Source of the DNA: Candidatus Zambryskibacteria bacterium RIFCSPLOWO2_01_FULL_39_39
GTDB lineage: Bacteria > Patescibacteriota > Minisyncoccia > Phycocordibacterales > WO2-35-19
Assembly (NCBI GenBank): GCA_001823925.1
Contig: MHWB01000002.1
Span: 2,376-60,869, forward strand
Direction: 5' to 3'
DNA length: 58,494 nucleotides
Part shown: one piece after another, positions 1 through 58,494 of the stretch
Numbering within the stretch: position 1 is the first letter of the stretch
How the letters are laid out: every line of letters begins with the position of its first letter
Made by a program: the position numbers and the translations under genes
Notes under the pieces: generated by a model
What the model was told of the DNA's origin: nothing
Databases searched by the model: none
What the model saw: only the letters and a program-made list of their open reading frames with translations

Positions 1-660
1 TTTTATTAGACCTTTCAAAGTATGTGGATGACAACGTCGTATATGATCATGTTTCGGACAAGGGCATGGCGTATGACCTTTAATATTAGATCTCTGTAGT
101 AAAAGAGGCTTCACCTTTTTCCACAAAAGAAACTCTTGAGATATTATTTGTAAACACTCTTTCGCTTTCTCAAGGGTTGGATTTTTAGAGAATGCTTCTA
201 GTGAGCCCACACCACCATGGGCATATTCAAACCATGGCCAGTGTCGTTTTTCTGTAAAGAAAAGTTGGCCATAAAGAAACGGTATGACTAGCTCTCGAAA
301 ATACCGCTGAAACTGAAACTCTGGTTGTAGAAACTCATCCTCTTCAAGAGGATTACAGGTGCATCCGCTAGAGTCGGTTTGATTGAAATGTCGATCTGGT
401 ACGTTTTCTATTTCATCAACAAATAGAGCAGGTAGCTTTGAGTGAGAAATGTCGTTTCTTACTTCAATTCGGATTTTGAATCTGCCGTAGAGGCGCACGC
501 CACCAACAGCATCAATTGTATTTTCTTCAATTTGTAGAAAACGCTCAGTATGTTCGTTGTAGGTGGCAGTGAACTCTATCTCTCCAGATATTTTCTCTGC
601 TTTGACTTCGAACTGTGGGTACTTCTTTGATAGCCACGCTTTATCTTTTTCTGTCAACAT
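1..660 (-). CDS. E2-like (ubiquitin-conjugating fold) protein with C-terminal SEC-C-like Cys/His motif, CBASS ancillary; 3' end truncated by the window
   Basis: Not in the ORF track. Manual translation from ATG at 660 (ATGTTGA overlap with the CD-NTase stop) stays open for 220 codons to base 1: MLTEKDKAWLSKKYPQF...PDRHFNQTDSSGCTC...LVIPFLYGQ...WPWFEYAHG..G..E...CPCPKHDHIRRCH. The HxN...C spacing resembles an E2 active site; CPCx7CH resembles SEC-C. Confidence 0.7.
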   Translation of the reverse strand, partial: MLTEKDKAWLSKKYPQFEVKAEKISGEIEFTATYNEHTERFLQIEENTIDAVGGVRLYGRFKIRIEVRNDISHSKLPALFVDEIENVPDRHFNQTDSSGCTCNPLEEDEFLQPEFQFQRYFRELVIPFLYGQLFFTEKRHWPWFEYAHGGVGSLEAFSKNPTLEKAKECLQIISQEFLLWKKVKPLLLQRSNIKGHTPCPCPKHDHIRRCHPHTLKGLIK

Positions 661-1568
661 ATAACAGCACAGTGTGGAGAGTGCGGAGTGAACCCAGTAT
701 TGGGGTGGCGAGTAGATGGGGATGGAATCGGAGATATTAATGGAGCATAATATCCTTTATCATCTTCCTCGCGAAATACGACTTGCCAGTCGGCAAGTTC
801 ATTAGATTCCCCAATTACATCAAGAGTTTCTTTTGCTGCCTGGGCTACCATAATTTTTTCAGATGGTTGTACAAGTTGTGACAAAATATTATTTGAGTTC
901 GCTGGATCGACTAGTTGCAATGTGTCGAATTCATCTCTGAGTGCTTCGAGTACCTGACGGAAAGATTTCATGAGATTTAACTTGTCGCGTGATCCAGTAA
1001 GAGCGCGAACAACGAATAACTCTAGAATGAATGTTTTAATGACAATATTGTTCCGGTACGCCCAGAGTTTTGCAAGCCTTATCACAGACACACACCCGCT
1101 GTTGACGATGTGATTTATATGAACTTTTAGGTTCGTTTGCATACGTTCTTTATCTCCATAAGCCACATGGAGAAATACGTCATCCGTATTTTCAATAAAG
1201 CGTCCTGGTACCACGTCGATGTGGTAACTATTTGGCACGGTAGATCCACGCAAATTTGTTATCCGCTCCGCAGAAGCCTTAGACTGAATAATGTAACTCT
1301 TCTTTAAATGAGCTGAGACATCCTCGCGGATTTCCTTGAGTGAGCGAGTATCAGTATTAGGAAAGTAACAAACAACATCGAGGTCATACTGATCCGCAAT
1401 CATAGTCCCTTTCTCGCGTGAGCCTGCGTATTTAATTTTTGGATCGCTTCCAAATTCTAAACGAAGAAAGTCAGTGACTTCTTTCTTATGTGCTTGTAAT
1501 GTGTTTTCCTGCTCAGCAGACAATTCCTGTGTCTCGAGCAATTCCTGTAAAAATTCTTCTGATGTCAT
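654..1568 (-). CDS. CD-NTase (cGAS/DncV-like, SMODS) nucleotidyltransferase of CBASS
   Basis: GS...GT...DLD Pol-beta motif (YAGSREKGTMIADQYDLDVV), third Asp in IDVVP, LVDPANSNN motif; adjacent to a SAVED effector. Confidence 0.85.
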   Translation of the reverse strand: MTSEEFLQELLETQELSAEQENTLQAHKKEVTDFLRLEFGSDPKIKYAGSREKGTMIADQYDLDVVCYFPNTDTRSLKEIREDVSAHLKKSYIIQSKASAERITNLRGSTVPNSYHIDVVPGRFIENTDDVFLHVAYGDKERMQTNLKVHINHIVNSGCVSVIRLAKLWAYRNNIVIKTFILELFVVRALTGSRDKLNLMKSFRQVLEALRDEFDTLQLVDPANSNNILSQLVQPSEKIMVAQAAKETLDVIGESNELADWQVVFREEDDKGYYAPLISPIPSPSTRHPNTGFTPHSPHCAVIC

Positions 1569-1578
1569 AATATTTTTA

Positions 1579-2727
1579 TTAATTAATTTTTAATGTCTTC
1601 CTCCAACCTCCTTGACTTCGACTGAAGTCATATATATGTATAGCGGGGTCGGCTTTGGGTAAAATCTCCTGCCCACACGCAACCGCAACCGATACAGGTA
1701 CCGCCGGGAAAAGATGTATGTTTATATTTCCTCCATGCTTCGCTCTAATTTTGGATAATATATTCCGATAGGCCGTCCTGAACCCGCTAAGTTTTTCCCG
1801 AGTATCCATAAAAAGTGGTGAAGGATTAGCCACTGAGATTTCATAAACGGGAATACTTCTACCAATAATGTTACTTACTTCTGTATGTGCTGGTTTGCCA
1901 CTAATTGAGAGAATAAGTGCGACATCGGTGCTTGCTTCCATATCTGACAAAGCTATGTTGTAAAGAAACGTGTCACTTGAATCCTTCCACTTCCAGCCTG
2001 ATCCCTCTCTGTGAAGCTGAAATATGTCCGTAGGTCTAGTATTTGCTAATGTTTTGCCGAAGTGCATAAGGAGAGGAATAGGCGCGAACGCAAAAACAGA
2101 AAGATGTTCTGTATATTCCTGTTCATTACCCTTAGGGAGTCTTTGAATTAGGCTAGTTGAGATCTCGTTGGCAATCTTTTCCCATTCGGCCTCTGTTGTA
2201 GGCTCGCCCAATATGGTCATGTCTATACGCACTCCAGTGAGATCAGTTGGGTATCTAGAATCAAGTGCTGCCAACCACATAGCCTCGTTGAATATCTCAG
2301 GTCGTCTTTCTCCAATTGTCGCAAGAAGCACTACAGGTCTCGTCTTCATATTCGAAGCGATCGATGTCTGTAGCTGAATCTTTTCCTCGTGAATTCTTTT
2401 AAACTCCAAAATCTTTTTGACCGTGTATTCATCATGATGCTCGGGACTGTCTACGAGATAATGGTGATCCCGACAGAGCAAAACAAGGTTGTTAATATCT
2501 TTCACAAACTCTCCCGAATCTTCCTCGTGTCTAGCGCCGCCAGGATTAACTGCCTTGATATGTGCCATCTCGGAAAAGTTACCGCCGCTAAGTGTGAGCT
2601 TTTCATGCCACAATTCTTTATTGCATCCTGGAAATGCACAACGTGCACCGGAAATTGCCCACAGTCTGAGCTTGATGTCAGGGGGTATGGAACGATTTGT
2701 CTTTTTTTTAGTAATTTTCTTTTTCAT
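1579..2727 (-). CDS. HNH-SAVED effector nuclease (Cap5-like)
   Basis: N-terminal CAFPGC...AHI...NLVLLCRDHH HNH zinc nuclease; C-terminal SAVED motifs LSVFAFAPIPLLMHFG and IHLFPAVPVSVAVACG. Confidence 0.9.
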   Translation of the reverse strand: MKKKITKKKTNRSIPPDIKLRLWAISGARCAFPGCNKELWHEKLTLSGGNFSEMAHIKAVNPGGARHEEDSGEFVKDINNLVLLCRDHHYLVDSPEHHDEYTVKKILEFKRIHEEKIQLQTSIASNMKTRPVVLLATIGERRPEIFNEAMWLAALDSRYPTDLTGVRIDMTILGEPTTEAEWEKIANEISTSLIQRLPKGNEQEYTEHLSVFAFAPIPLLMHFGKTLANTRPTDIFQLHREGSGWKWKDSSDTFLYNIALSDMEASTDVALILSISGKPAHTEVSNIIGRSIPVYEISVANPSPLFMDTREKLSGFRTAYRNILSKIRAKHGGNINIHLFPAVPVSVAVACGQEILPKADPAIHIYDFSRSQGGWRKTLKIN

Positions 2728-2730
2728 ATA

Positions 2731-3387
2731 TTAAAAGTTTTTGAACGGAATATTTAAATGGGTTAATCGAATTTCAAGAGCTTGTCTGGAAAGACCAAAA
2801 CGGTCTTCAAACTTCTGGAAGCAGTCGTTCAGGTTGAAAGGTAAGAGAGTTTGATCTTGGATAAAACTGAGTTCTCTAAGTATGATTTCCACATCTATTT
2901 TTGGTGCTAGGAGTGCTCCTGCATAAACATTAGCCTGCCACTCTCTACGCACATGCGCCATATCTAACTTCTTTATATTTTTTGATGGATCGGAATGCTT
3001 CCATCCGTTAATGAATCCATTTTTGGTAGAGAATAAAGGCCCGTGCAACGAGAGATGTCTGGCTTCATGGGCAACGGTGAATGAAATCCGCCTCTGGTTT
3101 GTACAGCTGTCATCGATCACCACCTGACGTGTCTCTGGCCGAAGAAAACCTAGAGTATCTTCTGCCTCTGAATCCTGCGGAATCGCTTCAAAACTGACGC
3201 TGAATCCCCAAAGTTCTTGAATGTAATTATCAACATCAAGAAGTGAAGGTGGATTTTTGCCATATTTTTCAGAATATATTTTTCGATACTTTGCCGTGTC
3301 GCCCAAAACCTGAGATTCGATCTCTTCTTTGGTGAGCTGGTATGTGTCAGCCATGGGATTCCAGTTTTTAGCGACTCTTACTTTCAT
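2731..3387 (-). CDS. ImmA/IrrE-family metallopeptidase (CapP-like)
   Basis: RISFTVAHEARH (HExxH) and EWQANVYAGALL motifs. Confidence 0.88.
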   Translation of the reverse strand: MKVRVAKNWNPMADTYQLTKEEIESQVLGDTAKYRKIYSEKYGKNPPSLLDVDNYIQELWGFSVSFEAIPQDSEAEDTLGFLRPETRQVVIDDSCTNQRRISFTVAHEARHLSLHGPLFSTKNGFINGWKHSDPSKNIKKLDMAHVRREWQANVYAGALLAPKIDVEIILRELSFIQDQTLLPFNLNDCFQKFEDRFGLSRQALEIRLTHLNIPFKNF

Positions 3388-3719
3388 AGTTTTTTCTTCT
3401 TAGTCTTTCGGAATAGAAGGGGTTGCGGTTCAAATGCAATGCCGCTTTTTTGAGCACCAGCAATGATTTCATTCTCGAACCGCTCCTTGAAATATAGTTG
3501 GACAAGTTCTTCGTATTCATTTGTGGAAAGAGAATATCCATTTTTCACTTTTTTTAGGAAGTCTATTGATGGCAGAGCCCCCGCTTCAATTTTGCTAATA
3601 TAAGCGTAAAAATGCTTTCCAAAATGTGGCTCCAACTCTTTGTCTAAGCTTCTGGTACTTCGACCTGGAAAGTGAATTTCTCTTAATGACCTTATTTTAT
3701 TTTTGAAATTTTCGTTCAT
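3384..3719 (-). CDS. XRE-family HTH regulator (CapH-like)
   Basis: KIRSLRE...AYISKIEAG..PS pattern; coupled (4-bp overlap) to the IrrE-like peptidase. Confidence 0.7.
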   Translation of the reverse strand: MNENFKNKIRSLREIHFPGRSTRSLDKELEPHFGKHFYAYISKIEAGALPSIDFLKKVKNGYSLSTNEYEELVQLYFKERFENEIIAGAQKSGIAFEPQPLLFRKTKKKKL

Positions 3720-3725
3720 ACTTAC

Positions 3726-3754
3726 AATGTAGCATGTGTAGTCTACAAATGCAA
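3726..3754 (-). promoter_or_regulatory. Sigma70 promoter of the CBASS operon with an internal palindrome (candidate operator)
   Basis: Minus strand TTGCAT-17nt-TACATT, 6 nt before the ATG (leaderless); TGTAG-n-CTACA palindrome at 3737-3747 lies in the spacer. Confidence 0.5.
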
Positions 3755-3853
3755 CAATAAAGGTCTCGACAAATAATATATTTTATTTTCTATTACTAAA
3801 TAGTTCGAATCTCGCCACCATCGACTTTTTAGAGATTTTTGGACATCAAAAAG

Positions 3854-3906
3854 ATGGCTCAAAATATAGGCCTCGGCATAGTCCGATACTAAAAACTAAA
3901 GGCGGA
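3854..3906. repeat. Direct repeat copy 1 (att-like), followed by a degenerate tRNA 3'-end remnant
   Basis: 52/53 identical to 7324-7376. 3901-3930 on the minus strand reads GCTGAGGGTTCAAATACTCAAGCTTCCGCC, resembling a tRNA T-arm/acceptor end. Confidence 0.9.
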
Positions 3907-4063
3907 AGCTTGAGTATTTGAACCCTCAGCATAGCCTCGGCGCTATACGGCCTAAAATATAGTTATTTTTGAAACTCATTTTACTGTAAACAATTTTATT
4001 TGCTTTAAGTCTTACAATCTAATATAATCTCCTATACTCATAGTATGAGATTAACCATATTTT

Positions 4064-5119
4064 ATGGACTATAAATTCAACAAAAGATTGGAAGATTTGC
4101 CTCAATCAATCTGGCAATTAATAAACCAGATTGATGAGATTAAGGGTAGATGGATAGGTGGAGCGGAACTAAATCCACAGGCTTTGGGGCGTCTTAAAAA
4201 ATCAACACTAGTCACTTCTACCGGCGCTTCTACTCGTATTGAAGGCGCCAAACTTTCTGACGAAGATGTGGAGAAATTAATGCGTGGTCTTACCATGCAA
4301 AAATTTAGAGATAGAGATAAACAAGAAGTTAAAGGGTACTACGAGCTTCTCAATAATGTTTTTGAGGCATGGAAAAACATTCCATTTTCTGAAAGTACCG
4401 TAAAACATTTTCACAGAGAACTTCTTAAGTACGTAGAAAAAGACGCGTCCCATAGAGGAGAGTATAAAGGAGTAGAGAATAAAGTTCACATGATTGATGA
4501 AGCTGGTAATTCTATCGGTATACTTTTTGATACCACTTCGGCATTTTTGACTCCCAAAGAAATGCTTGAGTTGACAGAATGGGCACAGCAAACTTTGGCC
4601 GAAAAAGAAGTTCATCCTTTATTAGCCATTGGAAACTTTCTAGTTGAGTTTCTTAATATCCACCCATTTCAAGACGGCAATGGGCGGCTTTCCCGTATCC
4701 TCACAAATCTTCTTATGCTCAAAAATGGCTACCCATACATGCCATATATTTCTCACGAAAAATTAATTGAAGATAATAAAGCTGATTATTATGTAGCTCT
4801 GAGAAGAAGTCAAAAAACTATAAAAACGGAAAAAGAGGATATTACTCCCTGGTTAGAATTTTTCTTGACTATCTTGCTTGAGCAAGCCAAACAAGCTATT
4901 GATCTATTATCTAAAGAAAATATTGAGCTCATTATTTCTCCAAAACAGCTTGTGGTATGGAAATATCTTGAATCTGTAATAGAGGCTACCCCAGGAGAAA
5001 TATCAAAAAATACCAAAGTATCCAGACCAACAGTCTCCCAAGCACTAGATGTTTTGATGCGTCTCAAAAAGGTGAAAAGAGTTGGACAAGGAAGAACGAC
5101 GAGATATAGCAAAATATAA
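4064..5119 (+). CDS. Fic family protein with C-terminal winged-HTH
   Basis: HPFQDGNGRLSR Fic motif; N-terminal STRIEG matches the (S/T)xxxE(G/N) inhibitory motif; C-terminal GQGRTTRY wing. Confidence 0.93.
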   Translation: MDYKFNKRLEDLPQSIWQLINQIDEIKGRWIGGAELNPQALGRLKKSTLVTSTGASTRIEGAKLSDEDVEKLMRGLTMQKFRDRDKQEVKGYYELLNNVFEAWKNIPFSESTVKHFHRELLKYVEKDASHRGEYKGVENKVHMIDEAGNSIGILFDTTSAFLTPKEMLELTEWAQQTLAEKEVHPLLAIGNFLVEFLNIHPFQDGNGRLSRILTNLLMLKNGYPYMPYISHEKLIEDNKADYYVALRRSQKTIKTEKEDITPWLEFFLTILLEQAKQAIDLLSKENIELIISPKQLVVWKYLESVIEATPGEISKNTKVSRPTVSQALDVLMRLKKVKRVGQGRTTRYSKI

Positions 5120-5121
5120 AT

Positions 5122-7263
5122 ATGATCCAGATCAGTGATGATCAGATAAATTTGTACCTATCCATCTTCAAAGGAAGGAGCGACATCTACGCTAGACACT
5201 GGGAGAAAAATGGCAGATCTGGGTATAGCCCAGCGTACTCATTTAACTGGGATGAATTTTTAATTCACAAACAGAAGGGTGGAACGATAAATAGCTTTGG
5301 GAATAAAAAATTAATCCCACTCACAAAAGATATTATCAAGAAGCACTTGCTCGGGGTTACTCTTTTGGGTATATACCCAATTCTTGAAGATAACACGTCG
5401 TATTTTATTGCCGCCGATTTTGATGGAGAAAATTGGTTGGAAGATTCAAGAAAGTATATTGATGTTTGTAAAAAGGTGGGGCTAACAACGTATCTAGAAA
5501 GATCAAAATCTGGTAACGGAGGTCATGTTTGGATTTTTTTTCAAGAAGCATACCCGTGTTACAAAAGTCGAGCTATCGCTACTGAATTAATCAGGCAAGC
5601 TTTAGACTTATCAGTCTTTGAAAAAGAAGTTAGTTTTGATCGGCTCTTCCCAAACCAAGATTCTATACCTCAAGGGGGATTTGGAAATCTCATAGCTTTT
5701 CCGCTTCAAGGAAAATATTTAGGACAAGGCAATTCTGCTTTTATTGATCCTTATACTGTAAAATTGCACCCCGATCAGTGGGAGTTTTTATCTAAAATTC
5801 ACAAACATACAACAGAGGAACTCGATAAAATATTTTATGAAGTAACTGACAATGAAAAAGTTGTCGTACAAAAAAGAAAATCTGCAGACAGGCTGGTAAT
5901 AACTGTCGGCAAAAATATACAAATACCAAGATCAGAACTTGCTCCTGCGACGGTTACATTTCTCAAAGAAAAACTAAACTTTTTAAGCACTGAATATTTG
6001 ACCAGGAAAAGATTAGGTAAGTCGGTATATAAAGTCCAAAAATATTTCAAACTAATCGAAGAATCTGGAGATAATATTTTTCTACCGAGAGGATTCCTGA
6101 ATCAGCTTACGTCTTTTTTAGAATCAAACGGCATAAAATATGAGGTCAATTGTGGGTACCCAGAAATGGAAAATGTTAAATTTAAGAGTCTGATTAAGTT
6201 AACTCCACACCAAGAAGAAGCTCTGGAGAAATCCCTTAAACAAACTCAAGGGGTAATAGTAGCCCCGCCAGGAAGTGGTAAAACCATGATTGGTATGGAG
6301 CTTATCGCAAAGAGAGAATTACCGGCTCTGGTACTGGCTCATAGGAAGCAATTACTAGATCAATGGGTAGACAGGATTCAGACATACCTAAACATTCCAA
6401 AAATCAAAATCGGTACTTTCTCTGGTTCCAGAAAGAAAATTGGAAAAGAAATAACTGTCGCCCTGATGCAGAGTTTGGCAAGGTACAAAAATATTGCAGA
6501 ATTGGAAAATAAATTCGGGACTATCATCGTTGATGAATGCCATCATATACCAGCAAAAACTTTTAGAGAAGTTATTGCGAACTTAAATTCCCAATACTTA
6601 TATGGACTTACCGCTACCCCCAAAAGAAAGCATAACGATGAGCAACTTATTTATGTCTATATTGGAGATATTATTACAGAAATGGCGGGTGGTAATTTCA
6701 GTGAAGAAAACACAGAAAATACCTCTTCCAATAAACTCAAAGTCGTAATCAAGGAAACCGATTTAGAAATTCCGTTCCAATGGAAAACCGATAGATTTCA
6801 GCTTTTGGCTAAAATAATAAGTTTTGATACTGCTAGAAACAAATTGGTAACTGAAGATATTTTGGAACAAGTTAAAGTGGACAATAAAATCCTTGTTTTA
6901 AGCGAAAGGAAAGAGCATTTAGAAATTCTCGAACTCTGTCTTAAAGGTAAATGCGAAACGATTGTAATTTCAGGTGACGACTCTGCCTCAAAAAGAACCT
7001 CAAAACTCAAGCAAATTAATGACGGTCATTACAATGTTATATTATCCACCGGTCAGTTTTTTGGAGAGGGGTTAGATATTAAAAATATTTCAACTCTAGT
7101 TTTAGCCTTTCCATTCTCATTCGAAGGGAAGCTGATTCAGTATATTGGAAGGCTACTGCATAGTGCTAACCCTAAATTTGTTTTTGATTACAGAGACAAG
7201 AAGATAGCTTTTCTAGAAAGACAGTTTAAACAGAGAAATAGATACTACAAAAAGTTGATCTAA
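5122..7263 (+). CDS. AEP primase-like domain (TOTE-type) fused to an SF2 DEAD/DEAH helicase
   Basis: N-terminal FIAADFD, ERSKSGNGGHVWIFF, DRLFPNQD..GNLIAFPLQ; helicase APPGSGKT, DECHH, GLTATP, QYIGR. Confidence 0.85.
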   Translation: MIQISDDQINLYLSIFKGRSDIYARHWEKNGRSGYSPAYSFNWDEFLIHKQKGGTINSFGNKKLIPLTKDIIKKHLLGVTLLGIYPILEDNTSYFIAADFDGENWLEDSRKYIDVCKKVGLTTYLERSKSGNGGHVWIFFQEAYPCYKSRAIATELIRQALDLSVFEKEVSFDRLFPNQDSIPQGGFGNLIAFPLQGKYLGQGNSAFIDPYTVKLHPDQWEFLSKIHKHTTEELDKIFYEVTDNEKVVVQKRKSADRLVITVGKNIQIPRSELAPATVTFLKEKLNFLSTEYLTRKRLGKSVYKVQKYFKLIEESGDNIFLPRGFLNQLTSFLESNGIKYEVNCGYPEMENVKFKSLIKLTPHQEEALEKSLKQTQGVIVAPPGSGKTMIGMELIAKRELPALVLAHRKQLLDQWVDRIQTYLNIPKIKIGTFSGSRKKIGKEITVALMQSLARYKNIAELENKFGTIIVDECHHIPAKTFREVIANLNSQYLYGLTATPKRKHNDEQLIYVYIGDIITEMAGGNFSEENTENTSSNKLKVVIKETDLEIPFQWKTDRFQLLAKIISFDTARNKLVTEDILEQVKVDNKILVLSERKEHLEILELCLKGKCETIVISGDDSASKRTSKLKQINDGHYNVILSTGQFFGEGLDIKNISTLVLAFPFSFEGKLIQYIGRLLHSANPKFVFDYRDKKIAFLERQFKQRNRYYKKLI

Positions 7264-7323
7264 AATATTGAGTTTCGAATCCTCTCGCTATTGGTATATG
7301 AGATATTTTTACGCACCAAAAAT

Positions 7324-7376
7324 ATGGCTCAAAATATAGGCCTCGGCATAGTCCGATACTAAAAACTAAGGGCGGA
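7324..7376. repeat. Direct repeat copy 2, abutting the tRNA-Ser 3' end
   Basis: ATGGCTCAAAATATAGGCCTCGGCATAGTCCGATACTAAAAACTAA(G)GGCGGA, 3470 bp from copy 1. Confidence 0.9.
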
Positions 7377-7457
7377 GGGTAAGAGATTCGAACTCTTGGT
7401 GGGTTGCCCCACACCCGCTTTCCAAGCGAGCGCACTAGACCGCTATGCGAACCCTCC
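7373..7457 (-). tRNA. tRNA-Ser(GGA)
   Basis: GGAGGGT/ACCCTCC acceptor stem, anticodon arm CTCGC-TTGGAAA-GCGGG, long variable arm, GTTCGAATC T-loop, discriminator G; CCA not encoded. Confidence 0.95.
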
Positions 7458-7578
7458 ATAACACTCAAAATCGTAATTTACTTTACGACATATTAATAAT
7501 CTAACACTTAATTAAGCTTTTGAAAAATAGCCTTAAAATGAAAGGTTTAAGTGGTGTTTAGGGATACCTGTTTTTTAG

Positions 7579-7607
7579 TTGACAAGAAAGTTAAAAGGGT
7601 GTATAAT
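7579..7607 (+). promoter_or_regulatory. Consensus sigma70 promoter
   Basis: Perfect TTGACA-17nt-TATAAT upstream of the 7647 ORF, followed by an AAAGGGGA Shine-Dalgarno-like sequence. Confidence 0.8.
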
Positions 7608-7646
7608 AGGTGGTAGAGTAAATCGTTCCTTGAAAGGGGACAAAAA

Positions 7647-8723
7647 ATGACACAAGGGATTATCACCCATCCAAGGCCACATCTTGATGAGATCGTGGCG
7701 ATCTTTCTCCTCTCCCTTTATGGGGAGGAAAAGTATCCCGGAATAAGGGATGCTATTACCAACCGGAAGATTTTTGCTTGTCGCGTCGAAGATCTCGAGG
7801 CGACAGCAGAAGGGTACGAGCAGAGTGGCTACATCATGCTCGGGGTCGGCGGCGGACGGTATGATGAACATGGTGTCAATGGCGAGAGTCGCAAGAAAGG
7901 TGACTGTTGTGCCACCCTGGTTGCCAAAGATCTGGGTGTGGACAAACTCAGGGAACTTTCAAAGATCCTGAAGTTTGTCACCGGGGGTGACCTCAATGGC
8001 AACAGCCAGCCGTTCGATCTGTCGGCCTTGGTCGGCTTGATCAACGGTCAGTATCCGGACGATCCATTTCCGGCCATTGACTTCGCGTTTGCGGCACTCA
8101 ATGCCAAGTACGCGGAGCAATACGACTTTCATGTCATAGCAGGTGAGGAAGCCAAGAAGGCCACCGTGGAGGAAGTATTGACGGCATCTGGCAAGAAATT
8201 GCGGATAGTAACCGTCAAGACCGACTGCGAGGCGGTTGGCAAGTATATCCGTTCGGAGTACGGCGGTGGAGCTGACATCATCATTCAGAAAAATTCTCGA
8301 CGCCAAGTCCAGATTTTCACGGATAAGCGCTCGGGTCTGAACATGACCGACACGGCGCAGATCTTGCGTCTTGTGGAGCAGGAGTCCAAAGATCAGGAGG
8401 TGGTAACCAGCGACTGGAACCTTCTCGCCGGCGAAGGCAAGGTCATTGGAGCCGAAGAGTGGTACTTTTTCCCAACAGGGAACATGCTACTCAATGGTAG
8501 CTTAACCGCTCCCAACACCCCACCCACAAACATCGCGCTCCAAGATATCCAGAGCCTCGTCAAAATCGGGGTGAATGGCATGTTTGAACCGAGTCGGGAA
8601 CAAAAATGTAAGCAAGGAAACTGTTCGTCCCGGCGAGATGATGAGTGCAAGTGGTACGCTTTTGGACTCCAACGTTGTCGAGAAGTTCGGCGACTGGAAT
8701 ATCAAAGGCGACAAACTGCATGA
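7647..8723 (+). CDS. Putative MYG1/DHH-like metal-dependent hydrolase with Cys-rich C-terminus
   Basis: ITHPRPHLDE and GVGGGRYDEH resemble the MYG1 motifs THxxxxHxDE and DVGGxxD..H; visibly higher GC than its neighbours. Confidence 0.5.
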   Translation: MTQGIITHPRPHLDEIVAIFLLSLYGEEKYPGIRDAITNRKIFACRVEDLEATAEGYEQSGYIMLGVGGGRYDEHGVNGESRKKGDCCATLVAKDLGVDKLRELSKILKFVTGGDLNGNSQPFDLSALVGLINGQYPDDPFPAIDFAFAALNAKYAEQYDFHVIAGEEAKKATVEEVLTASGKKLRIVTVKTDCEAVGKYIRSEYGGGADIIIQKNSRRQVQIFTDKRSGLNMTDTAQILRLVEQESKDQEVVTSDWNLLAGEGKVIGAEEWYFFPTGNMLLNGSLTAPNTPPTNIALQDIQSLVKIGVNGMFEPSREQKCKQGNCSSRRDDECKWYAFGLQRCREVRRLEYQRRQTA

Positions 8724-8778
8724 TCATTTCTTAAAATCTCCACAGATTATAAAGTGAGAGCTCAAAGAGCCCCTTTCG

Positions 8779-8806
8779 AAGCTCACCTGAAATATGGTGA
8801 GCTTTT
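8779..8806 (+). terminator. Intrinsic terminator
   Basis: AAGCTCACC-8nt-GGTGAGCTT followed by a T-run, between convergent genes. Confidence 0.65.
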
Positions 8807-10014
8807 TATTTTAATGCCAAAAAGGCGTTTACAAAATGTATAGCGATGCCGCCAAAATTTGAATATGGTTTGAAAGCACTGTTGATATCTTTGACTTGTT
8901 TTTCAAAATATTTTTTGGGAGTGTTGTGAAAAGTGATGTATGGAGGAGGGACTTGTCCGGTCTCTTGGGCGATAATGATCTTGGTACGGTATCCGCCACT
9001 TTTTGCTGTTTCTATCTCGTTTTTTGATATCTCTATTGAGCCGTCATCGCCACCAGCAAAATTTCTGTAGGACATTATAATGATGGAGCTATCTCTCCTT
9101 CTCTCTAAAATATTTAGTAAATGTTTGAATACATAATCTTTTTTTCCATTGTATGAAAATTTGGGAGTCATCTCGTCTTTTTTGTCATAAAAATCTGGTA
9201 TGACCACAGAAAACCTGAGGGTATCATCGCCCAAAAAGTATTCTGTCTGGTCTACCAGTTTAACAAAATTTTTCAAAATATTGGCTTTACTCTCATCACT
9301 CTCGTTGTATGAATCTAAAAGGTATGGCTCGACATCATATTGAAAACCTCTAAATTTATTTTTGCGTTCAGCATTAAAATTTTTGATGTAGTTTACAACA
9401 GCAAAAGCTTTATAGACATTGTCATCCTCGGCCCAGTTGCGCCAACCAGCTTCGGCGTCTACTGTCATACCCTTTTTGTTGGCGCGGATAATAAAGTCTT
9501 CCAATATATTTCCGAAAACTTTTTTCTGCCTTTCTCTTTCTTCGCCTTTTGGCATTACAAATATATCTAAGTAGCTATCAATAGAGACATACATAGTGTT
9601 TACTCCATCCTTTTTTGCTTGAGAGAGTATAGACTCTATATACTGTGGAGTCATATTCATGATAGGTGTCCAAATCCAACTGCCGTATTCTTTGGTGTCT
9701 TCTGTTTTTTCTGATGTCGTAAATGTTTTGATGGCTCTAACTACTGTAGCTATTTGGTTAGAGAAAAATGAAGAATTTGTCTTTGTATTATTTATATCAA
9801 AAGCAATGTTTTTAAATTCTGGGTTGGTAGCAATCGCGTTTGCGTTTATATGATTATCAGAGTATTGGGATATTTTGGTATCTATTTGGTTTTGGTGGGG
9901 GACAAAATTTCCGCCTTCCACAAAAACAAATAACAAAATTATTGCGCTTGAAAAAAACACCAAACCCATAGCAAAAAATTTTTTGCTATTTTTATTTTTT
10001 ACTTTATTTCTCAC
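8806..10014 (-). CDS. Membrane-anchored exported protein, putative glycoside-hydrolase-like TIM barrel
   Basis: Start moved to GTG 10014 (TATAAT 6 nt upstream) because the longer ORF runs into tRNA-Val. N-terminal TM helix; GFQYDVEPY, IIMSYR and GGIAIH motifs. Confidence 0.55.
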   Translation of the reverse strand: MRNKVKNKNSKKFFAMGLVFFSSAIILLFVFVEGGNFVPHQNQIDTKISQYSDNHINANAIATNPEFKNIAFDINNTKTNSSFFSNQIATVVRAIKTFTTSEKTEDTKEYGSWIWTPIMNMTPQYIESILSQAKKDGVNTMYVSIDSYLDIFVMPKGEERERQKKVFGNILEDFIIRANKKGMTVDAEAGWRNWAEDDNVYKAFAVVNYIKNFNAERKNKFRGFQYDVEPYLLDSYNESDESKANILKNFVKLVDQTEYFLGDDTLRFSVVIPDFYDKKDEMTPKFSYNGKKDYVFKHLLNILERRRDSSIIIMSYRNFAGGDDGSIEISKNEIETAKSGGYRTKIIIAQETGQVPPPYITFHNTPKKYFEKQVKDINSAFKPYSNFGGIAIHFVNAFLALK

Positions 10015-10049
10015 TCTATTATTATAACGGAAAAATAAAACAGTGTCTG

Positions 10050-10122
10050 TGGGCGGTAGAGGATTCGAACCTCTGACATCGTCAACGTCAATGACGCGCT
10101 CTACCAACTGAGCTAACCGCCC
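10050..10122 (-). tRNA. tRNA-Val(GAC)
   Basis: GGGCGGTTAGCTCAGTTGGTAGAGC..., anticodon arm CGTCA-TTGACGT-TGACG, GTTCGAATCC, acceptor end ACCGCCC-A. Confidence 0.95.
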
Positions 10123-10219
10123 TTAGATTATTTCTAAATTTAGCAGATTTTTAATTGAACATCAATTTTATATAAAAAATGTCCCCACGGAATGTAGTCG
10201 TGGGGATCTGGTGAGTCGC

Positions 10220-10882
10220 TCATTTTTTGAATGTGATCTTGCAACCACTCCATCTGAGGTATTTGACGACGAAGATTGCAAAAATCCCAGCTACGACGAG
10301 TTTAACTGTCCTCGATTCGGGTACTTCTTCGGGTGGAGGAGGAGTGTCTCTCTTCTCGTATCCCAAGATGAGTTTTGCCGAGAAAGCTAATCCCCCTTGG
10401 CAAATCCAGACGTCTGCTGGGCAACCTGTCGGAAGCGCATCCATCCTAATCTGGTTGCTACCTACGAGGATGTAAGAGAGTAAATCCCAGTATTCTCGCT
10501 CTCCCGAATCCACGCGTGACAGGTAATTTCCATTTACGTATGGGTGGACGTTCGTTGTGTGCGCCGCTTGTACTTCAAGCGAAGCAGACACAAGAAAGTA
10601 ATTGAGAAGTAAACTCGGTGGACTACTGAAGTCAAAGAATCCACTCCATGGCCCATCTCTATCTATCTCGATGTAGCTGGTCTCGTCGATGGGCGATGGT
10701 CTCCGAGGAGTTTCTAGCACATTAATGATCCTCGCCGTTAGGTTGTCTTCACCGATTGCTGAAAGATCGACCTGATTTTCGTCTGTCACCATAACAATGC
10801 TCACAACTGTTGCTCCTGCTATTTTTGCGCCGATGACAAAAACAATCAGCATTGCCAAAAGCCACCACAGAGTTTTTTTCAT
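10220..10882 (-). CDS. Secreted protein with a degenerate PEP-CTERM-like tail
   Basis: Signal peptide; C-terminal PPPPEE-VPES-RT, then a hydrophobic helix and basic residues. Confidence 0.6.
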   Translation of the reverse strand: MKKTLWWLLAMLIVFVIGAKIAGATVVSIVMVTDENQVDLSAIGEDNLTARIINVLETPRRPSPIDETSYIEIDRDGPWSGFFDFSSPPSLLLNYFLVSASLEVQAAHTTNVHPYVNGNYLSRVDSGEREYWDLLSYILVGSNQIRMDALPTGCPADVWICQGGLAFSAKLILGYEKRDTPPPPEEVPESRTVKLVVAGIFAIFVVKYLRWSGCKITFKK

Positions 10883-10987
10883 CCGTTTCCTCCAATTCCT
10901 CTGTCAATCTATCATAAAAAAAGTAAAAAGTAAATATAAAAAAAGAGGCACCCGTGGGTGCCCCTGTACTACTTGCCGACCTTGCGT

Positions 10988-11662
10988 CTACCGCTTGTTC
11001 TTGATGTTGTGCCTGAACAGGCCGAGAACGAGGAAGCCAACGCCCATCAGAGCGTAGGTACCGGGTTCGGGGACAGAGCTGATTTGACCTGCCCAGATTC
11101 CTCCCATGGGGCCTCCGTCAATCTGGTAGACATCCATTTTGAGGGTGTTAACCCCTTGGGTCAGATAGGGGCTAAGGTTGATCACCCGGAATTCGCCAGG
11201 TTCGCATGCAATCTGCCCATCGGCGCAGGCGCCGTCTTGCACTGGGTTTGGCACCATCAACAACAAGTTGGTGTATAGACTGTTCGTAATATACACCCCC
11301 ATTGTGTCGTCAGCACCAAAGATTGCATTGCCGGAATTGTTCCCGTACGGGAGCATGAAGCTCTCGTAGAAAACCACGCTTGGACCGCCGACGATCGTCG
11401 TATTCGGAAACACGATACCATTGTACCCGGTTTGGTCGTGGCCAACCCACTTACCATCTGGTAGGGTTGCTGGCCAAACACCGTTTGGTAATGTATCCCA
11501 CGCCGGGTGAGGCGTGATGAGAACGTTGGTGCCGGTCAGGTTGTTGCTCTCACCGACTCCGTCTCCGGACTCGAACGAGATAATCGCTGCGCTCGCCGTG
11601 GTGGCGAGGCAGAAAAGGGTGAGTAGAGCCAAGAGGCTCATTTTCAAAAAGCTGAAACGCAT
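10988..11662 (-). CDS. PEP-CTERM sorting domain protein
   Basis: Signal peptide ending ASAAII; C-terminal VPEPGTYALMGVGFLVLGLFRHNIKNKR; GGAGG RBS; higher GC. Confidence 0.9.
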   Translation of the reverse strand: MRFSFLKMSLLALLTLFCLATTASAAIISFESGDGVGESNNLTGTNVLITPHPAWDTLPNGVWPATLPDGKWVGHDQTGYNGIVFPNTTIVGGPSVVFYESFMLPYGNNSGNAIFGADDTMGVYITNSLYTNLLLMVPNPVQDGACADGQIACEPGEFRVINLSPYLTQGVNTLKMDVYQIDGGPMGGIWAGQISSVPEPGTYALMGVGFLVLGLFRHNIKNKR

Positions 11663-11747
11663 TTGTTCGTTTCCTCCACAAAAAGATCTCTCCTCTCCCT
11701 CCGAAATTCGGCGAAAGAAGAATCCTGAGGTTCCTCAAGACTCCTGT

Positions 11748-11775
11748 ATCATAGCACGCCTAGATTTTCTGTCAA
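11748..11775 (-). promoter_or_regulatory. Sigma70 promoter for the PEP-CTERM gene
   Basis: Minus strand TTGACA-16nt-TATGAT with a TG extended -10. Confidence 0.6.
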
Positions 11776-12141
11776 CTTGTCCGCAACTCTAGCAATTTGG
11801 GGTGAATGAAAATCCATTTTTTGGTAAATATTAAACCTGTGGATAACCTGTATAAAAGCGCCCATTTATAAGGACTAAATTTTTGTCTTTTTGACTCTTT
11901 TTTTGGGAGATCTTGTCAATAGCAAATTTTATGCTTGGTTTTTATAACTATTACGGCGCTAAAAGGTCAAAGACATTTTAAAAAAGACAATCTCGTTTTG
12001 TCTTTTGTTTCTCGTTGACGGAGCTTCTATTTAAAAATTACAATTGATATAGTCCATAGATTTTAGAGATTAGTCGGTGGTCGACTTTGCCGAATTTTTA
12101 AAAAGTTATGTTCTTTGTAGTTATTAACAATTATTAAATTA

Positions 12142-12175
12142 TCCCGTAAAAGAATTTTGATAAATTCTCACGGGA
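12142..12175. repeat. Palindromic element (CCCGT..AGAA/TTCT..ACGGG family)
   Basis: TCCCGTAAAAGAATTT-TGAT-AAATTCTCACGGGA; related copy at 17192-17223. Confidence 0.55.
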
Positions 12176-12188
12176 CAAGAAAAATTAT

Positions 12189-13355
12189 ATGAAAAAAATA
12201 TTATATAGCGCAGGATTGATTGTTTTCGTAGCTGCTTTAGCTCTAGGTGCGACAGGTGCCTTCTTTAGCGACAGCGAAACTTCAACAGGCAACATTCTTA
12301 CTGCTGGGGCGATTGATTTACAGATAGACAATGAAAGTTACGTTACAAGCACAACCACAGGATTATTGGTGGCAAGTCCTAATACAACTTGGACAATGCG
12401 TAACTTAACGGTTGAGAAGTTTTTTGACTTTGAAGATATAAAGCCGGGAGATATTGGCGAGGATACTATATCTCTACACGTAGATAACAATGATGCTTAT
12501 CTTTGTGCAGATGTAACACTTACATCAAACAATGAGAACACTCTTGTTGATCCAGAGTCAGACGATGGAGATGATACAACTGGCACAAATGGAGGTGAGC
12601 TTGCACAGCAAGTAAACTTTGCTTGGTGGGCAGATGATGGGGATAATGTTTTAGAAGAAGGTGAAAATTTATTACCAGGCGGTCCTCTTGGAAACCTTGC
12701 AATAGGAGCGACAACAACTGTTACTCTTGCTGACTCTGTTTCTAACATTTGGACAGGACAAGGTGGTCCAATCCCAGGAGCTTCTACAAGATATATTGGT
12801 AAAGCCTGGTGCTTCGGTACGATTACACCAGCTCCAGTAGCTCAAGATGGTTCTGGAAATAATGGTGAAAATGGTCCTTTGGATAGAGGTACAGGATTTA
12901 TTTGTGACGGCTCTCTTGCAAACAACACAGCTCAAACAGATAGTTTGACTGCAGACGTTGCATTTAGAGCAGTTCAGTCTAGGAATAATAGTAGATTCTT
13001 GTGTACTCCAAGCACAGCTCCTGAAACAGCAACAGTAACACTCGACAAAGTTGTTACATTTACAAATCTCGCAGTTGCTGGAGTTGACGTAAGTGACTTC
13101 ACACTTCACTTGGTCGGCCCTGGTGGTGACCATGTATTGATTGATCAGGTTCCATTTCCAGGTCTTACTCCAGGAGCATATGTTGTATCTGAGGTTTACT
13201 CAGGTGATCCAGCTAATGCAACCTCTACAGTAATATTTAGTGGTAGTTGTACAGAAATTGGAACTACAGACACAGCAACATTTAATGTAGTTTCTGGTGT
13301 AAATCCAACCTGTACAATCACAAACTCAGTTTCTACCACAACACCACAGCAGTAA
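12189..13355 (+). CDS. TasA/CalY-like protein with SipW-dependent signal peptide and C-terminal Ig-like domain
   Basis: Signal ...GATGA|FFSDSETSTGNILTAGAIDL; DIKPGDIGED core motif. Confidence 0.85.
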   Translation: MKKILYSAGLIVFVAALALGATGAFFSDSETSTGNILTAGAIDLQIDNESYVTSTTTGLLVASPNTTWTMRNLTVEKFFDFEDIKPGDIGEDTISLHVDNNDAYLCADVTLTSNNENTLVDPESDDGDDTTGTNGGELAQQVNFAWWADDGDNVLEEGENLLPGGPLGNLAIGATTTVTLADSVSNIWTGQGGPIPGASTRYIGKAWCFGTITPAPVAQDGSGNNGENGPLDRGTGFICDGSLANNTAQTDSLTADVAFRAVQSRNNSRFLCTPSTAPETATVTLDKVVTFTNLAVAGVDVSDFTLHLVGPGGDHVLIDQVPFPGLTPGAYVVSEVYSGDPANATSTVIFSGSCTEIGTTDTATFNVVSGVNPTCTITNSVSTTTPQQ

Positions 13356-13371
13356 TTAATTACCTAATTAG

Positions 13372-14604
13372 ATGAAAAAGATATTACTTAGTCTTGGGTC
13401 CATACTTTTCGCAGGGGCGATCCTTGCGGGCGCAACGAGTGCGTTTGTTATGGATACAGAAAAAAGTACTGGTAATACTTTTGCATCCGGAGTTATAGAT
13501 CTCAAAGTAGATAACGAAAGTTATGTGACGGACGAGAATGGAAAGTTGGTTTTCAGTCCTTCTACTTCTTGGGACCTCTCGGGACTGTCAGGGAAATTGT
13601 TCTTCAATTTCCTTGACATAAAGCCGGGGGATATCGGAGAAGATACAATAAGTCTCCATGTAAACAACAACAATGCTTGGGCTTGTATGAATATAAATCT
13701 TACAAGCACTCCAGAAAATGGAGTAAACGAGCCAGAGGGGTTGGTAGACAATACAGTCGGCCCAAATCAAGGAGAGTTGCAAGAACATCTTTACTTTGTT
13801 TTTTGGGCAGATGATGGAGACAATGTGTATGAAAAAGGAGAAAAGATATTCAAAAAAGGTTTGTCCAAAGATATATTCAACGGTGAGCCTTGGACACTGA
13901 CAGATTCAGAGACAAGTATTTGGGCAGGAAGTTCTGGTTACGCCTATCAAAATGGTAGCTGGAAATACAATAATACTTGCAGAAACGGTGATCCTATACC
14001 GGGAGGTTCTACTAAGTTTATAGGCAAAGCATGGTGCTTTGGAGATATAAACGAGAATCCTCTAAATCAGGATGGTAAAGGCAAAACCCCTTCGAATTCC
14101 TCAGGACAAGTGGACAATGGTCCACTTGTGAGAGGTACAGGATTTGTCTGCGAAGGCAGTGATGTGGGGAACATCGTACAGAGTGATGGTATTGGATTGG
14201 ACGTAACATTTACTGCAGTCCAATCTAGGGGCAATGAGAATTTTGTGTGTGGCGATGAAGACGAAGGAGAAGGCGGTAACGAATATTGCTCTCACGGATA
14301 CTGGAAGCAAAAGCAACACTTTGATAGTTGGGTAGGCTTCGGCCCTAATCAACAGTTCTCTTCTGTTTTTGAAAATGCTTTTCCAGGAAAGACCTTGTTG
14401 CAAGTATTGCAACTTGGAGGGGGAGGGCTAAATAGGCTCGGAAGAGAGACAGTGGGTGCACTCCTTAATGCGGGTTCCGTAGACTTCCCTCTTACCCAAG
14501 CTGAAGTTGTGAGTATGTTTAATACAACATACCCAGGCTCTCTAGACTCTTATGACACACTAACAGAAATGTTTGCTCTACCTGAAAGTTGTCCATTAAA
14601 TTAA
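13372..14604 (+). CDS. TasA/CalY-like protein with SipW-dependent signal peptide and a distinct C-terminal (GYWK..LLNA) domain
   Basis: ATSA|FVMDTEKSTGNTFASGVIDL; same KPGDIGEDTISLHV, WADDGDNV and GKAWCFG core as its neighbours. Confidence 0.85.
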   Translation: MKKILLSLGSILFAGAILAGATSAFVMDTEKSTGNTFASGVIDLKVDNESYVTDENGKLVFSPSTSWDLSGLSGKLFFNFLDIKPGDIGEDTISLHVNNNNAWACMNINLTSTPENGVNEPEGLVDNTVGPNQGELQEHLYFVFWADDGDNVYEKGEKIFKKGLSKDIFNGEPWTLTDSETSIWAGSSGYAYQNGSWKYNNTCRNGDPIPGGSTKFIGKAWCFGDINENPLNQDGKGKTPSNSSGQVDNGPLVRGTGFVCEGSDVGNIVQSDGIGLDVTFTAVQSRGNENFVCGDEDEGEGGNEYCSHGYWKQKQHFDSWVGFGPNQQFSSVFENAFPGKTLLQVLQLGGGGLNRLGRETVGALLNAGSVDFPLTQAEVVSMFNTTYPGSLDSYDTLTEMFALPESCPLN

Positions 14605-14627
14605 AAAATTAATTCCCCGGAAATTAA

Positions 14628-15998
14628 ATGAAAAAAATATTATTAAGCTCATTTCTAATACTCTTTGCTGTATCCAGCCTTGTGCTCGGAGGTACTGGCG
14701 CATTCTTCTCTGACACCGAAACCTCAAGTGGAAACACCTTTACTGCGGGAGCAATAGATTTGAAAATAGATAACACGAGTTATTACAACGGAGTGTTGAA
14801 CCAAGGTACTACGTGGTCTCTCACCGATCTTACGGACCATCTCTTTTTTGACTTTGACGATCTAAAGCCGGGTGACATTGGAGAAGATACGATCTCAATA
14901 CATGTAGACAATAATGATGCATATGTATGTGCAGAAGTTACTCTCACAAGTAATGAGGAGAATGGTATCAACAACCCAGAAGCAGAGGATCAAGATATAA
15001 CAGAAGGCCCAGGAGAAGGTGAGCTCGCTCAAAATGTAAACTTTATTTGGTGGGCGGACGATGGCGACAATGTTCTTGAGGGTGATGAGAATATAATCTC
15101 ACAAGGTCCTATAGGTAATTTGCCTCTAAACCAGCCATACACAGTTGCTCTTGCTGATTCAGGGAGCAATATATGGACTGGTATCGGTGGTCCTGTAGCA
15201 GGGAGTGATACAAAGTATATTGGCAAAGGTTGGTGCTTTGGAAATCTTTCCGTCACGCCAGTTGTGCAAGATGGAGCCATAGTTGACACAAATCCTGCAG
15301 ATGGCATACCGGATAATGGCCCAGATGCGCGAGGCGCGGGGTTTAGCTGTGATGGATCTCTTTTGGACAACACTACCCAAACAGACCTACTCACTGCTGA
15401 TATAAAATTTAGCGCAGTACAATCAAGACATAACCAGGATTTCCTTTGTGTACCAGATAAACCTCCAGTTGCTTGCGAGTTGACAGAGACTTATGCCGAT
15501 GAAGTCGCCTCTAGCGATCAAGGTTTGCGCAAGAACAATACTGCAGTAACCGCAGATAGGAGTGATACTTCTTATGCTCTAGGAGCTCCGCAGAGCTCGG
15601 GTACTCCTTATGATGCTCCAGTTGTAGCAAATTCCTTCTTCTCGCTCGGATTTCCTCTTCTTGGAAACATGGCGGAGATAATACTTTCATTCAATGACAA
15701 CTTTGTTGTAGATGGTCCGGGGAACGATCTAAAACTTTGGGAGGTGACTGGGGGTACAAGCTATCCGGATGAAAAAGTAGATGTATATGTTGGGGATTCA
15801 ACTGTTGGTCCGTGGACACAGGTAGGCGATGATGTAACCCGAGACGCAGAGATAGATCTATTTTTGGCTGGGGTGAGTCAAGCTCGCTATGTGCGCATAG
15901 TAGATGCAAGCAACCTTGCTTTATTTGAGGCTACTGCCGATGGTTACGACCTAGATGCCGTGCAAGCTCTAAATTGTATTCAGAGAGCAGAAGAATAA
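14628..15998 (+). CDS. TasA/CalY-like protein with SipW-dependent signal peptide and C-terminal beta-sandwich (discoidin/galactose-binding-like) domain
   Basis: GTGA|FFSDTETSSGNTFTAGAIDL; shared core; C-terminal DGPGNDL..ARYVRIVD..DGYDLDAV. Confidence 0.85.
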   Translation: MKKILLSSFLILFAVSSLVLGGTGAFFSDTETSSGNTFTAGAIDLKIDNTSYYNGVLNQGTTWSLTDLTDHLFFDFDDLKPGDIGEDTISIHVDNNDAYVCAEVTLTSNEENGINNPEAEDQDITEGPGEGELAQNVNFIWWADDGDNVLEGDENIISQGPIGNLPLNQPYTVALADSGSNIWTGIGGPVAGSDTKYIGKGWCFGNLSVTPVVQDGAIVDTNPADGIPDNGPDARGAGFSCDGSLLDNTTQTDLLTADIKFSAVQSRHNQDFLCVPDKPPVACELTETYADEVASSDQGLRKNNTAVTADRSDTSYALGAPQSSGTPYDAPVVANSFFSLGFPLLGNMAEIILSFNDNFVVDGPGNDLKLWEVTGGTSYPDEKVDVYVGDSTVGPWTQVGDDVTRDAEIDLFLAGVSQARYVRIVDASNLALFEATADGYDLDAVQALNCIQRAEE

Positions 15999-16037
15999 TT
16001 CTAAGATTCTGCAAATTCCATAGTTTCGCAAAATTAG

Positions 16038-17162
16038 ATGAAAAAGTTATTCAAAATCCCATACTATTTTCTTGTTGTAGGAGTTGCTTCCATAGGTTTA
16101 CTTTTGCTTGCAACTCTTTTACCAATACCCGGCAACTTGAGAGTAAAGATTGTAAAGTCGGGTTCTATGGAACCAGCCATAAAGACTGGAGGACTTGTCT
16201 TCATAAGAGAAGCTTCTAGTTACAAAATGGGAGATGTAATAACATTCGGGCAAGATACCAAGACCCAGATCCCAACTACCCACAGGATTATAGAAGAAAG
16301 TGGGGAGGGTGCTTCAAAAACATTTACTACCATGGGAGATGCCAATGATGCTCCAGATCCCAAGGAAGTAGGAGTAGGGGAGATAAGGGGTAAAGTAATA
16401 TTTTCGCTTCCTTATGCTGGGTACATACTAGATTTTGCAAAGAAGCCTATGGGGTTTCTGCTACTTGTGGGTGTGCCAGCTCTTATTATTATCTTTGAGG
16501 AGTTAATAAAAATTTGGAAAGAAATAAAAAAAATAAGAAGAAGAAAAAATGAGGAAGCCCTAGAGTATGTTTCAAGTGAGGCTTTACCAATAGAATTGGA
16601 AAGAAATGTTCAATCAGTGTATAGAGAAGGTAATGTGCTAGATTTGCGGGCTAAATTTGAACAAAAATCTAGAGAGGGTTTGTCTTTCAGGAGAAGAGAC
16701 ACTTCAGACTTTGGACTCAAAGTTGTGAGTATTCTTCTCTTGGCCATAGTCCCTCTCCTCGGTTTCGGTAGTGTGGGTAGTACTGTTTCTTACTACAACG
16801 AAAGCGAAGTCTCTCTCGGTAATATTTTGCAAGCGGGTAGTAATTATAAAAATTTTACAGAGAATAATCTGAGGGTGAATAATGATGAAGAGGTTGTACT
16901 TGGAGTTTCTGTTGAGACCTCTCTCTCTGAAGTTTCGGAAGATCTAGCACCTAGTGAGGTAGAAGAAAATAAAATTGAGGAAGAATCAGAAGAACAGGTT
17001 GTAGAAGAGAGTGAAGAAGTCGTAGAAGAAGAACTAAATGAAGAAAATACTAACACAGAAGTAGAATTAGAAGACACCGAAGATGAAAACGTAACAGAAA
17101 GTAATGCAGTAGAGGAAGAACAAGAAATAGTGGAGCCGACTCCGGTAACAATTTCAGAATAG
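16038..17162 (+). CDS. sipW: SipW-type (ER/archaeal-type) signal peptidase I with a long C-terminal extension
   Basis: VKSGSMEP (Ser), THRI (His), TMGDANDAPD; extension has an extra hydrophobic segment, a SipW-like cleavage motif and a Glu-rich tail. Confidence 0.88.
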   Translation: MKKLFKIPYYFLVVGVASIGLLLLATLLPIPGNLRVKIVKSGSMEPAIKTGGLVFIREASSYKMGDVITFGQDTKTQIPTTHRIIEESGEGASKTFTTMGDANDAPDPKEVGVGEIRGKVIFSLPYAGYILDFAKKPMGFLLLVGVPALIIIFEELIKIWKEIKKIRRRKNEEALEYVSSEALPIELERNVQSVYREGNVLDLRAKFEQKSREGLSFRRRDTSDFGLKVVSILLLAIVPLLGFGSVGSTVSYYNESEVSLGNILQAGSNYKNFTENNLRVNNDEEVVLGVSVETSLSEVSEDLAPSEVEENKIEEESEEQVVEESEEVVEEELNEENTNTEVELEDTEDENVTESNAVEEEQEIVEPTPVTISE

Positions 17163-17191
17163 TAAGATAAAAATTTCTTAAATAAAACTTG

Positions 17192-17223
17192 ACCCCGTTA
17201 GAATTTAATATTTCTAGCGGGGT
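17192..17223. repeat. Palindromic element downstream of sipW
   Basis: ACCCCGTTAGAA-8nt-TTCTAGCGGGGT. Confidence 0.65.
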
Positions 17224-17256
17224 TGACATTTGGTGAACAGTGATTAGAATTCCATA

Positions 17257-17358
17257 TACATAAAACCCAGAATGGGTGCTAGATCACTCCCGTGATCCTG
17301 AGTTTATCGAAGGATTTTACGGGATTTCCCCGATCCAGCGCCCATTCTGGGTTTTTTG
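17257..17358 (+). ncRNA. Candidate structured small RNA (long hairpin)
   Basis: TTGACA(17223)-16nt-TAGAAT upstream; arms AAAACCCAGAATGGGTGCTAGATC / GATCCAGCGCCCATTCTGGGTTTT with a nested stem; ends in a T-run. Confidence 0.35.
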
Positions 17359-17555
17359 GAATTCAGATAAGACTTCTTTAATGACATAATTATAACAAAC
17401 TAAAGTCAATTTAAGCAATTCACATCTGGGTGTTGACATCGCTACCGATTCTTCTAGGATGAAAGTGTTACTAGAGTGGTCTTCTTTTGGGGAAAAGGAG
17501 GGCAAAATGAAGACGGTAATGTTTCCCCATTTTTTCGCACAAAAAAATAATTTGT

Positions 17556-17656
17556 CAAACAAAGTAGCCGCTTCGCGAGAGATTTCGCTTGAAGCGGCTA
17601 TTTTGTTTGGTCGATACTTCTCCGCTTCAGAGCTTATGCATACTGAAGCGGGGAAG
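17556..17656. repeat. Two tandem hairpins sharing CCGCTTC...GAAGCGG arms
   Basis: 17556-17609 and 17617-17656, upstream of the repeat-protein cluster. Confidence 0.6.
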
Positions 17657-17694
17657 GAAAAATAATTTATTAAAAATTAATTGTAATAAAAGAT

Positions 17695-18327
17695 ATGAAA
17701 AAATTTATAGCTTTTGCTTCGGCCGCAGCCTTTTTGGTTTCAGCCGTTCCTGCTTTGGCTTTTGGCGGATTTCATTTCTCATCATCTGATCTAGATATAG
17801 ATGTTGATGTAGACAATGATGCGTACGTCAAAAACGATGTTGACACTACCGCTTCAACGGGAGGCAATACTTCAACGGGTGGCAGTGCTCGCAACAGAGT
17901 CAGTGGAGGCAATGTTGACAATACTGAAGCCAACGGCGGAGATACTGGGGATATAGATACTGGGGACGCTTTTGCCACAACTTATGTTACTAACACTGTC
18001 AATAGCAATGACATTGTAGTTCGAAGTGATTGCGGATGCCGAGGTGAGGCCGATCTTGATGTTGATGTAGACAATGATGCTACTGTAAAGAATTATGTTG
18101 ACACTAAGGCTAAAACAGGTCACAACGACTCTGTGGGTGGTAATGCTTCTAACAAAGTAAAGAGCAACTCCTCACACAGCTATCATCATTGGTTTGGTGG
18201 AAGCAACAGCGTTGACAATACTGAAGCCAACGGCGGAGATGCTGGTGAAATCACAACAGGTGATGCTGATGCCTACTCTGATGTTGTAAACGTTGTAAAT
18301 ACCAACGTTGTTCGAGTACGCAGATAA
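17695..18327 (+). CDS. Secreted Asn/Asp/Thr/Gly-rich repeat protein (two A-B repeat units)
   Basis: Sec signal (..VPALA); duplicated DVDVDNDA..V.T.A.TG.N and VDNTEANGGD.G.I.TGDA; exact DNA duplications 17800-17822/18058-18080 and 17914-17943/18211-18240. Confidence 0.8.
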   Translation: MKKFIAFASAAAFLVSAVPALAFGGFHFSSSDLDIDVDVDNDAYVKNDVDTTASTGGNTSTGGSARNRVSGGNVDNTEANGGDTGDIDTGDAFATTYVTNTVNSNDIVVRSDCGCRGEADLDVDVDNDATVKNYVDTKAKTGHNDSVGGNASNKVKSNSSHSYHHWFGGSNSVDNTEANGGDAGEITTGDADAYSDVVNVVNTNVVRVRR

Positions 18328-18350
18328 TCTGCATTTGTTCTTTTTGTTAA

Positions 18351-18442
18351 CTCCGACAAAATCGTCGGAGCCGAAATCTGTCTGTCATCTGACGGACGGA
18401 CTTCGGGCTAAGCTAAGTTCATCAGCTGATGAACTTAGCTTA
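18351..18442. repeat. Cluster of three adjacent palindromes
   Basis: CTCCGAC..GTCGGAG; CCGAA.TCTGTCTGTCA-TC-TGACGGACGGA.TTCGG; TAAGCTAAGTTCATCAG|CTGATGAACTTAGCTTA. Confidence 0.75.
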
Positions 18443-18451
18443 TCCGGAGAT

Positions 18452-18826
18452 ATGAAAAAATTTATAATAGTTTTAATTACCCTTTATGCATTACCGACTT
18501 TTGTCTTGGCTGATTCTACTAATGTTGTAAATAATGTTACCACTTCAGTTTCAACGGGTGGTAACACAAGTGATGGGGTGGTGACAGAAGGTCAAAGCAA
18601 AGGAAGTGTCAAGATTTACACTGAAGTCAATGGTGAAGTAGTAGAAGATTTCCAAAAAGAAGTAAGTGGTGAGAAGCAAATTAATTATGAAGTGAGCAAT
18701 GAATTTGAGGGAGGCAGGGTAGAAACAAAGGTAGAAGTAAATGGAAATGTGTCAAAGGCGCCCTTTGACACTTTACAAATGTTTATAAAATATGTAAAAT
18801 ATGTATTTTCATTCTTTAAATTTTAA
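18452..18826 (+). CDS. Small secreted protein with one partial TGGN repeat
   Basis: ATG 18452 preceded by GGAGA; signal MKKFII...VLA; NVVNNVTTSVSTGGNTS. The longer ORF start overlaps the previous gene and the palindromes. Confidence 0.7.
   Translation: MKKFIIVLITLYALPTFVLADSTNVVNNVTTSVSTGGNTSDGVVTEGQSKGSVKIYTEVNGEVVEDFQKEVSGEKQINYEVSNEFEGGRVETKVEVNGNVSKAPFDTLQMFIKYVKYVFSFFKF
18745..18772. repeat. REP-like palindrome (RAYT-associated family) inside a CDS
   Basis: AAATGTGTCAAAGGCGCCCTTTGACACT, 27/28 identical to 33097-33124. Confidence 0.85.
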
Positions 18827-21293
18827 TAGATACAAAATAACCAAAGTCGCCTTTTCAGTATTTTTGGTGATAGGTATTTTAAATTGGGCTTTTATGCCGG
18901 GTCTTCTTACTTATGCCGAAGAAGAAGTCCCTGCAATTGAAATTGCGGTAGTAGAAACTCCCTCAGCCCCAGAAGTTGTTGTACCGAGTGAGGTGGTTAT
19001 TGAAACTGGAGATGCGGTTTCTCAATCTGAAATTCAAAATGATGCTAACACTCAAGAAATAACTACTGAAGCGCAAAATTCAGGACAAATAGCTCCCCAA
19101 AGTTCAGAAAATAATGAGGTAAGCACTTCTGTTTTAAATATTGAAGGTCAAAATGAAGCAGAAGTACAAAATACAGCTACCACCACTGCAGAGACTGGAA
19201 GCAATAATGCCGAAGGTGTCGCCACCACGACGATAACAACAGGTGATGCAGTCGGAAATGTTGACGTGGTTAATTTGGTAAATACAAACATTGTTGATTC
19301 TAGCGGTAGTATTATAGCTGGTGGCGCTTCTTTGGGTGGTTCGTCTTTAGATTTGCGCGCAAACTTCGCAAGCACTACAGCAAGCACTACTTGCCCATTA
19401 TGCCTCAGTGATATTTCGATAGAGAATCAAAATAATGCAACGGTTACAAATAATATAATCGTATCGGCCGAAACCGGAGACAACAATGCTTCTAGCACAG
19501 GTGCTGGAATAATTAGAACCGGCGATGCTTTTGCCGGTGCTAATGTGGTAAATATCATAAACAGCAATATCGTCAAATCAAACTATATGCTTTTGGTTTT
19601 TAATAACTTTGGCGATTGGTCTGGTGATTTGGTTTTCCCCAATAGCGATTTTTTTGCAAATTTGTTTTCCAATTTTTCTTCTGGTTGTATTACTTGTAGT
19701 GGCGACACTTACCTTTCAAATAGTAACAACGCTAATGTTTCAAACACAGTTAATACTTCAGCAGAGAGTGGCGATAATACTGCCTCTGGAGAAGGGACTT
19801 CTATAAACTCAGGAGAGGCTCTGGCATCTTCAAATGTTTATAACCAAGTCAATACAAATGTTTATAATAGCGCATCTTTTTATCTCCTAATAAAAGTTTT
19901 TGGTGATTGGGGTGGCAATATATTTAATTTACCAGAAGGGATCGTCTGGCGTGAGACACCAAAGGGTATCGTCCTTTATAATGAAGCAGACGGCAATCCG
20001 TTGGAAAGTGAAATGCAGCCTTTGGTTGGAGGAGGGGAAACTTCAATTCAAAATACCAACAGTGCGGATGTTGTAAACAATATTAATGTCAGTGCTACTA
20101 CAGGAAACAATAATGCTCTTGGCGATGATGTTTCTATTCAGACGGGCAATGCTTATGCTGGGTCTAATCAGGTCAATATAGTCAATACCAATGTGGTAAG
20201 CAGTAACTGGACGAGGGTTTTAGTAAATATATTTGGCAACTGGCAAGGCAACATTTCTTTTGGAGAGCCAGATTTATGGATAGGTACGGTCGCAGAATCT
20301 TCGGGCACTTTGGTTCCAGGTTCTTCTGTTAAATTTACAACCACTATAAAAAATAATGGTGACGCTACCGCAAGTGGTATTAAGGTCTTGGCAGAACCAG
20401 AATTTCCTTATTTGGATATTGATGGAAATAATGAATGGATACTTAGTCCACTTTTGGCTGGAGAGTCAACGGAAATCTCTTATAGTGGCTCTATCTCTAG
20501 GAGCATGCCTTTGGGGGCTATTCCAATACAAAATACAGTTTCGGTATCTTCGTTTGAAACAGATGGCAATATGGAAGACAATACTGATGTTATTGATTTA
20601 GTCGCTTATAATTATTCAGGACCAAGAGTTCGGCCATCTCATGTTTCGCGCACATCTACATACCCTAATTTGGAAGTGACAAAAACCCATACTCTTAAAA
20701 GCGCTGTGGGTATAAATGGGGTAGAAATGGTGCCATTTCTCGGCTCGGCTGATTATAAAATAGTAGTTAAAAATAATGGAGGCTTGGCTTATGAAGGGCT
20801 ACTTGTGGATCAACTTAAAAATGAAGCTGGTGAAATTATAAATGAACAGACTTGGGACCTTGGCAAGATTTTTGCAAATGAAGAAATTGTTATTACTTAT
20901 ACTACTGAATTTACTGCGAGCACCACTCCGGGTACTTACACCAACTATGCTTGGGTGGAAGCTTTGGGGGGAGATTATTCTTATAACCCCAAACTAGCCT
21001 CAAAAACTATTTCAAATATGGCGTCAAGTACCGTTGTGGTTGCAGAGAAACCAATCGTTTTAATTGTAGAAGAACAAGTGAAGGCTTTGGGTGAAGTTTT
21101 GGGATTGCTTATCGAAGATGTATCGGCAGTGGGGGAAGAACAATATGTGGAATTTCTTGGAGGTTTTTGCAGAGAAGAGAGCGGGGATAAAATGAAAACC
21201 CTAAGTGTTTCTCAAAGCATTCTCTTGGGTCTCTCATTTATCCTTATCGTACGAAAGAAAAAGTATATTCCTACTAATTTGTTTATGATCTAA
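18801..21293 (+). CDS. Large surface protein: TG(D/N) repeat region, DUF11-like Ig domains and C-terminal membrane anchor
   Basis: Four A-B repeat pairs plus an extra B; ..V.FTTTIKNNG..A and NLEVTK..YKIVVKNNG DUF11-like segments; terminal SILLGLSFILIVRKKK. Confidence 0.75.
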   Translation: MYFHSLNFNRYKITKVAFSVFLVIGILNWAFMPGLLTYAEEEVPAIEIAVVETPSAPEVVVPSEVVIETGDAVSQSEIQNDANTQEITTEAQNSGQIAPQSSENNEVSTSVLNIEGQNEAEVQNTATTTAETGSNNAEGVATTTITTGDAVGNVDVVNLVNTNIVDSSGSIIAGGASLGGSSLDLRANFASTTASTTCPLCLSDISIENQNNATVTNNIIVSAETGDNNASSTGAGIIRTGDAFAGANVVNIINSNIVKSNYMLLVFNNFGDWSGDLVFPNSDFFANLFSNFSSGCITCSGDTYLSNSNNANVSNTVNTSAESGDNTASGEGTSINSGEALASSNVYNQVNTNVYNSASFYLLIKVFGDWGGNIFNLPEGIVWRETPKGIVLYNEADGNPLESEMQPLVGGGETSIQNTNSADVVNNINVSATTGNNNALGDDVSIQTGNAYAGSNQVNIVNTNVVSSNWTRVLVNIFGNWQGNISFGEPDLWIGTVAESSGTLVPGSSVKFTTTIKNNGDATASGIKVLAEPEFPYLDIDGNNEWILSPLLAGESTEISYSGSISRSMPLGAIPIQNTVSVSSFETDGNMEDNTDVIDLVAYNYSGPRVRPSHVSRTSTYPNLEVTKTHTLKSAVGINGVEMVPFLGSADYKIVVKNNGGLAYEGLLVDQLKNEAGEIINEQTWDLGKIFANEEIVITYTTEFTASTTPGTYTNYAWVEALGGDYSYNPKLASKTISNMASSTVVVAEKPIVLIVEEQVKALGEVLGLLIEDVSAVGEEQYVEFLGGFCREESGDKMKTLSVSQSILLGLSFILIVRKKKYIPTNLFMI

Positions 21294-21309
21294 ATTATGT
21301 TATAATAAT

Positions 21310-21828
21310 TTGGTGAAAAAGCTTAGAGAAATTACGAGGTTAAAAATAGCCATTGTTTGTTTACTTATTTTGGCTATTTCTATGGGAACTATTTCTCCCC
21401 TTAGGGTAGCAGTCTTTGATTCCCTCTCGGCCATTTATGCTAGCGTTTTAGTTACTCTGACCAATCAAAATAGAGTAAATAGTAATGTCCCGGAACTCAA
21501 AGTAAGTCCAATTTTAGAAAAAGCGGCCCAAATGAAAGCCGATGATATGGCGACTAGAAGCTATTTTGCACACAACACACCAGAAGGGCGGACACCTTGG
21601 TATTGGTTTGAAAAAGCAGGTTATAAATATGTATATGCAGGAGAAAATTTGGCTGTTAATTTTGAAGAAAGTGCTGATGTAGAAACTGCTTGGATGAAAT
21701 CCAAAGGCCATTTTTTAAATATAATGAATCCCAAATTTAAAGAAATTGGTATCGCCACCTCTACTGGTATCTATAAAGGTAAGCAAGCCATCTTTGTTGT
21801 TCAGATGTTTGGCGCTCCATCTAAGTAA
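21310..21828 (+). CDS. CAP (SCP/PR-1) domain protein
   Basis: LTNQNR, AAQMKADDM, YFAH, AGENLA, AWMKSKGH..NI, EIGIA, VQMFG. Confidence 0.93.
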   Translation: MVKKLREITRLKIAIVCLLILAISMGTISPLRVAVFDSLSAIYASVLVTLTNQNRVNSNVPELKVSPILEKAAQMKADDMATRSYFAHNTPEGRTPWYWFEKAGYKYVYAGENLAVNFEESADVETAWMKSKGHFLNIMNPKFKEIGIATSTGIYKGKQAIFVVQMFGAPSK

Positions 21829-21944
21829 AACTAGATAATATAATTAAAAAAAAAGATATACTAAACGCTCGGCGTCTAGTAGTTTTTGTTTTTAGTTTTT
21901 TGTTGTATGCTAGTTAGGGTGTTTTTTGAAAGGAAGGTGAAGCG

Positions 21945-22634
21945 ATGAGACATATGGAAAGACATTCTGGTCTAGAAGACCATATGAATAATATATGGTT
22001 TCCAAGGATAAAAGAGGTAGGAGCTTTTTGGACGCATTCAGGAATTGCCAGTCATCCCCACATATGGACTACCCTAAAAAATCATTCCAATGAATATTTC
22101 AATGGTTATGTATTTGGACAAAATTCCCCCCTTCTAGATGAAGCATGTAAATCTCTGGCATCTTTTTTGGTCTTGAGATTTCCGGAGATTTTAGATGTGG
22201 ACAGAATTATAGGTCCGGCTATGGGGGCGATTTGTATTGCGGATGGAGTTGCAAGGCATTTAAGCAATATTAGACAAAAACCATGTCTTTCTGGTTTTGT
22301 TGAAAAAGAAGAGAATAACGGTAAGAGGAGAATGGTTTTTAAGAGAATGAATATTTACCATGGAGAAACTGTGTTGATCGTAGACAATACCATCAATATG
22401 GGTAGTAGTGTTCATTTAACGGCTGAAGCTGTAAAAGAGGCTGGTGGAAGAGTTCTTCCTGTCTTTGGTGCGATTATGAACCGTTCTGCGGTGAGTATTA
22501 AGACAAGAATAGTTTCTCTAGCCCATATACCAGCGACACAGTGGAAACCAAACAAATGTCCTCTCTGTGCAAAAAATTCTGAAGTAATCGAGCCTCAACT
22601 TCCAAGAAATTGGAAAAGGCTTCAGGGCCTCTGA
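21945..22634 (+). CDS. Type I phosphoribosyltransferase (PyrE-like, divergent)
   Basis: GPAMGAI; PRPP-loop variant VLIVDNTINMGSS; C-terminal CPLC as in PyrE-like proteins. Confidence 0.65.
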   Translation: MRHMERHSGLEDHMNNIWFPRIKEVGAFWTHSGIASHPHIWTTLKNHSNEYFNGYVFGQNSPLLDEACKSLASFLVLRFPEILDVDRIIGPAMGAICIADGVARHLSNIRQKPCLSGFVEKEENNGKRRMVFKRMNIYHGETVLIVDNTINMGSSVHLTAEAVKEAGGRVLPVFGAIMNRSAVSIKTRIVSLAHIPATQWKPNKCPLCAKNSEVIEPQLPRNWKRLQGL

Positions 22635-22657
22635 AACGAGGGATGAAGAATTTCAAG

Positions 22658-22690
22658 ACCACTCTGAGCAAAGTCGAAGGGTGGTTTTTT
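22658..22690 (+). terminator. REP-like hairpin acting as terminator
   Basis: ACCACTCTGAGCAAAGTCGAAGGGTGGT plus T-run; same CCCTTCGA..CTCAG(G/A)G family as 17297-17313, 27302-27323 and 32480-32498. Confidence 0.5.
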
Positions 22691-22696
22691 ATTTTA

Positions 22697-23659
22697 TTAA
22701 CTCTGCCTGTGAAGTTCTAAATAAATATCTTCCAACGCTTTGACGGCGTCGCCGGCGGCGATGTTGTTTTGATGATAGAGGGTATCAGTACAATCTCCGG
22801 CCGCCCAAATATCTTCTCTACTTGTTCTCTGGGTCTTGTGGTCTATTTTTATATGTTTAAATTCATCCATTTCTAGCAAATCCTCTACAAAACTCGTTGC
22901 TGGGGTATGACCAATCTCTATAAAAATTCCACTAACGGGGATTTCAAGATTATCAACAAAAGGCGCGGTCCTTTGATAGACAATAGATTTTACAAAGTCG
23001 CCACCTTTGATTTCAACTGGTATGGCGTTGGTTAGCGCCTTCATTTTTGGATTGGCTAACACTTTTTCTACAGTGACCGGATCGGCACGAAATTCGCCAC
23101 GGCTCAATAGAGTGACGCTTTTACAATAAGCTAAGAGCTGAGCGGCTGATTCAAAACCGGCATTACCTCCACCTATCACTGCTACATCCTTACCTTCAAA
23201 AAATGGTCCATCGCATGAGGCGCAATAAGTGATACCTTTGCCCTCAAATTCCAAAGCTCCCGGGATATTTAATTTTTTTCTAGAACTGCCGGTGGTTACC
23301 AAAATAGTTTTAGTATCGTAAGTATTTTTGTTTGTAGTTATAGTGAATTTATTTTTTTGGCCGACGTTTTCAGTCGGCCCCCCGACCAAAAGCGTCGGGG
23401 CTACTCTTTCTACTCTCTCCCCCTCTTTTATATCTACAAAATCACTTGCATAAGATTTGACATGTTCCTTTAAGTTTTTGGCCAAATCAATACCAGAAAT
23501 AGCAGGCGTACCTATCCAATTTTGAATTTCGTTTGATTCTATAGATTGGCCACCAAAAGATTCGGCTATTAACAATGTCTTTATCTGCTTCCTCGCCGCA
23601 TATACGCCAGCTGCTGCTCCAGCAGGACCACCACCTATGATTATGAGATCGTATTGCAT
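22697..23659 (-). CDS. trxB: Thioredoxin reductase / AhpF-like FAD-dependent oxidoreductase
   Basis: GGGPAG, YCASCDG, GGGNAG, AAGD motifs. Confidence 0.88.
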   Translation of the reverse strand: MQYDLIIIGGGPAGAAAGVYAARKQIKTLLIAESFGGQSIESNEIQNWIGTPAISGIDLAKNLKEHVKSYASDFVDIKEGERVERVAPTLLVGGPTENVGQKNKFTITTNKNTYDTKTILVTTGSSRKKLNIPGALEFEGKGITYCASCDGPFFEGKDVAVIGGGNAGFESAAQLLAYCKSVTLLSRGEFRADPVTVEKVLANPKMKALTNAIPVEIKGGDFVKSIVYQRTAPFVDNLEIPVSGIFIEIGHTPATSFVEDLLEMDEFKHIKIDHKTQRTSREDIWAAGDCTDTLYHQNNIAAGDAVKALEDIYLELHRQS

Positions 23660-23680
23660 ATTTTTATTGTATCATAAAAA

Positions 23681-23742
23681 GACCTCACCCCAAATACCTT
23701 ACGGTATTTTGCCCCTCTCCTTGTGAAGGAGAGGGGAGAGGG
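23681..23742 (+). repeat. GACCTCACCCC...CCCCTCTCC/GGAGAGGGG repeat, copy upstream of DUF559
   Basis: GACCTCACCCC-AAATACC TTAC GGTATTT-T-GCCCCTCTCCTT GTG AAGGAGAGGGG. Confidence 0.85.
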
Positions 23743-23756
23743 AAAAAGAAAAAAAC

Positions 23757-24107
23757 ATGGAATTGATACATAACAATGAAATACTTAAGGAAAGAAGGAG
23801 AGAATTAAGACAAAACTCTACTAAAACAGAAGAAATACTTTGGTGGTATCTACGTGATAAAAAGTTGGGAGTAAAATTTAAAAGACAACATAGTATTGGA
23901 GGCTATATATTAGATTTTTACTGTCCAGAGAAGAAACTGATCATCGAACTTGATGGGGAAATACATAATACAAAAGAAGCTAAGGAATATGATGCCGTTC
24001 GTGATAAATATTTTAAAGAACTTGGATATAAAGTTTTGAGATTTAAAAATAGGGAATTAGAAAATGATACTGAGAAAGTTTTGGATAGAATAAAAAGTTA
24101 TTTTTAA
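23757..24107 (+). CDS. DUF559 (Vsr-like PD-(D/E)xK) endonuclease
   Basis: RRELRQNST..E..LW..LR, FKRQHSIGGYILDFYC, IELDGEIH, D..RD, G.KVLRF.N. Confidence 0.92.
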   Translation: MELIHNNEILKERRRELRQNSTKTEEILWWYLRDKKLGVKFKRQHSIGGYILDFYCPEKKLIIELDGEIHNTKEAKEYDAVRDKYFKELGYKVLRFKNRELENDTEKVLDRIKSYF

Positions 24108-24162
24108 AAACGAAAACCCGCCGCTTGCAAACGGAGAGTTTCCGGTAATGCAAGCGAGCGGG

Positions 24163-24639
24163 TTAGATTTGCCAGTTGACCACTTCATTGGACACCGCCT
24201 GTTTGAGATCGGCTTGAAGTAGTAGTTCTGGGCGAGCATCAAGAATCGCAGCGAGACGGAAAACGTTGTCGAGATTCCATCCACCAAATCCGATGGCGTC
24301 CTTCATTCCGAGAAGTCTGCCTACAAACGAAGGATTCAATCCCAACTTCCGAGCAAGCTCGTTGATCGAGAATATCCTCTGGCGTGCCATCAAGATGTAG
24401 ATGTTGGACTGGATTTGCTCGACATTCATCTGTACCCAGATCCAAATTAGGCTGTTAGCTTTATAAAAATCGGGATGCATCTTGTAGTTGATTGCACCGA
24501 GCTTGCTGATCTCGACGACAACATCGTACATTTCAGTCCCTACGAAGTCTGCTCCCTGGTCAGCCATCCGTTGCTCTCCCTCACGGTCGAGCGAATACTG
24601 CCGGCGAATATTTTTGTCCGTGCCATAGTATAACTGCAA
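24163..24639 (-). CDS. Hypothetical protein with C-terminal XRE-like HTH
   Basis: SINELARKLGLNPSFVGRLL...LDNVFRLAAIL; AGGAGGTG RBS before a TTG start; higher GC. Confidence 0.65.
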   Translation of the reverse strand: MQLYYGTDKNIRRQYSLDREGEQRMADQGADFVGTEMYDVVVEISKLGAINYKMHPDFYKANSLIWIWVQMNVEQIQSNIYILMARQRIFSINELARKLGLNPSFVGRLLGMKDAIGFGGWNLDNVFRLAAILDARPELLLQADLKQAVSNEVVNWQI

Positions 24640-24697
24640 GGTTCACCTCCTACTTACTATTATATCACATCTATAATAAATTGCAAATTTTTAGTTT

Positions 24698-24755
24698 CCC
24701 CCCTCACCTTCGCAAGGGGAGGGGCAGGCTGCCGTAAGGCAGACGGGGTGAGGTC
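24698..24755 (-). repeat. Inverted copy of the DUF559-associated repeat
   Basis: Minus strand GACCTCACCCC-GTCTGCC TTAC GGCAGCC-T-GCCCCTCCCCTT GCG AAGGTGAGGGG. Confidence 0.85.
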
Positions 24756-24757
24756 TT

Positions 24758-25936
24758 TTACTTTAATTTTGAACGGCGGAGGAACGCTGGGACAGCGCCC
24801 CATTCGTCGTCATCATCTATAATATTTTGTTTTTTTTCTTCTGATTCTTCTGCTACCACCTTGATTTCAGATGTATCTTTTTTTTCTGCCTTTTCGCTAC
24901 GGAATACAGAATTAAATATTCTACCCTTACTTGCTTCCTCTCCTACACCTTTGTCTTCAAAGGTATTCTTTTTCATATAATTTTCGGGAAAACCGGAAGC
25001 GATGACGGTGATTTTTACCTCACCTTTCTTGAGTTTTTCGTCTCTGACTGTTCCAAATATAATTTTGGCATTTGGATCCACTGATTCGGTGATAAATTTG
25101 GCGGCATCATGTATTTCAAACATTGTAAGGTCGTCCCCTCCGGCAATGGAGAAGAGAACCCCTTTGGCACCGTTTATTGAAACTTCTAGAAGGGGAGAGT
25201 TGATTGCCATTTTAGCGGCTTCTTCGGCTCGTTTTTCTCCACTAGCTCTTCCGATACCCATCAAAGCTCCACCAGCACTCTCCATGATAGCTCTGACATC
25301 GGCAAAATCTATATTTATAATGCCCGGCATTGTGATGAGGTCTGATATACCTTCAACCGCTTGTTTTAAAATATCATCACACATCGCAAAAGCGCTTTTG
25401 GCTGACGTTTCTTTGTCAATGGTAGCGAGAAGTCTGTCATTTGGGATAACTATCAGGGCGTCTACTGATTGATGAAGTTCTTCTAAGCCGGCTTCGGCGA
25501 GACGCATCTTTTGTTGACCTTCAAAAGAAAAAGGTTTGGTGACTACGCCAACAGTTAAAGCTCCCAGTTCTCTGGCGGTGCGAGCAACCACAGGGCCTGC
25601 GCCAGTGCCTGTACCTCCTCCGGATCCATAGGCGATAAACACCATATCGGCTCCTTTGATAGCTTCTTGTATTTCTTCTTTGGTTTCCTCCACTGCTCGT
25701 TTACCAAGCTCCGGATTCATACCTGTACCCAAACCTCTAGTTAGATTTTTACCTATGTGTATTTTCTTTTTTGCTTCCGAATGATGTAGATCTTGAGCGT
25801 CTGTGTTTACTGAGATAAATTCTACCCCTTTTACTTTGGAGTTAATCATATGATTAATAGCGTTTTTGCCAGAACCACCAACACCGATAACCTTTATTCT
25901 GGCAAAGATTTCCACTTCTGATTTTATTTGAGGCAT
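24758..25936 (-). CDS. ftsZ: Cell division protein FtsZ
   Basis: GVGGSG, GGGTGTG tubulin signature, NIDFAD, C-terminal VPAFLRR; start placed at MPQIK. Confidence 0.98.
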   Translation of the reverse strand: MPQIKSEVEIFARIKVIGVGGSGKNAINHMINSKVKGVEFISVNTDAQDLHHSEAKKKIHIGKNLTRGLGTGMNPELGKRAVEETKEEIQEAIKGADMVFIAYGSGGGTGTGAGPVVARTARELGALTVGVVTKPFSFEGQQKMRLAEAGLEELHQSVDALIVIPNDRLLATIDKETSAKSAFAMCDDILKQAVEGISDLITMPGIINIDFADVRAIMESAGGALMGIGRASGEKRAEEAAKMAINSPLLEVSINGAKGVLFSIAGGDDLTMFEIHDAAKFITESVDPNAKIIFGTVRDEKLKKGEVKITVIASGFPENYMKKNTFEDKGVGEEASKGRIFNSVFRSEKAEKKDTSEIKVVAEESEEKKQNIIDDDDEWGAVPAFLRRSKLK

Positions 25937-25980
25937 ATGTAACAGGGTATCAAAAGAGGGGTAAAAACACAAACATTGAA

Positions 25981-27153
25981 TTATGGTAGGAATTGTTTCA
26001 GAGTTTTTAACACTTTTTTAAACACGTTTTCACTGTGTTTTTTGAGGCCAAGCCTCTCTTCTTCATCTGGCAAGTTGCTTATAATACAAAGTCCATAAGC
26101 GACAGACCAAGAAGAATCTTTGATTTGAAATTTTCCATTGCTAATATTTAAAGAAGCAATGCGACTAGGTAGACGCAAGTAGCTTCTGGCTAAATCAGGA
26201 ATGGTGCCAATAGAGGAAGATCCGCCAGTTATGATTATGCCTGCCGGTAAAACGCCGGATTTACCAATTTTTTTAAGATGTAATTCAATTAATTCAAAAA
26301 TATCTCCCAATCTGGCAGAGACAATGTCTTCAAGTTTTTTTCTTGAATAGCTGGTAGAAGTCACTCCGCCTAGTTTTATAGACTCTGCTTCCTCCAAGGA
26401 TATTTTCAAACCCAAAGCAATGTCGTTAGTGATGTCGCTACCCCCGATCGGAAAGACCTCGAGAGATATTGGTATATTGTTTTCAAATACAACAATTGAA
26501 ACTGTCTCGGCTCCCATATTGGCAAGTACACAGCCGGCAATTTTTTGGCTTTTTGATAAGGTGACAAAACTGGCGGCAATAGGAGAGGCGACCACATCAA
26601 TGACTTCTACTCCAGTTGCTTCCACAGCTTCTACCAAATCATCTAAATGTGATTCTATACAGCTGACAAAAAGAGCTTTAGTTTCAAGTTTTATTCCTTT
26701 TAAACCAATGACTCTGCCCAAAACATTTTTACCATCTACTTTCCATGATGTTGGGATGGAGTATATAATCTTCCTGTTTTGCATAAGGGCGCTTTGTATA
26801 GACTCCTCGGCCGCCAAAACAGCCTGCTCTGTATCTGCGTCTGTGATCTCTTGGTCAGCTCTAGAGACAATACTAGACCCACCAGAATTAAGACCAGAGA
26901 GACCGACTCCGCCGATAGAAATAAAAGCTTTTTTGATTCTAATACCAGAAGACTTCTCTGCTTGTCTCAAGGCAGAGTCTACACTTTTGGTGACATCTCC
27001 GGTGTTGATTATATACCCGTGTCGCAAACCTTTTGATTCGCTACGGCCGGTGCCCAAGATTGTAGGCAAAGAATTTTCTTCACTTCTCTCGGCGACCACT
27101 ACGCGTACTTCGTAAGTACCTACGTCTATACCGGCTGTAATACGTGAGCTCAT
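25981..27153 (-). CDS. ftsA: Cell division protein FtsA
   Basis: GIDVGT, GGSDITNDI, ITGGSS actin-fold motifs; upstream of ftsZ. Confidence 0.95.
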   Translation of the reverse strand: MSSRITAGIDVGTYEVRVVVAERSEENSLPTILGTGRSESKGLRHGYIINTGDVTKSVDSALRQAEKSSGIRIKKAFISIGGVGLSGLNSGGSSIVSRADQEITDADTEQAVLAAEESIQSALMQNRKIIYSIPTSWKVDGKNVLGRVIGLKGIKLETKALFVSCIESHLDDLVEAVEATGVEVIDVVASPIAASFVTLSKSQKIAGCVLANMGAETVSIVVFENNIPISLEVFPIGGSDITNDIALGLKISLEEAESIKLGGVTSTSYSRKKLEDIVSARLGDIFELIELHLKKIGKSGVLPAGIIITGGSSSIGTIPDLARSYLRLPSRIASLNISNGKFQIKDSSWSVAYGLCIISNLPDEEERLGLKKHSENVFKKVLKTLKQFLP

Positions 27154-27481
27154 ATCTTTCCATTTTATCACCATGTGACAGGCCTTTCAAATGAAGGCTT
27201 CCGTGGATAACTAAAAATAACAAATAATTTTTATAAGTCATGTTAAATTTTGGCGCTTTTATTTTGGCAACTTCTGGACAAATAAAAATTTCTCCCACCT
27301 GCCCCGAGTTTTTTATTGAAGGGTTGGACAAATCGAAAGATAAAATATCTGTTGCTTCTTTTTTATTTCTATACCTGGTATTTAATAATTTAATTTCTTT
27401 TTTATCTATAAAACAAACAGAAAGCTCATATCGCTTTCCTAAAATATCATTCTTTATTTTTTCAATCTCCGATTTTTTCAA
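27080..27481 (-). CDS. ybeY: rRNA maturation RNase YbeY
   Basis: LN..YR.K...TDILSF and HGSLHLKGLSH motifs; 3' end overlaps the ftsA start. Confidence 0.9.
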   Translation of the reverse strand: MKKSEIEKIKNDILGKRYELSVCFIDKKEIKLLNTRYRNKKEATDILSFDLSNPSIKNSGQVGEIFICPEVAKIKAPKFNMTYKNYLLFLVIHGSLHLKGLSHGDKMERYELTYYSRYRRRYLRSTRSGRREK

Positions 27482-27506
27482 TCTTTTTTACCAGGCCATC
27501 TCTCAA

Positions 27507-27743
27507 TTAGTCCAACGTCCCTGGCATTTTGCCCATTTTGATGAGATCCCTTATTCGAGCCCGTTCACCCAATTTTTTCAAAGTCTTTTTCTTTTTGACG
27601 TATTCAGAAAGCTTTCTCACACTGTATCTTCTGCCCCGAAGGCGCGCCAAAATACCAGAACCCTGCACTCTTTTAGTAAATTTCCTTATTAAACCAAGAT
27701 TGTTATCGTTATCGTTTTTGGTTATTTCTACATTAATAGCCAT
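27507..27743 (-). CDS. rpsU: 30S ribosomal protein bS21-like
   Basis: Short basic protein VEI.K...N...LIRKFTKRVQ.SGIL...R.RRY. Confidence 0.7.
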   Translation of the reverse strand: MAINVEITKNDNDNNLGLIRKFTKRVQGSGILARLRGRRYSVRKLSEYVKKKKTLKKLGERARIRDLIKMGKMPGTLD

Positions 27744-27782
27744 GCTAAATATCCTATCACACCCTCTTATTTTACGCAAAAT

Positions 27783-27867
27783 GACCCCACCCCATCCGTC
27801 TTACGACGTCTTTCCCCTCACCTTGCCAAGGTAAGGGGGGCATACCGAAAGGTATGCGGGGTGGGGT
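27783..27867. repeat. Double-ended copy of the DUF559-associated repeat
   Basis: GACCCCACCCC..CGTC TTAC GACG..CCCCTCACCTT GCC AAGGTAAGGGG..GCATACC GAAA GGTATGC GGGGTGGGGT. Confidence 0.8.
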
Positions 27868-27868
27868 G

Positions 27869-28993
27869 TTAAACCAGTTCTTTTACTTTTGTGGCGAGAT
27901 TTGTGATGAGGCAGGTCTCTTGGGCGCGAGTGATAGTATTGCGAATAACGACGGAGTTTTCCAAGGCTTCTTTTTGGCCGATTAAAATAATATATGGCGC
28001 ATCTGAAATCTCGGCTGTGCTCATCTGGCCACCTAATTTATCTTTGGCGATAGAGTGAATAACATTTGCTCCGGCCTTATAAAGCTCTTCCAGTATAAGA
28101 AAGCTTTTTAATTTAGCTTCTGGACCAAACTGGATCAAATAAAATTGTGGCTTAACCACTTTAACCTTTATTTTTTTCAAATTCTTCTTGAGTTTTGCAT
28201 AAATATTTAGGGTAGTTGCGGGCAGATCTTTTTTACAGCCTATTTTTTTGGCCAATCTGTTAAAGCGGAAGCCATGAGCCAATTCTTCCCCATTACTTTT
28301 TATAGAAAATATGGTTTCGGATCCTATATTTAAATCTCCAATTAAATTGTTATTTATTTGATAAGCAATATTCATTACTTCTAAAAATTCAATCACTTCT
28401 TTGAAATGCAACCGACTTGATTCGGATAAAAAATCTATCGGTTTGGGACATTCTGCTTGAAAACTTTTACACTCCTCCCTTTTTTCATCAAAGATGGCAG
28501 ATATATCTTTTTTGATAGCCTGTCTTAAATCAGCCGAAAATAAATTGAAATTTTTCCTCACAAAAATTGTAAGTTTCTTCTGAAATTCCCCCATTGATTC
28601 TTTGTCTCCGATAGAATTTATCTCTACCTCCAGATTTTTATAGCCCAACCCATTTAGTATGGAAATACCCGTTTGAATAGAAAGACATTCACAAACGCTT
28701 TTGGAAGAACCTAGAGAAATAATATTTGAGTCAAGTCTGGAAGATTTATGAGACCTCTCGCAATAAAACATGCTCGGCTGTGGTTTTGACATCATTTTTT
28801 CTTCAAAATACATACGCACTAAAGCCGCCTTTTCTGCCGGTTGTAGTGTTTGGTCAAGATCTTTGGTGTGTTCAAAATCTTGTTTTTCTACGGTTGGGGA
28901 AATAATAGGCTGAAAACCATAAAACTTTGCAATTTTACCAGCACTGTTTATTTCTTTAAGATTCCGATTTGGAATTGGTTTGTGGTCAGTCAT
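27869..28993 (-). CDS. Degenerate histidyl-tRNA synthetase-like protein with HGTP anticodon-binding domain
   Basis: YGF..I..P.VE start, EINSIGD, P.P.DFL...S..HF.EV, C-terminal IIIGQKE..VVIR; class II motif 2/3 and RGLDYY are not recognisable. Confidence 0.6.
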   Translation of the reverse strand: MTDHKPIPNRNLKEINSAGKIAKFYGFQPIISPTVEKQDFEHTKDLDQTLQPAEKAALVRMYFEEKMMSKPQPSMFYCERSHKSSRLDSNIISLGSSKSVCECLSIQTGISILNGLGYKNLEVEINSIGDKESMGEFQKKLTIFVRKNFNLFSADLRQAIKKDISAIFDEKREECKSFQAECPKPIDFLSESSRLHFKEVIEFLEVMNIAYQINNNLIGDLNIGSETIFSIKSNGEELAHGFRFNRLAKKIGCKKDLPATTLNIYAKLKKNLKKIKVKVVKPQFYLIQFGPEAKLKSFLILEELYKAGANVIHSIAKDKLGGQMSTAEISDAPYIILIGQKEALENSVVIRNTITRAQETCLITNLATKVKELV

Positions 28994-29031
28994 GATTAAA
29001 TTTTAAGATTTAAAGAAAAAAGATTGAAAGA

Positions 29032-29598
29032 TTAATACAAACCGGGCCAGACACTTATTTTACCCAGAGGAAGCAGTCGGACAATCGGCCTACCTATAAT
29101 ATATTTTTTAGGTAAAGTTCCCCAAATTCTACTGTCAGAGCTACCGGCCCTGTTGTCTCCCATCACAAAATATTCGTCTTCTCCGAGTTTGGCAGAAAAA
29201 TCTTCTTGTTTTGAATAAGTTACATATGGCTCATCTAACAGAAATGTCTCGTTTGAGGCGGATTCTTTTGATACATTTTCAATATAAACACGACCCTTTT
29301 TTATTTCAACAGTTTCTCCGGGGAAACCAATAAGTCTTTTGATAAAGAATTTTGAAGGGTCTTTTGGATACCTTATAATTATAACCGAGCCCCTCTCTGG
29401 TTCTTCAAATCTTTTGCTTATTTGATCTACAATTAAATAATCAGCATCTTTGAATGTCGGGTCCATGGAAGAACCAGAAACTACATAAGGTTGCGCAATA
29501 AAAATACGGAAAGGCACTACAATAAGTAGTGCGATAATCGCGTAACGGATGAATTCCCACAAGGACGACCCATTCTTTGGATTGTTGTTTTCTTCCAT
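29032..29598 (-). CDS. lepB: Signal peptidase I
   Basis: VSGSSMDPT, FIKRLIG.PGE, GDNRAGSSDSR. Confidence 0.95.
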   Translation of the reverse strand: MEENNNPKNGSSLWEFIRYAIIALLIVVPFRIFIAQPYVVSGSSMDPTFKDADYLIVDQISKRFEEPERGSVIIIRYPKDPSKFFIKRLIGFPGETVEIKKGRVYIENVSKESASNETFLLDEPYVTYSKQEDFSAKLGEDEYFVMGDNRAGSSDSRIWGTLPKKYIIGRPIVRLLPLGKISVWPGLY

Positions 29599-29643
29599 GA
29601 TTTAAGGCATTATATTACATATTAAGATTAATTCAAAATTTTC

Positions 29644-30270
29644 ATGTTTTTTATCGTAGGATTGGGTAATCCGGGAGAGGAATATATAAACACTCGACAC
29701 AACACCGGTCGAGAGGCTGTATTGAAATTATGTAAAAATTTGGATTTTGCAGACTTTGAAAACAACAATAAATTCAAATCTTTAATATCAAAAGGGAAAA
29801 TTAAAAAAGAATTAGTAACACTTATTTTGCCGGAAACATTTATGAACAAATCCGGCCAAGCTATTTCTTATTTTGTTAAGCCAAAACTAAAGACTGCGAA
29901 GAAAGGTTTAGAAAATTTAATTGTAGTGCATGATGATTTAGATTTACCCTTGGGCACCTTAAAGATTTCTTACAACAAAGGCACTGGTGGACATAGGGGA
30001 TTGGACTCAGTGGCCAAAGCTGTCAAAACTTTAGAATTTGTTAGAGTCAGGATTGGTATTTCTCCATCAACAGCCAAAGGTAGAGCCAAAAAACCAAACG
30101 AAGGCCTGCCTGCGCAGGCAGGCGAACAAAAAGTCTTGGATTTTATTTTGGGTAAATTTAAACCAGCAGAAATGGAAATCCTAAAAAAAACTTTCAAAAA
30201 ATCAAGCGAAGCTATCCAAACGCTCATCCTAGACGGTCGCGACAGAGCAATGAATAGATTTAATCAGTAG
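29644..30270 (+). CDS. pth: Peptidyl-tRNA hydrolase
   Basis: GLGNPG..Y..TRHN.G, P.TFMNKSG, HDDLD, GGH.GL. Confidence 0.96.
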   Translation: MFFIVGLGNPGEEYINTRHNTGREAVLKLCKNLDFADFENNNKFKSLISKGKIKKELVTLILPETFMNKSGQAISYFVKPKLKTAKKGLENLIVVHDDLDLPLGTLKISYNKGTGGHRGLDSVAKAVKTLEFVRVRIGISPSTAKGRAKKPNEGLPAQAGEQKVLDFILGKFKPAEMEILKKTFKKSSEAIQTLILDGRDRAMNRFNQ

Positions 30271-30338
30271 AAGTTTGACTAAGTGAATATAAATTGACAC
30301 ATATATCGATGTGTGTACAATTTTAGTTGGAGGTATCT

Positions 30339-30830
30339 ATGCTCAAACAATTACAAGTCTTGGATGAATTTTGCATAGTAATTTTTGAAAAATGTTGTCA
30401 GTGGATCCAGATCATGGTTGGTATTAATAATTTTGTAATTGCAAAATTATTGGTATTAATTTCAGTTATTGCGGGTCTCTATCATTTTGGAGACAACGTG
30501 TATATGAAATTTGGAATTGCTGGGGTTGAAATAGTTGCGAGGATATATCTCGTAGTATTAGCTGAAAGCAAGACAAAAGTTGAGAGCGGGGTTGGTTTTC
30601 CTAACCCGCTACGCTTTATTAGTATTTTTTGTTATTTCAGAATGTATCTTTTGGCACTACTGATAATTGAAATTGGAACCATGGGGAAAGATATTTTCCA
30701 TTCAGCATCAATGTGGCTATTTTATGTGATAGTTGCGTGCAACCCTCTCCCGCCAGGAGCATCAAAGTTTGGAGAATGGTTGAGAAGTTTTGTGCCACAC
30801 CGAACCATCGGCGCATCAGCAAACTCTTGA
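30339..30830 (+). CDS. Hypothetical membrane protein
   Basis: Several hydrophobic segments; TTGACA(30294)-16nt-TACAAT promoter and GGAGGT RBS before ATG 30339. Confidence 0.6.
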   Translation: MLKQLQVLDEFCIVIFEKCCQWIQIMVGINNFVIAKLLVLISVIAGLYHFGDNVYMKFGIAGVEIVARIYLVVLAESKTKVESGVGFPNPLRFISIFCYFRMYLLALLIIEIGTMGKDIFHSASMWLFYVIVACNPLPPGASKFGEWLRSFVPHRTIGASANS

Positions 30831-30971
30831 CACAACAGGAGGGTATAGTTTTAGGTTATTGGTACCGATGGTTAGGTCAATCATGTATTAACAGCGCAAC
30901 TTTTTATAGAGTTACGCTGTATTTTATTTGATTTTATTACAAAGATATTATACTATTTTTGAGGAGGTCTT

Positions 30972-31277
30972 ATGGACCAAGAATTGCAAAAGTTGATGAA
31001 AGAGTTGGGTAATGCCATCAATGACTCACTCGACCCAATTTCCGAATCCGAGAGGATTGCATTTGCAATCGGAGAAATCCGCAAAGCCGGGTATGATGTC
31101 TTTTTGGTTATAGAAGCTACCATTGGCCTAAATAGACGAGAAGATACTAAAGAAGAAACTCCTCGAATGGGACCGAGCACTGAAACTTCAGCAGATGGTG
31201 GAAAAATTGTTTGGACATCGTAGGATAAAAAGTTTTTGAGAGCTCTCAATATCACCTCCAAAACTGAAGAGGAGTAA
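30972..31277 (+). pseudogene. Small hypothetical gene interrupted by an in-frame TAG at 31221-31223
   Basis: GAGGAGG RBS; the frame continues after TAG as DKKFLRALNITSKTEEE* to 31277. Confidence 0.55.
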
Positions 31278-31334
31278 ACAGTCCCGGATAAATAGTAAGA
31301 GCTGTCGAGGTTACTCTCGATGGCTATTTTTTTA

Positions 31335-32465
31335 TTATTTTGTTTCTACGAAACTTAGAGCCATCTTTTGTTCTTTAGGGTCAAAGACGTTGATTTTGAA
31401 ATTGTAAGTTTTGCCGAGCTCTAATTTTTCGTGAAGCTTTTCTTCGGTGCCAAATTCAGAGACGTGCACCAGTCCAGCGACACCCTCTTCCACAGAAGCT
31501 AGGGCACCATGTTTGTTAAACTTGATAACTACACCACTCACTATATCGTCTTTTTTGTATTTCTTGGAAGCTTCAATCCAAGGGTTGTCTCTCAAGGCTT
31601 TAATGGAGAGAGAAATTTTGCCATCTTTTACCTCTATGACCTTTACTTTTATTTTATCTCCAACCTTGGCAAACTTTCTAGGATCATCCACCAACCCCCA
31701 ATCGATTTCAGATATATGAACTAAGCCCTCCAAACCTTCCTCTATTTTAACAAAAATTCCAAAATCAACGATGCCAGTCACTTCACCCTCCAATTCATCT
31801 CCTAAGTTGTATTTGTCTATTATTTTCTCCTTCTCCCCACTATCAGGATCTTTTTCGGAGAAAATAAGTTTACCTTCTTTGGCATTAACGGCGATGATGG
31901 CTACCGATATTTTTTGACCAACTAGTTTACGCAATTCTTCCAATATTTTATCTTTGTCTCCATCGGAAATTCTAGGATAATGCTCAGTTTTTAATTGAGA
32001 AGCCGGCAAAAACCCAGTGATGCCTTGCCAGACCAACATCAAACCTCCTTTGTTAGCTTCTTTAATAGGGATTTCAAAAACTTTTTTGTCTCTAATGGCT
32101 TCCTCGGCATCACTCCAAATCAGAGCTTGCTTGGCCTCTTTTAGTGAGATCTCTATATAACCCTCTTTGTTGTCTCTGCCTACTATTTTACCGGTAATCT
32201 TATCTCCAATATTTATCTTTTTTATCAAATCACGAGCGTTTATGTGTTCTCTCCCAAAAATAATACCAGTACCCCAAGGTGGTAAATCTACGAAAATAGA
32301 ATTTTTGGCAATCGATATGACTACACCATCTACAATAGAGTCTTTTTCTGGCGGCAATACAGAGTTGTCCAAAAATTTGGACATTCTGTTTTCCACGCCC
32401 GCATCGCCTTGCGAAGCATTGCGGGTAGGTTTAACTTCTTCCTTATTAATTGTTTGTTTTGACAT
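31335..32465 (-). CDS. rpsA: 30S ribosomal protein S1 (four S1 domains)
   Basis: Repeated S1 motifs: GFLPASQL, FGIFV..GLVHISEI, GLVHVSE. Confidence 0.92.
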   Translation of the reverse strand: MSKQTINKEEVKPTRNASQGDAGVENRMSKFLDNSVLPPEKDSIVDGVVISIAKNSIFVDLPPWGTGIIFGREHINARDLIKKINIGDKITGKIVGRDNKEGYIEISLKEAKQALIWSDAEEAIRDKKVFEIPIKEANKGGLMLVWQGITGFLPASQLKTEHYPRISDGDKDKILEELRKLVGQKISVAIIAVNAKEGKLIFSEKDPDSGEKEKIIDKYNLGDELEGEVTGIVDFGIFVKIEEGLEGLVHISEIDWGLVDDPRKFAKVGDKIKVKVIEVKDGKISLSIKALRDNPWIEASKKYKKDDIVSGVVIKFNKHGALASVEEGVAGLVHVSEFGTEEKLHEKLELGKTYNFKINVFDPKEQKMALSFVETK

Positions 32466-32753
32466 ACTTATTAAATTGACCCTTCATAAACTCAGGGTAA
32501 ACAAAAACCGCAAGCTTTTCCACTATCTGTCATTTTGGTAGGTGGAAGGTTAGGCTTCGGAATATCATTAATAACTTGATTATAATAACACTGTAGCAAA
32601 AAGATGCAACCGCTTGACTTTTGGTATGCATGGGTATATACTAAGGGAGTAAGTGTTAAGTTCTCTTTGTTTGTTTTGCGGGCTTAAAATCGCGGACAAC
32701 ACAAGCGGAACTCGCTTGGTCGTTTAATCGCAAAATTAAGTATAAAGCACGCA

Positions 32754-33032
32754 ATGAAAAAGCTTTTCGTAGGCAATTTGCCATACAAAGCCACTGATGC
32801 CGATTTGAGAGACATGTTCTCTAAGAACGGTGAGGTCACTGAAGCTGTCGTTATTATGGACAGAGAAAGAGGTGTCTCCAAAGGTTTTGGTTTTGTAACT
32901 ATGACAAATGATGCCGAAGCAGTTGCCGCTATCGATGCCTGGAACGGTAAAGATATTGAAGGCAGAGCTCTCACTGTAAACGAGGCTCGTCCTCAAGAGG
33001 CTCGTCCTCGCAGGGATAACTTCCGAAGATAA
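32754..33032 (+). CDS. RRM (RNP-1) RNA-binding protein
   Basis: LFVGNL (RNP2), KGFGFVTM (RNP1), LTVNEARP. Confidence 0.95.
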   Translation: MKKLFVGNLPYKATDADLRDMFSKNGEVTEAVVIMDRERGVSKGFGFVTMTNDAEAVAAIDAWNGKDIEGRALTVNEARPQEARPRRDNFRR

Positions 33033-33050
33033 TATCTTCCAGAAGTAATC

Positions 33051-33085
33051 ACAAAAACCACCCAATTTTATTGGGTGGTTTTTGT
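33051..33085. terminator. Bidirectional intrinsic terminator
   Basis: ACAAAAACCACCCAAT-TTT-ATTGGGTGGTTTTTGT between convergent genes. Confidence 0.8.
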
Positions 33086-33741
33086 TATCCAAAATCAAAT
33101 ATGTCAAAGGCGCCCTTTGACACTATCCTTTTGTATAATTTTGTGTTTTCGTTTATAAAGTTTTTTGTGCCTCCAAAGATTTCAGTCAGGAATTGTTTAT
33201 GGAGAATTGGATTTTTTTTATCAATAATAAAATCATTATAACTACTCCACTTGTATTCTTCTGGTTTGTTTACCAAGGAATCTTTCACCGGATTCATATG
33301 TATATAAGATGATATAAGCATTAATTGAGGATTTGTTTCTATGCGGACTGATTTGAATCTGTCCTGAAAAACATACCCCACCCTTTTATGTTTTAGATTT
33401 ATGTATTTGGAAAAACTAGTAGATACCCTTAATATAAGTTTTGAAACAGACTCATCGCCACATTGCTCAATTAAGAGATGAAAATGATTTGGCATTAAAC
33501 AAAAGGCGTGCAATTTAAAACTATTTGGCTCCAAACTACCAATCCTTATTCTTGATTTGGGGGATTTAGTTATTTCACATTCGTTTAGATCCCCTTTCTC
33601 AATTCCAAGACCCAACCCCAATCTAAAAAGAAAAGCTCTATAATCTTGTTCGTCTCGAAATATGACCTCTTTATTATTACCTCGGTTATAAAGGTGATAG
33701 ATAGAACCTTTTGCAAAATTTTTATAATCCCTATTTCCCAT
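33085..33741 (-). mobile_element. REP-associated tyrosine transposase (RAYT, Y1/HUH family)
   Basis: YHLYNRGNNK..IF, FCLMPNHFHLL (HUH), G.VFQDRFKS, YIHMNPV, Y.WSSY; flanked by matching palindromes. Confidence 0.9.
33097..33124. repeat. REP palindrome at the 3' end of the RAYT gene
   Basis: TGTCAAAGG-CGC-CCTTTGACA hairpin. Confidence 0.88.
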
Positions 33742-33760
33742 ATTAAAATTATATCACACA

Positions 33761-33793
33761 TAAATATGTCAAAGGGCGCCTTTGACATATTTA
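33761..33793. repeat. REP palindrome upstream of the RAYT gene (inverted relative to 33097)
   Basis: Perfect 15-bp arms TAAATATGTCAAAGG-GCG-CCTTTGACATATTTA. Confidence 0.9.
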
Positions 33794-33835
33794 ATGTTAT
33801 TTTTATATTTTTTGATAAAATAAAATGATAAAGTT

Positions 33836-34273
33836 ATGAAAAAGGAGATTGTGCTGGTTTTTGTTTTAATCGGGATTCTGCTCTGTCTTAGTCTTTTTAT
33901 TAAAAAACAAGAATATAAAACAATAAAAACCATAAAAATAGGGGCTGTGATGCTTAATATTGAAGTAGCCGATACAGATGATGAGAGGATGCGAGGACTT
34001 TCTGGGAGAAGCGGTTTGGGAGAAAACGAGGGGATGCTTTTTGTATTTGATACAGAGGGATATTATGGTATTTGGATGAAAGAAATGAATTTTCCGATTG
34101 ATATCGCTTGGCTTGATAAAAATAAAAAAATTTTAAAGATAGAAAATACGGTAGACCCGGATACCTATCCCAAAGTTTTTAATTCCTCTATCCCAAGTTT
34201 GTATGTTTTAGAAACCAAGGCCGGCTTTTTTGAAAAATTTAAAATCAAAATAGGGGATACCCTGGATTTTTAA
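33836..34273 (+). CDS. DUF192 family protein
   Basis: EVADT..ER.RGL, GMLFVF, WMK.MNFPIDI, YVLE..AG. Confidence 0.92.
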   Translation: MKKEIVLVFVLIGILLCLSLFIKKQEYKTIKTIKIGAVMLNIEVADTDDERMRGLSGRSGLGENEGMLFVFDTEGYYGIWMKEMNFPIDIAWLDKNKKILKIENTVDPDTYPKVFNSSIPSLYVLETKAGFFEKFKIKIGDTLDF

Positions 34274-34477
34274 TTTCCTAATCCTAGGAGCTCCCATAAA
34301 GCAAGGGTATTGAGACACTTAGGTTTACATAAATAAATTTGTATTTTGTCGTGCTATTTTTTTATCTTATCCACAGTTTTTTTGGGTGTAAAAATTGTAA
34401 AATAGAGGAACTGAGTTTTTAAGTTTTTACTAAAATTTAATAAAAAATTGCAAAATTTTTAATTTTCTTACAAAAAT

Positions 34478-36799
34478 ATGCCTCAAAAAATCAAAAAAGT
34501 GTCAAAAAAGTCTGCAATGGAAGATTTTGTCAAAAAGATTCAAAAAAGAGATGGTTCGATAGCCACTTTTGATTTTGAGAGGATTGTGGTCGCTACTAAT
34601 AAGGCTATGAGGGCTGCCGAGGAAGGCTCTTTACCAGAAGCCAGAATGGTAGCTAATAAGGTTTTGGCTGATTTGGTCAGGATTTCCAAAAAATACAAAA
34701 ATTTCGTGCCTACTGTTGAGGGTATTCAGGATTCAGTGGAAAAGGAGCTAATGATGTCTGAATATGTGGCTACCGCCAAGGCCTTTATTTTGTATCGAGA
34801 CGAGCGCACTAAAGTTCGTGAACAAAATATAGCCATCCCCCAAGAAGTTAAAAATAAAATTGCTGAGAGCAGTAAATATTTCAAATCATCATATCAAGAA
34901 TTTATCTTCTATCAATTCTATTCTAGGTGGCGCAGTGAACTTGGTCGCCGAGAAACTTGGATAGAGGCGGTTGATCGTTTTATTGATTATATGAAAGAAA
35001 ATATGGGTTCAAAATTGACCCCGCTAGAATATTCAGAAGTGAGAGAAGCAATTTTAAAACAAGACGTCTGTCCTTCAATGAGACTCTTGTGGTCATCCGG
35101 CAATGCTTGTCGACAATCAAACGTGACTGCCTATAACTGCGCATACATCGCCCCAGTTTCTTGGCGAGATCTTTCCGAGATTATGTATGTATCAATGCGT
35201 GGCGCTGGTTGTGGTTTCTCCGTTGAACCGGAAAATGTCGGCAAATTTCCTCAAATTCAAAAACAAACTGGTAAATTTGCTCCCAAAATTGTAGTAGAGG
35301 ATAGTTCCGAAGGCTGGTGCAAAGCTTTTGTCTCTGCTTGTGAGGCATGGGAGGAAGGTTGCGATGTAGAATTTGATTACTCACTGATTAGACCTGCTGG
35401 CGCTAAACTTACCTCAATGGGCGGTAGAGCTTCTGGTCCAGCACCACTTCAAGAACTTATGCAATTTACCAAAAGAAAGATACTTGCTCGTCAAGGTCGT
35501 CGCCTCACCACTCTCGATTTGCACGACATTATCTGCCAAATCGGCCTGATTGTCGTCGCTGGTGGTGTGAGGCGTAGCGCCCTCATCTCTCTTTCCGCTC
35601 TAGACGATAGGGAGATGCGTGATGCCAAAAATGGCGCATTTTGGCAGACTAATGGTCAACGCTCTATGGCCAACAACTCTGCTGTTTATGAAAGCAAGCC
35701 ATCCGCCGAAGAATTTCTAGAAGAATGGACCGCCCTAGTCACTTCCCATGCCGGAGAGCGAGGTATATTTAATCGTGCTGGTCTGCAAGCTCAAGTCCCA
35801 GCTCGCCGTTGGGAAAATTTGAAAGATGCTAGGCAACCGGGGATGAACCCTTGTGGAGAAATTTACCTCCAGTCCAAGCAGTTTTGTAATCTTACTTCCA
35901 TCGTTGTCAGACCGAAAGATGATATGGAAAACTTGAAAAACAAAATGCGCATCGCCACTCTTTTGGGTACCTATCAGGCCACTCTCACCAATTTTCCATA
36001 CCTTTCCAAAGAATGGAAAATAAATTGTGAAAAGGAACAGTTGCTCGGAGTCTCTATCACTGGTTATTACGACAACAAAATTATACGCAATGACGAAAAT
36101 TTGAGAATTTTGCGTGATGAGGCCATCAAAGTCAATAAAAAATACGCCAAACGCTTGGGGGTCAATGAATCTACTGCCATCACCTGTGTCAAACCACACG
36201 GCAACTCCGGTCAACTCTTGGGAGTCGGCTCTGGAATGCACACTTGGTACTCCCACTACTATATTCGCCGTGTTCGCATTTCAGCCAACGATCCACTCCT
36301 CCAGCTGGCTAGAGATCAAGGGGTGCCGGTCAAACCAGAAGTTGGTTATTCCACCTCCAATGCTTCAACTATGGTTTTGGAATTCCCTTGCAAGGCACCT
36401 GAAGGAGCGATGGTCAACAAAGATGTCACCGCTCTAGAGCTTTTGGAAGAATGGAAGAGACTCAAAGTTAACTTTACCGAACACAACCCGTCAGCGACCA
36501 TCTATGTCGGAGACGGAGATTGGATTGCGGTCGCTGATTTCGTTTACAAAAACTGGGATATTGTCGGCGGTCTTTCCTTCTTACCAAGAAACAATCACGT
36601 CTACCAACTCGCGCCGTACGAAGAGATTACCAAAGATGAATACGAACGACGTCTAAAAATGCTCGGTCATATCGATTTTTCCAAACTTCTACTCTATGAG
36701 AAAAGTGATCAAACCATTGGTGCCAAAGAAGCGGCTTGTGTCGGCGGAGTCTGCGAAATTGACTATGTCCCCTCCATGACCGAGACAAAAACATCTTAG
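34478..36799 (+). CDS. nrdJ: Class II (adenosylcobalamin-dependent) ribonucleotide reductase with N-terminal ATP cone
   Basis: IQKRDG ATP cone, RRETW, PSMR, YNCAY, VVAGGVRRSA, NPCGEI, FCNL, TCVKP.G, C-terminal CVGGVC. Confidence 0.9.
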   Translation: MPQKIKKVSKKSAMEDFVKKIQKRDGSIATFDFERIVVATNKAMRAAEEGSLPEARMVANKVLADLVRISKKYKNFVPTVEGIQDSVEKELMMSEYVATAKAFILYRDERTKVREQNIAIPQEVKNKIAESSKYFKSSYQEFIFYQFYSRWRSELGRRETWIEAVDRFIDYMKENMGSKLTPLEYSEVREAILKQDVCPSMRLLWSSGNACRQSNVTAYNCAYIAPVSWRDLSEIMYVSMRGAGCGFSVEPENVGKFPQIQKQTGKFAPKIVVEDSSEGWCKAFVSACEAWEEGCDVEFDYSLIRPAGAKLTSMGGRASGPAPLQELMQFTKRKILARQGRRLTTLDLHDIICQIGLIVVAGGVRRSALISLSALDDREMRDAKNGAFWQTNGQRSMANNSAVYESKPSAEEFLEEWTALVTSHAGERGIFNRAGLQAQVPARRWENLKDARQPGMNPCGEIYLQSKQFCNLTSIVVRPKDDMENLKNKMRIATLLGTYQATLTNFPYLSKEWKINCEKEQLLGVSITGYYDNKIIRNDENLRILRDEAIKVNKKYAKRLGVNESTAITCVKPHGNSGQLLGVGSGMHTWYSHYYIRRVRISANDPLLQLARDQGVPVKPEVGYSTSNASTMVLEFPCKAPEGAMVNKDVTALELLEEWKRLKVNFTEHNPSATIYVGDGDWIAVADFVYKNWDIVGGLSFLPRNNHVYQLAPYEEITKDEYERRLKMLGHIDFSKLLLYEKSDQTIGAKEAACVGGVCEIDYVPSMTETKTS

Positions 36800-36846
36800 A
36801 TTTGATATAATTAATTTAAATATTTTTAATTTAAATTTTTAAATTT

Positions 36847-37878
36847 ATGTCTATTAAAGTTGCAATAAACGGGGCGGGGAGAATTGGCAGAGCTTTTTTG
36901 AAACTCTCACAAAATTTTGGTGATCAGATAGATATTGTTGCAATAAATGATTTGGGAGACATAGAAAATATTGCCTATCTTTTGAAGTACGACACTGCAT
37001 ACGGCTCCGCGCAATTTCCCGTAGAAGTTGCTCCTGATAAGCAAAGTATTTTGGTAAATGGTAAACCTATAAAATTTTTGAGTAGTAAAGAACCCAAAGA
37101 TTTACCTTGGGGAAATCTGGGAATAGACGTGGTTATAGAATCTACTGGATTTTTTACAACCTTTGAAAAAGCAAAAGCTCATATAGGTGCGGGGGCAAAG
37201 AGGGTTGTGATTACAGCTCCTGTCAAAGACACTCCAGTAGACGAAACACAGGCCACAATACTCATGGGTATCAATGATGAAAAGTTAGAGAAATGCATCA
37301 TAAGTTCAAACGCTTCTTGTACTACCAACGCCGCTTCTCCCGTGATTCAAATTTTACATGAAAAAATTGGCATTGAAAAAGCATTGCTAAACACTACACA
37401 CGCCCTGACTGCAAGCCAATCTTCTGTAGATAGTCCAAACAAGAGTAATCTTCGAGAAGGTAGGGCATCGGGATACAATATTATCCCAACCTCAACTGGA
37501 TCAGCGATAGCGGTTACTAAAGCCATCCCAGAACTTGAAGGAAAGTTTGATGGAATATCAATGAGAGTGCCGATAATTACAGGATCAATTGCTGATATTA
37601 CTTTTATATCTAAAAGGGACACTACCGTTGAAGAAGTTAATAAAATTTTGAAAGATGCTGCAGCCGATCCTCGTTGGGAAGGAGTTTTTACAGTAACTGA
37701 AGACCCAATTGTTTCCTCCGATATTATAGGCTCGCTCTTTGGTTCAATTGCTGATCTTGGACTTACTCGGGTTGTTGACGGCAATTTAGTAAATGTTCTC
37801 GCTTGGTATGACAATGAGATGGGGTACACCGCGACACTTTTGAAGCACGTTTTGAAGATAGGACAGTATTTAAAATAA
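36847..37878 (+). CDS. gap: Glyceraldehyde-3-phosphate dehydrogenase
   Basis: ING.GRIGR, SNASCTTN, WYDNE.GY. Confidence 0.97.
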   Translation: MSIKVAINGAGRIGRAFLKLSQNFGDQIDIVAINDLGDIENIAYLLKYDTAYGSAQFPVEVAPDKQSILVNGKPIKFLSSKEPKDLPWGNLGIDVVIESTGFFTTFEKAKAHIGAGAKRVVITAPVKDTPVDETQATILMGINDEKLEKCIISSNASCTTNAASPVIQILHEKIGIEKALLNTTHALTASQSSVDSPNKSNLREGRASGYNIIPTSTGSAIAVTKAIPELEGKFDGISMRVPIITGSIADITFISKRDTTVEEVNKILKDAAADPRWEGVFTVTEDPIVSSDIIGSLFGSIADLGLTRVVDGNLVNVLAWYDNEMGYTATLLKHVLKIGQYLK

Positions 37879-37879
37879 A

Positions 37880-38320
37880 ATGAAAATATATTTCGCTAGT
37901 GATCATGCCGGATTTCTAATGAAGGATGAGCTAATCCCTTTTGTAAAATCTTTGGGATTTGAAGTAGAAGATTGCGGAGCTTTTGTATTTAACAAAGAAG
38001 ATGATTATCCAGATTTTATAAAAAAAGCCGCAGAGGCTGTTTCAAAAAGTCCAGAAGACGGCAAAGCCATAATACTTGGGGGCTCTGGAGAAGGTGAGGA
38101 TATGGTTGCAGATAAATTCCCAAACGTAAGATCTGCAGAATACTATGGGGGCAATCTGGAAATCATAAAGCTCTCCAGAGAACACAATGATGCAAACATT
38201 CTTTCTCTCGGAGCGAGATTTTTATCTTTAGAAGAAGCAAAAGAGGCAGTAAAGCTCTGGCTAGAAACACCATTTTCAAAGGAAAAAAGACATAAAAGAA
38301 GAATAGATAAAATTAATTAA
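37880..38320 (+). CDS. rpiB: Ribose-5-phosphate isomerase B
   Basis: SDHAG, DYPD, GGSGEGE (Glu-type active site), REHNDAN, RH.RRI. Confidence 0.93.
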   Translation: MKIYFASDHAGFLMKDELIPFVKSLGFEVEDCGAFVFNKEDDYPDFIKKAAEAVSKSPEDGKAIILGGSGEGEDMVADKFPNVRSAEYYGGNLEIIKLSREHNDANILSLGARFLSLEEAKEAVKLWLETPFSKEKRHKRRIDKIN

Positions 38321-38330
38321 AGTAGAAAAA

Positions 38331-39002
38331 ATGATTGAAATAATACCAGCCATAATTCCACCAAGTTTAAACATTGTAAGAGAAAAATTCTCTAAGGTTT
38401 TGGGGTTGGTAAAAAAAGTACAGATGGATATTGTAGATGGTGAGTATGCTCCAGTTAAGACGTGGCCTTTTGTAGACAAAAACTCTGATGATCTGATGAA
38501 AATGGCGCGTGGCGAAGAAAAGTTTCCCTATATTGATGATTTTATATTAGAAATAGATATGCTGATTTTTCATCCGATTGAATATATAAATGATTTTATT
38601 TCACTGGGCGCCAAAAGTTTTGTAATTCATATTGACTCAACCGATCATATTGAAGAATGCCTAGATACTATCAAAAATCTGGGGTGCGCGGTTGGCTTGG
38701 GGATAAAGCCTTCGGTAGATGTAGACCTGCTTCAGCCATTTTTACTAAAAGCAGATTTCGTCCAATTTATGGGTAATGATAAAGTTGGCCATAATGGCAT
38801 AGAGTTAGATAATTCTGTCATAAACAAAATAAAATATTTCCACAAAAAACATCCTTCAACAGCCATTCAGATTGATATTGGGGTAAATGAAGAGACCATC
38901 CCAAAACTTAAAGAAGCTGGTGTCTCTCGTTTTATTTCTGGTTCATATATATTTAATGCTCCTAATATAAAAGAAGCTCTCACCAAACTCCAAAATTTTT
39001 AA
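38331..39002 (+). CDS. rpe: Ribulose-phosphate 3-epimerase (divergent)
   Basis: IIPAI, QMDIVDG.Y, IQIDIGVN, SGS.IF; lies in a pentose phosphate gene cluster. Confidence 0.8.
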   Translation: MIEIIPAIIPPSLNIVREKFSKVLGLVKKVQMDIVDGEYAPVKTWPFVDKNSDDLMKMARGEEKFPYIDDFILEIDMLIFHPIEYINDFISLGAKSFVIHIDSTDHIEECLDTIKNLGCAVGLGIKPSVDVDLLQPFLLKADFVQFMGNDKVGHNGIELDNSVINKIKYFHKKHPSTAIQIDIGVNEETIPKLKEAGVSRFISGSYIFNAPNIKEALTKLQNF

Positions 39003-39059
39003 TTTATTACTGCTATAATTAACAATATACTTCTCTAAATATTAAATTCACAAAATAAA

Positions 39060-39956
39060 ATGCAAAGTTTGAATGATGAAAAAATAAAATGGCTCACGGA
39101 GAAGGCTAATGAAATACGGCAGTCTATTATAGAAATGCTAATTGAAGCGGGAAGCGGGCACTCTGCGGGGCCACTTGGTATGGCAGATATTTTTACCGCA
39201 CTTTTCTTTCATATAATGAAGCACGATCCGACTAATCCCCTTTGGGCAGAAAGAGACAGACTAATACTTTCAAACGGCCACATTTGCCCTGTACTTTATG
39301 CGACGATGGCGCACTCCGGGTATTTTCCACTAGAAGAACTTAAAACATTAAGGAAGTTTGGTTCACGACTCCAAGGTCATCCACACAGAGAATACTTGCC
39401 GTTTATTGAAACATCATCGGGACCTTTGGGTTTAGGCCTTTCTCAAACAGTCGGGATGTGTTTGGCAGACAGGATTGATCATGGTAAGTATTCAAATAAA
39501 CAATTTTATTGTTTATTGAGCGATGGAGAATTGGAAGAAGGTAATACTTGGGAAGGGGTAATGTTGGGTGGTAAAGAGAGGTTGCAAAACATAACGGCAA
39601 TAATAGATAGAAACAATATTCAAATAGAGGGATATACTGAAGACATAATGCCCTTAGAGCCCCTAGCGGATAAATGGAAGGCTTTCAACTGGCATGTGCA
39701 GATGATAGACGGACACAACTTTGATCAAATAGTCGGGGCAGTCGGTGAGGCGCAAGCTGTTTTTGATAAGCCATCAATCATAATTGCTAACACTATTCCC
39801 GGTAAAGGAGTCTCCTTTATGGAAAGGAGGTGGCAGTGGCATGGCAATCCTCCAGGTAAAGGGCCAGAGGATGTGGTGCCTAAAGAAAGACAGGGTAAAG
39901 AGGCCATCAAAGAACTCCGCACCCTAGGTGGTAAAATAAAATCCGAACATGAATAA
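39060..39956 (+). CDS. Transketolase, N-terminal subunit
   Basis: SGHSAG, DRLILSNGH, LQGHP, SDGELEEG..WE. Confidence 0.93.
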   Translation: MQSLNDEKIKWLTEKANEIRQSIIEMLIEAGSGHSAGPLGMADIFTALFFHIMKHDPTNPLWAERDRLILSNGHICPVLYATMAHSGYFPLEELKTLRKFGSRLQGHPHREYLPFIETSSGPLGLGLSQTVGMCLADRIDHGKYSNKQFYCLLSDGELEEGNTWEGVMLGGKERLQNITAIIDRNNIQIEGYTEDIMPLEPLADKWKAFNWHVQMIDGHNFDQIVGAVGEAQAVFDKPSIIIANTIPGKGVSFMERRWQWHGNPPGKGPEDVVPKERQGKEAIKELRTLGGKIKSEHE

Positions 39957-39996
39957 ACCTCACCCCCAACCCCTCTCCTAAATTCAGGAGAGGGGA
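39957..39996 (+). repeat. Short copy of the DUF559-associated repeat
   Basis: ACCTCACCCCCAA-CCCCTCTCCT..AGGAGAGGGGA between the transketolase halves. Confidence 0.8.
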
Positions 39997-40014
39997 GGAA
40001 GAAAAAAAACAATT

Positions 40015-41007
40015 ATGTTAAATACAAATTTAAAACTTAATACAAAAATGTTTGATGCGGATATGGAACAGGTGCCAATCAGAAAAGGATTTGGAGAAGG
40101 TTTGGTAATTGCGGCAGATAGAGATAAAAATGTTATTGGACTTTGCGCAGATCTTACAGAGAGTACCCAAATGCATTTCTTTGCAAAGAAATATCCAGAA
40201 AGGTTCGTGCAGGTTGGTGTTGCAGAACAAAACTTGGTAACGGTAGCAAGTGGTATGGCGGCGATGGGTAAGATCCCTTTCACTTCTTCCTATGCAATGT
40301 TTAGTCCAGGAAGAAATTGGGAACAGATACGCACAACGATTTGTTATAACGACAGGAAGGTTGTGATCGTGGGAAGCCACGCTGGTATCTCTGTCGGTCC
40401 TGACGGTGGTACCCACCAAGCGATTGAAGATATTGCCTTGATGCGAGTTTTACCAAATATGACAGTTATATCTCCTTGCGACGCAATAGAAGCAAAGAAG
40501 GCAACAATTGCAATTGCAAAAACAAAAGAGCCGACATACATAAGACTAGCAAGAGAAAAAACTCCAATCATAACAAGCGAGGATACTCCTTTTGAAATAG
40601 GTAAGGCGCAAGTTTTCTTTGCACCCCCAATGACTCCACAAGTGGGCATCGTAGCGACTGGAGCTTTGGTCCATAAGGCTATAGTAGCGGCTCAAAATTT
40701 TGCAGAAAAAGGCATCTCAGTAAAAGTCTTAAATATTTCAAGTATTAGACCTCTTGATTTTGAAGCTATTATCAATTTAGCCAAAGAAGCCGGCGCGATA
40801 GTGAGTGTAGAGGAACATCAGATAGTTGGCGGTTTTGGATCTGCGGTTGCTGAAGTATTGGTCCAAAATTATCCAGTACCGATGGAGCTTATTGGTGTGC
40901 ATGATAAATTTGGTCAGTCTGGTACTCCAGATGAACTTCTAGAGCATTACCATATGGGCATCTCTCATATTGAAAAAGCAGTAGAAAAGGTTTTAGGGAG
41001 AAAATAA
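40015..41007 (+). CDS. Transketolase, C-terminal subunit
   Basis: GVAEQN, GPDGGTHQ, EEHQ..GGFGS. Confidence 0.93.
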   Translation: MLNTNLKLNTKMFDADMEQVPIRKGFGEGLVIAADRDKNVIGLCADLTESTQMHFFAKKYPERFVQVGVAEQNLVTVASGMAAMGKIPFTSSYAMFSPGRNWEQIRTTICYNDRKVVIVGSHAGISVGPDGGTHQAIEDIALMRVLPNMTVISPCDAIEAKKATIAIAKTKEPTYIRLAREKTPIITSEDTPFEIGKAQVFFAPPMTPQVGIVATGALVHKAIVAAQNFAEKGISVKVLNISSIRPLDFEAIINLAKEAGAIVSVEEHQIVGGFGSAVAEVLVQNYPVPMELIGVHDKFGQSGTPDELLEHYHMGISHIEKAVEKVLGRK

Positions 41008-41190
41008 TGTTATGAAATGTGACCAAAAGTAATCCACAGGTGGATTTGCTCCACAGGACAAAAGTGTTATTTTGATTAAGGAATCTTCAGAGGGGGAGAG
41101 AGCAAGGAGGTGGTCCAAAAGAGGTATCTCTAAAATTTCTCTCCCCCTCACGGAAAAGTGAGAACACAGGCATCGTGAAAACGGTGCTTT

Positions 41191-42204
41191 TTACATTATT
41201 TTTTGTGGGCGGAAGTCTTGGGGAGCTTTGGATAAAAATTTGAGTATTTCTTCTTGAGTGAGAAGCCCTTTTTGAGCGCCAACATATTGAACCACCGACA
41301 TTGAATTTATTGGCGCCCAGAGAAAGGCATCAAACAAAGATTTACCCAAAGCGATAGCAGAGGTAAAGGTTGCCGAAAATGCATCCCCGGCGCCAGTACG
41401 ATCATAAGGAGGTTTCTCATCTGGAAACGTTGGCATAAAAAAACTTTCATAACCATCATAGGCATAAGCACCCTTGGGTCCATCAGTGATGACGACAACA
41501 TTTGGCCCTAAGTCGTGCATTTCTTTTAGTAAATTTTTGACATCTTGTTCGCCTCCTTTATTTAAAATATTTTTTGCTTCTTCAACATTGCAAAAGAATA
41601 TATCAGAGCGACTATATAAATCTTTCAAATTTTCAATTCCCATTTTCATCTGAAAAGTGCCCGGCTGAAAAGCAAACTTTATATCTTGATTCTGACGTAA
41701 GTACTCGGCAATCTGCCTATGATAATCTAGAGAATTTTCTCCAACAGAAGACAAGTAAACCCATTTGGGACTACCAATGTCTCCCAGTTTATAATCGTAT
41801 TCGTGATGTTTTACTAAAATAGTACGGTCCGATTCAAACCATAAAACATAGTGGTAATTTGTTTCTTTGTCTTTATGTACAGAAACAAAATGGGTGGCCA
41901 CTTTGTTATTTTTTAAGGTGGCGATGCATTCGTGGCCATTATGATCATCACCCAGATTAGTTACCAAAGCAGAACTTAATCCTAATCTAGAGGCGCAGAC
42001 AGCTGCGTTGGCGCTATTGCCAACGGCTTTTACTTCTTCTACAAATTCATAAGGCACTTTGTCTCCAAATCTTAAAGCGAGCTCGCACTTTTTGCCACTC
42101 TCATCGCAAATCGTTTTGGCATCTTTCAATCTAATAAAAGCGTCGGTAGTGATATCACCAATAGAGATAAAATCAAAATCTTTGTGTATATTTAAAAAAT
42201 CCAT
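41191..42204 (-). CDS. PfkB family carbohydrate kinase
   Basis: GNSANAA, N.EEA, VITDG.KG, DRTGAGDAF. Confidence 0.92.
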   Translation of the reverse strand: MDFLNIHKDFDFISIGDITTDAFIRLKDAKTICDESGKKCELALRFGDKVPYEFVEEVKAVGNSANAAVCASRLGLSSALVTNLGDDHNGHECIATLKNNKVATHFVSVHKDKETNYHYVLWFESDRTILVKHHEYDYKLGDIGSPKWVYLSSVGENSLDYHRQIAEYLRQNQDIKFAFQPGTFQMKMGIENLKDLYSRSDIFFCNVEEAKNILNKGGEQDVKNLLKEMHDLGPNVVVITDGPKGAYAYDGYESFFMPTFPDEKPPYDRTGAGDAFSATFTSAIALGKSLFDAFLWAPINSMSVVQYVGAQKGLLTQEEILKFLSKAPQDFRPQKIM

Positions 42205-42273
42205 TTGATATTTAAAGTTCGATCTTTATTATACACCGCTAATAATTTTTAAAAAATAAAAATATGATAATAT

Positions 42274-43158
42274 GTGGATACCATTATGATAAAAAGTTTA
42301 CGCGAATACATAAAAGAGGCGGAAGAAAAAAAGGTGGCCATCGGACATTTTAATATTTCTGATTCCCTCGGTTTTTGGGCAGTGGTCAATGCTTCAAAAA
42401 AATTAAACTTGCCGGTTATTATTGGAGTCTCTGAAGGGGAAAGAGATTTTATTGGAGTAAAGCAAATAAAAGCTTTAGTAGATACCTTAAAGGCAGATGG
42501 CTTACCTGTATTTCTAAACGCAGATCACACTTATTCGGTAGAAAAAATAAAAGAGGTGGTAGATGCGGGGTTTGACGCCGCTATTATAGACGGCGCAGAG
42601 CTTTCTTTTGAAGAAAATTTGAAGATGACCAAAGAGTCTGTTGCCTATAAAAATTCTACAAATCCAGAAATGATTATAGAGGCAGAGCTCGGCTTCATAG
42701 GCAAGTCCTCCAAAATTTGGGACGAAGTGCCGACGGGCGCCGCTTCATCTGACGCTGTACTTACCAAAAAAGAAGAAGCAAGTGAGTTTGTAAAAGAAAC
42801 TGGCGTAGATTTATTTGCGCCGGCAGTTGGCAATATCCACGGCATGGCAAAAAATTTAAAAGTAAATTTTGAGAAGTTAAATATAGAAAGAATTAGGGTT
42901 TTGCGCGAGGCAACTGGTGTCCCTTTAGTGCTCCATGGTGGCTCGGGTATAACTGATGAAGAGTTTAAATTAGCTATCGGGGCAGGTATTTCTATTATTC
43001 ATATAAATACCGAGATAAGACTCGCTTATAAACAAGGTCTTCAAAGATCTTTCTCTGACTCTCCAGATGAAATTGCTCCTTACAAATTCCTCAAACCCGC
43101 CAGAGATGGAATGCAGGCTGTAGTAGAAAAGCGTCTTGCCTTGTTCAATAATTTGTAA
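42274..43158 (+). CDS. fba: Class II fructose-bisphosphate aldolase
   Basis: NADH, EAELG, AVGNIHG, LVLHGGSG, INTE. Confidence 0.92.
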   Translation: MDTIMIKSLREYIKEAEEKKVAIGHFNISDSLGFWAVVNASKKLNLPVIIGVSEGERDFIGVKQIKALVDTLKADGLPVFLNADHTYSVEKIKEVVDAGFDAAIIDGAELSFEENLKMTKESVAYKNSTNPEMIIEAELGFIGKSSKIWDEVPTGAASSDAVLTKKEEASEFVKETGVDLFAPAVGNIHGMAKNLKVNFEKLNIERIRVLREATGVPLVLHGGSGITDEEFKLAIGAGISIIHINTEIRLAYKQGLQRSFSDSPDEIAPYKFLKPARDGMQAVVEKRLALFNNL

Positions 43159-43199
43159 AATTTCACTAAAAGATATACTATCTGCTACAGGAGAAAACT

Positions 43200-43470
43200 A
43201 TGACTACGGTCAAAATGAGTGTATCCGTTGATGAGGAAGTACACGATAGATTAAAGCATCACAGCATAGAGGTTAAGGAAACCCGTTCAGTCTCTCGTTG
43301 GAAAGGCACTGAAACAGATGTTGTTCCCCGACGACGGTTCAGATCCAGAGATTGAGCACTGCTTACGTAAATTAAGAGAAGCTCTTCTTGAACTGAAAAA
43401 GGAGAATCAAAAAGATTTGAACTTCATGATTGATCTTCTCACGGCGGTAGCGAAAACAAAAGCTCGTTGA
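43200..43470 (+). pseudogene. Frameshifted ribbon-helix-helix (CopG-like) regulator
   Basis: CAGGAG RBS. MTTVKMSVSVDEEVHDRLKHHSIEV continues in the +1 frame as RKPVQSLVGKALKQML...KTKAR*; the 271-nt span is 3n+1. Confidence 0.55.
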
Positions 43471-43604
43471 GGATCATTCTGGCCGACTGTCTCTTCTTGA
43501 ATTTCAAAAACCCGCCAGATGCCTAAAAAGTATCTGGTATTCTTTTAAAAATAAAAAACTCACCTACCATGTCTTGAATAAAGTGGGTGAGTTGTCTCAG
43601 CGTT

Positions 43605-44120
43605 TCAAACTACTTGAAATTTTGGCTGATTCTCAAGTTCCGGGTAAAGCCCCGGTTTTGAAATATCAATCGCCTCAATATCTTCACGAGCTACAAAAAT
43701 CTCTTTACCTTCATATCCACGTCCGTACATCTCTTTTGCCAACCAGAAAGTGTAGCTCATCGATGCTGAACCATCGAACTGTCCACTGGTGTCAAAGCTG
43801 TTTCCTCTATAATGTCCATAATGGAGACTAAATCCAAGTTCCGCCCCCATTGCGTGCAAAATTTGGGTGAGATGTGTGTCGCAGTTGCAACTGTTAAACG
43901 TATCAACAGAACGTCCAATCTGCCTAACTTCCTCTTCCGTATAACCATTCTGATCCTGGTTTAAGGTGATATGCACCTCTCTGGTCAGTTTTTCAGAGTG
44001 GTCAATAAGGAGTGCTACCAACTGTTTAGCCGTAACACTTGCTATTTTGGATCTGAAGATCAAGTATTTCAAAGACGCAATTTGCTTGTCTGTAAACATG
44101 GCTTGTAAACCTCTGGCCAC
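43605..44120 (-). CDS. Hypothetical protein
   Basis: 171-codon ORF preceded by a TTGACT/TATCTT-like promoter; no recognisable motif. Confidence 0.55.
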   Translation of the reverse strand: MARGLQAMFTDKQIASLKYLIFRSKIASVTAKQLVALLIDHSEKLTREVHITLNQDQNGYTEEEVRQIGRSVDTFNSCNCDTHLTQILHAMGAELGFSLHYGHYRGNSFDTSGQFDGSASMSYTFWLAKEMYGRGYEGKEIFVAREDIEAIDISKPGLYPELENQPKFQVV

Positions 44121-44218
44121 AAGATAGCATACTAAGGTGATGAGTCAATAGTTTCGGCATGCATCAAAAAATAATGAAATTTGTAATTTTAAATCTGAAA
44201 TGCTAAGATGGTCCAGTC

Positions 44219-44875
44219 ATGACCATAAATATAAAAGCTGAAAAAAGAGAAAAAATAGGGAAACTGGCAAGCCTAAGGAAAGAAGGTTTGATGCCGGCAG
44301 TTTTTTATGGACACAAAAAGGAATCTACTCCAATTCAAATTAAAAAAAGTGAGTTTTTGAAAGCATGGAAAAATGCCGGTGAATCCACGGTAATAAAACT
44401 GGATACTCCAGATGGAGAAGTGGAAGCCCTTATCCATGAAGTTGATTTTGATCCGATAACATCTGAGCCAAGACATGCTGACTTTTATGTTTTTGAAAGG
44501 GGGCATAAAGTAGAAATTGCTGTACCACTTGAATTTACAGGTATCTCTCCGGCTGTCAAGGATTTGGGAGGAGTCCTTATGAAAATATTATATGAAATAA
44601 AAGTAAAAGCAGAGCCTTCAAATTTGCCACACCAAGTTCTCGTTGATATTTCTTCTATTCTAGAACTTGAAGGCCAAATATTAGCCAAAGAGGTTAGCTT
44701 ACCAAAAGGAGTAGAACTTATGGAAAATCCAGATGAGGTGATAGTCGCCGTTGCCACTCCAAAGGCAGAAAAGGTAGAAGAAGTAGCTCCAGTTGACCTA
44801 TCTCAAATAGAAGTTGAAAAGAAAGGCAAGAAGGAGGAGGAAGAAGGGGGAGAGAATCCAGAATCTGGAAGCTAG
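44219..44875 (+). CDS. rplY: 50S ribosomal protein bL25/Ctc
   Basis: LRKEGLMPAVFYG, HADFY, VEIAVPL, GGVL, acidic tail. Confidence 0.95.
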   Translation: MTINIKAEKREKIGKLASLRKEGLMPAVFYGHKKESTPIQIKKSEFLKAWKNAGESTVIKLDTPDGEVEALIHEVDFDPITSEPRHADFYVFERGHKVEIAVPLEFTGISPAVKDLGGVLMKILYEIKVKAEPSNLPHQVLVDISSILELEGQILAKEVSLPKGVELMENPDEVIVAVATPKAEKVEEVAPVDLSQIEVEKKGKKEEEEGGENPESGS

Positions 44876-44968
44876 AATCTAGAAAGTTTGATACAATAAA
44901 AAGTGTATGAATTTAAAAAGATGCATCTTTTTTGTTTTGCTGGCTTCTGGCTTCTGGCTTCTGGCTTC
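44854..44968. repeat. Inverted heptamer tandem repeats
   Basis: AGAATC(C/T)-like x4-5 at the rplY 3' end; (TGGCTTC)x4 at 44941-44968 within the next gene's signal peptide. Confidence 0.7.
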
Positions 44969-46295
44969 TAATTCTGCTTCTGCAGAATTAACTGAGGCTC
45001 AAATACAAGAACAGGAAGCTAAGTGGCGGAGCGAACTTGCGGCTACCGAGAAAGAGATAGCCGAGTGGGAGTCTGTATTATCAAAAACCAAACAAGGTAC
45101 CGCCTCACTTCAAAGGGACGCATCTATTTTGCAAGCAAAAATCAGTGAAGCCAAAGCTTTTATAAAAAAGAGGCAAATACAAATAGAACAATTGACTCGC
45201 GACATAGGTCTTAAAACTAAAACCATCAATGAGTTGGAAGCAAAAGTAAACAGAGGCAAAGAGTCTCTGGCTGGAATCCTGCGTTCAACCAATGAGATAG
45301 ATTCATATTCACTCGCAGAAGTAATGCTTTCCAATAAAAATTTGTCACAGTTTTTTGAAGATATTGACTCTTATAATTCAATTAAGGCATCTCTAGAGAC
45401 TCAATTTAAAGAAATAAGAGAATTGCAAGGCAAAACAGATAGTGAAAGAAAGATTCTTGATGAAAAAAGAATCGCCGAGGCAGATACTAAAGCTAAAATA
45501 GAGGCTGATAAAAAAAGAGTAGAATTGGACGAAAAAGAAAAACAAAGACTCATAACCATAAACAAAACTCAAGAGAAAACTTATGGCCAGGTTATAGCCG
45601 AGAAACAAAAAAAGGCCGCCCAGATCAGAGCCGCCTTGTTTGCTTTGCGTGATACCGAAGGTATAGCATTTGGCGATGCTTTAAAATATGCCACACTAGC
45701 GTCTGGTAAGACAGGAGTAAGACCAGCGCTTATACTTGCCATCCTGACCCAAGAGTCAGATTTGGGTAAAAATCAAGGATCTTGTCTCATAAATAATCTA
45801 GAAACAGGGGATGGTGCTGGTAAAAATACAGGCACTTTGTTTGAAAAAGTAATGAAATCGCCAAGAGACACTGCGCCATTTAAAGAAATTACCGATAGAT
45901 TAGGTAAGGATTGGAAGATGACACCAGTCTCTTGCCCACCAGGTACCAAATGGACCGCAAGTAGAGGCTATGGTGGTGCTATGGGTCCATCACAATTTAT
46001 ACCTTCCACTTGGGAACTTTTTAAAAATAAACTTGGTAGTAGTTTAGGACTTGATGGGGATAGTGTAAATCCTTGGAATCCAGAACACGCCATATTGGCT
46101 ACCGCAGTATATATGGCAGATCTAGGAGCAAGCAGTGGTGGCTACACCGCAGAGAGAAATGCCGCTTGTAAATATTATTCTGGTAGGTCATGTAGAGTGG
46201 GTGGAGGACCTGCAAATACTTTTTACGGTAATCAAGTCTTAGCCAAAGCCGAAAACATACAACTTACAATGATTGATCCATTGGAGGGATTTTAA
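44907..46295 (+). CDS. Secreted coiled-coil protein with C-terminal lytic transglycosylase (SLT/MltB-like) domain
   Basis: Signal peptide, long coiled coil, LAILTQES (catalytic Glu), GGAMGPSQFIPSTW. Confidence 0.82.
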   Translation: MNLKRCIFFVLLASGFWLLASNSASAELTEAQIQEQEAKWRSELAATEKEIAEWESVLSKTKQGTASLQRDASILQAKISEAKAFIKKRQIQIEQLTRDIGLKTKTINELEAKVNRGKESLAGILRSTNEIDSYSLAEVMLSNKNLSQFFEDIDSYNSIKASLETQFKEIRELQGKTDSERKILDEKRIAEADTKAKIEADKKRVELDEKEKQRLITINKTQEKTYGQVIAEKQKKAAQIRAALFALRDTEGIAFGDALKYATLASGKTGVRPALILAILTQESDLGKNQGSCLINNLETGDGAGKNTGTLFEKVMKSPRDTAPFKEITDRLGKDWKMTPVSCPPGTKWTASRGYGGAMGPSQFIPSTWELFKNKLGSSLGLDGDSVNPWNPEHAILATAVYMADLGASSGGYTAERNAACKYYSGRSCRVGGGPANTFYGNQVLAKAENIQLTMIDPLEGF

Positions 46296-46329
46296 CCCCA
46301 CCCCTAGCCCCTCCCCAAAGGGGAGGGGA
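46295..46329 (+). repeat. Short copy of the DUF559-associated repeat
   Basis: ACCCCACCCCTAG-CCCCTCCCC AAA GGGGAGGGGA directly at a stop codon. Confidence 0.8.
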
Positions 46330-46809
46330 ATAAGAAAAAAGTAAGTCATTTTTGACCTCTTTCCAAAATACAGCTTTAAATAAGGCTATTCTGGCATTCA
46401 TCAAAACAAAATATAAATTATCCACAATTTTACTTGACAATTTCTGTAAGTTTGGTATCATTAATAGTGGAATGACTAGTAGTGAGAAAGGCGGTGTCGT
46501 AAAGTTGACCTCTGTGAGAATCGCTGATACCCCACATGTCAATTAAGTATGAAGAATTAAGTAGAAGCCAGTTTGGCAGAAACTGAATAACAATGTCTAA
46601 GTCGGATATCTTGGGAGTTGTTTGCAAAAAAACCCAGGACCGCAAAAAACTGCCATTTAGAGCTCTTTCAAGGAAAAACCAAAAAGGCCATGATCACACA
46701 GGTTCCCTCGTCCTCTTCAGAGGATCGCAGGAATTCCAACCACCTGATCACGGCCTTTTCTATTTATACAATTTGCATAAAATTTAAAGTTTGGTATATT
46801 AATACAGCA

Positions 46810-47043
46810 ATGAAAACAGAAATTCACCCACAATATTATATAGATGCCAAAGTAAGCTGTTCTTGCGGTAATAAATTTACCGTTGGTTCAACTCAAAAAG
46901 AAATCAAAGTAGAAATTTGTAGCGCTTGCCACCCATTCTTTACAGGCAATGAAAAGGTGATTGATGCCGCTGGTAGAGTAGAAAGATTTAAAGTCAGAAA
47001 GGCTGCGGCCACTAAAACTCCTAAAACTAAATCAAAGAAATAA
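46810..47043 (+). CDS. rpmE: 50S ribosomal protein bL31
   Basis: [29 protein letters not shown]. Confidence 0.97.
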
Positions 47044-47050
47044 ATTAATA

Positions 47051-47097
47051 ACCTCTCCCAAACCCCTCCCTTTTGGGGAGGGGTGAAGGGGTGGGGT
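47051..47097. repeat. Double-ended copy of the DUF559-associated repeat
   Basis: ACCTCTCCCAAA-CCCCTCCC..GGGAGGGG-TGAA-GGGGTGGGGT. Confidence 0.75.
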
Positions 47098-47105
47098 GTA
47101 TCTTT

Positions 47106-48068
47106 ATGGATATATCTCGTTATAAACAAAACCCCAAGACTCAGTATTTGGCAGAAAATTTGGAGAGGCTTTTAAAAGAAGAGGCTGATGTTTTGGTGTT
47201 GGTAGAAGAAGGACTAACTTCTTCAGCAGACGAGATGAAAGAGTTGGCAGAGGGGGATTTGAAAAATATAGCAGCCCAAAAAGAAATTTTACTCGGACAG
47301 ATGGATAAAATATTGGAAGAAGAAATCCGTAAAGAAAAAGAGGAGGAGGAATTTCCCAATGAAATAGTCTTGGAAGTCAGGGCCGGTGTCGGTGGCGAAG
47401 AGGCCGCTCTATTTGCCGAGGAACTAGCCAATATGTATCGCAGATATGCTGATTCAAGAGGTTGGTCTGTTTCAATATTAGATGAATCAGAGTCGCCACT
47501 CGGAGGGTACAAGGAAGCTTCTTTTGAAATACGAGGCACTGATGTTTATAAAGAACTTAGACATGAGACAGGTATCCATCGTGTACAAAGAGTACCCAAG
47601 ACTGAAAAAATGGGTCGGGTCCACACATCTACTGCTTCCGTGGCTATATTGCCAATTCGCAAAAAAACAAAATTTGAAATTAACCCAGCTGATTTAGAAG
47701 TTGAATTTTCTCGTGCCGGTGGCAAAGGTGGCCAAAACGTAAACAAGGTGGAAACAGCTGTAAGACTTACTCACAAACCAACGGGCTTAGTGGTACGTTC
47801 CACTGCCGAGAGAAGTCAAAATGCTAACAAAGAAAATGCTTTGATGATCCTTTCAGCCAAACTAGAAGAAAAGCAACGAGAAGAAGAGGATAGTAAATAT
47901 GCGGCGGATCGTAAAGATCAGGTGGGAGTAGTGGATAGGTCAGAGAAAATTAGAACTTATAATATCCTTCAGGATAGGGTTACAGATCATAGATTAAATA
48001 AAAACTGGCATGGTATAGAAAATATAATGAAAGGTCAGATAAGCGGTATTATTGACGCTTGGAAGTAA
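47106..48068 (+). CDS. prfA: Peptide chain release factor 1
   Basis: HRVQRVPKT (PxT), [12 protein letters not shown]; follows rpmE. Confidence 0.95.
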
Positions 48069-48090
48069 ATTTGATAAGATTTCAAACTGT

Positions 48091-48777
48091 ATGACAGAAA
48101 CAACAAAAACAGAACAAAATCTAGACGAGCTCTTTAAAGCTGGAGCTCATTTTGGGTTTAGCAAATCAAGAAGGCACCCTAGCGCAACCCCACTTATTTT
48201 CGGTTCCAAAAATAAAGTAGATATCTTTGATTTAGAAAAGACTCATGTGAGTTTGGAAAATGCTCTTGCTTTTATTTCTAAATTGGCTGAAACCAAGGCT
48301 ACTATTTTGTTTGTGGGAGGCAAAAATGAAGCTCAGGGGATAATAAAGGAAGAAGCAGAAAAGATAGGTATGCCTTATTTGGCTGGCCGTTGGATCGGCG
48401 GGACACTCACAAATTTCCCAGAAATAAGAAAGAGGATAGATATCATGATCCTTCTCTTGTCTCAAAAAGAAAAAGGGGAACTCGTCAAATACACCAAAAA
48501 AGAGAGGATTTTGATAGATAGAAAGATAGAAAAACTTCAAAAGATGTTTGGCGGTATTAAAGATATGATTGCCTTACCCAAAGCGCTATTTATCATTGAT
48601 CCCAGATTTGAGGAAACCGCCTTAAGAGAAGCTAAAAGTTTAAAAATACCGGTAGTCGCTTTGTGCGGTTCTGATAATAATATCACCGACATTGATTATC
48701 CCATTTCAGCTAATGATTCTAATATAGCCAGCATCAGATTTTTTGTAGAAAAAGTGGCTGAAGCGTATAAAAAATGA
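48091..48777 (+). CDS. rpsB: 30S ribosomal protein uS2
   Basis: AGAHFG, RWIGGTLTN, I.ANDS. Confidence 0.97.
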   Translation: MTETTKTEQNLDELFKAGAHFGFSKSRRHPSATPLIFGSKNKVDIFDLEKTHVSLENALAFISKLAETKATILFVGGKNEAQGIIKEEAEKIGMPYLAGRWIGGTLTNFPEIRKRIDIMILLLSQKEKGELVKYTKKERILIDRKIEKLQKMFGGIKDMIALPKALFIIDPRFEETALREAKSLKIPVVALCGSDNNITDIDYPISANDSNIASIRFFVEKVAEAYKK

Positions 48778-49358
48778 ATATAACTACCAAACAAATCAAA
48801 GAATTGCGTGACGAGACTGGCGTGTCGGTCATGCAGTGCAAAAAGTCTTTGGAAGATGCGGGCGGAGACTTGGAGAAGGCTAAAATAATACTGCGCAAGA
48901 TAAGTAAACAATCTGCAGATAAAAAACTAGGCAGAACTCTTGGCGCCGGAGCAGTGGTCTCTTATATTCATAGCAATGGCTTAGTTGGGACCATGCTTGA
49001 ACTTTTGTGTGAGACGGACTTTGTAGCCAGGAATGAAGACTTTAAAGCTTTGGGCAAGGATTTGGCGATGCATATAACCGCCTTGTCACCAGAATATTTA
49101 AAGATGGAGGATATAAAAGAGGAAGATAAAGTAAAAGCAAAGGAGCTTTTTGAAAAAGATTTGGCAGAGAAACCAAAAGAAATGCGTGATAAAATAATGG
49201 AGGGTAAACTTTCTTCGTATTTCGGAGAAAAAGTTTTGCTTGAACAGGCTTTTATTAAAAATTCGGAAATAAATATTCGCACCTTGATAGAACAAGCTGC
49301 CCAAAAATTTGGAGAAAGGATGGAAGTGGGTAGATTTGTGAGATTTTCTATTAACTAA
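48774..49358 (+). CDS. tsf: Elongation factor Ts (short form)
   Basis: IKELRDETG..MQCKK.L, CETDFVARN. Confidence 0.96.
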   Translation: MNITTKQIKELRDETGVSVMQCKKSLEDAGGDLEKAKIILRKISKQSADKKLGRTLGAGAVVSYIHSNGLVGTMLELLCETDFVARNEDFKALGKDLAMHITALSPEYLKMEDIKEEDKVKAKELFEKDLAEKPKEMRDKIMEGKLSSYFGEKVLLEQAFIKNSEINIRTLIEQAAQKFGERMEVGRFVRFSIN

Positions 49359-49367
49359 CCTAAAAAT

Positions 49368-49754
49368 ATGGCAACAGTTGTAGTATTTGCTTCATCTCTT
49401 TTTGTTACGTTGTCTTTAGTATCTTTAAAAGCACTAGAATTAAACTCTGGCAAGAAAAATTTTGTATTAAAATTGATTAGCAAACTTGATAATGGCACCG
49501 AAAAGTTAGTTTCAATTCTTAAATTTAAGATCTTGCAATTAATACAGAGTGTCCGTTATATTGTGCTAGTCGAGGCAAAGAAGGTTATTTCTGATTTGTT
49601 TTACGACACCCAAGAAAGGATACTGAATGAATATAGAATAAAGCAAGATATCATGATGGGTCGTAAAGAAGTTTTAAATAAAGGTTCTGTCTCGTTCTAT
49701 CTTAAAAAGATTGCAGAGAACAAGGGAAATGGGGAGAAAGGAAAGATAGAGTGA
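49368..49754 (+). CDS. Hypothetical protein, N-terminal TM helix
   Basis: 128-codon ORF co-oriented after tsf. Confidence 0.6.
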   Translation: MATVVVFASSLFVTLSLVSLKALELNSGKKNFVLKLISKLDNGTEKLVSILKFKILQLIQSVRYIVLVEAKKVISDLFYDTQERILNEYRIKQDIMMGRKEVLNKGSVSFYLKKIAENKGNGEKGKIE

Positions 49755-49845
49755 GAAAATTAACCTAATTTCTAATTGTTCTAAAATTAGGATTTGGAAT
49801 TTGTTTAGAAATTAGAATAATTAGGGTAATTAGAAATTTTAATAA

Positions 49846-49918
49846 GCCGGCATAGCTCAGTTGGTAGAGCGCCACTTTTGTAAAGTGGATGTCCGGGGTT
49901 CGAACCCTCGTGCCGGCT
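49846..49918 (+). tRNA. tRNA-Thr(TGT)
   Basis: GCCGGCATAGCTCAGTTGGTAGAGC, anticodon arm CCACT-TTTGTAA-AGTGG, GGTTCGAACC, acceptor end TGCCGGC. Confidence 0.96.
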
Positions 49919-49960
49919 CAATTAGTTGATTTTAGTTTGCCCCGTGTGAGCAAAGCGAAT

Positions 49961-50680
49961 TTACGGGGTCGAAGTCGCTTGTTTGGACTTTAAAGCTTTT
50001 TCAATTTCGTCTTTAGCTTTTTGTTTGTCTATTTCTTTCAGTGCGGGAATAATCTCTTTAATATCTTCTATAGATTTAAAACCATAATAGACCTTGTCAT
50101 TTACCAATATGGTAGGTTGTTCATTTTTGATATTGTAGATGCTTATGAGCGTCTGCAAAGCCGAAAGGTCAAGATTGTAATCAAAAGAATAAACTCTAAG
50201 CTCTGGGTAATCTTGTCTTAATTTGGTAAGGACGAAGCCCTCTCTTTCACAATCCGAACAATTATTATCCAAATTTGAGTAGAAATACATTAAAGAGGGT
50301 CCGCCATTGGTAGAGTTTATACCGCATCTCTCTTTTATTTTCTGCATTAAAATAAAATCTTTAATTTGAAGAAGAGAATAATATTTTTTTAGATTTATTA
50401 CTTCTGCGTCATCTGTGCCTCTATTTTCTTCTGTATATGAAAGCTTATCCCCCAAAGTAGCGAGCTCTTTAGAGAGAAAAGTATTGCCTATCTCTCTGCA
50501 AGAAAGTTCTGAGAGCAGTGAAAACTGGGTTTCTGAAGAAAGTATGTCTACGGCAATACGGCTTTCAATGTCTTTGATTTCATTCATTTTCTTTTGACTA
50601 AAATAGTTGCTAGCCAAAATCGCCGTCACAAATATAGCGGCGGTGATAAGAAACGTATATGCGTATTTTTTCCATTCCAT
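49961..50680 (-). CDS. Membrane-anchored protein with C-terminal thioredoxin-like CxxC domain
   Basis: N-terminal TM helix; YFYS...CSDC, VYSFD, P.ILVN...GF. Confidence 0.6.
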   Translation of the reverse strand: MEWKKYAYTFLITAAIFVTAILASNYFSQKKMNEIKDIESRIAVDILSSETQFSLLSELSCREIGNTFLSKELATLGDKLSYTEENRGTDDAEVINLKKYYSLLQIKDFILMQKIKERCGINSTNGGPSLMYFYSNLDNNCSDCEREGFVLTKLRQDYPELRVYSFDYNLDLSALQTLISIYNIKNEQPTILVNDKVYYGFKSIEDIKEIIPALKEIDKQKAKDEIEKALKSKQATSTP

Positions 50681-50789
50681 AGGGATAGTTTACAGATTAT
50701 AGATAACGGACTAAAGTAAAACATAAAAATAAAAAAGTTGCAACTATAAACAATTTATGATTAAATGATTATCAGAAAAGGAGAACGCC

Positions 50790-51389
50790 ATGAGACAATG
50801 GTACTGGGGAGGTCAGACATACACCCACTCTACAGATTTCAAACTCTGGGCTCATGTACATCTTGCTCTGTGCAAGAACGTGCTTAATGCTAAAACCGCC
50901 TACATCTACGAGTCCGATCGAGAGGGTCAAACGATCTTCTCAGTTCTTGGAGTCGAAGTCGATCGTTACCAAACGGCGAATGAGACGATTTACAATTTGG
51001 GATACGACAATCTGCTTGCAAGACTACTCACGCTGACCCCAGAACAGATCAGGGAGGAACATCCTTGGATGTATAACTCGATGATTTATCACTTCGGATC
51101 GGTCAAAGCAACCCTGAAGAAGCGTGACTGGGGTGAGTCGATTGTCTACCATCATCACGAAGACCTGAGCCCATACTGGGCAAAGGAAGTAGTACCATTT
51201 CTTGAGGAGATGACCGACCAACAGATTGCTGATGTTTGTGGGTGTACCCCCGAACAAATTGCAAACATTCGTCTCATTGCGTACATGAACAAGGTAGTCC
51301 CCGTAGTAAAGAAAGAATATCCACCGGAAGAATCAGAAACTCCGAGAGGAATATTTCACAAGCTTGGAAAAGTGTTGAAAATCGCTTGA
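50790..51389 (+). CDS. Hypothetical protein
   Basis: 199-codon ORF with AAGGAG RBS; composition differs from its neighbours. Confidence 0.6.
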   Translation: MRQWYWGGQTYTHSTDFKLWAHVHLALCKNVLNAKTAYIYESDREGQTIFSVLGVEVDRYQTANETIYNLGYDNLLARLLTLTPEQIREEHPWMYNSMIYHFGSVKATLKKRDWGESIVYHHHEDLSPYWAKEVVPFLEEMTDQQIADVCGCTPEQIANIRLIAYMNKVVPVVKKEYPPEESETPRGIFHKLGKVLKIA

Positions 51390-51460
51390 AGAAGTTCCTT
51401 ATCAAATGAGTTTTTGTACAACTTGCCTGATTCAGTAATATCGGATTGGGCTTTTTCTTT

Positions 51461-51730
51461 TTAATCTTCTTGAGAAGTTGGAATAAAAATCGGGAGATTA
51501 TTATGTTTTTCTAAACGTCCAATACGTTCAATCGGATTTTCCTCCAAAATTTTATCAAGGGCTTTAATTGAAGGTTTGATTTCTTCGATATCATTCCTAA
51601 TTTCTTTTATATCAAATTTTATTGTTTTTATTTCTTCACTTATCCCATTTACGGTATGAGCCAGATCACCAAATTCTTTTTTGGTTGGAAAATGTTCTTT
51701 TAATAATTTTACCAATTTTTCTTCGTTCAT
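51461..51730 (-). CDS. Small coiled-coil hypothetical protein
   Basis: Heptad pattern; FPTK.E and RI.RLE motifs. Confidence 0.55.
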   Translation of the reverse strand: MNEEKLVKLLKEHFPTKKEFGDLAHTVNGISEEIKTIKFDIKEIRNDIEEIKPSIKALDKILEENPIERIGRLEKHNNLPIFIPTSQED

Positions 51731-51793
51731 TTTTTTATTATATCAAAGTTTTATCACTATAAGCAAGTAGATTTATTTATAATAAAAACATAA

Positions 51794-53044
51794 TTATCTC
51801 CACTTTGTTTCTTTTACAAAAATGACATTATAAATAGCTTTGGTCATCCAAATCGGAGCCAGAGCAGTGTAAAACATTAAAAACAAAATACTATCTAAAC
51901 CAAACTTATACTTTTCTTCTGCTAAACCTCTGGAAGTTACGATAATAAAGAGCGTCCCCAAGACCGCAATTATAGAGATGAAGACCACTATATCAGTATT
52001 GACGTAGAAAAAATCAAAATTAAATCCCGACCAAGATAGGCCAATAGTGGATACTTCTTTTATTTTGAGGATTGAGATATTTATCCAATTTATTACAACT
52101 GTCCCAAAAAAATACATAGTGGAAAAAACAGAAAAGCCTGCAGCAGGCAAGACCACCATCCCCAAATTGCCATACTGAGGTCTAAAAAACATACCCCTAT
52201 AATCAATAGCATTTTTAAGGAAACCGTGGACCCAGCGTAAACGTTGTTTATAAAGAGCTTTGAAAGTAGTGGGAGCAATAGTATAAACAAAAGCATTGGA
52301 GACATTGCTTATTTTCATAAAGTTTTTTTGCATACGCATAGCAATTTCCATATCTTCAGTATTGTGAGCATGTCTGTAGCCTCCTATTTTTTGGAAAACA
52401 GATCTGCGGAAAATAGAAAATGGCCCCGGAGTTATATAGACGGCATTTAAATTGGAGAATACTTTTCGCAAAAAAATACCAAAAATGTATTCCGCTTTTT
52501 GGATAAGGCCCAATATCCCTTTTGGTTCAAATATTTTTATAGAAGGAGTAACTGCCATAATTTCGCTATCATCAAATTCTGTCGCGATCCTCCTTAAAGC
52601 TTCTGGGTGGACAAAAGAGTCAGCGTCCAAGCAGCCAACCAAATCAGAGTCTACAAATTCTAGCGCATAATTTAAAGCTGTATATTTGCCACCATTTTCT
52701 TTTCTTAAAAGTTTAATTTGTTTGTTATGGGCAAACACTTGCAAAACACGCCAAGTATTGTCCGTACTTCCGTCATCTACAATAAAAATAGAGAGTTTGT
52801 CTTTGGGATAGTTAAGCTTCAAAATCGAGAAAATCGTCTTAAGGATAGTGGTTTCTTCGTTCCAAACGGGCACTATCATAGATACACTTGGGAATTCATC
52901 CTCACTTTTTTTCTTTCCTTGACCCGCAAAAATCTTAGTTAGAGAGATTGCTTTAAATTCAAAGTAAGTAATCAGGAAAAATACCTCAACATAAAGAGCT
53001 AAGAAAAGTAGAATGTAAGTTATGGTATCTGATGCAAGATGCAT
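51794..53044 (-). CDS. Processive GT2 glycosyltransferase (PgaC/IcaA/cellulose-synthase-like)
   Basis: VP.WNEE, DDGS.D, DADS, TED, QRLRW motifs plus TM helices. Confidence 0.92.
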   Translation of the reverse strand: MHLASDTITYILLFLALYVEVFFLITYFEFKAISLTKIFAGQGKKKSEDEFPSVSMIVPVWNEETTILKTIFSILKLNYPKDKLSIFIVDDGSTDNTWRVLQVFAHNKQIKLLRKENGGKYTALNYALEFVDSDLVGCLDADSFVHPEALRRIATEFDDSEIMAVTPSIKIFEPKGILGLIQKAEYIFGIFLRKVFSNLNAVYITPGPFSIFRRSVFQKIGGYRHAHNTEDMEIAMRMQKNFMKISNVSNAFVYTIAPTTFKALYKQRLRWVHGFLKNAIDYRGMFFRPQYGNLGMVVLPAAGFSVFSTMYFFGTVVINWINISILKIKEVSTIGLSWSGFNFDFFYVNTDIVVFISIIAVLGTLFIIVTSRGLAEEKYKFGLDSILFLMFYTALAPIWMTKAIYNVIFVKETKWR

Positions 53045-53062
53045 ATCTGTAAATATAACACA

Positions 53063-54205
53063 TCAACGGATAGTTGCCAAAAAAATCCGTAGAGTCTCAT
53101 CTTCAAGTTTTTTATGCATAGTGTCAACTTCAGAACTTAACAAGGTCCGATTGAGAGATCTATAAATAATCCGAAAAGCGAAACTTACTTTATTTTTACC
53201 AAATTTTTGTTCGTCTTCGTATCTATCTAAGAGTTTAACTTCTTCAACCAGATCTTCCCCTATGACTTCTCGGATTAAATCAAAATAATTGTTTGGCACA
53301 AAGTTTTTATCTACTATAAAAGAAATGTCACGGACTATGGGCGGGTATTTACTAACTTCTTTATATTTTTGGCCAAGATTAAGCTGTTTTTTAATCCTCT
53401 CATCTTCTGACCAAAGTAGGCGGATATCAGGTAAAGACATGCTTACAATCGCCAATCTCTCCAAACCAAATCCAAACGCCCAGCCAGTATATTTTTTTGA
53501 GTCAACTCCGAGCTTTTCTAAAACACTACCCTTGACCACACCACAACCAACCACCTCAACCCATTTGTCATCAATTAGAACTTCCATTTCCAAAGATGGA
53601 TCCGTATATGGAAAAGTATCTTTGTTTAAGCGGTACTTAATTTGAGGTCCGAATACAGCAGCAGCAATATTTCCAAGAGCTTCTTCCAAATCTTTTTGAC
53701 CGATTGTCTTCAAAGTTTTTGGCGCCAGAAACCAACCATCTATTTGATGAAAAACATTCATATGATTGCGGTCTATTTCATCTTTGCGGTAAACTTTGCC
53801 AAAACTAAAACAGCCAACTGGTTCATTTTGAGCTATACGTTTTTTTATTTCTTCGTGCATCAAATAGTAATACCAACAAACAGTGGTGTGAGTCCGCAAA
53901 ATATTTTTATCATCTACATAATATGTGTCTGACTTGCTCCTAGCGGGATGATCTGCTGGGAAATCAAACAAATCAAAACTTATATTGGCTGGGACGATTT
54001 CAGGAGTTTTGATAATATCTAAATCTTTAAAATAGGGATAACATATTATACGATTTACAATTTCTGCAATAGGACTGCCCTGAGTGCGGGAAAGGTCTGG
54101 CATAGCCAAGTATCGCTTCATACGCAAAGCATCAGCATCCTTTCGATTGTTCAAATCTTTGAGCTTTTTCTCTTCTTCGTCTGTTGGAATAATGTATTCT
54201 TTCAT
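53063..54205 (-). CDS. pheS: Monomeric (mitochondrial-type) phenylalanyl-tRNA synthetase: PheS catalytic domain plus FDX-ACB
   Basis: HPARSKSDTYY, LRTHT, YRKDEID..H..VFHQ, FPYTDPS.E, GWAFGFGLERLA; fused SKYPPIVRDISF...S.AFRIIYRS..RTL anticodon domain. Confidence 0.9.
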   Translation of the reverse strand: MKEYIIPTDEEEKKLKDLNNRKDADALRMKRYLAMPDLSRTQGSPIAEIVNRIICYPYFKDLDIIKTPEIVPANISFDLFDFPADHPARSKSDTYYVDDKNILRTHTTVCWYYYLMHEEIKKRIAQNEPVGCFSFGKVYRKDEIDRNHMNVFHQIDGWFLAPKTLKTIGQKDLEEALGNIAAAVFGPQIKYRLNKDTFPYTDPSLEMEVLIDDKWVEVVGCGVVKGSVLEKLGVDSKKYTGWAFGFGLERLAIVSMSLPDIRLLWSEDERIKKQLNLGQKYKEVSKYPPIVRDISFIVDKNFVPNNYFDLIREVIGEDLVEEVKLLDRYEDEQKFGKNKVSFAFRIIYRSLNRTLLSSEVDTMHKKLEDETLRIFLATIR

Positions 54206-54253
54206 GTGATTTAGTGTAGCAAAATAGATTAGAATTTGCTATAATATGATGTA

Positions 54254-56371
54254 ATGATTAAGGAGGAGAAAAATAAAAAAAGCAAAGATTCAAGTAAATA
54301 TAGCGCCGATTCTATCACTGTTTTGGAAGGGCTAGAGCCAGTGCGTCGCAGGCCGGGTATGTATATCGGCACTACTGGGCCGGACGGCTTACATCATCTA
54401 ATTTGGGAGATTTTTGATAACTCAAGGGACGAGGCCATGGGAGGCTTTGCTAATGATATAGAAGTTGCTTTTCTTCCCAATAATCAAGTACGGGTCGTCG
54501 ACAATGGTCGAGGCATCCCAGTTGATGTCCACAAACAAACAAAAGTATCAGCTTTGGAGACTATTTTGACCACCCTACACGCGGGTGGAAAATTTGGGGG
54601 AGAAGGTTATAAAATCTCTGGCGGTCTGCATGGAGTAGGGGCTTCCGTAGTTAACGCACTTTCGATATTTATGCGAGCAGAAGTACACCGAGACGGGGGA
54701 GTCTACATGCAAGAATATTCTAAAGGTAAAAAGAAAACGGCAGTTAAAAAAATAGGTTCTTCCAAGCTCTCTGGCACTGTAATCACTTTTGAGCCGGATC
54801 CAGAAATATTTGCAACTAATGACAACGAAATAAGTTTTGACTTTGACCGAGTGGTCCATCATATGCGTCAACAGGCTTATTTGGTAAAAGGTCTCAAAAT
54901 ATCTGTCTTAGATTTGCGAGAAATAAATATATCATCTGGCGGAAAAATAAAAGACTCTGAAACTTTTTATTTACGAGACTTGGATATAGAAGCACCTTCT
55001 ATGTCATTTTATTTTGACGGTGGACTCATGTCTCTCATCAGATTTTATAACCACACCCAAAAACCAATTCATAAAAATGTTTTTTATGTTGAAAAATTAA
55101 ATGAAAATTTTGAGGGAGCAGAAGTAGCTCTGCAATATGTAGACGATATTTCGGCCCGCATTATGCCTTTTGCCAATAATATATATAACTCTGAAGGAGG
55201 AACCCATATCACTGGATTTAAGACAGCTTTGACTAGAACTTTAAATAATTATGCCAAGAAAAACAATCTTACCAAAAATGGAGATGATGCTTTTACGGGA
55301 GAAGATGTGTTAGAGGGACTCACTGCCGTTATTTCAGTTAAATTGAGAGAAGTGCAATTTGAAGGTCAAACTAAGGCTAAGTTGGGTAGTGTAGAAGCCC
55401 GTGGGATGGTTGAGGGTATTTTTGCTGAAGCCTTTGATGCCTTTTTGGAAGAAAACCCAGATGATGCTAGGGCAATAATTAATAAAGTCACCTTGGCCCT
55501 ACGCGCTCGCAAAGCGGCTAAAGCGGCTAAAGATTCAATTTTAAGAAAGGGGGCACTGGAAGGTATGACTTTGCCGGGGAAACTTGCCGATTGCCAGAGT
55601 AAATCTGCAGAGGAGTCAGAGCTCTTTATCGTAGAGGGAGATTCGGCCGGAGGCACCGCCAAGACGGGTAGAGATAGGCGTACTCAAGCGATATTACCAT
55701 TGAAAGGAAAAATATTAAACATAGAAAGAGCCCGACTTGACCGTATGCTTGGTTCAGAGCAAATTAAAAATTTGGTAGTCGCTTTGGGTACTGCCATAGG
55801 GGACACATTTGATATTTCCAAACTTCGTTATCATAAAGTGATTATAGCAACCGATGCCGATGTTGACGGCGCCCACATCCGCACTCTTATACTTACTCTA
55901 CTCTATAGATACTTCCGTCCACTTATAGATGGGGGATTTATATACATTGCCCAACCGCCTCTTTATAAAATTAAAAAGGGTAAAGAAATATTTTATGCAT
56001 ACTCTGACGACGAGAAAGCTAAAATTTTAGGAAAAGAAGCAGAGGTTGAAATAGTAGAAACTGAAAGTGGAGAGATCGAAAATTCTGATTCAGAAAATGA
56101 GGAAGAAAATGAAAATAATAAAGCCTCCTCCGCTAAAGCTACGGCGGGCCGAAGTAAAATTTCAGTACAACGCTACAAAGGTTTGGGAGAAATGAATGCC
56201 GAAGAATTATGGGAAACCACCATGGACCCCAAAAAACGTATCTTGAAACAAATAAATGTTGACGAAGCCGGCGAAGCTGACCAAATATTTGATGTTCTTA
56301 TGGGCACTGACGTCCCATCTCGCAAATCTTTCATCCAATCCAACGCCAAACTGGCAACTATTGACATTTAA
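54254..56371 (+). CDS. gyrB: DNA gyrase subunit B
   Basis: LEGLEPVRRRPGMYIG, GGLHGVG, EGDSAGG, PLKGK, DADVDG, QRYKGLGEM. Confidence 0.96.
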   Translation: MIKEEKNKKSKDSSKYSADSITVLEGLEPVRRRPGMYIGTTGPDGLHHLIWEIFDNSRDEAMGGFANDIEVAFLPNNQVRVVDNGRGIPVDVHKQTKVSALETILTTLHAGGKFGGEGYKISGGLHGVGASVVNALSIFMRAEVHRDGGVYMQEYSKGKKKTAVKKIGSSKLSGTVITFEPDPEIFATNDNEISFDFDRVVHHMRQQAYLVKGLKISVLDLREINISSGGKIKDSETFYLRDLDIEAPSMSFYFDGGLMSLIRFYNHTQKPIHKNVFYVEKLNENFEGAEVALQYVDDISARIMPFANNIYNSEGGTHITGFKTALTRTLNNYAKKNNLTKNGDDAFTGEDVLEGLTAVISVKLREVQFEGQTKAKLGSVEARGMVEGIFAEAFDAFLEENPDDARAIINKVTLALRARKAAKAAKDSILRKGALEGMTLPGKLADCQSKSAEESELFIVEGDSAGGTAKTGRDRRTQAILPLKGKILNIERARLDRMLGSEQIKNLVVALGTAIGDTFDISKLRYHKVIIATDADVDGAHIRTLILTLLYRYFRPLIDGGFIYIAQPPLYKIKKGKEIFYAYSDDEKAKILGKEAEVEIVETESGEIENSDSENEEENENNKASSAKATAGRSKISVQRYKGLGEMNAEELWETTMDPKKRILKQINVDEAGEADQIFDVLMGTDVPSRKSFIQSNAKLATIDI

Positions 56372-58149
56372 TTCTTTTCTTTAATTTCTTTTTGGAGAAG
56401 TTCTAGGAATTTTGAGGCGGACATTGAACCAAGTTTTTCGCCTCCGTCAACTGACGGATTGCCACGAGCTTCCACGGTCACTTCTTTTGATTCTACTTCT
56501 TTATCACCCAAGACAATCCAATAAGGGATCTTTTCATTCTTTGCCTGACGCACCTTTTTACCCAAGTTTTCATCTGCCAAATCCACTTCGGCCCTCACAC
56601 CATTTTCTTTTAACAAATCATAAATTTCCTGCGCATAAGCATTGTGCGATTCGCGTACTGGTATGACTTTAACCTGCACTGGTGAGAGCCAGAGAGGAAA
56701 ATTGCCAGCATAGTGTTCAATAAGAATTCCCATAAATCTTTCAAAAGAACCCAGTATGGCTACATGTAAGACTACAACACGATGTTTTTTACCGTCTTCA
56801 CCAGTGTAATTCATATCAAAATTTTCTGGTTGATTAAAGTCTAATTGGATCGTTGTCAGTTGCCATTCGCGACCGATTGAATCCTTAACTTTTATATCTA
56901 TTTTAGGTCCATAAAATGCAGCCTCACCCTCTTCAACACTGAATGGGACACCCCAGTTTGTGACCTCTTCAAGCAATATCGCTTCAGCTTTTTGCCAAAC
57001 ACTATCATCTCCAAAATATTTTCCTTTATTTTTTGGATCACGCACGGAAATTTCAACTTTGTAATCATTAAATCCAAACAAACCATAGACTTTTTGCATT
57101 AGTCCAAGAATCATCTTTATTTCTGATTGGATCTGATCTTGTTTTATAAAATGATGAGTATCGTCCTGACACAAACTCTTGACTCGCAAAAGACCGGACA
57201 ATTCACCACTTTTTTCATTTCTGTAGACGACAGTATTTTCGGCTAAACGCAAAGGTAAGTCGCGATAACTATGTGGCTCAGCATTGTAAATTTCAAAATG
57301 ATGAGGACAATTCATTGCTTTCATTACAAATTCTTCGCCATTTTCGTCTTTCATTGTCGGCATCATAGCGCCATATTTACCCAAGTGACCACTTTTTATA
57401 TAAAGTTCCTTTTTGGCAATATGAGGAATCGTAACAAATGAATACCCGAGTTTTTCTTTTTCAGAACGAATAAAGTTTTCCAACTCGGTGCGAATTATAT
57501 TTCCTTTTGGCAAGTACATGGGCAACCCCTTACCAACTAAATCTGAAATAGTAAAAAGTCCTAGTTCTTTGCCTAATTTTTTATGATCTCTTTTTTCAGC
57601 TTCTTCTCTTTGTATCAAATATTCGTCTAACTTTTCTTTTGATTCAAAAGCTAAACCATAAATACGAGTCAACATTTTGTTTTTTTCGTCTCCCCTCCAA
57701 TAAGCGCCCGCAATACGATCAAGTTTAAATGATTCCGGACTGATTTCTTTGGAAGGATCTGCTACGTGCCCACCTCGACAAAGATCAGTAAAATCACCGC
57801 TTTTATAAAAAGTTATTTTGCCTTCAAATTCATTTATTAGTTCAATCTTATATTCGTTGTTCTTCCAATACTCCCTCGCTTCATCTGCCGACACCTCCCC
57901 ACCCTCAAAACTTTTCCAAGAAGGCAAAATCTCTTTCATTTTTTCTTCAATTTTTTCTAAATCTTTGTCTGAAATAGGAGAAGAAAATTCAAAGTCATAA
58001 TAAAAACCATTATCTATAGCCGGTCCGATAGTCGCTTTAGCATCTGGATAAAACTCCTTGACCGCCGCCGCAAGCAGATGTGCTAGTGAATGTCTAACTG
58101 ATTCAATATTACTTGTCTCGAGCTTGTCGAGAGATTTTTCTTTATTCAT
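56368..58149 (-). CDS. thrS: Threonine--tRNA ligase
   Basis: RHSLAH, DLCRGGH, RDHKKLG, MNCP.H, AAFYGPKID, GSFERF. Confidence 0.97.
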   Translation of the reverse strand: MNKEKSLDKLETSNIESVRHSLAHLLAAAVKEFYPDAKATIGPAIDNGFYYDFEFSSPISDKDLEKIEEKMKEILPSWKSFEGGEVSADEAREYWKNNEYKIELINEFEGKITFYKSGDFTDLCRGGHVADPSKEISPESFKLDRIAGAYWRGDEKNKMLTRIYGLAFESKEKLDEYLIQREEAEKRDHKKLGKELGLFTISDLVGKGLPMYLPKGNIIRTELENFIRSEKEKLGYSFVTIPHIAKKELYIKSGHLGKYGAMMPTMKDENGEEFVMKAMNCPHHFEIYNAEPHSYRDLPLRLAENTVVYRNEKSGELSGLLRVKSLCQDDTHHFIKQDQIQSEIKMILGLMQKVYGLFGFNDYKVEISVRDPKNKGKYFGDDSVWQKAEAILLEEVTNWGVPFSVEEGEAAFYGPKIDIKVKDSIGREWQLTTIQLDFNQPENFDMNYTGEDGKKHRVVVLHVAILGSFERFMGILIEHYAGNFPLWLSPVQVKVIPVRESHNAYAQEIYDLLKENGVRAEVDLADENLGKKVRQAKNEKIPYWIVLGDKEVESKEVTVEARGNPSVDGGEKLGSMSASKFLELLQKEIKEKN

Positions 58150-58158
58150 AAATAAATG

Positions 58159-58494
58159 TTACAACTTTTTGGCTTTTTCGGCAATTAGAGTCTTTTCGCC
58201 ATTACGGAGTGAGACACGAGCTTTGACAGCAATACATTGGTCGGGGAGAAAGATAGAAGAAAATTCTTGTAAAACACGAGGGAAAACTACCAACTCGATC
58301 TGATCGGTTAAATCTGCAAATTTTATAAAAAACATTTTGTCACCATTCTTGGTTAAAATATCTCTCATATTTTCTATTAAACCGCCAACCACCACCACCT
58401 CGTTTTCTTTGGAACTTTCTTTTATTTTCTTTATGGTCATTTTTTGATTTTCTAGTTTTTCTTTGAATTGCTCCATGGGGTGTCCGGAAACATA
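58159..58494 (-). CDS. dnaE: DNA polymerase III alpha subunit, C-terminal OB fold (5' part outside the window)
   Basis: Frame opens at the window edge with YVSGHP, then TKNGDKM.F..F.D.T..IELVVFP. Confidence 0.85.
   Translation of the reverse strand, partial: YVSGHPMEQFKEKLENQKMTIKKIKESSKENEVVVVGGLIENMRDILTKNGDKMFFIKFADLTDQIELVVFPRVLQEFSSIFLPDQCIAVKARVSLRNGEKTLIAEKAKKL

Follow-up and report, generated by a model that had tools for sequence, protein, structure and literature searches.

A tRNA-Ser gene of a Patescibacteria genome anchors CBASS and Fic/AEP-helicase modules in a probable tandem array of large serine recombinase elements

In the window, as we call the 58,494-nt stretch of a Candidatus Zambryskibacteria contig (C2) analysed here, one tRNA gene anchors a stack in which CBASS and a SoFic/AEP-helicase pair form the two defence systems. 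Our main reading, to which we give a probability of about 60%, is that the stack is an accreted tandem array of large serine recombinase (LSR) elements, one of them autonomous with CBASS cargo and the other recombinase-less.

The tRNA-proximal module is a 3.47-kb cassette with a Fic gene and an AEP-primase/SF2-helicase gene, without a recombinase. It lies between two copies of a 53-bp direct repeat (3854-3906 and 7324-7376), which match at 52/53 bases, the sole mismatch being A at 3900 vs G at 7370. The first-pass annotation had described this near-perfect repeat around the two genes and had placed its conserved 46 bp outside the tRNA; both descriptions hold. Copy 1 consists of a 46-nt att-arm-type spacer with a TATCGG-type arm (3854-3899) and AGGCGGA, and copy 2 of the 46-nt spacer and the last 7 nt of the called tRNA gene. 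This gene, the anchor of the array, is an intact tRNA-Ser(GGA) on the minus strand (7370-7458; ARAGORN, Rfam tRNA 51.6 bits), so that 7 nt of the 53-mer fall inside the tRNA and 46 nt downstream of it. The 53-mer occurs twice in the 800-kb genome. Using blastn-short, we found only chance 8-16-mers when both copies were searched against the left 3 kb of the contig (C2:1-3000), and again when the tRNA end, the remnant described below and the outer part of copy 1 joined to the 46-mer were searched against the whole genome. Further 46-mer copies, predicted earlier at module boundaries, were thus lacking in the contig's left 3 kb and in the rest of the genome.

The 53-mers are enclosed in a 123-nt gap-free direct repeat (3804-3926 and 7274-7396; 77% identity, 3470 bp spacing) with a perfect 46-nt core and outer 50 nt at ~60-65% identity. 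Like the 53-mers, its outer diverged parts, L1 (3804-3853) and L2 (7274-7323), were assigned to neither strand. They carry TTCGAATC at 3804-3811 and 7274-7281. This motif had been reported about 50 bp ahead of both copies; the distance is indeed exactly 50 nt, but both motifs are in register with the 53-mers and hence part of the same extended repeat, not independent features. L1 resembles an inverted degenerate tRNA-Ser T-arm-to-TTTTTAG stretch (score 28, reached by 1/500 shuffles), and L2 resembles the pseudo-T-arm of remnant Y, introduced below, in direct orientation (score 22, reached by 14/500 shuffles). The TTCGAATC alignments modestly beat shuffles (inverted to the tRNA T-arm, 1/500 and 27/500; direct to the pseudo-T-arm, L2, 14/500 and 49/500), and they do not tell an inverted from a direct origin because TTCGAA is its own reverse complement. 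The idea that the 46-mer is a mini-ORF (12 codons) or an RNA was dropped, Rfam at E<=1 giving the tRNA and one chance match only.

A perfect 46-nt core amid outer parts at such lower identity also fits a crossover in the best-conserved stretch. The cassette might have arrived in circular form, after its flanking repeats had recombined in the array of a relative, and integrated by a RecA-type single crossover in the ~120-nt tRNA-Ser flank; the repeats would then be duplicated homology, with no site-specific enzyme working on the Fic cassette. LSRs normally act on dissimilar attP and attB sites, after which few bases are identical; a stretch of 46-53 identical bases is therefore atypical for an LSR. 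We nevertheless hold such homologous exchange to be unlikely, because the repeat has a TATCGG arm at the fixed distance seen beside LSR genes across families, and because a pseudo-tRNA + arm unit is kept at the cassette's other end in three genomes, which capture by homology does not require.

The repeat pair could in principle be an assembly artefact, the real arrangement being an empty site and a free 3.47-kb circle, or the repeat having been collapsed or wrongly joined. The k=31 contigs of four runs, mapped to C2:1-12000, break 30 nt into each 46-mer and showed neither an excised circle nor an empty site, and contigs of this k cannot phase a 53-bp repeat; four flank contexts at equal depth fit either arrangement. 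In contrast, the MAG contig runs through both copies, reads of ordinary length span 53 bp, and three further runs, belonging to three studies, yielded contigs in which these contexts recur with 100% identity. The divergence of the copies outside the core argues that they are not one collapsed sequence. Since similarly bracketed cassettes also occur in relatives (G004, G008, G129 and G361), we consider an artefact very improbable. A joint from 6620 to 9746 in X13 was disregarded, as its side of 26 with 90% likeness falls under the reliability limit of the tool.

At the other end of the cassette lies remnant Y (3900-3950, minus strand), a pseudo-tRNA-Ser 3' half that we delimited from sequence, with no tRNA call and no Rfam tRNA match at E<=1. 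In Y, which is tRNA-Ser(CGA)-like, a hairpin resembling a variable arm is accompanied by a pseudo-T-arm with TTCAAAT and by an acceptor-like strand. Its loop TTCAAAT and acceptor strand AGCTTCC differ from TTCGAAT and ACCCTCC in tRNA-Ser(GGA), so Y does not reproduce the 3' part of the target. Y shares 95% identity over 66 nt with the remnant beside the Fic gene of the congener G004, and a Y-like element also adjoins the Fic gene of G361. Its conservation with the Fic gene in other genomes indicates that the cassette brings the remnant with it and that no decay took place on site; its description as a decayed copy of this tRNA is not supported.

The excerpts used here of the Islander survey (PMC4383910) give a tRNA and a same-orientation 3' fragment around foreign DNA as the standard island signature. 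Remnant Y could on that basis be the displaced 3' part of the tRNA, and the repeat a long attL/attR block, in a tRNA island that has lost its tyrosine integrase. Consistent with such a history, a 3.6-kb cassette of the congener G015 is flanked by an 11-bp repeat of the acceptor stem, and its tRNA-side flank is without the TATCGG arm. We find this origin distinctly improbable for our locus, as the repeat identity lies almost wholly outside the tRNA, and the remnant departs from this tRNA in loop and acceptor strand and is common to the cassettes of other genomes. Tyrosine integrase (PF00589) matches are absent from the contig and occur in the genome only on C11 and C8. There was also no serine recombinase match in the window part of the contig, in agreement with the earlier statement that the window holds no integrase.

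The main reading, an array of LSR elements, draws on a recombinase just outside the window, at the far end of the island, where one had been anticipated. This LSR (C2:996-2324) ends 52 bp left of window base 1 and is oriented towards the tRNA. It is full-length (442 aa), has an N-terminal YARKSTE serine motif, and matches the Pfam domains Resolvase, Recombinase and Zn_ribbon_recom above cut-off. The LSR and tRNA-Ser(GGA) are convergent, with 7.4 kb (CBASS and the Fic cassette) between them.

Examining the relatives, we find that LSR orthologues (55-73% identity) are widespread, with matches at E<=1e-30 in 149/401 genomes of the class. The orthologue was convergent with a tRNA in 18 of the 29 loci fetched, the tRNA lying 68-1344 bp past the LSR stop codon; in 11 of these 18 it was a tRNA-Ser, with four anticodons represented. 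Among the further LSR paralogues of this genome, 3/4 adjoin a tRNA, again convergently. In a T-loop-anchored alignment, the spacing between the T-loop and a TATCG motif was identical in 9/11 tRNA-Ser rows, 1/2 tRNA-Asp rows and both window copies. The window 46-mer is a TATCGG-type arm, of the spacer class that in relatives separates LSR genes from tRNA 3' ends, which bears out the earlier proposal that modules with the same end sequence are stacked at the tRNA. Both ends were recovered for one element (G130, contig C8). Its 26-bp identity block comprises the final 19 nt of a tRNA-Ser and 7 nt more; the two copies are separated by 15.6 kb, and the tRNA side is where the arm and the LSR lie. 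A TATCGG variant is also present in the distal flank of that element, so the motif by itself does not prove an element-borne arm. Counting against the main reading, a repeated spacer was absent from all 6 loci of relatives in which LSR and tRNA are 660-1350 bp apart, and a far-end att repeat was found in only 1/13 of the larger LSR loci.

The CBASS operon sits between the LSR gene and repeat copy 1, with all its genes on the minus strand. Its E2-like (Cap2-type) gene occupies 1-660 of the window (whole ORF C2:2334-3035; PADLOC E2 models, E 4e-22), and its stop codon is 9 bp past that of the LSR. It is followed by the CD-NTase, a cyclic oligonucleotide synthase (654-1568; Pfam SMODS 1.4e-06, PADLOC Cyclase 4e-70), and by a Cap5-like effector with an HNH nuclease and a SAVED sensor (1579-2727; Pfam SAVED 2e-43, PADLOC Effector/Endonuclease 4e-160). 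A CapP-like M78 metallopeptidase regulator (2731-3387; Pfam Peptidase_M78 3.5e-06, PADLOC capP 1.5e-09) has upstream of it a small ORF (3384-3719), a possible CapH-like HTH regulator with a weak HTH_3 match (E 0.1). The operon is complete, with the CD-NTase, the sensor-bearing effector and accessory genes all present. It had been taken for an older repeat-delimited cassette; however, copy 1 borders it on one side only, and at its other end the LSR stop codon is 9 bp away.

In the tRNA-proximal cassette, both genes lie on the plus strand. The first encodes a SoFic-like Fic-domain protein with a C-terminal winged-helix domain (4064-5119; Pfam Fic 1.4e-14, PADLOC SoFic 4e-43 over residues 50-348). 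Its catalytic motif HPFQDGNGRLSR is intact (HxFx(D/E)GNGRxxR, at residue 200), and by model match and motif the gene is a predicted SoFic single-gene defence. The second (5122-7263) fuses an AEP (TOTE-type) primase-polymerase domain to an SF2 (ResIII/DEAD) helicase (Pfam AEP-TOTE 3e-79, ResIII 9e-31, Helicase_C 2e-11; PADLOC PrimPol 2e-65). This AEP/SF2 fusion is of the TOTE conflict-system type and may be a defence gene rather than a replication module. The two modules, of 2 and 5 genes, are on opposite strands, each preceded by a long non-coding upstream region that is a candidate promoter site.

The gene content at such sites differs among relatives, as the earlier proposal of variable cargo had it: we find a cassette with Fic alone, another of the CDPS/methyltransferase kind, and unknown ORFs. 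In G004, Fic shares 90% identity with the window Fic as protein and 81% as DNA, lies at a tRNA-Ser(CGA), and carries the same remnant and 27 nt of the 46-mer, while the other ORFs common to the two loci are just 40-65% identical. Judged by these identities, horizontal transfer has carried the Fic module between tRNA-Ser(CGA) and tRNA-Ser(GGA) loci. That the copies here (G000) and in G004 occupy different tRNA-Ser genes also speaks against homologous exchange. The G004 locus has a 125-bp LSR 3' fragment 5 kb beyond Fic. A partial motif, GGCCTCGGCATAGG, at the start of this fragment was rejected as a third 46-mer copy, as the alignment puts it within degraded LSR sequence. Fic + AEP-helicase pairs with flanking att-like or tRNA-flank direct repeats also occur in G361 and G129. 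Two observations favour homologous exchange: no Resolvase-domain match was found in the assemblies of G129 (99% complete) and G008 (85% complete), where repeat-flanked cassettes are present, and the ~80-bp repeat of G008 takes in the final codons of a host P-type ATPase gene, which makes a dedicated att site unlikely.

Returning to the array of LSR elements, the data show the layout of the locus, the LSR, its association with tRNA genes in relatives and the transfer of the Fic module; which enzyme acted, in what order and where it crossed over we infer as follows. A family of elements driven by LSR would dock at the 3' ends of tRNA genes in Patescibacteria. The tRNA-distal module would comprise the intact LSR and its CBASS cargo, lying between the LSR gene and the tRNA-side att arm (repeat copy 1); the far end of this module is beyond the contig start. 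The tRNA-proximal module, with no recombinase of its own, would end in the same att arm (repeat copy 2) on one side and in the pseudo-tRNA-Ser 3' half on the other, and the pseudo-3' half and arm together would mimic a tRNA end followed by an arm. The LSR, acting in trans, would insert the Fic cassette by recombining the cassette's own att with the tRNA/arm junction of the resident element, either here or in an ancestor array. This insertion would push the CBASS/LSR module off the tRNA and leave the two arms as direct repeats. The comparison with G004 suggests that the pair of modules may since have moved jointly between tRNA-Ser genes.

More tentatively, and at less than even odds, the Fic + AEP-helicase cassette may be a recombinase-less hitch-hiker, whose pseudo-tRNA-Ser end and arm form a portable dock for any resident tRNA-targeting LSR. 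If so, it could insert behind any tRNA-Ser and be shuffled later, and defence-gene cassettes would be exchanged by a serine recombinase and tRNA mimicry, a parallel to integrons in function with an unrelated mechanism. Such hitch-hiking could even be the chief route of defence-gene turnover in the ultra-small genomes of Patescibacteria. These genomes are <1 Mb, and little is known of the ways in which they acquire and exchange anti-phage genes. The host here is an ultra-small groundwater bacterium of this group. A cassette inserted in trans would also be of interest to mobile-element biology and genome engineering, given short, defined att sites by a universally conserved gene and a compact recombinase of 442 aa. 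In the excerpted text of the 2014 survey (PMC4383910), large serine recombinases are not known to target tRNA genes, and our literature search turned up no account of LSR elements that target tRNA genes in Patescibacteria/CPR. What the present locus adds is a recombinase-less cassette in tandem that has moved between isoacceptor genes for tRNA-Ser.

In our analysis, the locus appears to resemble the Dehalococcoides ssrA islands or SCC arrays, and not an integron. SCC/SCCmec elements (CcrAB/CcrC) are serine-recombinase elements that integrate one after another at a single conserved gene's 3' end, with direct repeats between units, and some recombinase-less units rely on the enzyme of a neighbour. 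They differ from our locus in having a protein-gene target (rlmH/orfX), ~15-18 bp repeats and recombinases inside the element, and homology to them was compared at the level of shared Pfam domains. Mobile integrons likewise stack exchangeable cassettes at a single anchored location, and their recombination sequence is repeated at the cassette borders. However, the contig has no IntI-type tyrosine recombinase and no attI/attC hairpin sites, and in place of single-ORF promoterless attC cassettes we see multi-gene modules in both orientations with candidate promoters of their own. Here the repeat is a 123-nt tRNA-flank unit, the anchor a tRNA gene and the candidate enzyme an LSR, so the label 'integron-like' is not supported.

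The ssrA islands, for which the SCC comparison was already drawn, have a CcrB-like serine recombinase, DsiB, according to the excerpted text of McMurdie et al. 2011 (PMC3146451), which also describes islands without an integration module, proposed to be cis-mobilizable and to move by accretion. Like the modules of our locus, these islands stand in tandem downstream of a tRNA-like gene; they are bounded by the gene or its 3'-end repeat and insert near the T-loop or 3' end, and their LSR lies beside the gene-proximal att and is directed towards the gene (PMC3146451). At our locus the LSR has this orientation but 7.4 kb separate it from the tRNA, and it is the proximal unit that has a repeat at both ends. 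Unlike these islands as excerpted (tmRNA target, 20-bp repeat inside ssrA), our locus has a tRNA-Ser target, a 53-bp repeat with 46 bp outside the gene, anti-phage cargo and a Patescibacteria host, and the surroundings of the LSR showed neither a second small serine recombinase nor a ParB-type integration module (PMC3146451). In the excerpted account of the Prochlorococcus tycheposons (bioRxiv 10.1101/2020.12.28.424599), 910/937 had tyrosine recombinases and 27/937 a large serine recombinase. Like our array, tycheposons are tRNA-anchored islands of a streamlined genome with primase/helicase genes aboard, and among their side-by-side elements the older are displaced inward by new arrivals; partial tRNAs form their boundaries, compared with the flank repeat here (10.1101/2020.12.28.424599). 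The Islander excerpts count tandem arrays in 125/3919 islands and describe, as here, a tDNA together with a tDNA fragment that enclose foreign DNA; unlike those islands, our locus has a serine recombinase only, and its fragment is not a copy of the target (PMC4383910).

Exact-pattern scans with a 24-nt degenerate pattern returned 5 stretches in genome contigs and 6 in metagenome contigs. These were mostly from genomes already compared here, and one new 1-kb cassette (L057) was recovered.

We searched the whole genome (800 kb in 13 contigs, 39% G+C, 98.9% complete) for the 53-bp near-perfect direct repeat of the first-pass annotation. The repeat is real and exists in two copies, at 3854-3906 and 7324-7376, which differ by a single base; further copies, for which a wider search had been advised, are absent genome-wide. 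Both belong to a longer ungapped direct repeat of 123 nt (3804-3926 and 7274-7396, 77% identity). The tRNA-Ser(GGA) gene called by ARAGORN at 7370-7458 on the minus strand covers only 7 nt of copy 2, and the other 46 nt (the 46-mer) lie downstream of the gene, as had been proposed. The TTCGAATC motif, noted before as lying about 50 bp ahead of both copies, is found at 3804-3811 and 7274-7281. Its position is exact, 50 nt ahead of the 53-mer in both cases, and for this reason it represents the outer end of the same repeat rather than a separate feature.

Two genes lie between the copies (4064-7263), coding for a Fic protein and an AEP-helicase fusion. The Fic protein retains an intact HPFQDGNGRLSR motif and matches the SoFic defence model (E 4e-43), and the 713-aa fusion joins a TOTE-type archaeo-eukaryotic primase domain (E 3e-79) to an SF2 helicase. 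Left of copy 1, the minus strand carries a complete CBASS operon with a weak-HTH small ORF, a CapP-like M78 peptidase, an HNH-SAVED effector, a CD-NTase and an E2-like protein. The G+C content is 41-44% for CBASS and 35-37% for the Fic/helicase cassette. The window indeed holds no integrase: PF00589 (tyrosine integrase) matches fall on contigs C11 and C8 only, and none on the window contig. The search for a recombinase at the island's far end, as had been advised, revealed a large serine recombinase (LSR) of 442 aa with Resolvase, Recombinase and zinc-ribbon domains at C2:996-2324, ending 52 bp before the window starts. It is directed towards the tRNA, and its stop codon is 9 bp apart from that of the CBASS E2 gene. 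Contrary to the earlier view, CBASS does not form a repeat-delimited cassette of its own but is cargo of this module with its recombinase. An island of the tyrosine-integrase type that has since lost its integrase fits these data poorly, and we regard it as improbable.

Four further LSR paralogues are present in the same genome (C8:48370-49344, C12:24685-25698, C1:35480-35764 and C6:7862-8890), three of which adjoin and converge on a tRNA gene (Ser-GCT, Ala and Tyr). Since the paralogues at tRNAs are mostly close to contig ends, LSR elements are probably the cause of many assembly breaks in this genome.

Among 401 sampled genomes of the class, 149 gave LSR matches (E≤1e-30), and close orthologues with 55-73% identity are spread across many families. 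We turned 29 relatives' loci so that the LSR lies on the plus strand in each. A convergent tRNA gene was found 68-1344 bp past the LSR stop in 18 of them, where chance would place a tRNA at that position and strand in roughly 4% of cases (an estimate from ~40 tRNA genes per 800 kb). Eleven of these 18 are tRNA-Ser genes (GGA, GCT, TGA, CGA) and the others are Asp, Arg or Lys; the remaining 11 loci showed no tRNA in the 1.5-kb flank. This association with tRNAs points to a recombinase family that docks at tRNA 3′ ends.

The short LSR-tRNA spacers consist of a terminator hairpin and inverted TTTTTATCGG / CCGATAAAAA-type arms, followed by ~8 nt and the tRNA end. Performing a T-loop-anchored alignment, we found TATCG at a constant distance from the T-loop in 9/11 tRNA-Ser rows, 1/2 tRNA-Asp rows and both window copies, and the window 46-mer ends in GGCCTCGGCATAGTCCGATACTAAAAACTAA with the tRNA directly after. 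The shared TATCG distance therefore assigns the 46-mer to the LSR-tRNA spacer class. Both ends of an element could be seen on contig C8 of genome G130, in which a 26-bp identity block, spanning mid-T-loop to 7 nt beyond the tRNA end, recurs at a distance of 15.6 kb; on its tRNA-proximal side, the element carries both the arm and the LSR. A far-end repeat was absent from the other 12 of the 13 larger LSR loci examined.

In six of the 29 loci, 0.7-1.3 kb separates the LSR from the tRNA-side arm. LOOT RNA (Rfam RF03000) follows immediately after the LSR stop codon in L078, L080, L085 and L088, that is, in 4/6 loci with a ~0.7-1.3 kb gap between LSR and tRNA-Ser, with 50-64 bits, exceeding the gathering score. 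Thus, these serine-recombinase elements seem to carry this orphan structured RNA regularly.

A pseudo-tRNA-Ser 3′ half (the remnant) lies right of copy 1 at 3900-3950. Read on the tRNA strand, it has a variable-arm-like hairpin of the tRNA-Ser type, a TTCAAAT pseudo-T-arm and an acceptor-like AGCTTCCGCC, and so differs from the window tRNA-Ser(GGA), which has a TTCGAAT loop and an ACCCTCC acceptor strand; Rfam called no tRNA in the remnant. Over 66 nt, it shares 95% identity with a remnant on contig C6 of the congener G004, placed between a Fic gene and 27 nt of the 46-mer, behind tRNA-Ser(CGA). The two Fic genes share 90% protein and 81% DNA identity, in comparison with merely 40-65% identity for the other ORFs common to both genomes. 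The 3′ end of the LSR survives in G004 as a 125-bp fragment (80% identity) 5 kb further on, and a PEP-utilizer/PPDK-like gene cluster between remnant and fragment occupies the place of CBASS. Therefore, both layouts have a common order of LSR, variable cargo, arm plus remnant, Fic and tRNA-Ser, at different tRNA-Ser genes. The tRNA-like part of copy 1 was formerly considered decayed; instead of decaying in place, this mismatching but preserved sequence moves along with the Fic gene.

The remnant and the arm together recreate a T-loop-like motif followed by GTATCGGA 25 nt on, with the spacing found at the real tRNA. The outer TTCGAATC might represent a spare att region in inverted orientation. 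Aligned in inverted orientation to the tRNA side, the outer 50-nt part of copy 1 reached a score of 28, equalled in 1/500 shuffles, and the value for copy 2 was 27/500. Alternatively, TTCGAATC of copy 2 may repeat the pseudo-T-arm of the remnant in direct orientation (14/500 shuffles reach the score). TTCGAA is palindromic, so the motif looks alike either way. At ~13530-13560 of the G004 locus (L052, G004:C6), a perfect 14-bp palindrome, GCCGAGGCCTCGGC, overlaps a 46-mer-like motif at the start of the LSR-gene homology; a deletion or recombination may have left a joint at this point.

We favor, with a probability of about 60%, an accreted array composed of an LSR module and a recombinase-less module behind tRNA-Ser. 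The layout of the locus, the LSR, its association with tRNAs and the horizontal movement of the Fic module are shown by the data above; the enzyme at work, the sequence of events and the site of crossover are our inference. In this scenario, the tRNA-distal module would be the older one, an LSR element in which CBASS fills a slot for cargo between LSR gene and tRNA-side arm. The tRNA-proximal module would be a younger unit without a recombinase, ending in the same arm and the pseudo-tRNA end. An LSR, acting in trans, would have inserted this unit at the tRNA/arm junction, which would account for the gene order seen here and for both direct repeats. The joined modules would later have moved as a pair to different tRNA-Ser genes, and the G004 comparison suggests such joint movement. 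The earlier view of modules stacked at the tRNA thus holds for the mobile defence modules, the shared end sequences and the far-end recombinase, but not for an integron-like array: unlike integrons, the array would be built by serine-recombinase accretion.

AEP-helicase homologues occur in 8/401 class genomes, seven of which have full or near-full-length matches (45-100% identity). Adjacent, co-oriented Fic and TOTE-type AEP-SF2-helicase genes were found in three of the seven, namely the window, G361 (L045) and G129 (L047), and these two genes may form a defence system that has not been described so far. In G361 (helicase 69%, Fic 77% identity), a perfect 16-nt repeat and a ~27-nt att-like repeat, in which an acceptor-like CCGCC precedes AAGAAC-TTTTTTATCGA, flank the pair; a pseudo-T-arm resembling the remnant lies upstream of Fic, and there is no tRNA close by. 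In G129, a distant Fic (27% identity) and the helicase (61%) lie immediately behind tRNA-His; the 48-nt repeat on either side of them (92% identity) comprises the last 4 nt of the tRNA and its flank. The helicase adjoins restriction-modification genes in G420 and G130, and an unannotated 266-aa ORF and a 2′-5′ RNA ligase-family gene in G414.

Cassettes that lack a recombinase and have repeats of a tRNA end or flank also lie behind tRNA-Ser(GGA) in G008 (~80-bp repeat, 2.9-kb cassette), G015 (11-bp repeat, 3.6 kb) and the metagenome contig L057 (~1 kb). A second possibility, which we hold to be rather unlikely, is that circles looped out of a relative's array re-entered at the conserved flank through normal homologous recombination. 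In its favor, LSRs usually leave just a few identical bases, against 46-53 here; the G008 repeat extends into the end of a host ATPase gene, and neither G129 nor G008 has a Resolvase-domain match. The 26-nt junction motif was found in only 5/39 family genomes and is therefore no general native flank.

The 13 best holder runs are represented by k=31 contigs only, and we compared four runs, three of these and one low-share run. Their contigs end 30 nt inside each 46-mer. Depth was equal across the modules, and one contig joint, below the reliability limit of the tool, skips across modules. An assembly artefact as the source of the duplication agrees poorly with the data and is very improbable.

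The closest printed analogue of the proposed array is the set of tandem islands behind the Dehalococcoides tmRNA gene, bounded by a 20-bp repeat of the gene 3′ end (McMurdie et al. 2011, PMC3146451). There, a CcrB-like serine recombinase adjoins the proximal att site, some islands without an integration module are proposed to be cis-mobilizable, and joint movement is proposed for neighbouring islands. Tycheposons also lie side by side at tRNAs with partial tRNAs between, using tyrosine recombinases in 910/937 cases and LSRs in the rest (bioRxiv 10.1101/2020.12.28.424599). Our literature search yielded no publication on LSR elements that target tRNA genes in Patescibacteria.

Some minor elements were observed beside tRNA genes. 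What remains of a recombinase tail, a fragment of only the last 80 LSR residues (L048, G414:C35, 3788-4033), lies beside tRNA-Val, a few kb away from an AEP-helicase gene. On the 5′ side of the window tRNA-Ser, a 358-aa ORF (7647-8723, plus strand; 52% G+C vs 39% for the genome) without a Pfam or PADLOC match may be another acquired gene. Finally, an 85-nt element occurs behind tRNA-Ser(GCT) in L028 (G010:C7, ~6056-6140) and behind tRNA-Ser(GGA) in L057 (~1295-1380). It starts with GGCGGAG and ends with CTCCGCC (7-bp acceptor-like pairing), contains a long internal hairpin and is followed by the TTAGTTTTTAGTATCGGA arm; ARAGORN calls no tRNA in either copy, and the element is a putative tRNA-shaped att relic or small RNA.

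Follow-up and report, generated by a model that had tools for sequence, protein, structure and literature searches.

A putatively new beta-strand repeat shared by three secreted proteins of Patescibacteria, and a candidate cassette for cell-surface assembly

The question raised by this locus is what three neighbouring genes, all encoding secreted proteins with one common beta-strand repeat, might do for an ultra-small groundwater bacterium. An earlier note on the window (the whole stretch of 58,494 nucleotides analysed here) had proposed a novel functional-amyloid or beta-solenoid system with a subunit, a cap and an anchor, next to a TasA operon. The reading we favour, to which we give roughly even chances, is that of a lineage-specific Patescibacteria cell-surface assembly cassette built on a new beta-strand repeat. 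The genes and the short element between the first two are as follows.

17695..18327, plus strand: p210, with a signal peptide, two A-B units with a CGC linker between them, and RVRR as the last residues
18410..18441, plus strand: a perfect 12-bp hairpin between p210 and p124, read off the sequence
18452..18826, plus strand: p124, in which a signal peptide and a single degenerate A-B unit are followed by an amphipathic aromatic tail at the C-terminus
18801..21293, plus strand: p830, with a signal/anchor helix, an acidic linker carrying an orphan B, four A-B units, DUF11, a membrane helix and a basic tail

Loosened patterns for the two halves of the repeat, motif A and motif B, gave 11 matches when all six frames of the 58.5-kb window were translated, and the genes of the 210-aa and 830-aa proteins account for every one; over 2000 shuffles of p210, p124 and p830 these patterns matched five times. 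A unit profile built iteratively from family members found two full units in p210 (residues 30-111 and 117-209, with the CGC at residue 113) and resolved p830 into the parts below, to which profile matches and a hydropathy scan add the C-terminal features.

18996..19067, plus strand: orphan B half-unit, p830 residues 66-89 (unit profile, B part only, i-E 7e-4)
19074..20273, plus strand: four full A-B units of p830 (unit profile, i-E 2e-19 to 2.3e-27)
20298..20591, plus strand: best DUF11 stretch, p830 residues 500-597 (PF01345 at 34.6 bits, cut-off 24.6)
21195..21254, plus strand: hydrophobic helix near the C-terminus, p830 residues 799-818, with the basic tail after it (hydropathy scan)

Motif counts and unit profile alike thus bear out the alternating A-B repeat that the earlier note had described, with two units in p210 and four plus a B half in p830. 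The full units of p830 occupy residues 92-181, 196-274, 299-374 and 408-491, the FG(D/N)WxG(D/N) spacers lie at residues 270, 367 and 478, and the Cys pairs are CPLC at 198 and CITC at 296; these spacers and Cys pairs, together with DUF11, the C-terminal helix and a CAP gene, are all present as claimed. The orphan B motif is kept in the consensus of 111 large proteins. No covering match to the repeat was found in Pfam, NCBIfam or PDB sequences: at E<=0.1 Pfam returned nothing for p210 or p124 and DUF11 only for p830, p210 had no NCBIfam match either, and a PDB sequence search at E<=1, FapC entries included, returned nothing but one chance row. Judged by these searches, the A-B unit, which is about 60-95 residues long with a 20-residue strand, appears to be a previously undescribed beta-strand repeat.

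Coupling analysis of 957 units ranked 13-51, 19-45, 24-39, 7-56 and 9-54 as the top long-range pairs, a pattern by which the A strand is predicted to contact the B strand of the same unit in antiparallel fashion, via conserved Asn/Val/Ala faces. Same-position coupling between neighbouring units was considered as a signal of in-register stacking and rejected: it is equally strong in non-neighbours (0.85 vs 0.85), and is therefore an artefact of shared ancestry, not stacking.

The AlphaFold2 model of p830 residues 100-500 (pLDDT 88.3, pTM 0.86) comprises four equivalent all-beta units, which are predicted to make up a single rigid all-beta body, with the DUF11 stalk domains coming after it. Monomer modelling, put forward by the earlier note as a check, gave a confident all-beta array for the p830 repeats and a poor model for p210 alone (pLDDT 59). 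Comparison with 48,161 solved chains gave Z>=2 in only three; the best match of the p830 repeats is the amyloid FapC, weak at a VIA-align Z of 4.7 where a Z of 8 is the level treated as meaningful (rmsd 3.3 Å, 127 of 150 residues aligned). Foldseek found nothing at E<1 for the repeat model, with FapC at E 1.1 and CsgA (8c50) non-significant at E 1.7 and a TM of 0.07. It may be observed, against stacking, that the p830 repeats model as a self-contained body with no partner required.

Hydrophobic N-terminal signals occur on p210, p124 and p830 alike, in p830 at residues 13-39, and that of p210 is an ordinary signal peptide of the Ala-x-Ala type without the SipW-type motif. Read from their sequences, the three proteins have putative export signals and the same A-B unit in common. 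The relatives of p830 number more than 599, typically with 40-45% identity over the repeat region, and the closest of them keep the layout of C-terminal helix and basic tail. DUF11, which in p830 covers two stretches and passes the curated cut-off (PF01345, E 2.6e-8), also occurs in most p830 relatives among the matches listed, and PG_binding_1 in 22 of 120 relatives among the matches listed. The anchor is a predicted membrane helix in p830 and, in its place, a putative peptidoglycan-binding domain in many relatives.

The family of small proteins around p210 comprises 1856 representative clusters at E<=1e-3. In 150 of 177 small-family proteins the last B lies no more than 12 residues from the C-terminus, 144/177 contain CxC, and the exact ending R[IV]RR is found in 65/177. 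Both ends of the small proteins, the basic C-terminus (invariant) and the aromatic-rich mature N-terminus, could serve to cap the edges and so block stacking.

The gene for p124 shares 26 nt with the start of p830, in a different frame. The unit profile detects one weak unit in it (residues 22-78, i-E 9.5e-5), and the earlier note had credited it with only half of motif A. The A core stands; the restriction to a half does not, since hhalign matches p124 over 65 columns to the small family's first unit in its entirety (probability 96.8%, E 2.8e-10). Besides the A core, p124 has a B, which is degenerate, and an amphipathic aromatic tail that is conserved at the C-terminus. There are 33 relatives, and those with taxonomy are all Patescibacteria. 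The earlier casting of p124 as a distal cap is doubtful: its amphipathic C-terminal tail resembles that of distant large proteins, which suggests a membrane-proximal role.

How far do these genes travel together? The small and large proteins are found in the same 8 of 41 relatives, and neither occurs alone in any of the other 33. The small gene precedes the large in 7/7 loci of one set and 16/17 of a second, where the remaining match lies inside the large gene; the two are also adjacent in at least nine distant genomes of a phylum-wide sample, 25 of whose 301 genomes have the cassette, and a p124-like gene stands between them in 13 of 24 other loci. The cassette is accessory (8/41 relatives, 25/301 phylum-sample genomes), and the treatment of the three genes as a conserved cassette is supported. 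By the earlier note's own criterion, a lack of synteny elsewhere would have refuted the proposal; the small-large pair, however, recurs in 24 other loci as well as co-occurring in the same eight relatives. The flanking genes are less constant.

12189..17162, plus strand: three camelysin/TasA-like genes and a SipW-type signal peptidase, upstream neighbours (profile matches)
21310..21828, plus strand: membrane-anchored CAP/YkwD-like protein (PF00188, E 3.5e-19)

The CAP gene after p830 passes the PF00188 cut-off (70.2 bits vs 21.1) and falls under that of the YkwD subfamily model (98.6 bits, cut-off 171); a CAP gene directly follows the large gene in 4/7 loci of one set and 6/17 of the other. 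Upstream, the 456-aa TasA-like protein scores above the PF12389 cut-off and has a match to TIGR04088, a model of the SipW-type signal, and the 410-aa one is just under the PF12389 cut-off (22.2 vs 22.5 bits). TasA-like genes lie near the cassette in 4/17 loci (one upstream, three downstream), with SipW in three of the four, and none were seen in the other set of 7 loci. The reported adjacency to a TasA operon therefore holds at this locus and recurs at 4 of 24 others, and TasA is not a constant neighbour.

Elsewhere the A-B module is joined to other domains. VWA is N-terminal to it in P0245 (E 7e-17) and P0283 (E 3.5e-16), DUF642 precedes it in P0293, F5/8-C (discoidin-like) is found in P0266 under the Pfam cut-off, and PA14 with an Ice_binding-like domain precedes it inside cassette L032. 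Such fusions to adhesin- or lectin-type domains fit a division of labour into subunit, adhesin and anchor, and to that extent they support the interpretation first given for this locus.

Upstream of p210 lie two promoter-like sites, each followed by conserved structure.

17223..17250, plus strand: promoter-like site just before the structured RNA, with the hexamers TTGACA and TAGAAT 16 nt apart (consensus match only)
17262..17358, plus strand: conserved RNA structure heading the cassette, with a long hairpin, a GUUUCCC that is conserved and unpaired, and a U-tract (covariation)
17433-17460, plus strand: second promoter-like site, preceding the second leader block
17481..17657, plus strand: second conserved leader block of three helices, one terminator-like (six close loci)

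The first promoter-like site has 11/12 consensus matches, and both hexamers are invariant in a six-genome alignment. Of 23 pairs in an 18-sequence alignment of the structured RNA, 19 vary at both positions, and pairing holds in 92.8% of cells; 500 shuffles gave nothing as good, and in slid controls pairing peaked at 57.9%. The RNA model has matches in 18 of 26 sources, where they lie 290-490 nt ahead of the first A-B gene, and in 7/8 cassette-bearing relatives, compared with one weak match in the 33 without the cassette. A broader model matched 0/150 phylum-sample genomes, and the best overlapping Rfam rows for this RNA (E 0.39-0.45) are far under the gathering cut-offs. The second block has 44 predicted pairs, 12 of them compensatory, across the six close loci to which its exact motifs are confined.

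Put together, the surface-assembly reading would work as follows. p830 would be an envelope-anchored base that presents its A-B body outward, and the bare two-unit p210 would extend that body by like-with-like beta stacking into a fibre or short appendage. Paralogues in which VWA, PA14, discoidin-like or DUF642 domains precede one or two A-B units would mount adhesive heads. p124 probably works at the membrane, where it would start assembly or assist it; the assembled structure may be locked by the Cys pairs that are conserved between units, and the dedicated structured RNA upstream would control or stabilise the transcript. A more specific form, which we put forward tentatively and think rather less likely, is a new surface fibre confined to Patescibacteria, in which very wide cross-beta units, stacked on an envelope-anchored nucleator, make an amyloid-like filament with VWA/lectin heads for host attachment, the operon being under its own new structured RNA. 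If this were true, each cross-beta unit would be an antiparallel pair of two strands of about 20 residues.

Must the units polymerise at all? Secreted A-B proteins could instead dock, once or a few times, on a fixed p830 platform, in the manner of dockerin and cohesin, to make a display scaffold with no fibre. The predicted finite, rigid four-unit body of p830, the joining of A-B modules to varied cargo domains, the strict small-large co-occurrence and the conserved charged C-terminus of the small proteins are all consistent with such docking. However, the bare two-unit protein, by a wide margin the form met most often, has no cargo and would have no obvious use on a scaffold; scaffold and docking modules are, moreover, the same repeat, which favours like-with-like stacking. 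We regard docking as somewhat unlikely. A strict functional amyloid, with p210 secreted unfolded and nucleated by p830/p124, in the way CsgB nucleates CsgA, to give cross-beta fibrils that resist SDS and bind dye, would be a special case of surface assembly, and Asn, Val and Ala on the conserved face of both strands, the low confidence with which p210 folds alone, the division of labour among the genes and the best, though weak, structural matches (FapC and, non-significantly, CsgA) point in its direction. It is unlikely nonetheless: by sequence the proteins belong to none of the curlin, Fap, chaplin and TasA families, the FapC Z is only 4.7, the parallel in-register stacking signal is equally strong in non-neighbouring units, and no chaperone-like or inhibitor-like gene was recognised.

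An S-layer-like coat, spread in two dimensions over the envelope with no projecting fibres, would suit a predicted unit that is long and flat with one conserved face, and the peptidoglycan-binding or membrane anchors of the relatives. Presence in just 8 of 41 close relatives would be unexpected for a main envelope layer, however, and the adhesin-fused variants better match appendages, so that we think a coat quite improbable. Least probable of all, and very much so, are independent secreted proteins that bind polysaccharide, mineral or ice and are co-regulated without mutual assembly. Regular Asn/Thr arrays on flat beta faces would serve them well, and one cassette paralogue has an Ice_binding-like domain (E 3.7e-22), but strict small-large pairing and fixed order across lineages with 30-45% protein identity are hard to explain without physical cooperation.

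Among known systems, curli resemble the surface-assembly cassette in having secreted proteins of imperfect strand-turn-strand repeats in which Asn, Gly and Ala are abundant, and in a short major subunit (CsgA) that shares its repeat with a cell-bound protein (CsgB) encoded by an adjacent gene. The curlin repeat, however, is much shorter than the A-B unit of about 60-95 residues, and Patescibacteria have a single membrane. Curlin_rpt had no match in the window proteins (E<=0.1) or in 130 small-family members (E<=1), and no CsgE, CsgF or CsgG-type genes were recognised among the cassette ORFs. Sortase and chaperone-usher pili offer a parallel in the fusion of a VWA- or lectin-like adhesin to a shaft-building module and in the dedicated base subunit, but the A-B repeat region lacks an Ig-like pilin fold; LPxTG is absent from p210, p124 and p830 and from the C-terminal 45 residues of 40 listed relatives, and the cassette has no recognisable sortase or usher.

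In FapC, imperfect repeats stack with conserved Asn/Gln networks, in Greek-key layers of about 50 residues (PMC12392863). FapC is the best, weak structural match of the p830 repeats (Z 4.7), whereas the A-B unit is larger than a FapC layer and has no sequence relation to it in the Pfam and PDB searches. The TasA/TapA/SipW system of Bacillus is a surface-fibre gene set of single-membrane bacteria, as the A-B cassette would also be, and a TasA-like cluster with SipW adjoins the cassette here and in 4/24 other loci. TasA homologues have been reported in Patescibacteria (PMC9245690), and TasA itself is described as a jelly-roll assembled by donor-strand exchange (PMC9674648); neither Peptidase_M73 (PF12389) nor a SipW-type signal peptide was found in the A-B proteins. 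Pam pili (PamA, PamB) differ by description, their pilins being Ig-like with donor-strand exchange and PapD-like chaperones (PMC13278184), and the part of that account considered here makes no mention of DUF11, TasA or solenoids (PMC13278184). They are nevertheless a CPR surface filament whose single operon encodes the roles of tip, shaft and membrane anchor (PMC13278184), and the A-B cassette resembles them as a candidate surface filament system specific to the same bacterial group.

The cassette, in which genes for proteins of 210, 124 and 830 amino acids (p210, p124 and p830) lie side by side, encodes a conserved group of unannotated proteins, each with a hydrophobic N-terminus that is predicted to act as an export signal. 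The host genome comprises 800 kb on 13 contigs and is 98.9% complete, and the relatives of the window's proteins bear the names Giovannonibacteria, Zambryskibacteria, Paceibacterota and Kaiserbacteria (Patescibacteria). The cassette and its neighbours are arranged as follows:

12189-13355, + strand: camelysin/TasA-like gene
13372-14604, + strand: camelysin/TasA-like gene
14628-15998, + strand: camelysin/TasA-like gene
16038-17162, + strand: SipW-type signal peptidase
between the SipW-type gene and p210: spacer of 530 nt
17695-18327, + strand: p210
18410-18441, + strand: perfect 12-bp hairpin, between the p210 stop and the p124 ribosome-binding site
18452-18826, + strand: p124
18801-21293, + strand: p830
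21310-21828, + strand: CAP-domain gene

The 12-bp hairpin might govern how much subunit is made relative to the downstream products. The 3' end of the p124-like gene and the 5' end of the large gene overlap by about 26 nt in different frames (18801-18826), and this recurs in several genomes (L016:11311-11336, L017:6297-6322 and L018:9444-9469), which suggests that the two are translationally coupled. In the SipW-type peptidase (374 aa), the catalytic match spans residues 21-173 only; past it come another hydrophobic stretch and an extended C-terminal tail rich in glutamate.

The earlier note had described a shared beta-strand repeat in which motifs A and B alternate. Loosened forms of the two motifs match 11 times in six frames of the whole window, always within p210 and p830, the control being 5 matches in 2000 shuffles of p210, p124 and p830. 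A profile of the A-B unit likewise returns the composition that had been read by eye, namely two full units in p210 and, in p830, four full units along with a partial match to B alone (the orphan B, residues 66-89). Also borne out are the FG(D/N)WxG(D/N) spacers, Cys pairs (CGC in p210, CPLC and CITC in p830), DUF11 domains, terminal helix and CAP gene. The account of p124 as mere half of A does not hold, since the whole first unit of the small (p210-like) family aligns with it (probability 96.8%, E 2.8e-10). Therefore p124, in which the unit profile finds a single weak A-B unit, contains an A core and a degenerate B; its C-terminus is a conserved amphipathic aromatic tail. The idea that its A strand completes the orphan B of p830 is unsupported, as the orphan B also occurs in loci where no p124-like gene is detected.

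No model in Pfam or NCBIfam covers the A-B repeat, and 130 small-family members compared with Pfam at E<=1 gave zero relevant families, 12 of them matching a glycine-rich low-complexity model. By exhaustive search, the small family extends to 1856 representative clusters at E<=1e-3 and 920 at E<=1e-10. Relatives of the p830 repeat region number more than 599 (typical identity 40-45%), and most carry DUF11, with a peptidoglycan-binding domain in 22 of the 120 listed; those of p124 number 33. Some distant large (p830-like) proteins, among them P0058, P0061 and P0063, have no terminal membrane helix, and the amphipathic, aromatic and basic tail at their C-terminus is similar to that of the p124 family. 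Matches in a language-model atlas are all clusters without names from candidate phyla and, for the large protein, everything outside candidate phyla has a TM of at most 0.22. Literature searches on surface proteins of Patescibacteria, functional amyloid in the Candidate Phyla Radiation and the S-layer and envelope of Saccharibacteria gave no account of the repeat or the cassette.

Small and large proteins occur together in the same 8 of 41 relatives, and either alone in none. The synteny whose absence would have told against the earlier note extends well beyond the window: we compared 24 loci, a set of 7 and 17 from MAGs, and in 7/7 and 16/17 a large-type gene lies 3' of a small-type gene and runs in the same direction, the match of the 17th MAG locus falling within the large gene. 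A p124-like gene stands between the two in 13 of the 24 loci, and a CAP gene directly 3' in 10. On one Parcubacteria contig, two pairs of small and large genes stand in tandem (L031:535-7328). Of 301 genomes sampled evenly across the phylum, 25 have a large-type protein, 22 a small-profile match and 16 both, with the two genes adjacent in at least 9 distant genomes. These counts imply a wide but patchy spread; the cassette is an accessory feature. The reported adjacency to TasA stands for the window and recurs in 4/24 loci, but falls outside the conserved core. Since the TasA-like genes (upstream in 1 of the four loci, downstream in 3, with SipW alongside in 3) recur in positions that vary by lineage, a loose functional link between the cassette and TasA/SipW, as parts of a surface-structure island, is plausible. 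One study already reports TasA homologues in Patescibacteria (PMC9245690).

The nucleotide sequence of the spacer 5' of p210 is conserved among six genomes, and structured RNAs are predicted upstream of the cassette:

17262-17358, + strand: hairpin RNA, a long hairpin with a conserved unpaired GUUUCCC and a U-tract, starting eight bases past an invariant promoter-like site
L014:9866-9961; L016:8534-8625; L021:6630-6719; L022:7468-7545; others: hairpin RNA at other loci
17481-17657, + strand: second leader block of three helices, conserved in six close loci only

A covariance model of the hairpin RNA matches in 18 of 26 sources, 290-490 nt 5' of the first A-B gene. It is present in 7/8 cassette-bearing relatives and, apart from one weak match among the 33 others, specific to cassette-bearing genomes of the host's order; a broader model matched in 0/150 phylum-sample genomes, and Rfam gave no match. 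Across 18 sequences, two-sided changes occur in 19 of 23 pairs and 92.8% of cells are paired, a level reached by 0/500 shuffles and by none of the slid controls (<=57.9%), although the sequences were gathered by a model of the same structure, which favours that structure. One helix of the second leader block is terminator-like, and a Shine-Dalgarno-like GGAGG and an AUG lie enclosed in another. The start of the block keeps a short reading frame (MFPxFF...) that is not maintained throughout. The block's GGGGAAA arm complements the exposed heptamer of the hairpin RNA, which suggests a regulatory pairing of the two RNAs. In its own right, the hairpin RNA is a candidate new family of regulatory RNAs, of which almost none are known from Patescibacteria.

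With 111 relatives, AlphaFold2 modelled residues 100-500 of p830 confidently (pLDDT 88.3, pTM 0.86), but p210, with 28 sequences, gave a pLDDT of 59, too poor for a search query. The p830 model has four equivalent units; in each, strand A of 20-21 residues is followed by two short strands, strand B of 11 residues and others that extend through the FGxWxG spacer, with short helices and the Cys pairs between units. Because the pTM holds over 401 residues, the units are predicted to form one rigid body and not beads on a string. The array could be a parallel solenoid or an antiparallel meander. Foldseek found zero matches in the PDB at E<1 and zero among viral models at E<=0.001, and PDB sequence searches found nothing. 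Exhaustive structural alignment against 48,161 chains reached Z>=2 in three only, led by the amyloid FapC at Z 4.7, which is under the tool's meaningful level (rmsd 3.3 Å, 127 of 150 residues aligned), and a second aligner returned 4qrk alone (Z 3.4). As modelled, the A-B fold has no clear counterpart in solved structures. Across 957 distinct units (effective number 857), direct-coupling analysis places A in antiparallel contact with B; the strongest long-range pairs (13-51, 19-45, 24-39, 7-56 and 9-54) join conserved Asn, Val and Ala on one face per strand.

Patescibacteria account for much of bacterial diversity, and those brought into culture to date are attached to other cells; few surface structures are known from them. 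The sequence layout of p830, from repeat body through DUF11 stalk domains to anchor, is one expected of a surface protein anchored in the wall or membrane. Elsewhere the A-B module stands behind adhesin- or lectin-type domains, namely VWA (two proteins), DUF642 and a sub-threshold F5/8-C, and one locus has two such genes upstream of a bare small gene:

L032:4927-7801: PA14 and Ice_binding-like (PF11999) genes

In both L032 proteins the domain is followed by a single A-B unit and an identical-type basic C-terminus. When the VWA-fused relative was used to scan metagenomes, only one ordinary small protein and an unrelated VWA match came back. Because variants bear adhesin heads, the cassette is a concrete candidate for host or surface attachment in some Patescibacteria.

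At roughly even probability, we favour a fibre or short appendage that is anchored and built up as beta strands stack like with like; the main rival is a scaffold for display that does not polymerise, and strict amyloid behaviour is a possible, putative variant. Among 177 small proteins, the last B lies within 12 residues of the C-terminus in 150, an exact R[IV]RR end occurs in 65 and CxC in 144. In the small-family alignment, a short Trp/Phe/His-rich patch lies just after the signal-peptide cleavage site (p210 residues 23-30). Equally, the small proteins' conserved basic C-terminus and the aromatic-rich N-terminus of their mature form could act as edge caps and so block stacking. Nor does coupling between units help: equal positions of neighbouring units dominate a two-unit analysis, but non-neighbouring units give the same mean (0.85 vs 0.85), so the signal, which had resembled in-register stacking, reflects shared ancestry, is silent on stacking and was set aside. 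Should the small protein polymerise, it would represent a new sequence and structural class among bacterial functional fibres, and a compact, genetically simple biomaterial building block.

What leads us to favour the anchored fibre is the match of module sharing to the logic of pilus systems and curli, which likewise place one assembly module on a bare subunit, on adhesin variants and on an anchored base. The Pam pilus, an Ig-like filament specific to the same bacterial group and recently solved, shares its operon logic with the cassette but differs from it in fold (PMC13278184).

Follow-up and report, generated by a model that had tools for sequence, protein, structure and literature searches.

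How do essential genes of a bacterium come to hold short GC-rich palindromes that are read in frame, and where do these palindromes come from? The question arises from the window, i.e., the whole stretch of 58,494 nucleotides of Candidatus Zambryskibacteria bacterium RIFCSPLOWO2_01_FULL_39_39 (contig MHWB01000002.1) analysed here, in which a preliminary description had picked out eight such stretches. Their positions, frames, and peptides held when checked on the sequence, and the gene names were borne out by Pfam (TrxB-type Pyr_redox_2, YbeY, Pept_tRNA_hydro, three S1 matches, GyrB, ThrRS, and PCRF/RF-1). The host is an ultra-small groundwater bacterium with a genome of 0.8 Mb, of which about 90% is coding. 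The GC content of this genome is 39%. It appears that GC-rich hairpin repeats of 16-45 bases, from several families, lie in frame in housekeeping genes and provide their products with extra loop peptides. Such micro-palindromes in coding DNA have apparently no prior description in Patescibacteria. The main texts of openly accessible articles yielded nothing on in-frame palindromes in Patescibacteria and no mention of the 18-mer of pth or its peptide LPAQAG.

Hairpins and in-frame insertions in the window

Perfect GC-rich hairpins with a stem of at least 7 number 156 in the genome, versus 27, 34, and 29 in three Markov controls. The ORFs of at least 150 aa (n = 580) include 66 hairpins, versus 15-25 in five codon-shuffled controls. 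The motifs of the families occur 5, 7, 4, 6, and 9 times, with simulated means of 0-0.2, and ORFs hold 5/5 copies of family B, 5/7 of family C, and 5/6 of family E. The mean GC of 28 lineage-restricted inserts is 0.54, versus 0.377 in controls. Only 11 long single-stem palindromes were found in the genome, none of them related to the micro-families. A scan for GC islands was rejected as a detector of elements, its specificity being too low.

We folded the sites as single-stranded DNA against 200 shuffles per sequence and aligned the genes with orthologues from 15-16 species of the genus. The preliminary description had taken every site for a hairpin, which folding supports for trxB, pth, rpsA, thrS, and the site at 18745 but not for ybeY, gyrB, and prfA. 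It also expected clean indels and multi-copy motifs. Lineage-specific clean insertions were found in pth, trxB, ybeY, rpsA, and prfA, but not in gyrB and thrS, where both sites lie in length-variable loops. Most motifs recur across the genome, but those of ybeY, prfA, and rpsA have no second copy there.

Two adjacent 21-nt hairpins of family C (CCGAC-N7-GTCGG), rather than the single nested hairpin suggested earlier, occupy 23359..23400 of trxB (22697-23659, minus strand). They are read PTLLVG-GPTENVG, add 13 codons, and fold better than any shuffle (z -4.7; 0/200 as good); 17 of 21 orthologues have no insert. The TrxB peptide over the insert is PTLLVGGPTENVG. The same hairpin pair, with other loops, is found at this site in G001. 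Between G000 and G001 the stems are unchanged, and the 6 differences all fall in the loops, in the outer pair, or between the hairpins, the outer pair having changed on both sides (GGCC..GGCC versus AGCC..GGCT). A different family occupies the site in G005, and G013 has a decayed remnant. Tandem pairs of family C hairpins are present in both trxB and S16. The expected placement in loops is seen in the AF2 models of both TrxB, where residues 88-100 form a loop between strands 83-88 and 105-109 (pLDDT below 50 at 94-100), and Pth, where the insert is a coil directly before helix 157-169 (pLDDT about 84).

The S1-protein gene (rpsA, 31335-32465, minus strand) has a clean 36-nt insertion at 32394..32429, which includes an imperfect 28-nt palindrome and is read PTRNASQGDAGV. 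It adds 12 codons, and all 21 orthologues covering the site are without the 36 nt. The insertion is close to the 5' end of the gene. The palindrome folds with z -2.6 (2/200 shuffles as good), and BLAST found it nowhere else in this genome; two other genomes have related 28-mers with at most 6 mismatches, and rpsA of G022 carries an ASQGDAS hairpin at the same position. In ybeY (27080-27481, minus strand), a 7-codon insertion at 27302..27325 (minus), read NPSIKNSG, is absent in 21 of 22 orthologues, and G010 has a different GC-rich insert of 7 codons, LPDGKAG, at the same place. The ybeY insert is single-copy in the genome and not a hairpin now (z +0.27). The 6-codon insertion in prfA (47073-48068) at 47211..47228 (plus), read GLTSSA, is probably a decayed element. 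It is shared with two species, G007 and G009, which carry NEP(A/T)SSAD at the same place, and the DNA of G007 still forms CTGCC-TCATC-GGCAG. The insert itself shows no fold now (z +1.0) and no second copy in the genome by BLAST. It had been likened to the palindrome at 18413, to which BLAST finds no link; about 16 of 20 bases agree by eye, which we take as chance, and the sequence is better read as a decayed CTGCC-loop-GGCAG hairpin.

The acidic linker of gyrB (54254-56371) holds a copy of family E at 56123..56149 (plus; core CGCTAAAGCTACGGCGGG; read SAKATAG). This family has 6 copies at up to 2 mismatches, versus 0.05 expected. The gyrB copy is no hairpin relative to its shuffles, its fold being weak (z +0.8), and decayed SA(K/E)A(T/S) stretches related to it are found in several species. 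The element is also present in other genomes, in pth (G005) and in a different gene (G006). In thrS (56368-58149, minus strand), family D is represented close to the 3' end by a 16-bp palindrome, TCCGTCAACTGACGGA, at 56443..56458, which is read NPSVDG. It folds with z -4.4 (2/200 shuffles as good), and the family has 4 copies at up to 1 mismatch, versus 0 simulated. The thrS loop differs in length by 3-6 residues among relatives.

The same genome has further insertions outside the window, in a class IV aminotransferase, PNPase, a RecG-like helicase, and S16. The family members in CysRS and enolase, also outside the window, have partly overwritten native codons, with no clean insertion; the enolase copy, of family D, amounts to only 2 codons net. 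Different families share a loop in different species in trxB, ybeY, two pth sites, and gyrB, and decayed copies are seen in prfA, the gyrB linker, the second pth site, and trxB of G013. Metagenome contigs identical to the window cover the trxB, ybeY, and pth sites. Contigs from four DNA metagenome runs, in which rare variants are dropped, show no indel polymorphism at any micro-palindrome.

The 18-mer of family B

The pth gene (29644-30270, plus strand) contains a perfect 20-bp palindrome at 30104..30123, read GLPAQAG, which encloses the 18-mer core of family B (CCTGCCTGCGCAGGCAGG, 30105-30122). It folds with z -2.55 (4/200 shuffles as good). The insert adds 7 codons, is absent in 26 of the 28 others, and is carried by 0/15 other members of the genus covering the site. 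Family B has 5 copies in this genome, versus about 0.05 expected. Of the 39 genomes of the taxonomic family, 13 carry it, with 1-9 copies each; a reversed control pattern gave 0 matches. In 5 cases it is a net insertion of 18 nt. At clear junctions its removal restores the orthologous codons (REI in gyrB of G002, KNK in the aminotransferase), and no target-site duplication was seen there. All four copies of this genome that were checked are absent in the 3-15 closest relatives examined. Independent events placed family B in one GyrB loop of two species, where both the residues and the frames differ. In pth itself, G002 has the same palindrome at a site different from that of this genome. In G032, from another genus and with 61% identity in Pth, the 18-mer recurs unchanged at exactly the nucleotide of pth that it occupies here.

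The 18-mer is read as LPAQAG in 35 of the 41 sites found in the 13 genomes. The fraction is 34/39 for sites in ORFs of at least 100 aa (binomial p 5e-12), where it must be considered that the 41 sites represent fewer than 41 independent events because sister species share orthologous sites. The bias is not owed to stop codons, since none occurs in any frame of the 18-mer. Among at least 80 flanked loci from many phyla, LPAQAG is found in 38 of 52 sites within frames of at least 150 aa; the other two frames are used elsewhere too, and 28 of 80 listed loci have short-frame, probably intergenic contexts. A target preference RR|Y(AA) was rejected as the source of the bias, as it would yield 42-49% at most. 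The 6-nt flanks of the 41 sites have no target consensus, and many copies are flanked by A/T runs.

The exact 18-mer extends to many CPR lineages and other phyla, including co-occurring phyla of groundwater and soil, with at least 125 loci of other species among the matches listed. One Bacteroidota genome has 70 copies. Doublets with a spacing of 76-120 bp occur in a Bacteroidota genome, and in other CPR lineages the 18-mer lies inside tRNA-Gln-like 5' fragments. A transposon with family B ends was considered in the Bacteroidota genome and rejected: the 2.3 kb between inverted B-containing ends encode ordinary genes (DUF3822, an RsmD-like methylase, and a cytidylyltransferase). Family B is not a MITE with terminal inverted repeats and target-site duplication, as its whole unit is one palindrome.

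Known repeats and candidate movers

REPs and REPINs are short GC-containing hairpins that occur in many copies and are associated with RAYT (Y1, IS200-like) transposases; classical REPs are extragenic. The palindrome at 18745 is one such REP, as first proposed: the same palindrome stands on both sides of a Y1 (IS200-like, RAYT-type) transposase gene at 33085..33741 (minus; PF01797, 3.6e-09), with one copy inside the 3' end of the gene itself (33097-33124, read VSKGAFD) and another at 33767-33792. Its copy at 18750..18770 (TGTCAAAGGCGCCCTTTGACA, read VSKAPFD) lies in the 3' part of a hypothetical ORF (18452-18826) with no Pfam family. It folds with z -5.4 (0/200 shuffles as good), and 9 copies at up to 2 mismatches are present in the genome, versus 0 simulated. 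Upstream of this ORF, a C-like and a D-like hairpin (CTCCGACAAAATCGTCGGAG and TCTGTCATCTGACGGA) occupy intergenic sequence at 18351..18396. The genome has 4 RAYT-like genes, each with its own palindrome on both sides, and the hairpin pairs and doublets are a further likeness to REPs and REPINs.

Families B, C, and E differ from these in being mostly intragenic, and families B-E flank no RAYT gene, either here or in the 70-copy Bacteroidota genome, where other hairpins do so. In the window, only the TGTCAAAGGGCGCCTTTGACA family flanks such a gene. The preliminary description had suggested a correlation with RAYT or DUF559 genes, and the copy number of family B tracks neither. For RAYT genes, counted as any PF01797 match with cognate clades pooled, rho is 0.26 over 39 genomes (p 0.11) and -0.02 within the genus, and for DUF559 it is 0.20 and 0.04, respectively. 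One genome carrying family B is without any RAYT match (G034), and one is without any DUF559 match; the sites of the family show by eye no systematic proximity to DUF559 or RAYT genes. A DUF559 nuclease is encoded in the window at 23757-24107 (plus strand), with a family A hairpin upstream (23712-23736), and a composite of an A-type hairpin and a B-like one (CTGCC-GTAA-GGCAG) lies at 24698-24750. There is a variant that lacks this segment: one metagenome contig connects 23736 to 24739 through 12 different nucleotides.

DNA uptake sequences (USS/DUS) number hundreds to thousands per genome and arise by substitution, unlike family B, with its 1-9 copies per genome that arrived as insertions. The mobile GC clusters of yeast mitochondria are hairpins of about 20-50 bp in an AT-richer genome, sometimes in coding sequence, and the small dispersed repeats of cyanobacteria are reportedly hairpins of about 20-50 bp that likewise spread in AT-richer genomes and are sometimes inside coding sequence as well. 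Both resemble our repeats in these respects, but they belong to other lineages and have other sequences. Rickettsia palindromic elements (RPE) had been proposed as an analogue, and they are indeed multi-copy, in-frame palindromes, though the units here are far smaller. In the passages of a review that concern them, RPE are about 150 bp long, form ten families, and occur in Alphaproteobacteria (Ogata et al. 2000, 2002, via PMC10969869). In that account, as here, palindromic families lie in frame in unrelated housekeeping genes, are read as extra peptides where the fold allows, and occur as several families together in one reduced genome. The units described here have 16-45 bp (6-15 codons), occur in Patescibacteria, and include one 18-mer shared with other phyla. 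The two are probably unrelated in sequence.

The hairpins of family A (CCCCTCTCC...GGAGAGGGG) look like the BoxC and other G+C-rich intrastrand-triplex repeats in the passages of Holder et al. 2015 (PMC4666352) that describe them. B-type hairpins are joined to A-type ones in composites, both at 24698-24750 and in a Bacteroidota genome. Repeats of this class have a C-rich arm, a G-rich arm, and a third run, G/T-rich or C-rich, able to form a triplex. By appearance, family A and the composite at 24698-24750 (…GGGGAGGGG…GGGGTG) may be of this kind; families B-E are without a third arm. The passages of PMC4666352 on these repeats concern intergenic sites, and the terms 'in-frame', 'intragenic', and 'open reading' are absent from its text. 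A solo intragenic 18-mer is outside the scope of those passages.

Origin and retention of the inserts

The inserts are probably very short, GC-rich hairpin repeats of 16-45 bp, here termed 'nano-REPs', that belong to several families and are copied to new chromosomal places, genes included. Insertion would be roughly random along the chromosome, and selection would retain the copies that consist of whole codons, have no stop, encode a harmless peptide rich in Gly, Ala, Pro, Ser, or Gln, and fall in a permissive surface loop. Random insertion followed by this filter would explain both the one-frame bias and the reoccupation of the same few loops by different families. The copies would be translated, as the intact frames suggest, and would then either erode to AT-richer, non-palindromic linker codons or be kept perfect by some process. 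For moving the AT-richer family of the 18745 type, the Y1/RAYT transposase gene between its copies suggests itself as the candidate; for families B-E, our best guess would be a hairpin-recognising single-strand mechanism that leaves no duplication. Regarding the original proposal that micro-families spread into coding DNA, the dispersed, lineage-specific, in-frame insertions in loops are observed, and we infer mobility itself from the comparison of genomes. Several observations run counter to this explanation: random insertion does not predict the same pth nucleotide in G032, codons are replaced in CysRS and enolase, ybeY and prfA are without a detectable family, 3 of 8 sites do not fold, the metagenome contigs show no indel polymorphism at the micro-palindromes, and neither RAYT nor DUF559 gene counts go with family B.

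In a bolder version, which we regard as rather unlikely, CCTGCCTGCGCAGGCAGG would be the smallest mobile DNA unit seen so far: a bare hairpin with neither coding capacity nor terminal repeats nor target duplication, moved as a single strand by a partner enzyme or by annealing of nuclease-resistant hairpins at the fork. It would cross phyla in groundwater and soil communities and, in ultra-small genomes nearly devoid of intergenic space, survive by translation in one of its three open frames. If so, the same pth nucleotide in two genera and the tRNA-Gln-like fragments would reflect a real choice of target.

We regard it as unlikely that the palindromes are old residents of a few permissive loops, kept uniform or re-written by conversion or by a sequence-specific enzyme, so that the present patterns result from overwriting and loss. 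This would fit the shared pth nucleotide in two genera at 61% Pth identity, the trxB stems that stay constant while the loops change, the native codons overwritten in CysRS and enolase, the different family per species in the same loop, and the exact 18-mer kept across phyla. However, the absence of all four checked family B copies in the closest relatives, the native codons that return on their removal, the differing residues and frames within one GyrB loop, and the numerous clearly decayed copies speak against it and for the copying of hairpin repeats to new places.

We give a low probability to insertion with no transposase, by which nuclease-resistant hairpin strands, from the cell's own repeats or from uptake, anneal by microhomology at the replication fork (SPDIR-type). 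The lack of target duplication, the exact-unit insertions together with short overwrites, the lack of an association with RAYT or DUF559 genes, and the identical 18-mer in co-occurring groundwater and soil phyla are all in its favour. The A/T runs flanking many family B copies could supply the microhomology, and the presence of ComEC and DprA makes DNA uptake plausible. Yet SPDIR donors bring flanking donor sequence, whereas the clear junctions here hold the bare 18-mer, and the process alone would not hold one exact sequence across phyla. RecJ, like DprA, restrains SPDIR. Both are present in this genome, which also argues against this mechanism. The suppressors of SPDIR named in the abstract of bioRxiv 10.1101/2023.11.22.568220 are DprA and RecFOR.

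It seems very improbable that positive selection acts on a function of the hairpins (a signal for pausing, RNase, protein binding, or uptake) or of their peptides (a motif such as LPAQAG or PTxxxVG). The strong frame bias, the stems that are constant where loops vary, and the conservation of the 18-mer across phyla could be so explained, but the distribution of the inserts over sister species is patchy, in genes that are essential, with just 1-9 copies of the 18-mer in the genomes that have it (13/39), and the same DNA is found in the other two frames and in short-frame contexts (28/80 listed loci). Moreover, the inserts lie in coil, disordered in TrxB and at a pLDDT of about 84 in Pth, and identical GC-rich codons in a genome of 39% GC point to the copying of DNA, not to convergence of peptides. 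The least credible alternative is a local origin of each palindrome, by slippage in a mutable loop or by template switching during replication (quasi-palindrome correction), with no copying between loci. It would suit ybeY, prfA, and rpsA, with no other copy in this genome, and the gyrB linker and thrS loop, length-variable anyway. The data already contradict it for families B, C, E, and the REP, and it is tenable for orphan inserts only: the identical 18-mer occupies 41 unrelated sites spread over 13 genomes, other species add at least 125 loci, families C, D, E, and the REP are multi-copy, and the inserted DNA is no copy of its flanks.

If the inserts are hairpin repeats copied to new places, they would be selfish or semi-selfish DNA that persists, in a genome almost without non-coding space, by being translated. 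They would be a steady supply of loop insertions for essential proteins, among them GyrB, TrxB, Pth, PNPase, and aminoacyl-tRNA synthetases, reveal which loops tolerate insertions, and hinder alignment-based phylogeny and the annotation of CPR proteins. The 18-mer, an exact unit that leaves no duplication, passes a frame filter, and crosses phyla, may offer a clean and countable system for finding the mechanism that inserts hairpins, and one also suited to measuring selection on random peptide insertions.

Palindromic inserts in housekeeping genes

The window spans bases 2376-60869 of contig C2 of a genome (0.80 Mb in 13 contigs, 39% G+C, rated 98.9% complete) whose size and relatives suit a CPR/Patescibacteria bacterium. 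The genome had been proposed in the preliminary description to carry short GC-rich palindromes inserted in frame, in loops, of housekeeping genes. All eight stretches are present, in frame and encoding the peptides reported: trxB (23361-23398), ybeY (27302-27323), pth (30104-30123), rpsA (32398-32425), prfA (~47214-47234), gyrB (56123-56149), thrS (56443-56458) and a REP at 18745. Pfam confirmed the gene names, and no Pfam family matched the ORF containing the 18745 palindrome. We folded each site as single-stranded DNA and compared it with 200 shuffles. The hairpins stand at trxB (z -4.7), pth (-2.55), rpsA (-2.6), thrS (-4.4) and 18745 (-5.4), but not at ybeY (+0.27), gyrB (+0.8) and prfA (+1.0). 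The trxB structure, described as a nested hairpin, is actually two adjacent 21-nt hairpins. Genome-wide, perfect GC-rich hairpins (stem at least 7, loop at most 12) number 156, and three Markov controls gave 27, 34 and 29; of the 156, a crude greedy ORF call assigns 83 to ORFs, 67 to the spaces between ORFs and 6 to an edge. The 580 ORFs of at least 150 aa hold 66 hairpins, compared with 15-25 in five codon-shuffled controls.

Orthologues for the alignment of each protein were drawn from 15-16 species of the genus and from further families of the order. Insertions emerged for pth, trxB, ybeY, rpsA and prfA; no clean indel can be drawn for gyrB and thrS, because the length of these loops varies among species. 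The pth insert adds 7 codons at a site that is empty in 26 of the 28 other sequences covering it, the remaining 2 having a different insert of 7-8 residues. The trxB insert (+13 codons) has an empty site in 17/21 orthologues; among relatives, G001 has the same hairpin pair with different loops, G005 has a different, C-rich/G-rich family at the same spot, and G013 keeps a decayed remnant. All six differences between the pairs of this genome and G001 lie outside the CCGAC/GTCGG stems. The ybeY insert (+7 codons) is absent in 21/22 orthologues, and the relative G010 has a different GC-rich 7-codon insert at the same position. The rpsA insert is a clean 36 nt, absent in 21/21 orthologues. The prfA insert (+6 codons) is shared with the relatives G007 and G009, and the window copy can be read as a decayed hairpin because the DNA of G007 still forms CTGCC-TCATC-GGCAG. 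A census of 29 window genes in 8 syntenic genomes gave 28 lineage-restricted inserts of at least 3 residues, whose DNA averages 0.54 G+C against 0.377 in random gene segments. In another relative, G012 (loci L044 and L130), the matches to trxB and gyrB are fragmented or interrupted by several in-frame stops, which may indicate broken genes or errors of assembly.

The proposed loop location was borne out in AlphaFold2 models of two proteins, which took the orthologue alignments as input (mean pLDDT 85 for TrxB and 92 for Pth). The TrxB insert (88-100) falls within the loop that joins strands 83-88 and 105-109 (pLDDT below 50 at 94-100), and the Pth insert (153-160) within coil directly ahead of helix 157-169.

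Families and their distribution

Family counts in this genome were compared with 20 third-order Markov simulations. The idea of multi-copy families holds for the pth palindrome (family B, CCTGCCTGCGCAGGCAGG, up to 2 mismatches; 5 copies against 0.05 simulated), the trxB type (C, CCGAC-N7-GTCGG; 7 against 0.2), the thrS type (D, TCCGTCA-NN-TGACGGA, up to 1 mismatch; 4 against 0), the gyrB type (E, CGCTAAAGCTACGGCGGG, up to 2 mismatches; 6 against 0.05) and the 18745 type (TGTCAAAGGGCGCCTTTGACA, up to 2 mismatches; 9 against 0). It fails for ybeY, prfA and rpsA, whose inserts have no second copy in this genome; 28-mers related to that of rpsA occur in two other genomes, and the relative G022 has an ASQGDAS hairpin in place of the rpsA ASQGDAG. 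Outside the window, the hosts include genes for PNPase, a RecG-like helicase and a class IV aminotransferase for family B, CysRS for E, enolase for D and ribosomal protein S16 for C. In trxB and in S16, where the gain is a clean 15 codons, family C is a tandem hairpin pair; it reads PTxxxVG in 9/9 sites examined. The CysRS and enolase copies add a net 2 codons only: native codons were replaced there, not simply added to.

Family B occurs in 13 of the 39 genomes of the taxonomic family (1-9 sites each), including this genome and 8 of the 16 other species of the genus; the reversed pattern gave 0 matches in the 39. At least 125 loci of other species contain the exact 18-mer; the matches listed come from many CPR lineages, Bacteroidota, Gammaproteobacteria and Terriglobia, among other groups. 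A Sphingobacteriales genome of 2.8 Mb carries it 70 times. The five sites examined there with their flanks all lie in frames no longer than 86 aa, and so are probably intergenic. Three further places have B doublets spaced 76-120 bp, two of them ~130-bp composites of two B hairpins around a C-rich/G-rich hairpin; a similar composite lies at 24698-24750 of the window. In contigs of another organism (metagenome runs X12 and X13), CCGAC-type hairpins follow a B palindrome 39 nt on, so the two families are neighbours in another community member as well. In four loci of other CPR genomes (L252, L263, L264 and L268, ~451-468), the 18-mer sits within a tRNA-Gln-like 5' fragment (GCCGGRTCR-[18-mer]-TCTAATGGTAGGA), with an intact tRNA-Gln(ttg) gene nearby in 3 of the 4. 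Possible readings are an insertion into copies of the tRNA gene and a relic of an attachment site.

Junctions and reading frame of family B

Excising the 18-mer from gyrB of the relative G002 (GA[18]A) gives back the REI of orthologues, and from the aminotransferase (AA[18]T) gives back KNK; the G010 gyrB junction is ATA[18]AAA. The PNPase and helicase copies add a net 6 codons with ambiguous junctions. No target duplication was seen at the clear junctions. Independent events are evident: within one and the same GyrB loop, the G002 and G010 copies differ in both residue position and reading frame. G002 also has family B at a second pth site. All four checked copies of this genome are missing from its closest relatives (3-15 examined). 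The identical 18-mer lies at the same nucleotide of pth (+7 codons) in G032, from another genus, whose Pth is 61% identical. This site, the G022 ASQGDAS hairpin and the constancy of the trxB stems favour target choice or a process keeping copies perfect.

The 41 distinct B sites in the taxonomic family, which represent fewer independent events because some are orthologous between sister species, read LPAQAG 35 times, CLRRQ 4 and PACAG 2; in ORFs of at least 100 aa, LPAQAG accounts for 34/39 (p 5e-12). Across phyla, 80 of the at least 125 loci split 49/19/12 by frame, 52 being in frames of at least 150 aa (38/11/3) and the other 28 in shorter ones. Targeting of a motif of the RR|Y(AA) kind was rejected as the mutational source of this bias, since at most 42-49% of such targets are in the LPAQAG codon phase. 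Given this ceiling and an element that is stop-free in every frame, we interpret the bias as filtering at the level of the peptide.

Candidate movers and known systems

The 18745 palindrome was correctly described as a RAYT REP: it stands on both sides of the Y1 transposase gene (33085-33741). One flanking copy (33097-33124) encodes the C-terminus of the protein itself (…VSKGAFDIFDFG), so that the end of the gene lies within its own presumed recognition repeat. Near 18745, a perfect 34-bp AT-rich palindrome (18409-18442, TAAGCTAAGTTCATCAGCTGATGAACTTAGCTTA), single-copy in the genome, closely precedes ORF 18452-18826 and is a possible operator. Three other RAYT-like genes of this genome each have their own flanking palindrome, and none of the RAYT-flanking palindromes here matches families B-E.

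A link of family B to RAYT or DUF559 nuclease genes did not materialise: rho between their counts and B copy number is 0.26 and 0.20, respectively, over the 39 genomes, and ~0 within the genus. Family B is found in one genome without a RAYT match and in another without a DUF559 match, and the hairpins that flank the RAYT genes of the 70-copy genome are not B. Movement by a single-strand mechanism would suit both the absence of duplication and the hairpin form. ComEC, DprA and RecJ are present in this genome.

No RNA run was found to cover the stretch. In contigs from four DNA metagenomes, the palindromes are present with no indel. In X12 and X8 contigs, a run of 12 other letters connects 23736 with 24739; a variant without this ~1-kb segment, which comprises a DUF559 gene and the next ORF, therefore exists in this or a related organism. 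Its left break is the end of the C-rich/G-rich hairpin 23712-23736. Elsewhere in the genome (C9:68609-71512 and C13:58493-60115), DUF559 domains bracketed by CCCTCCCC...GGGGAGGG hairpins lie within open frames of 968 and 542 aa, an arrangement that looks like the in-frame insertion of complete nuclease cassettes into larger genes. Other genomes of the taxonomic family also have DUF559 inside frames of 550-1180 aa. A DUF559 gene adjoins pth in G005, G009 and G032 and not in this genome; it is an insertion-polymorphic cassette at a conserved spot.

Among known systems, MITEs are ruled out by the lack of target duplication and uptake sequences by too few copies. The hairpins resemble REPs; the 18745 family is a true RAYT REP, and the other families failed the REP/RAYT tests. 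Our literature search found no paper on such in-frame palindromic elements in Patescibacteria, and the text of a BoxC/triplex paper (PMC4666352) lacks the terms 'in-frame', 'intragenic' and 'open reading'. Rickettsia palindromic elements, as outlined in a review (PMC10969869), behave in the same way as the elements described here, but the present units are 3-10 times smaller, unrelated in sequence and from another phylum.
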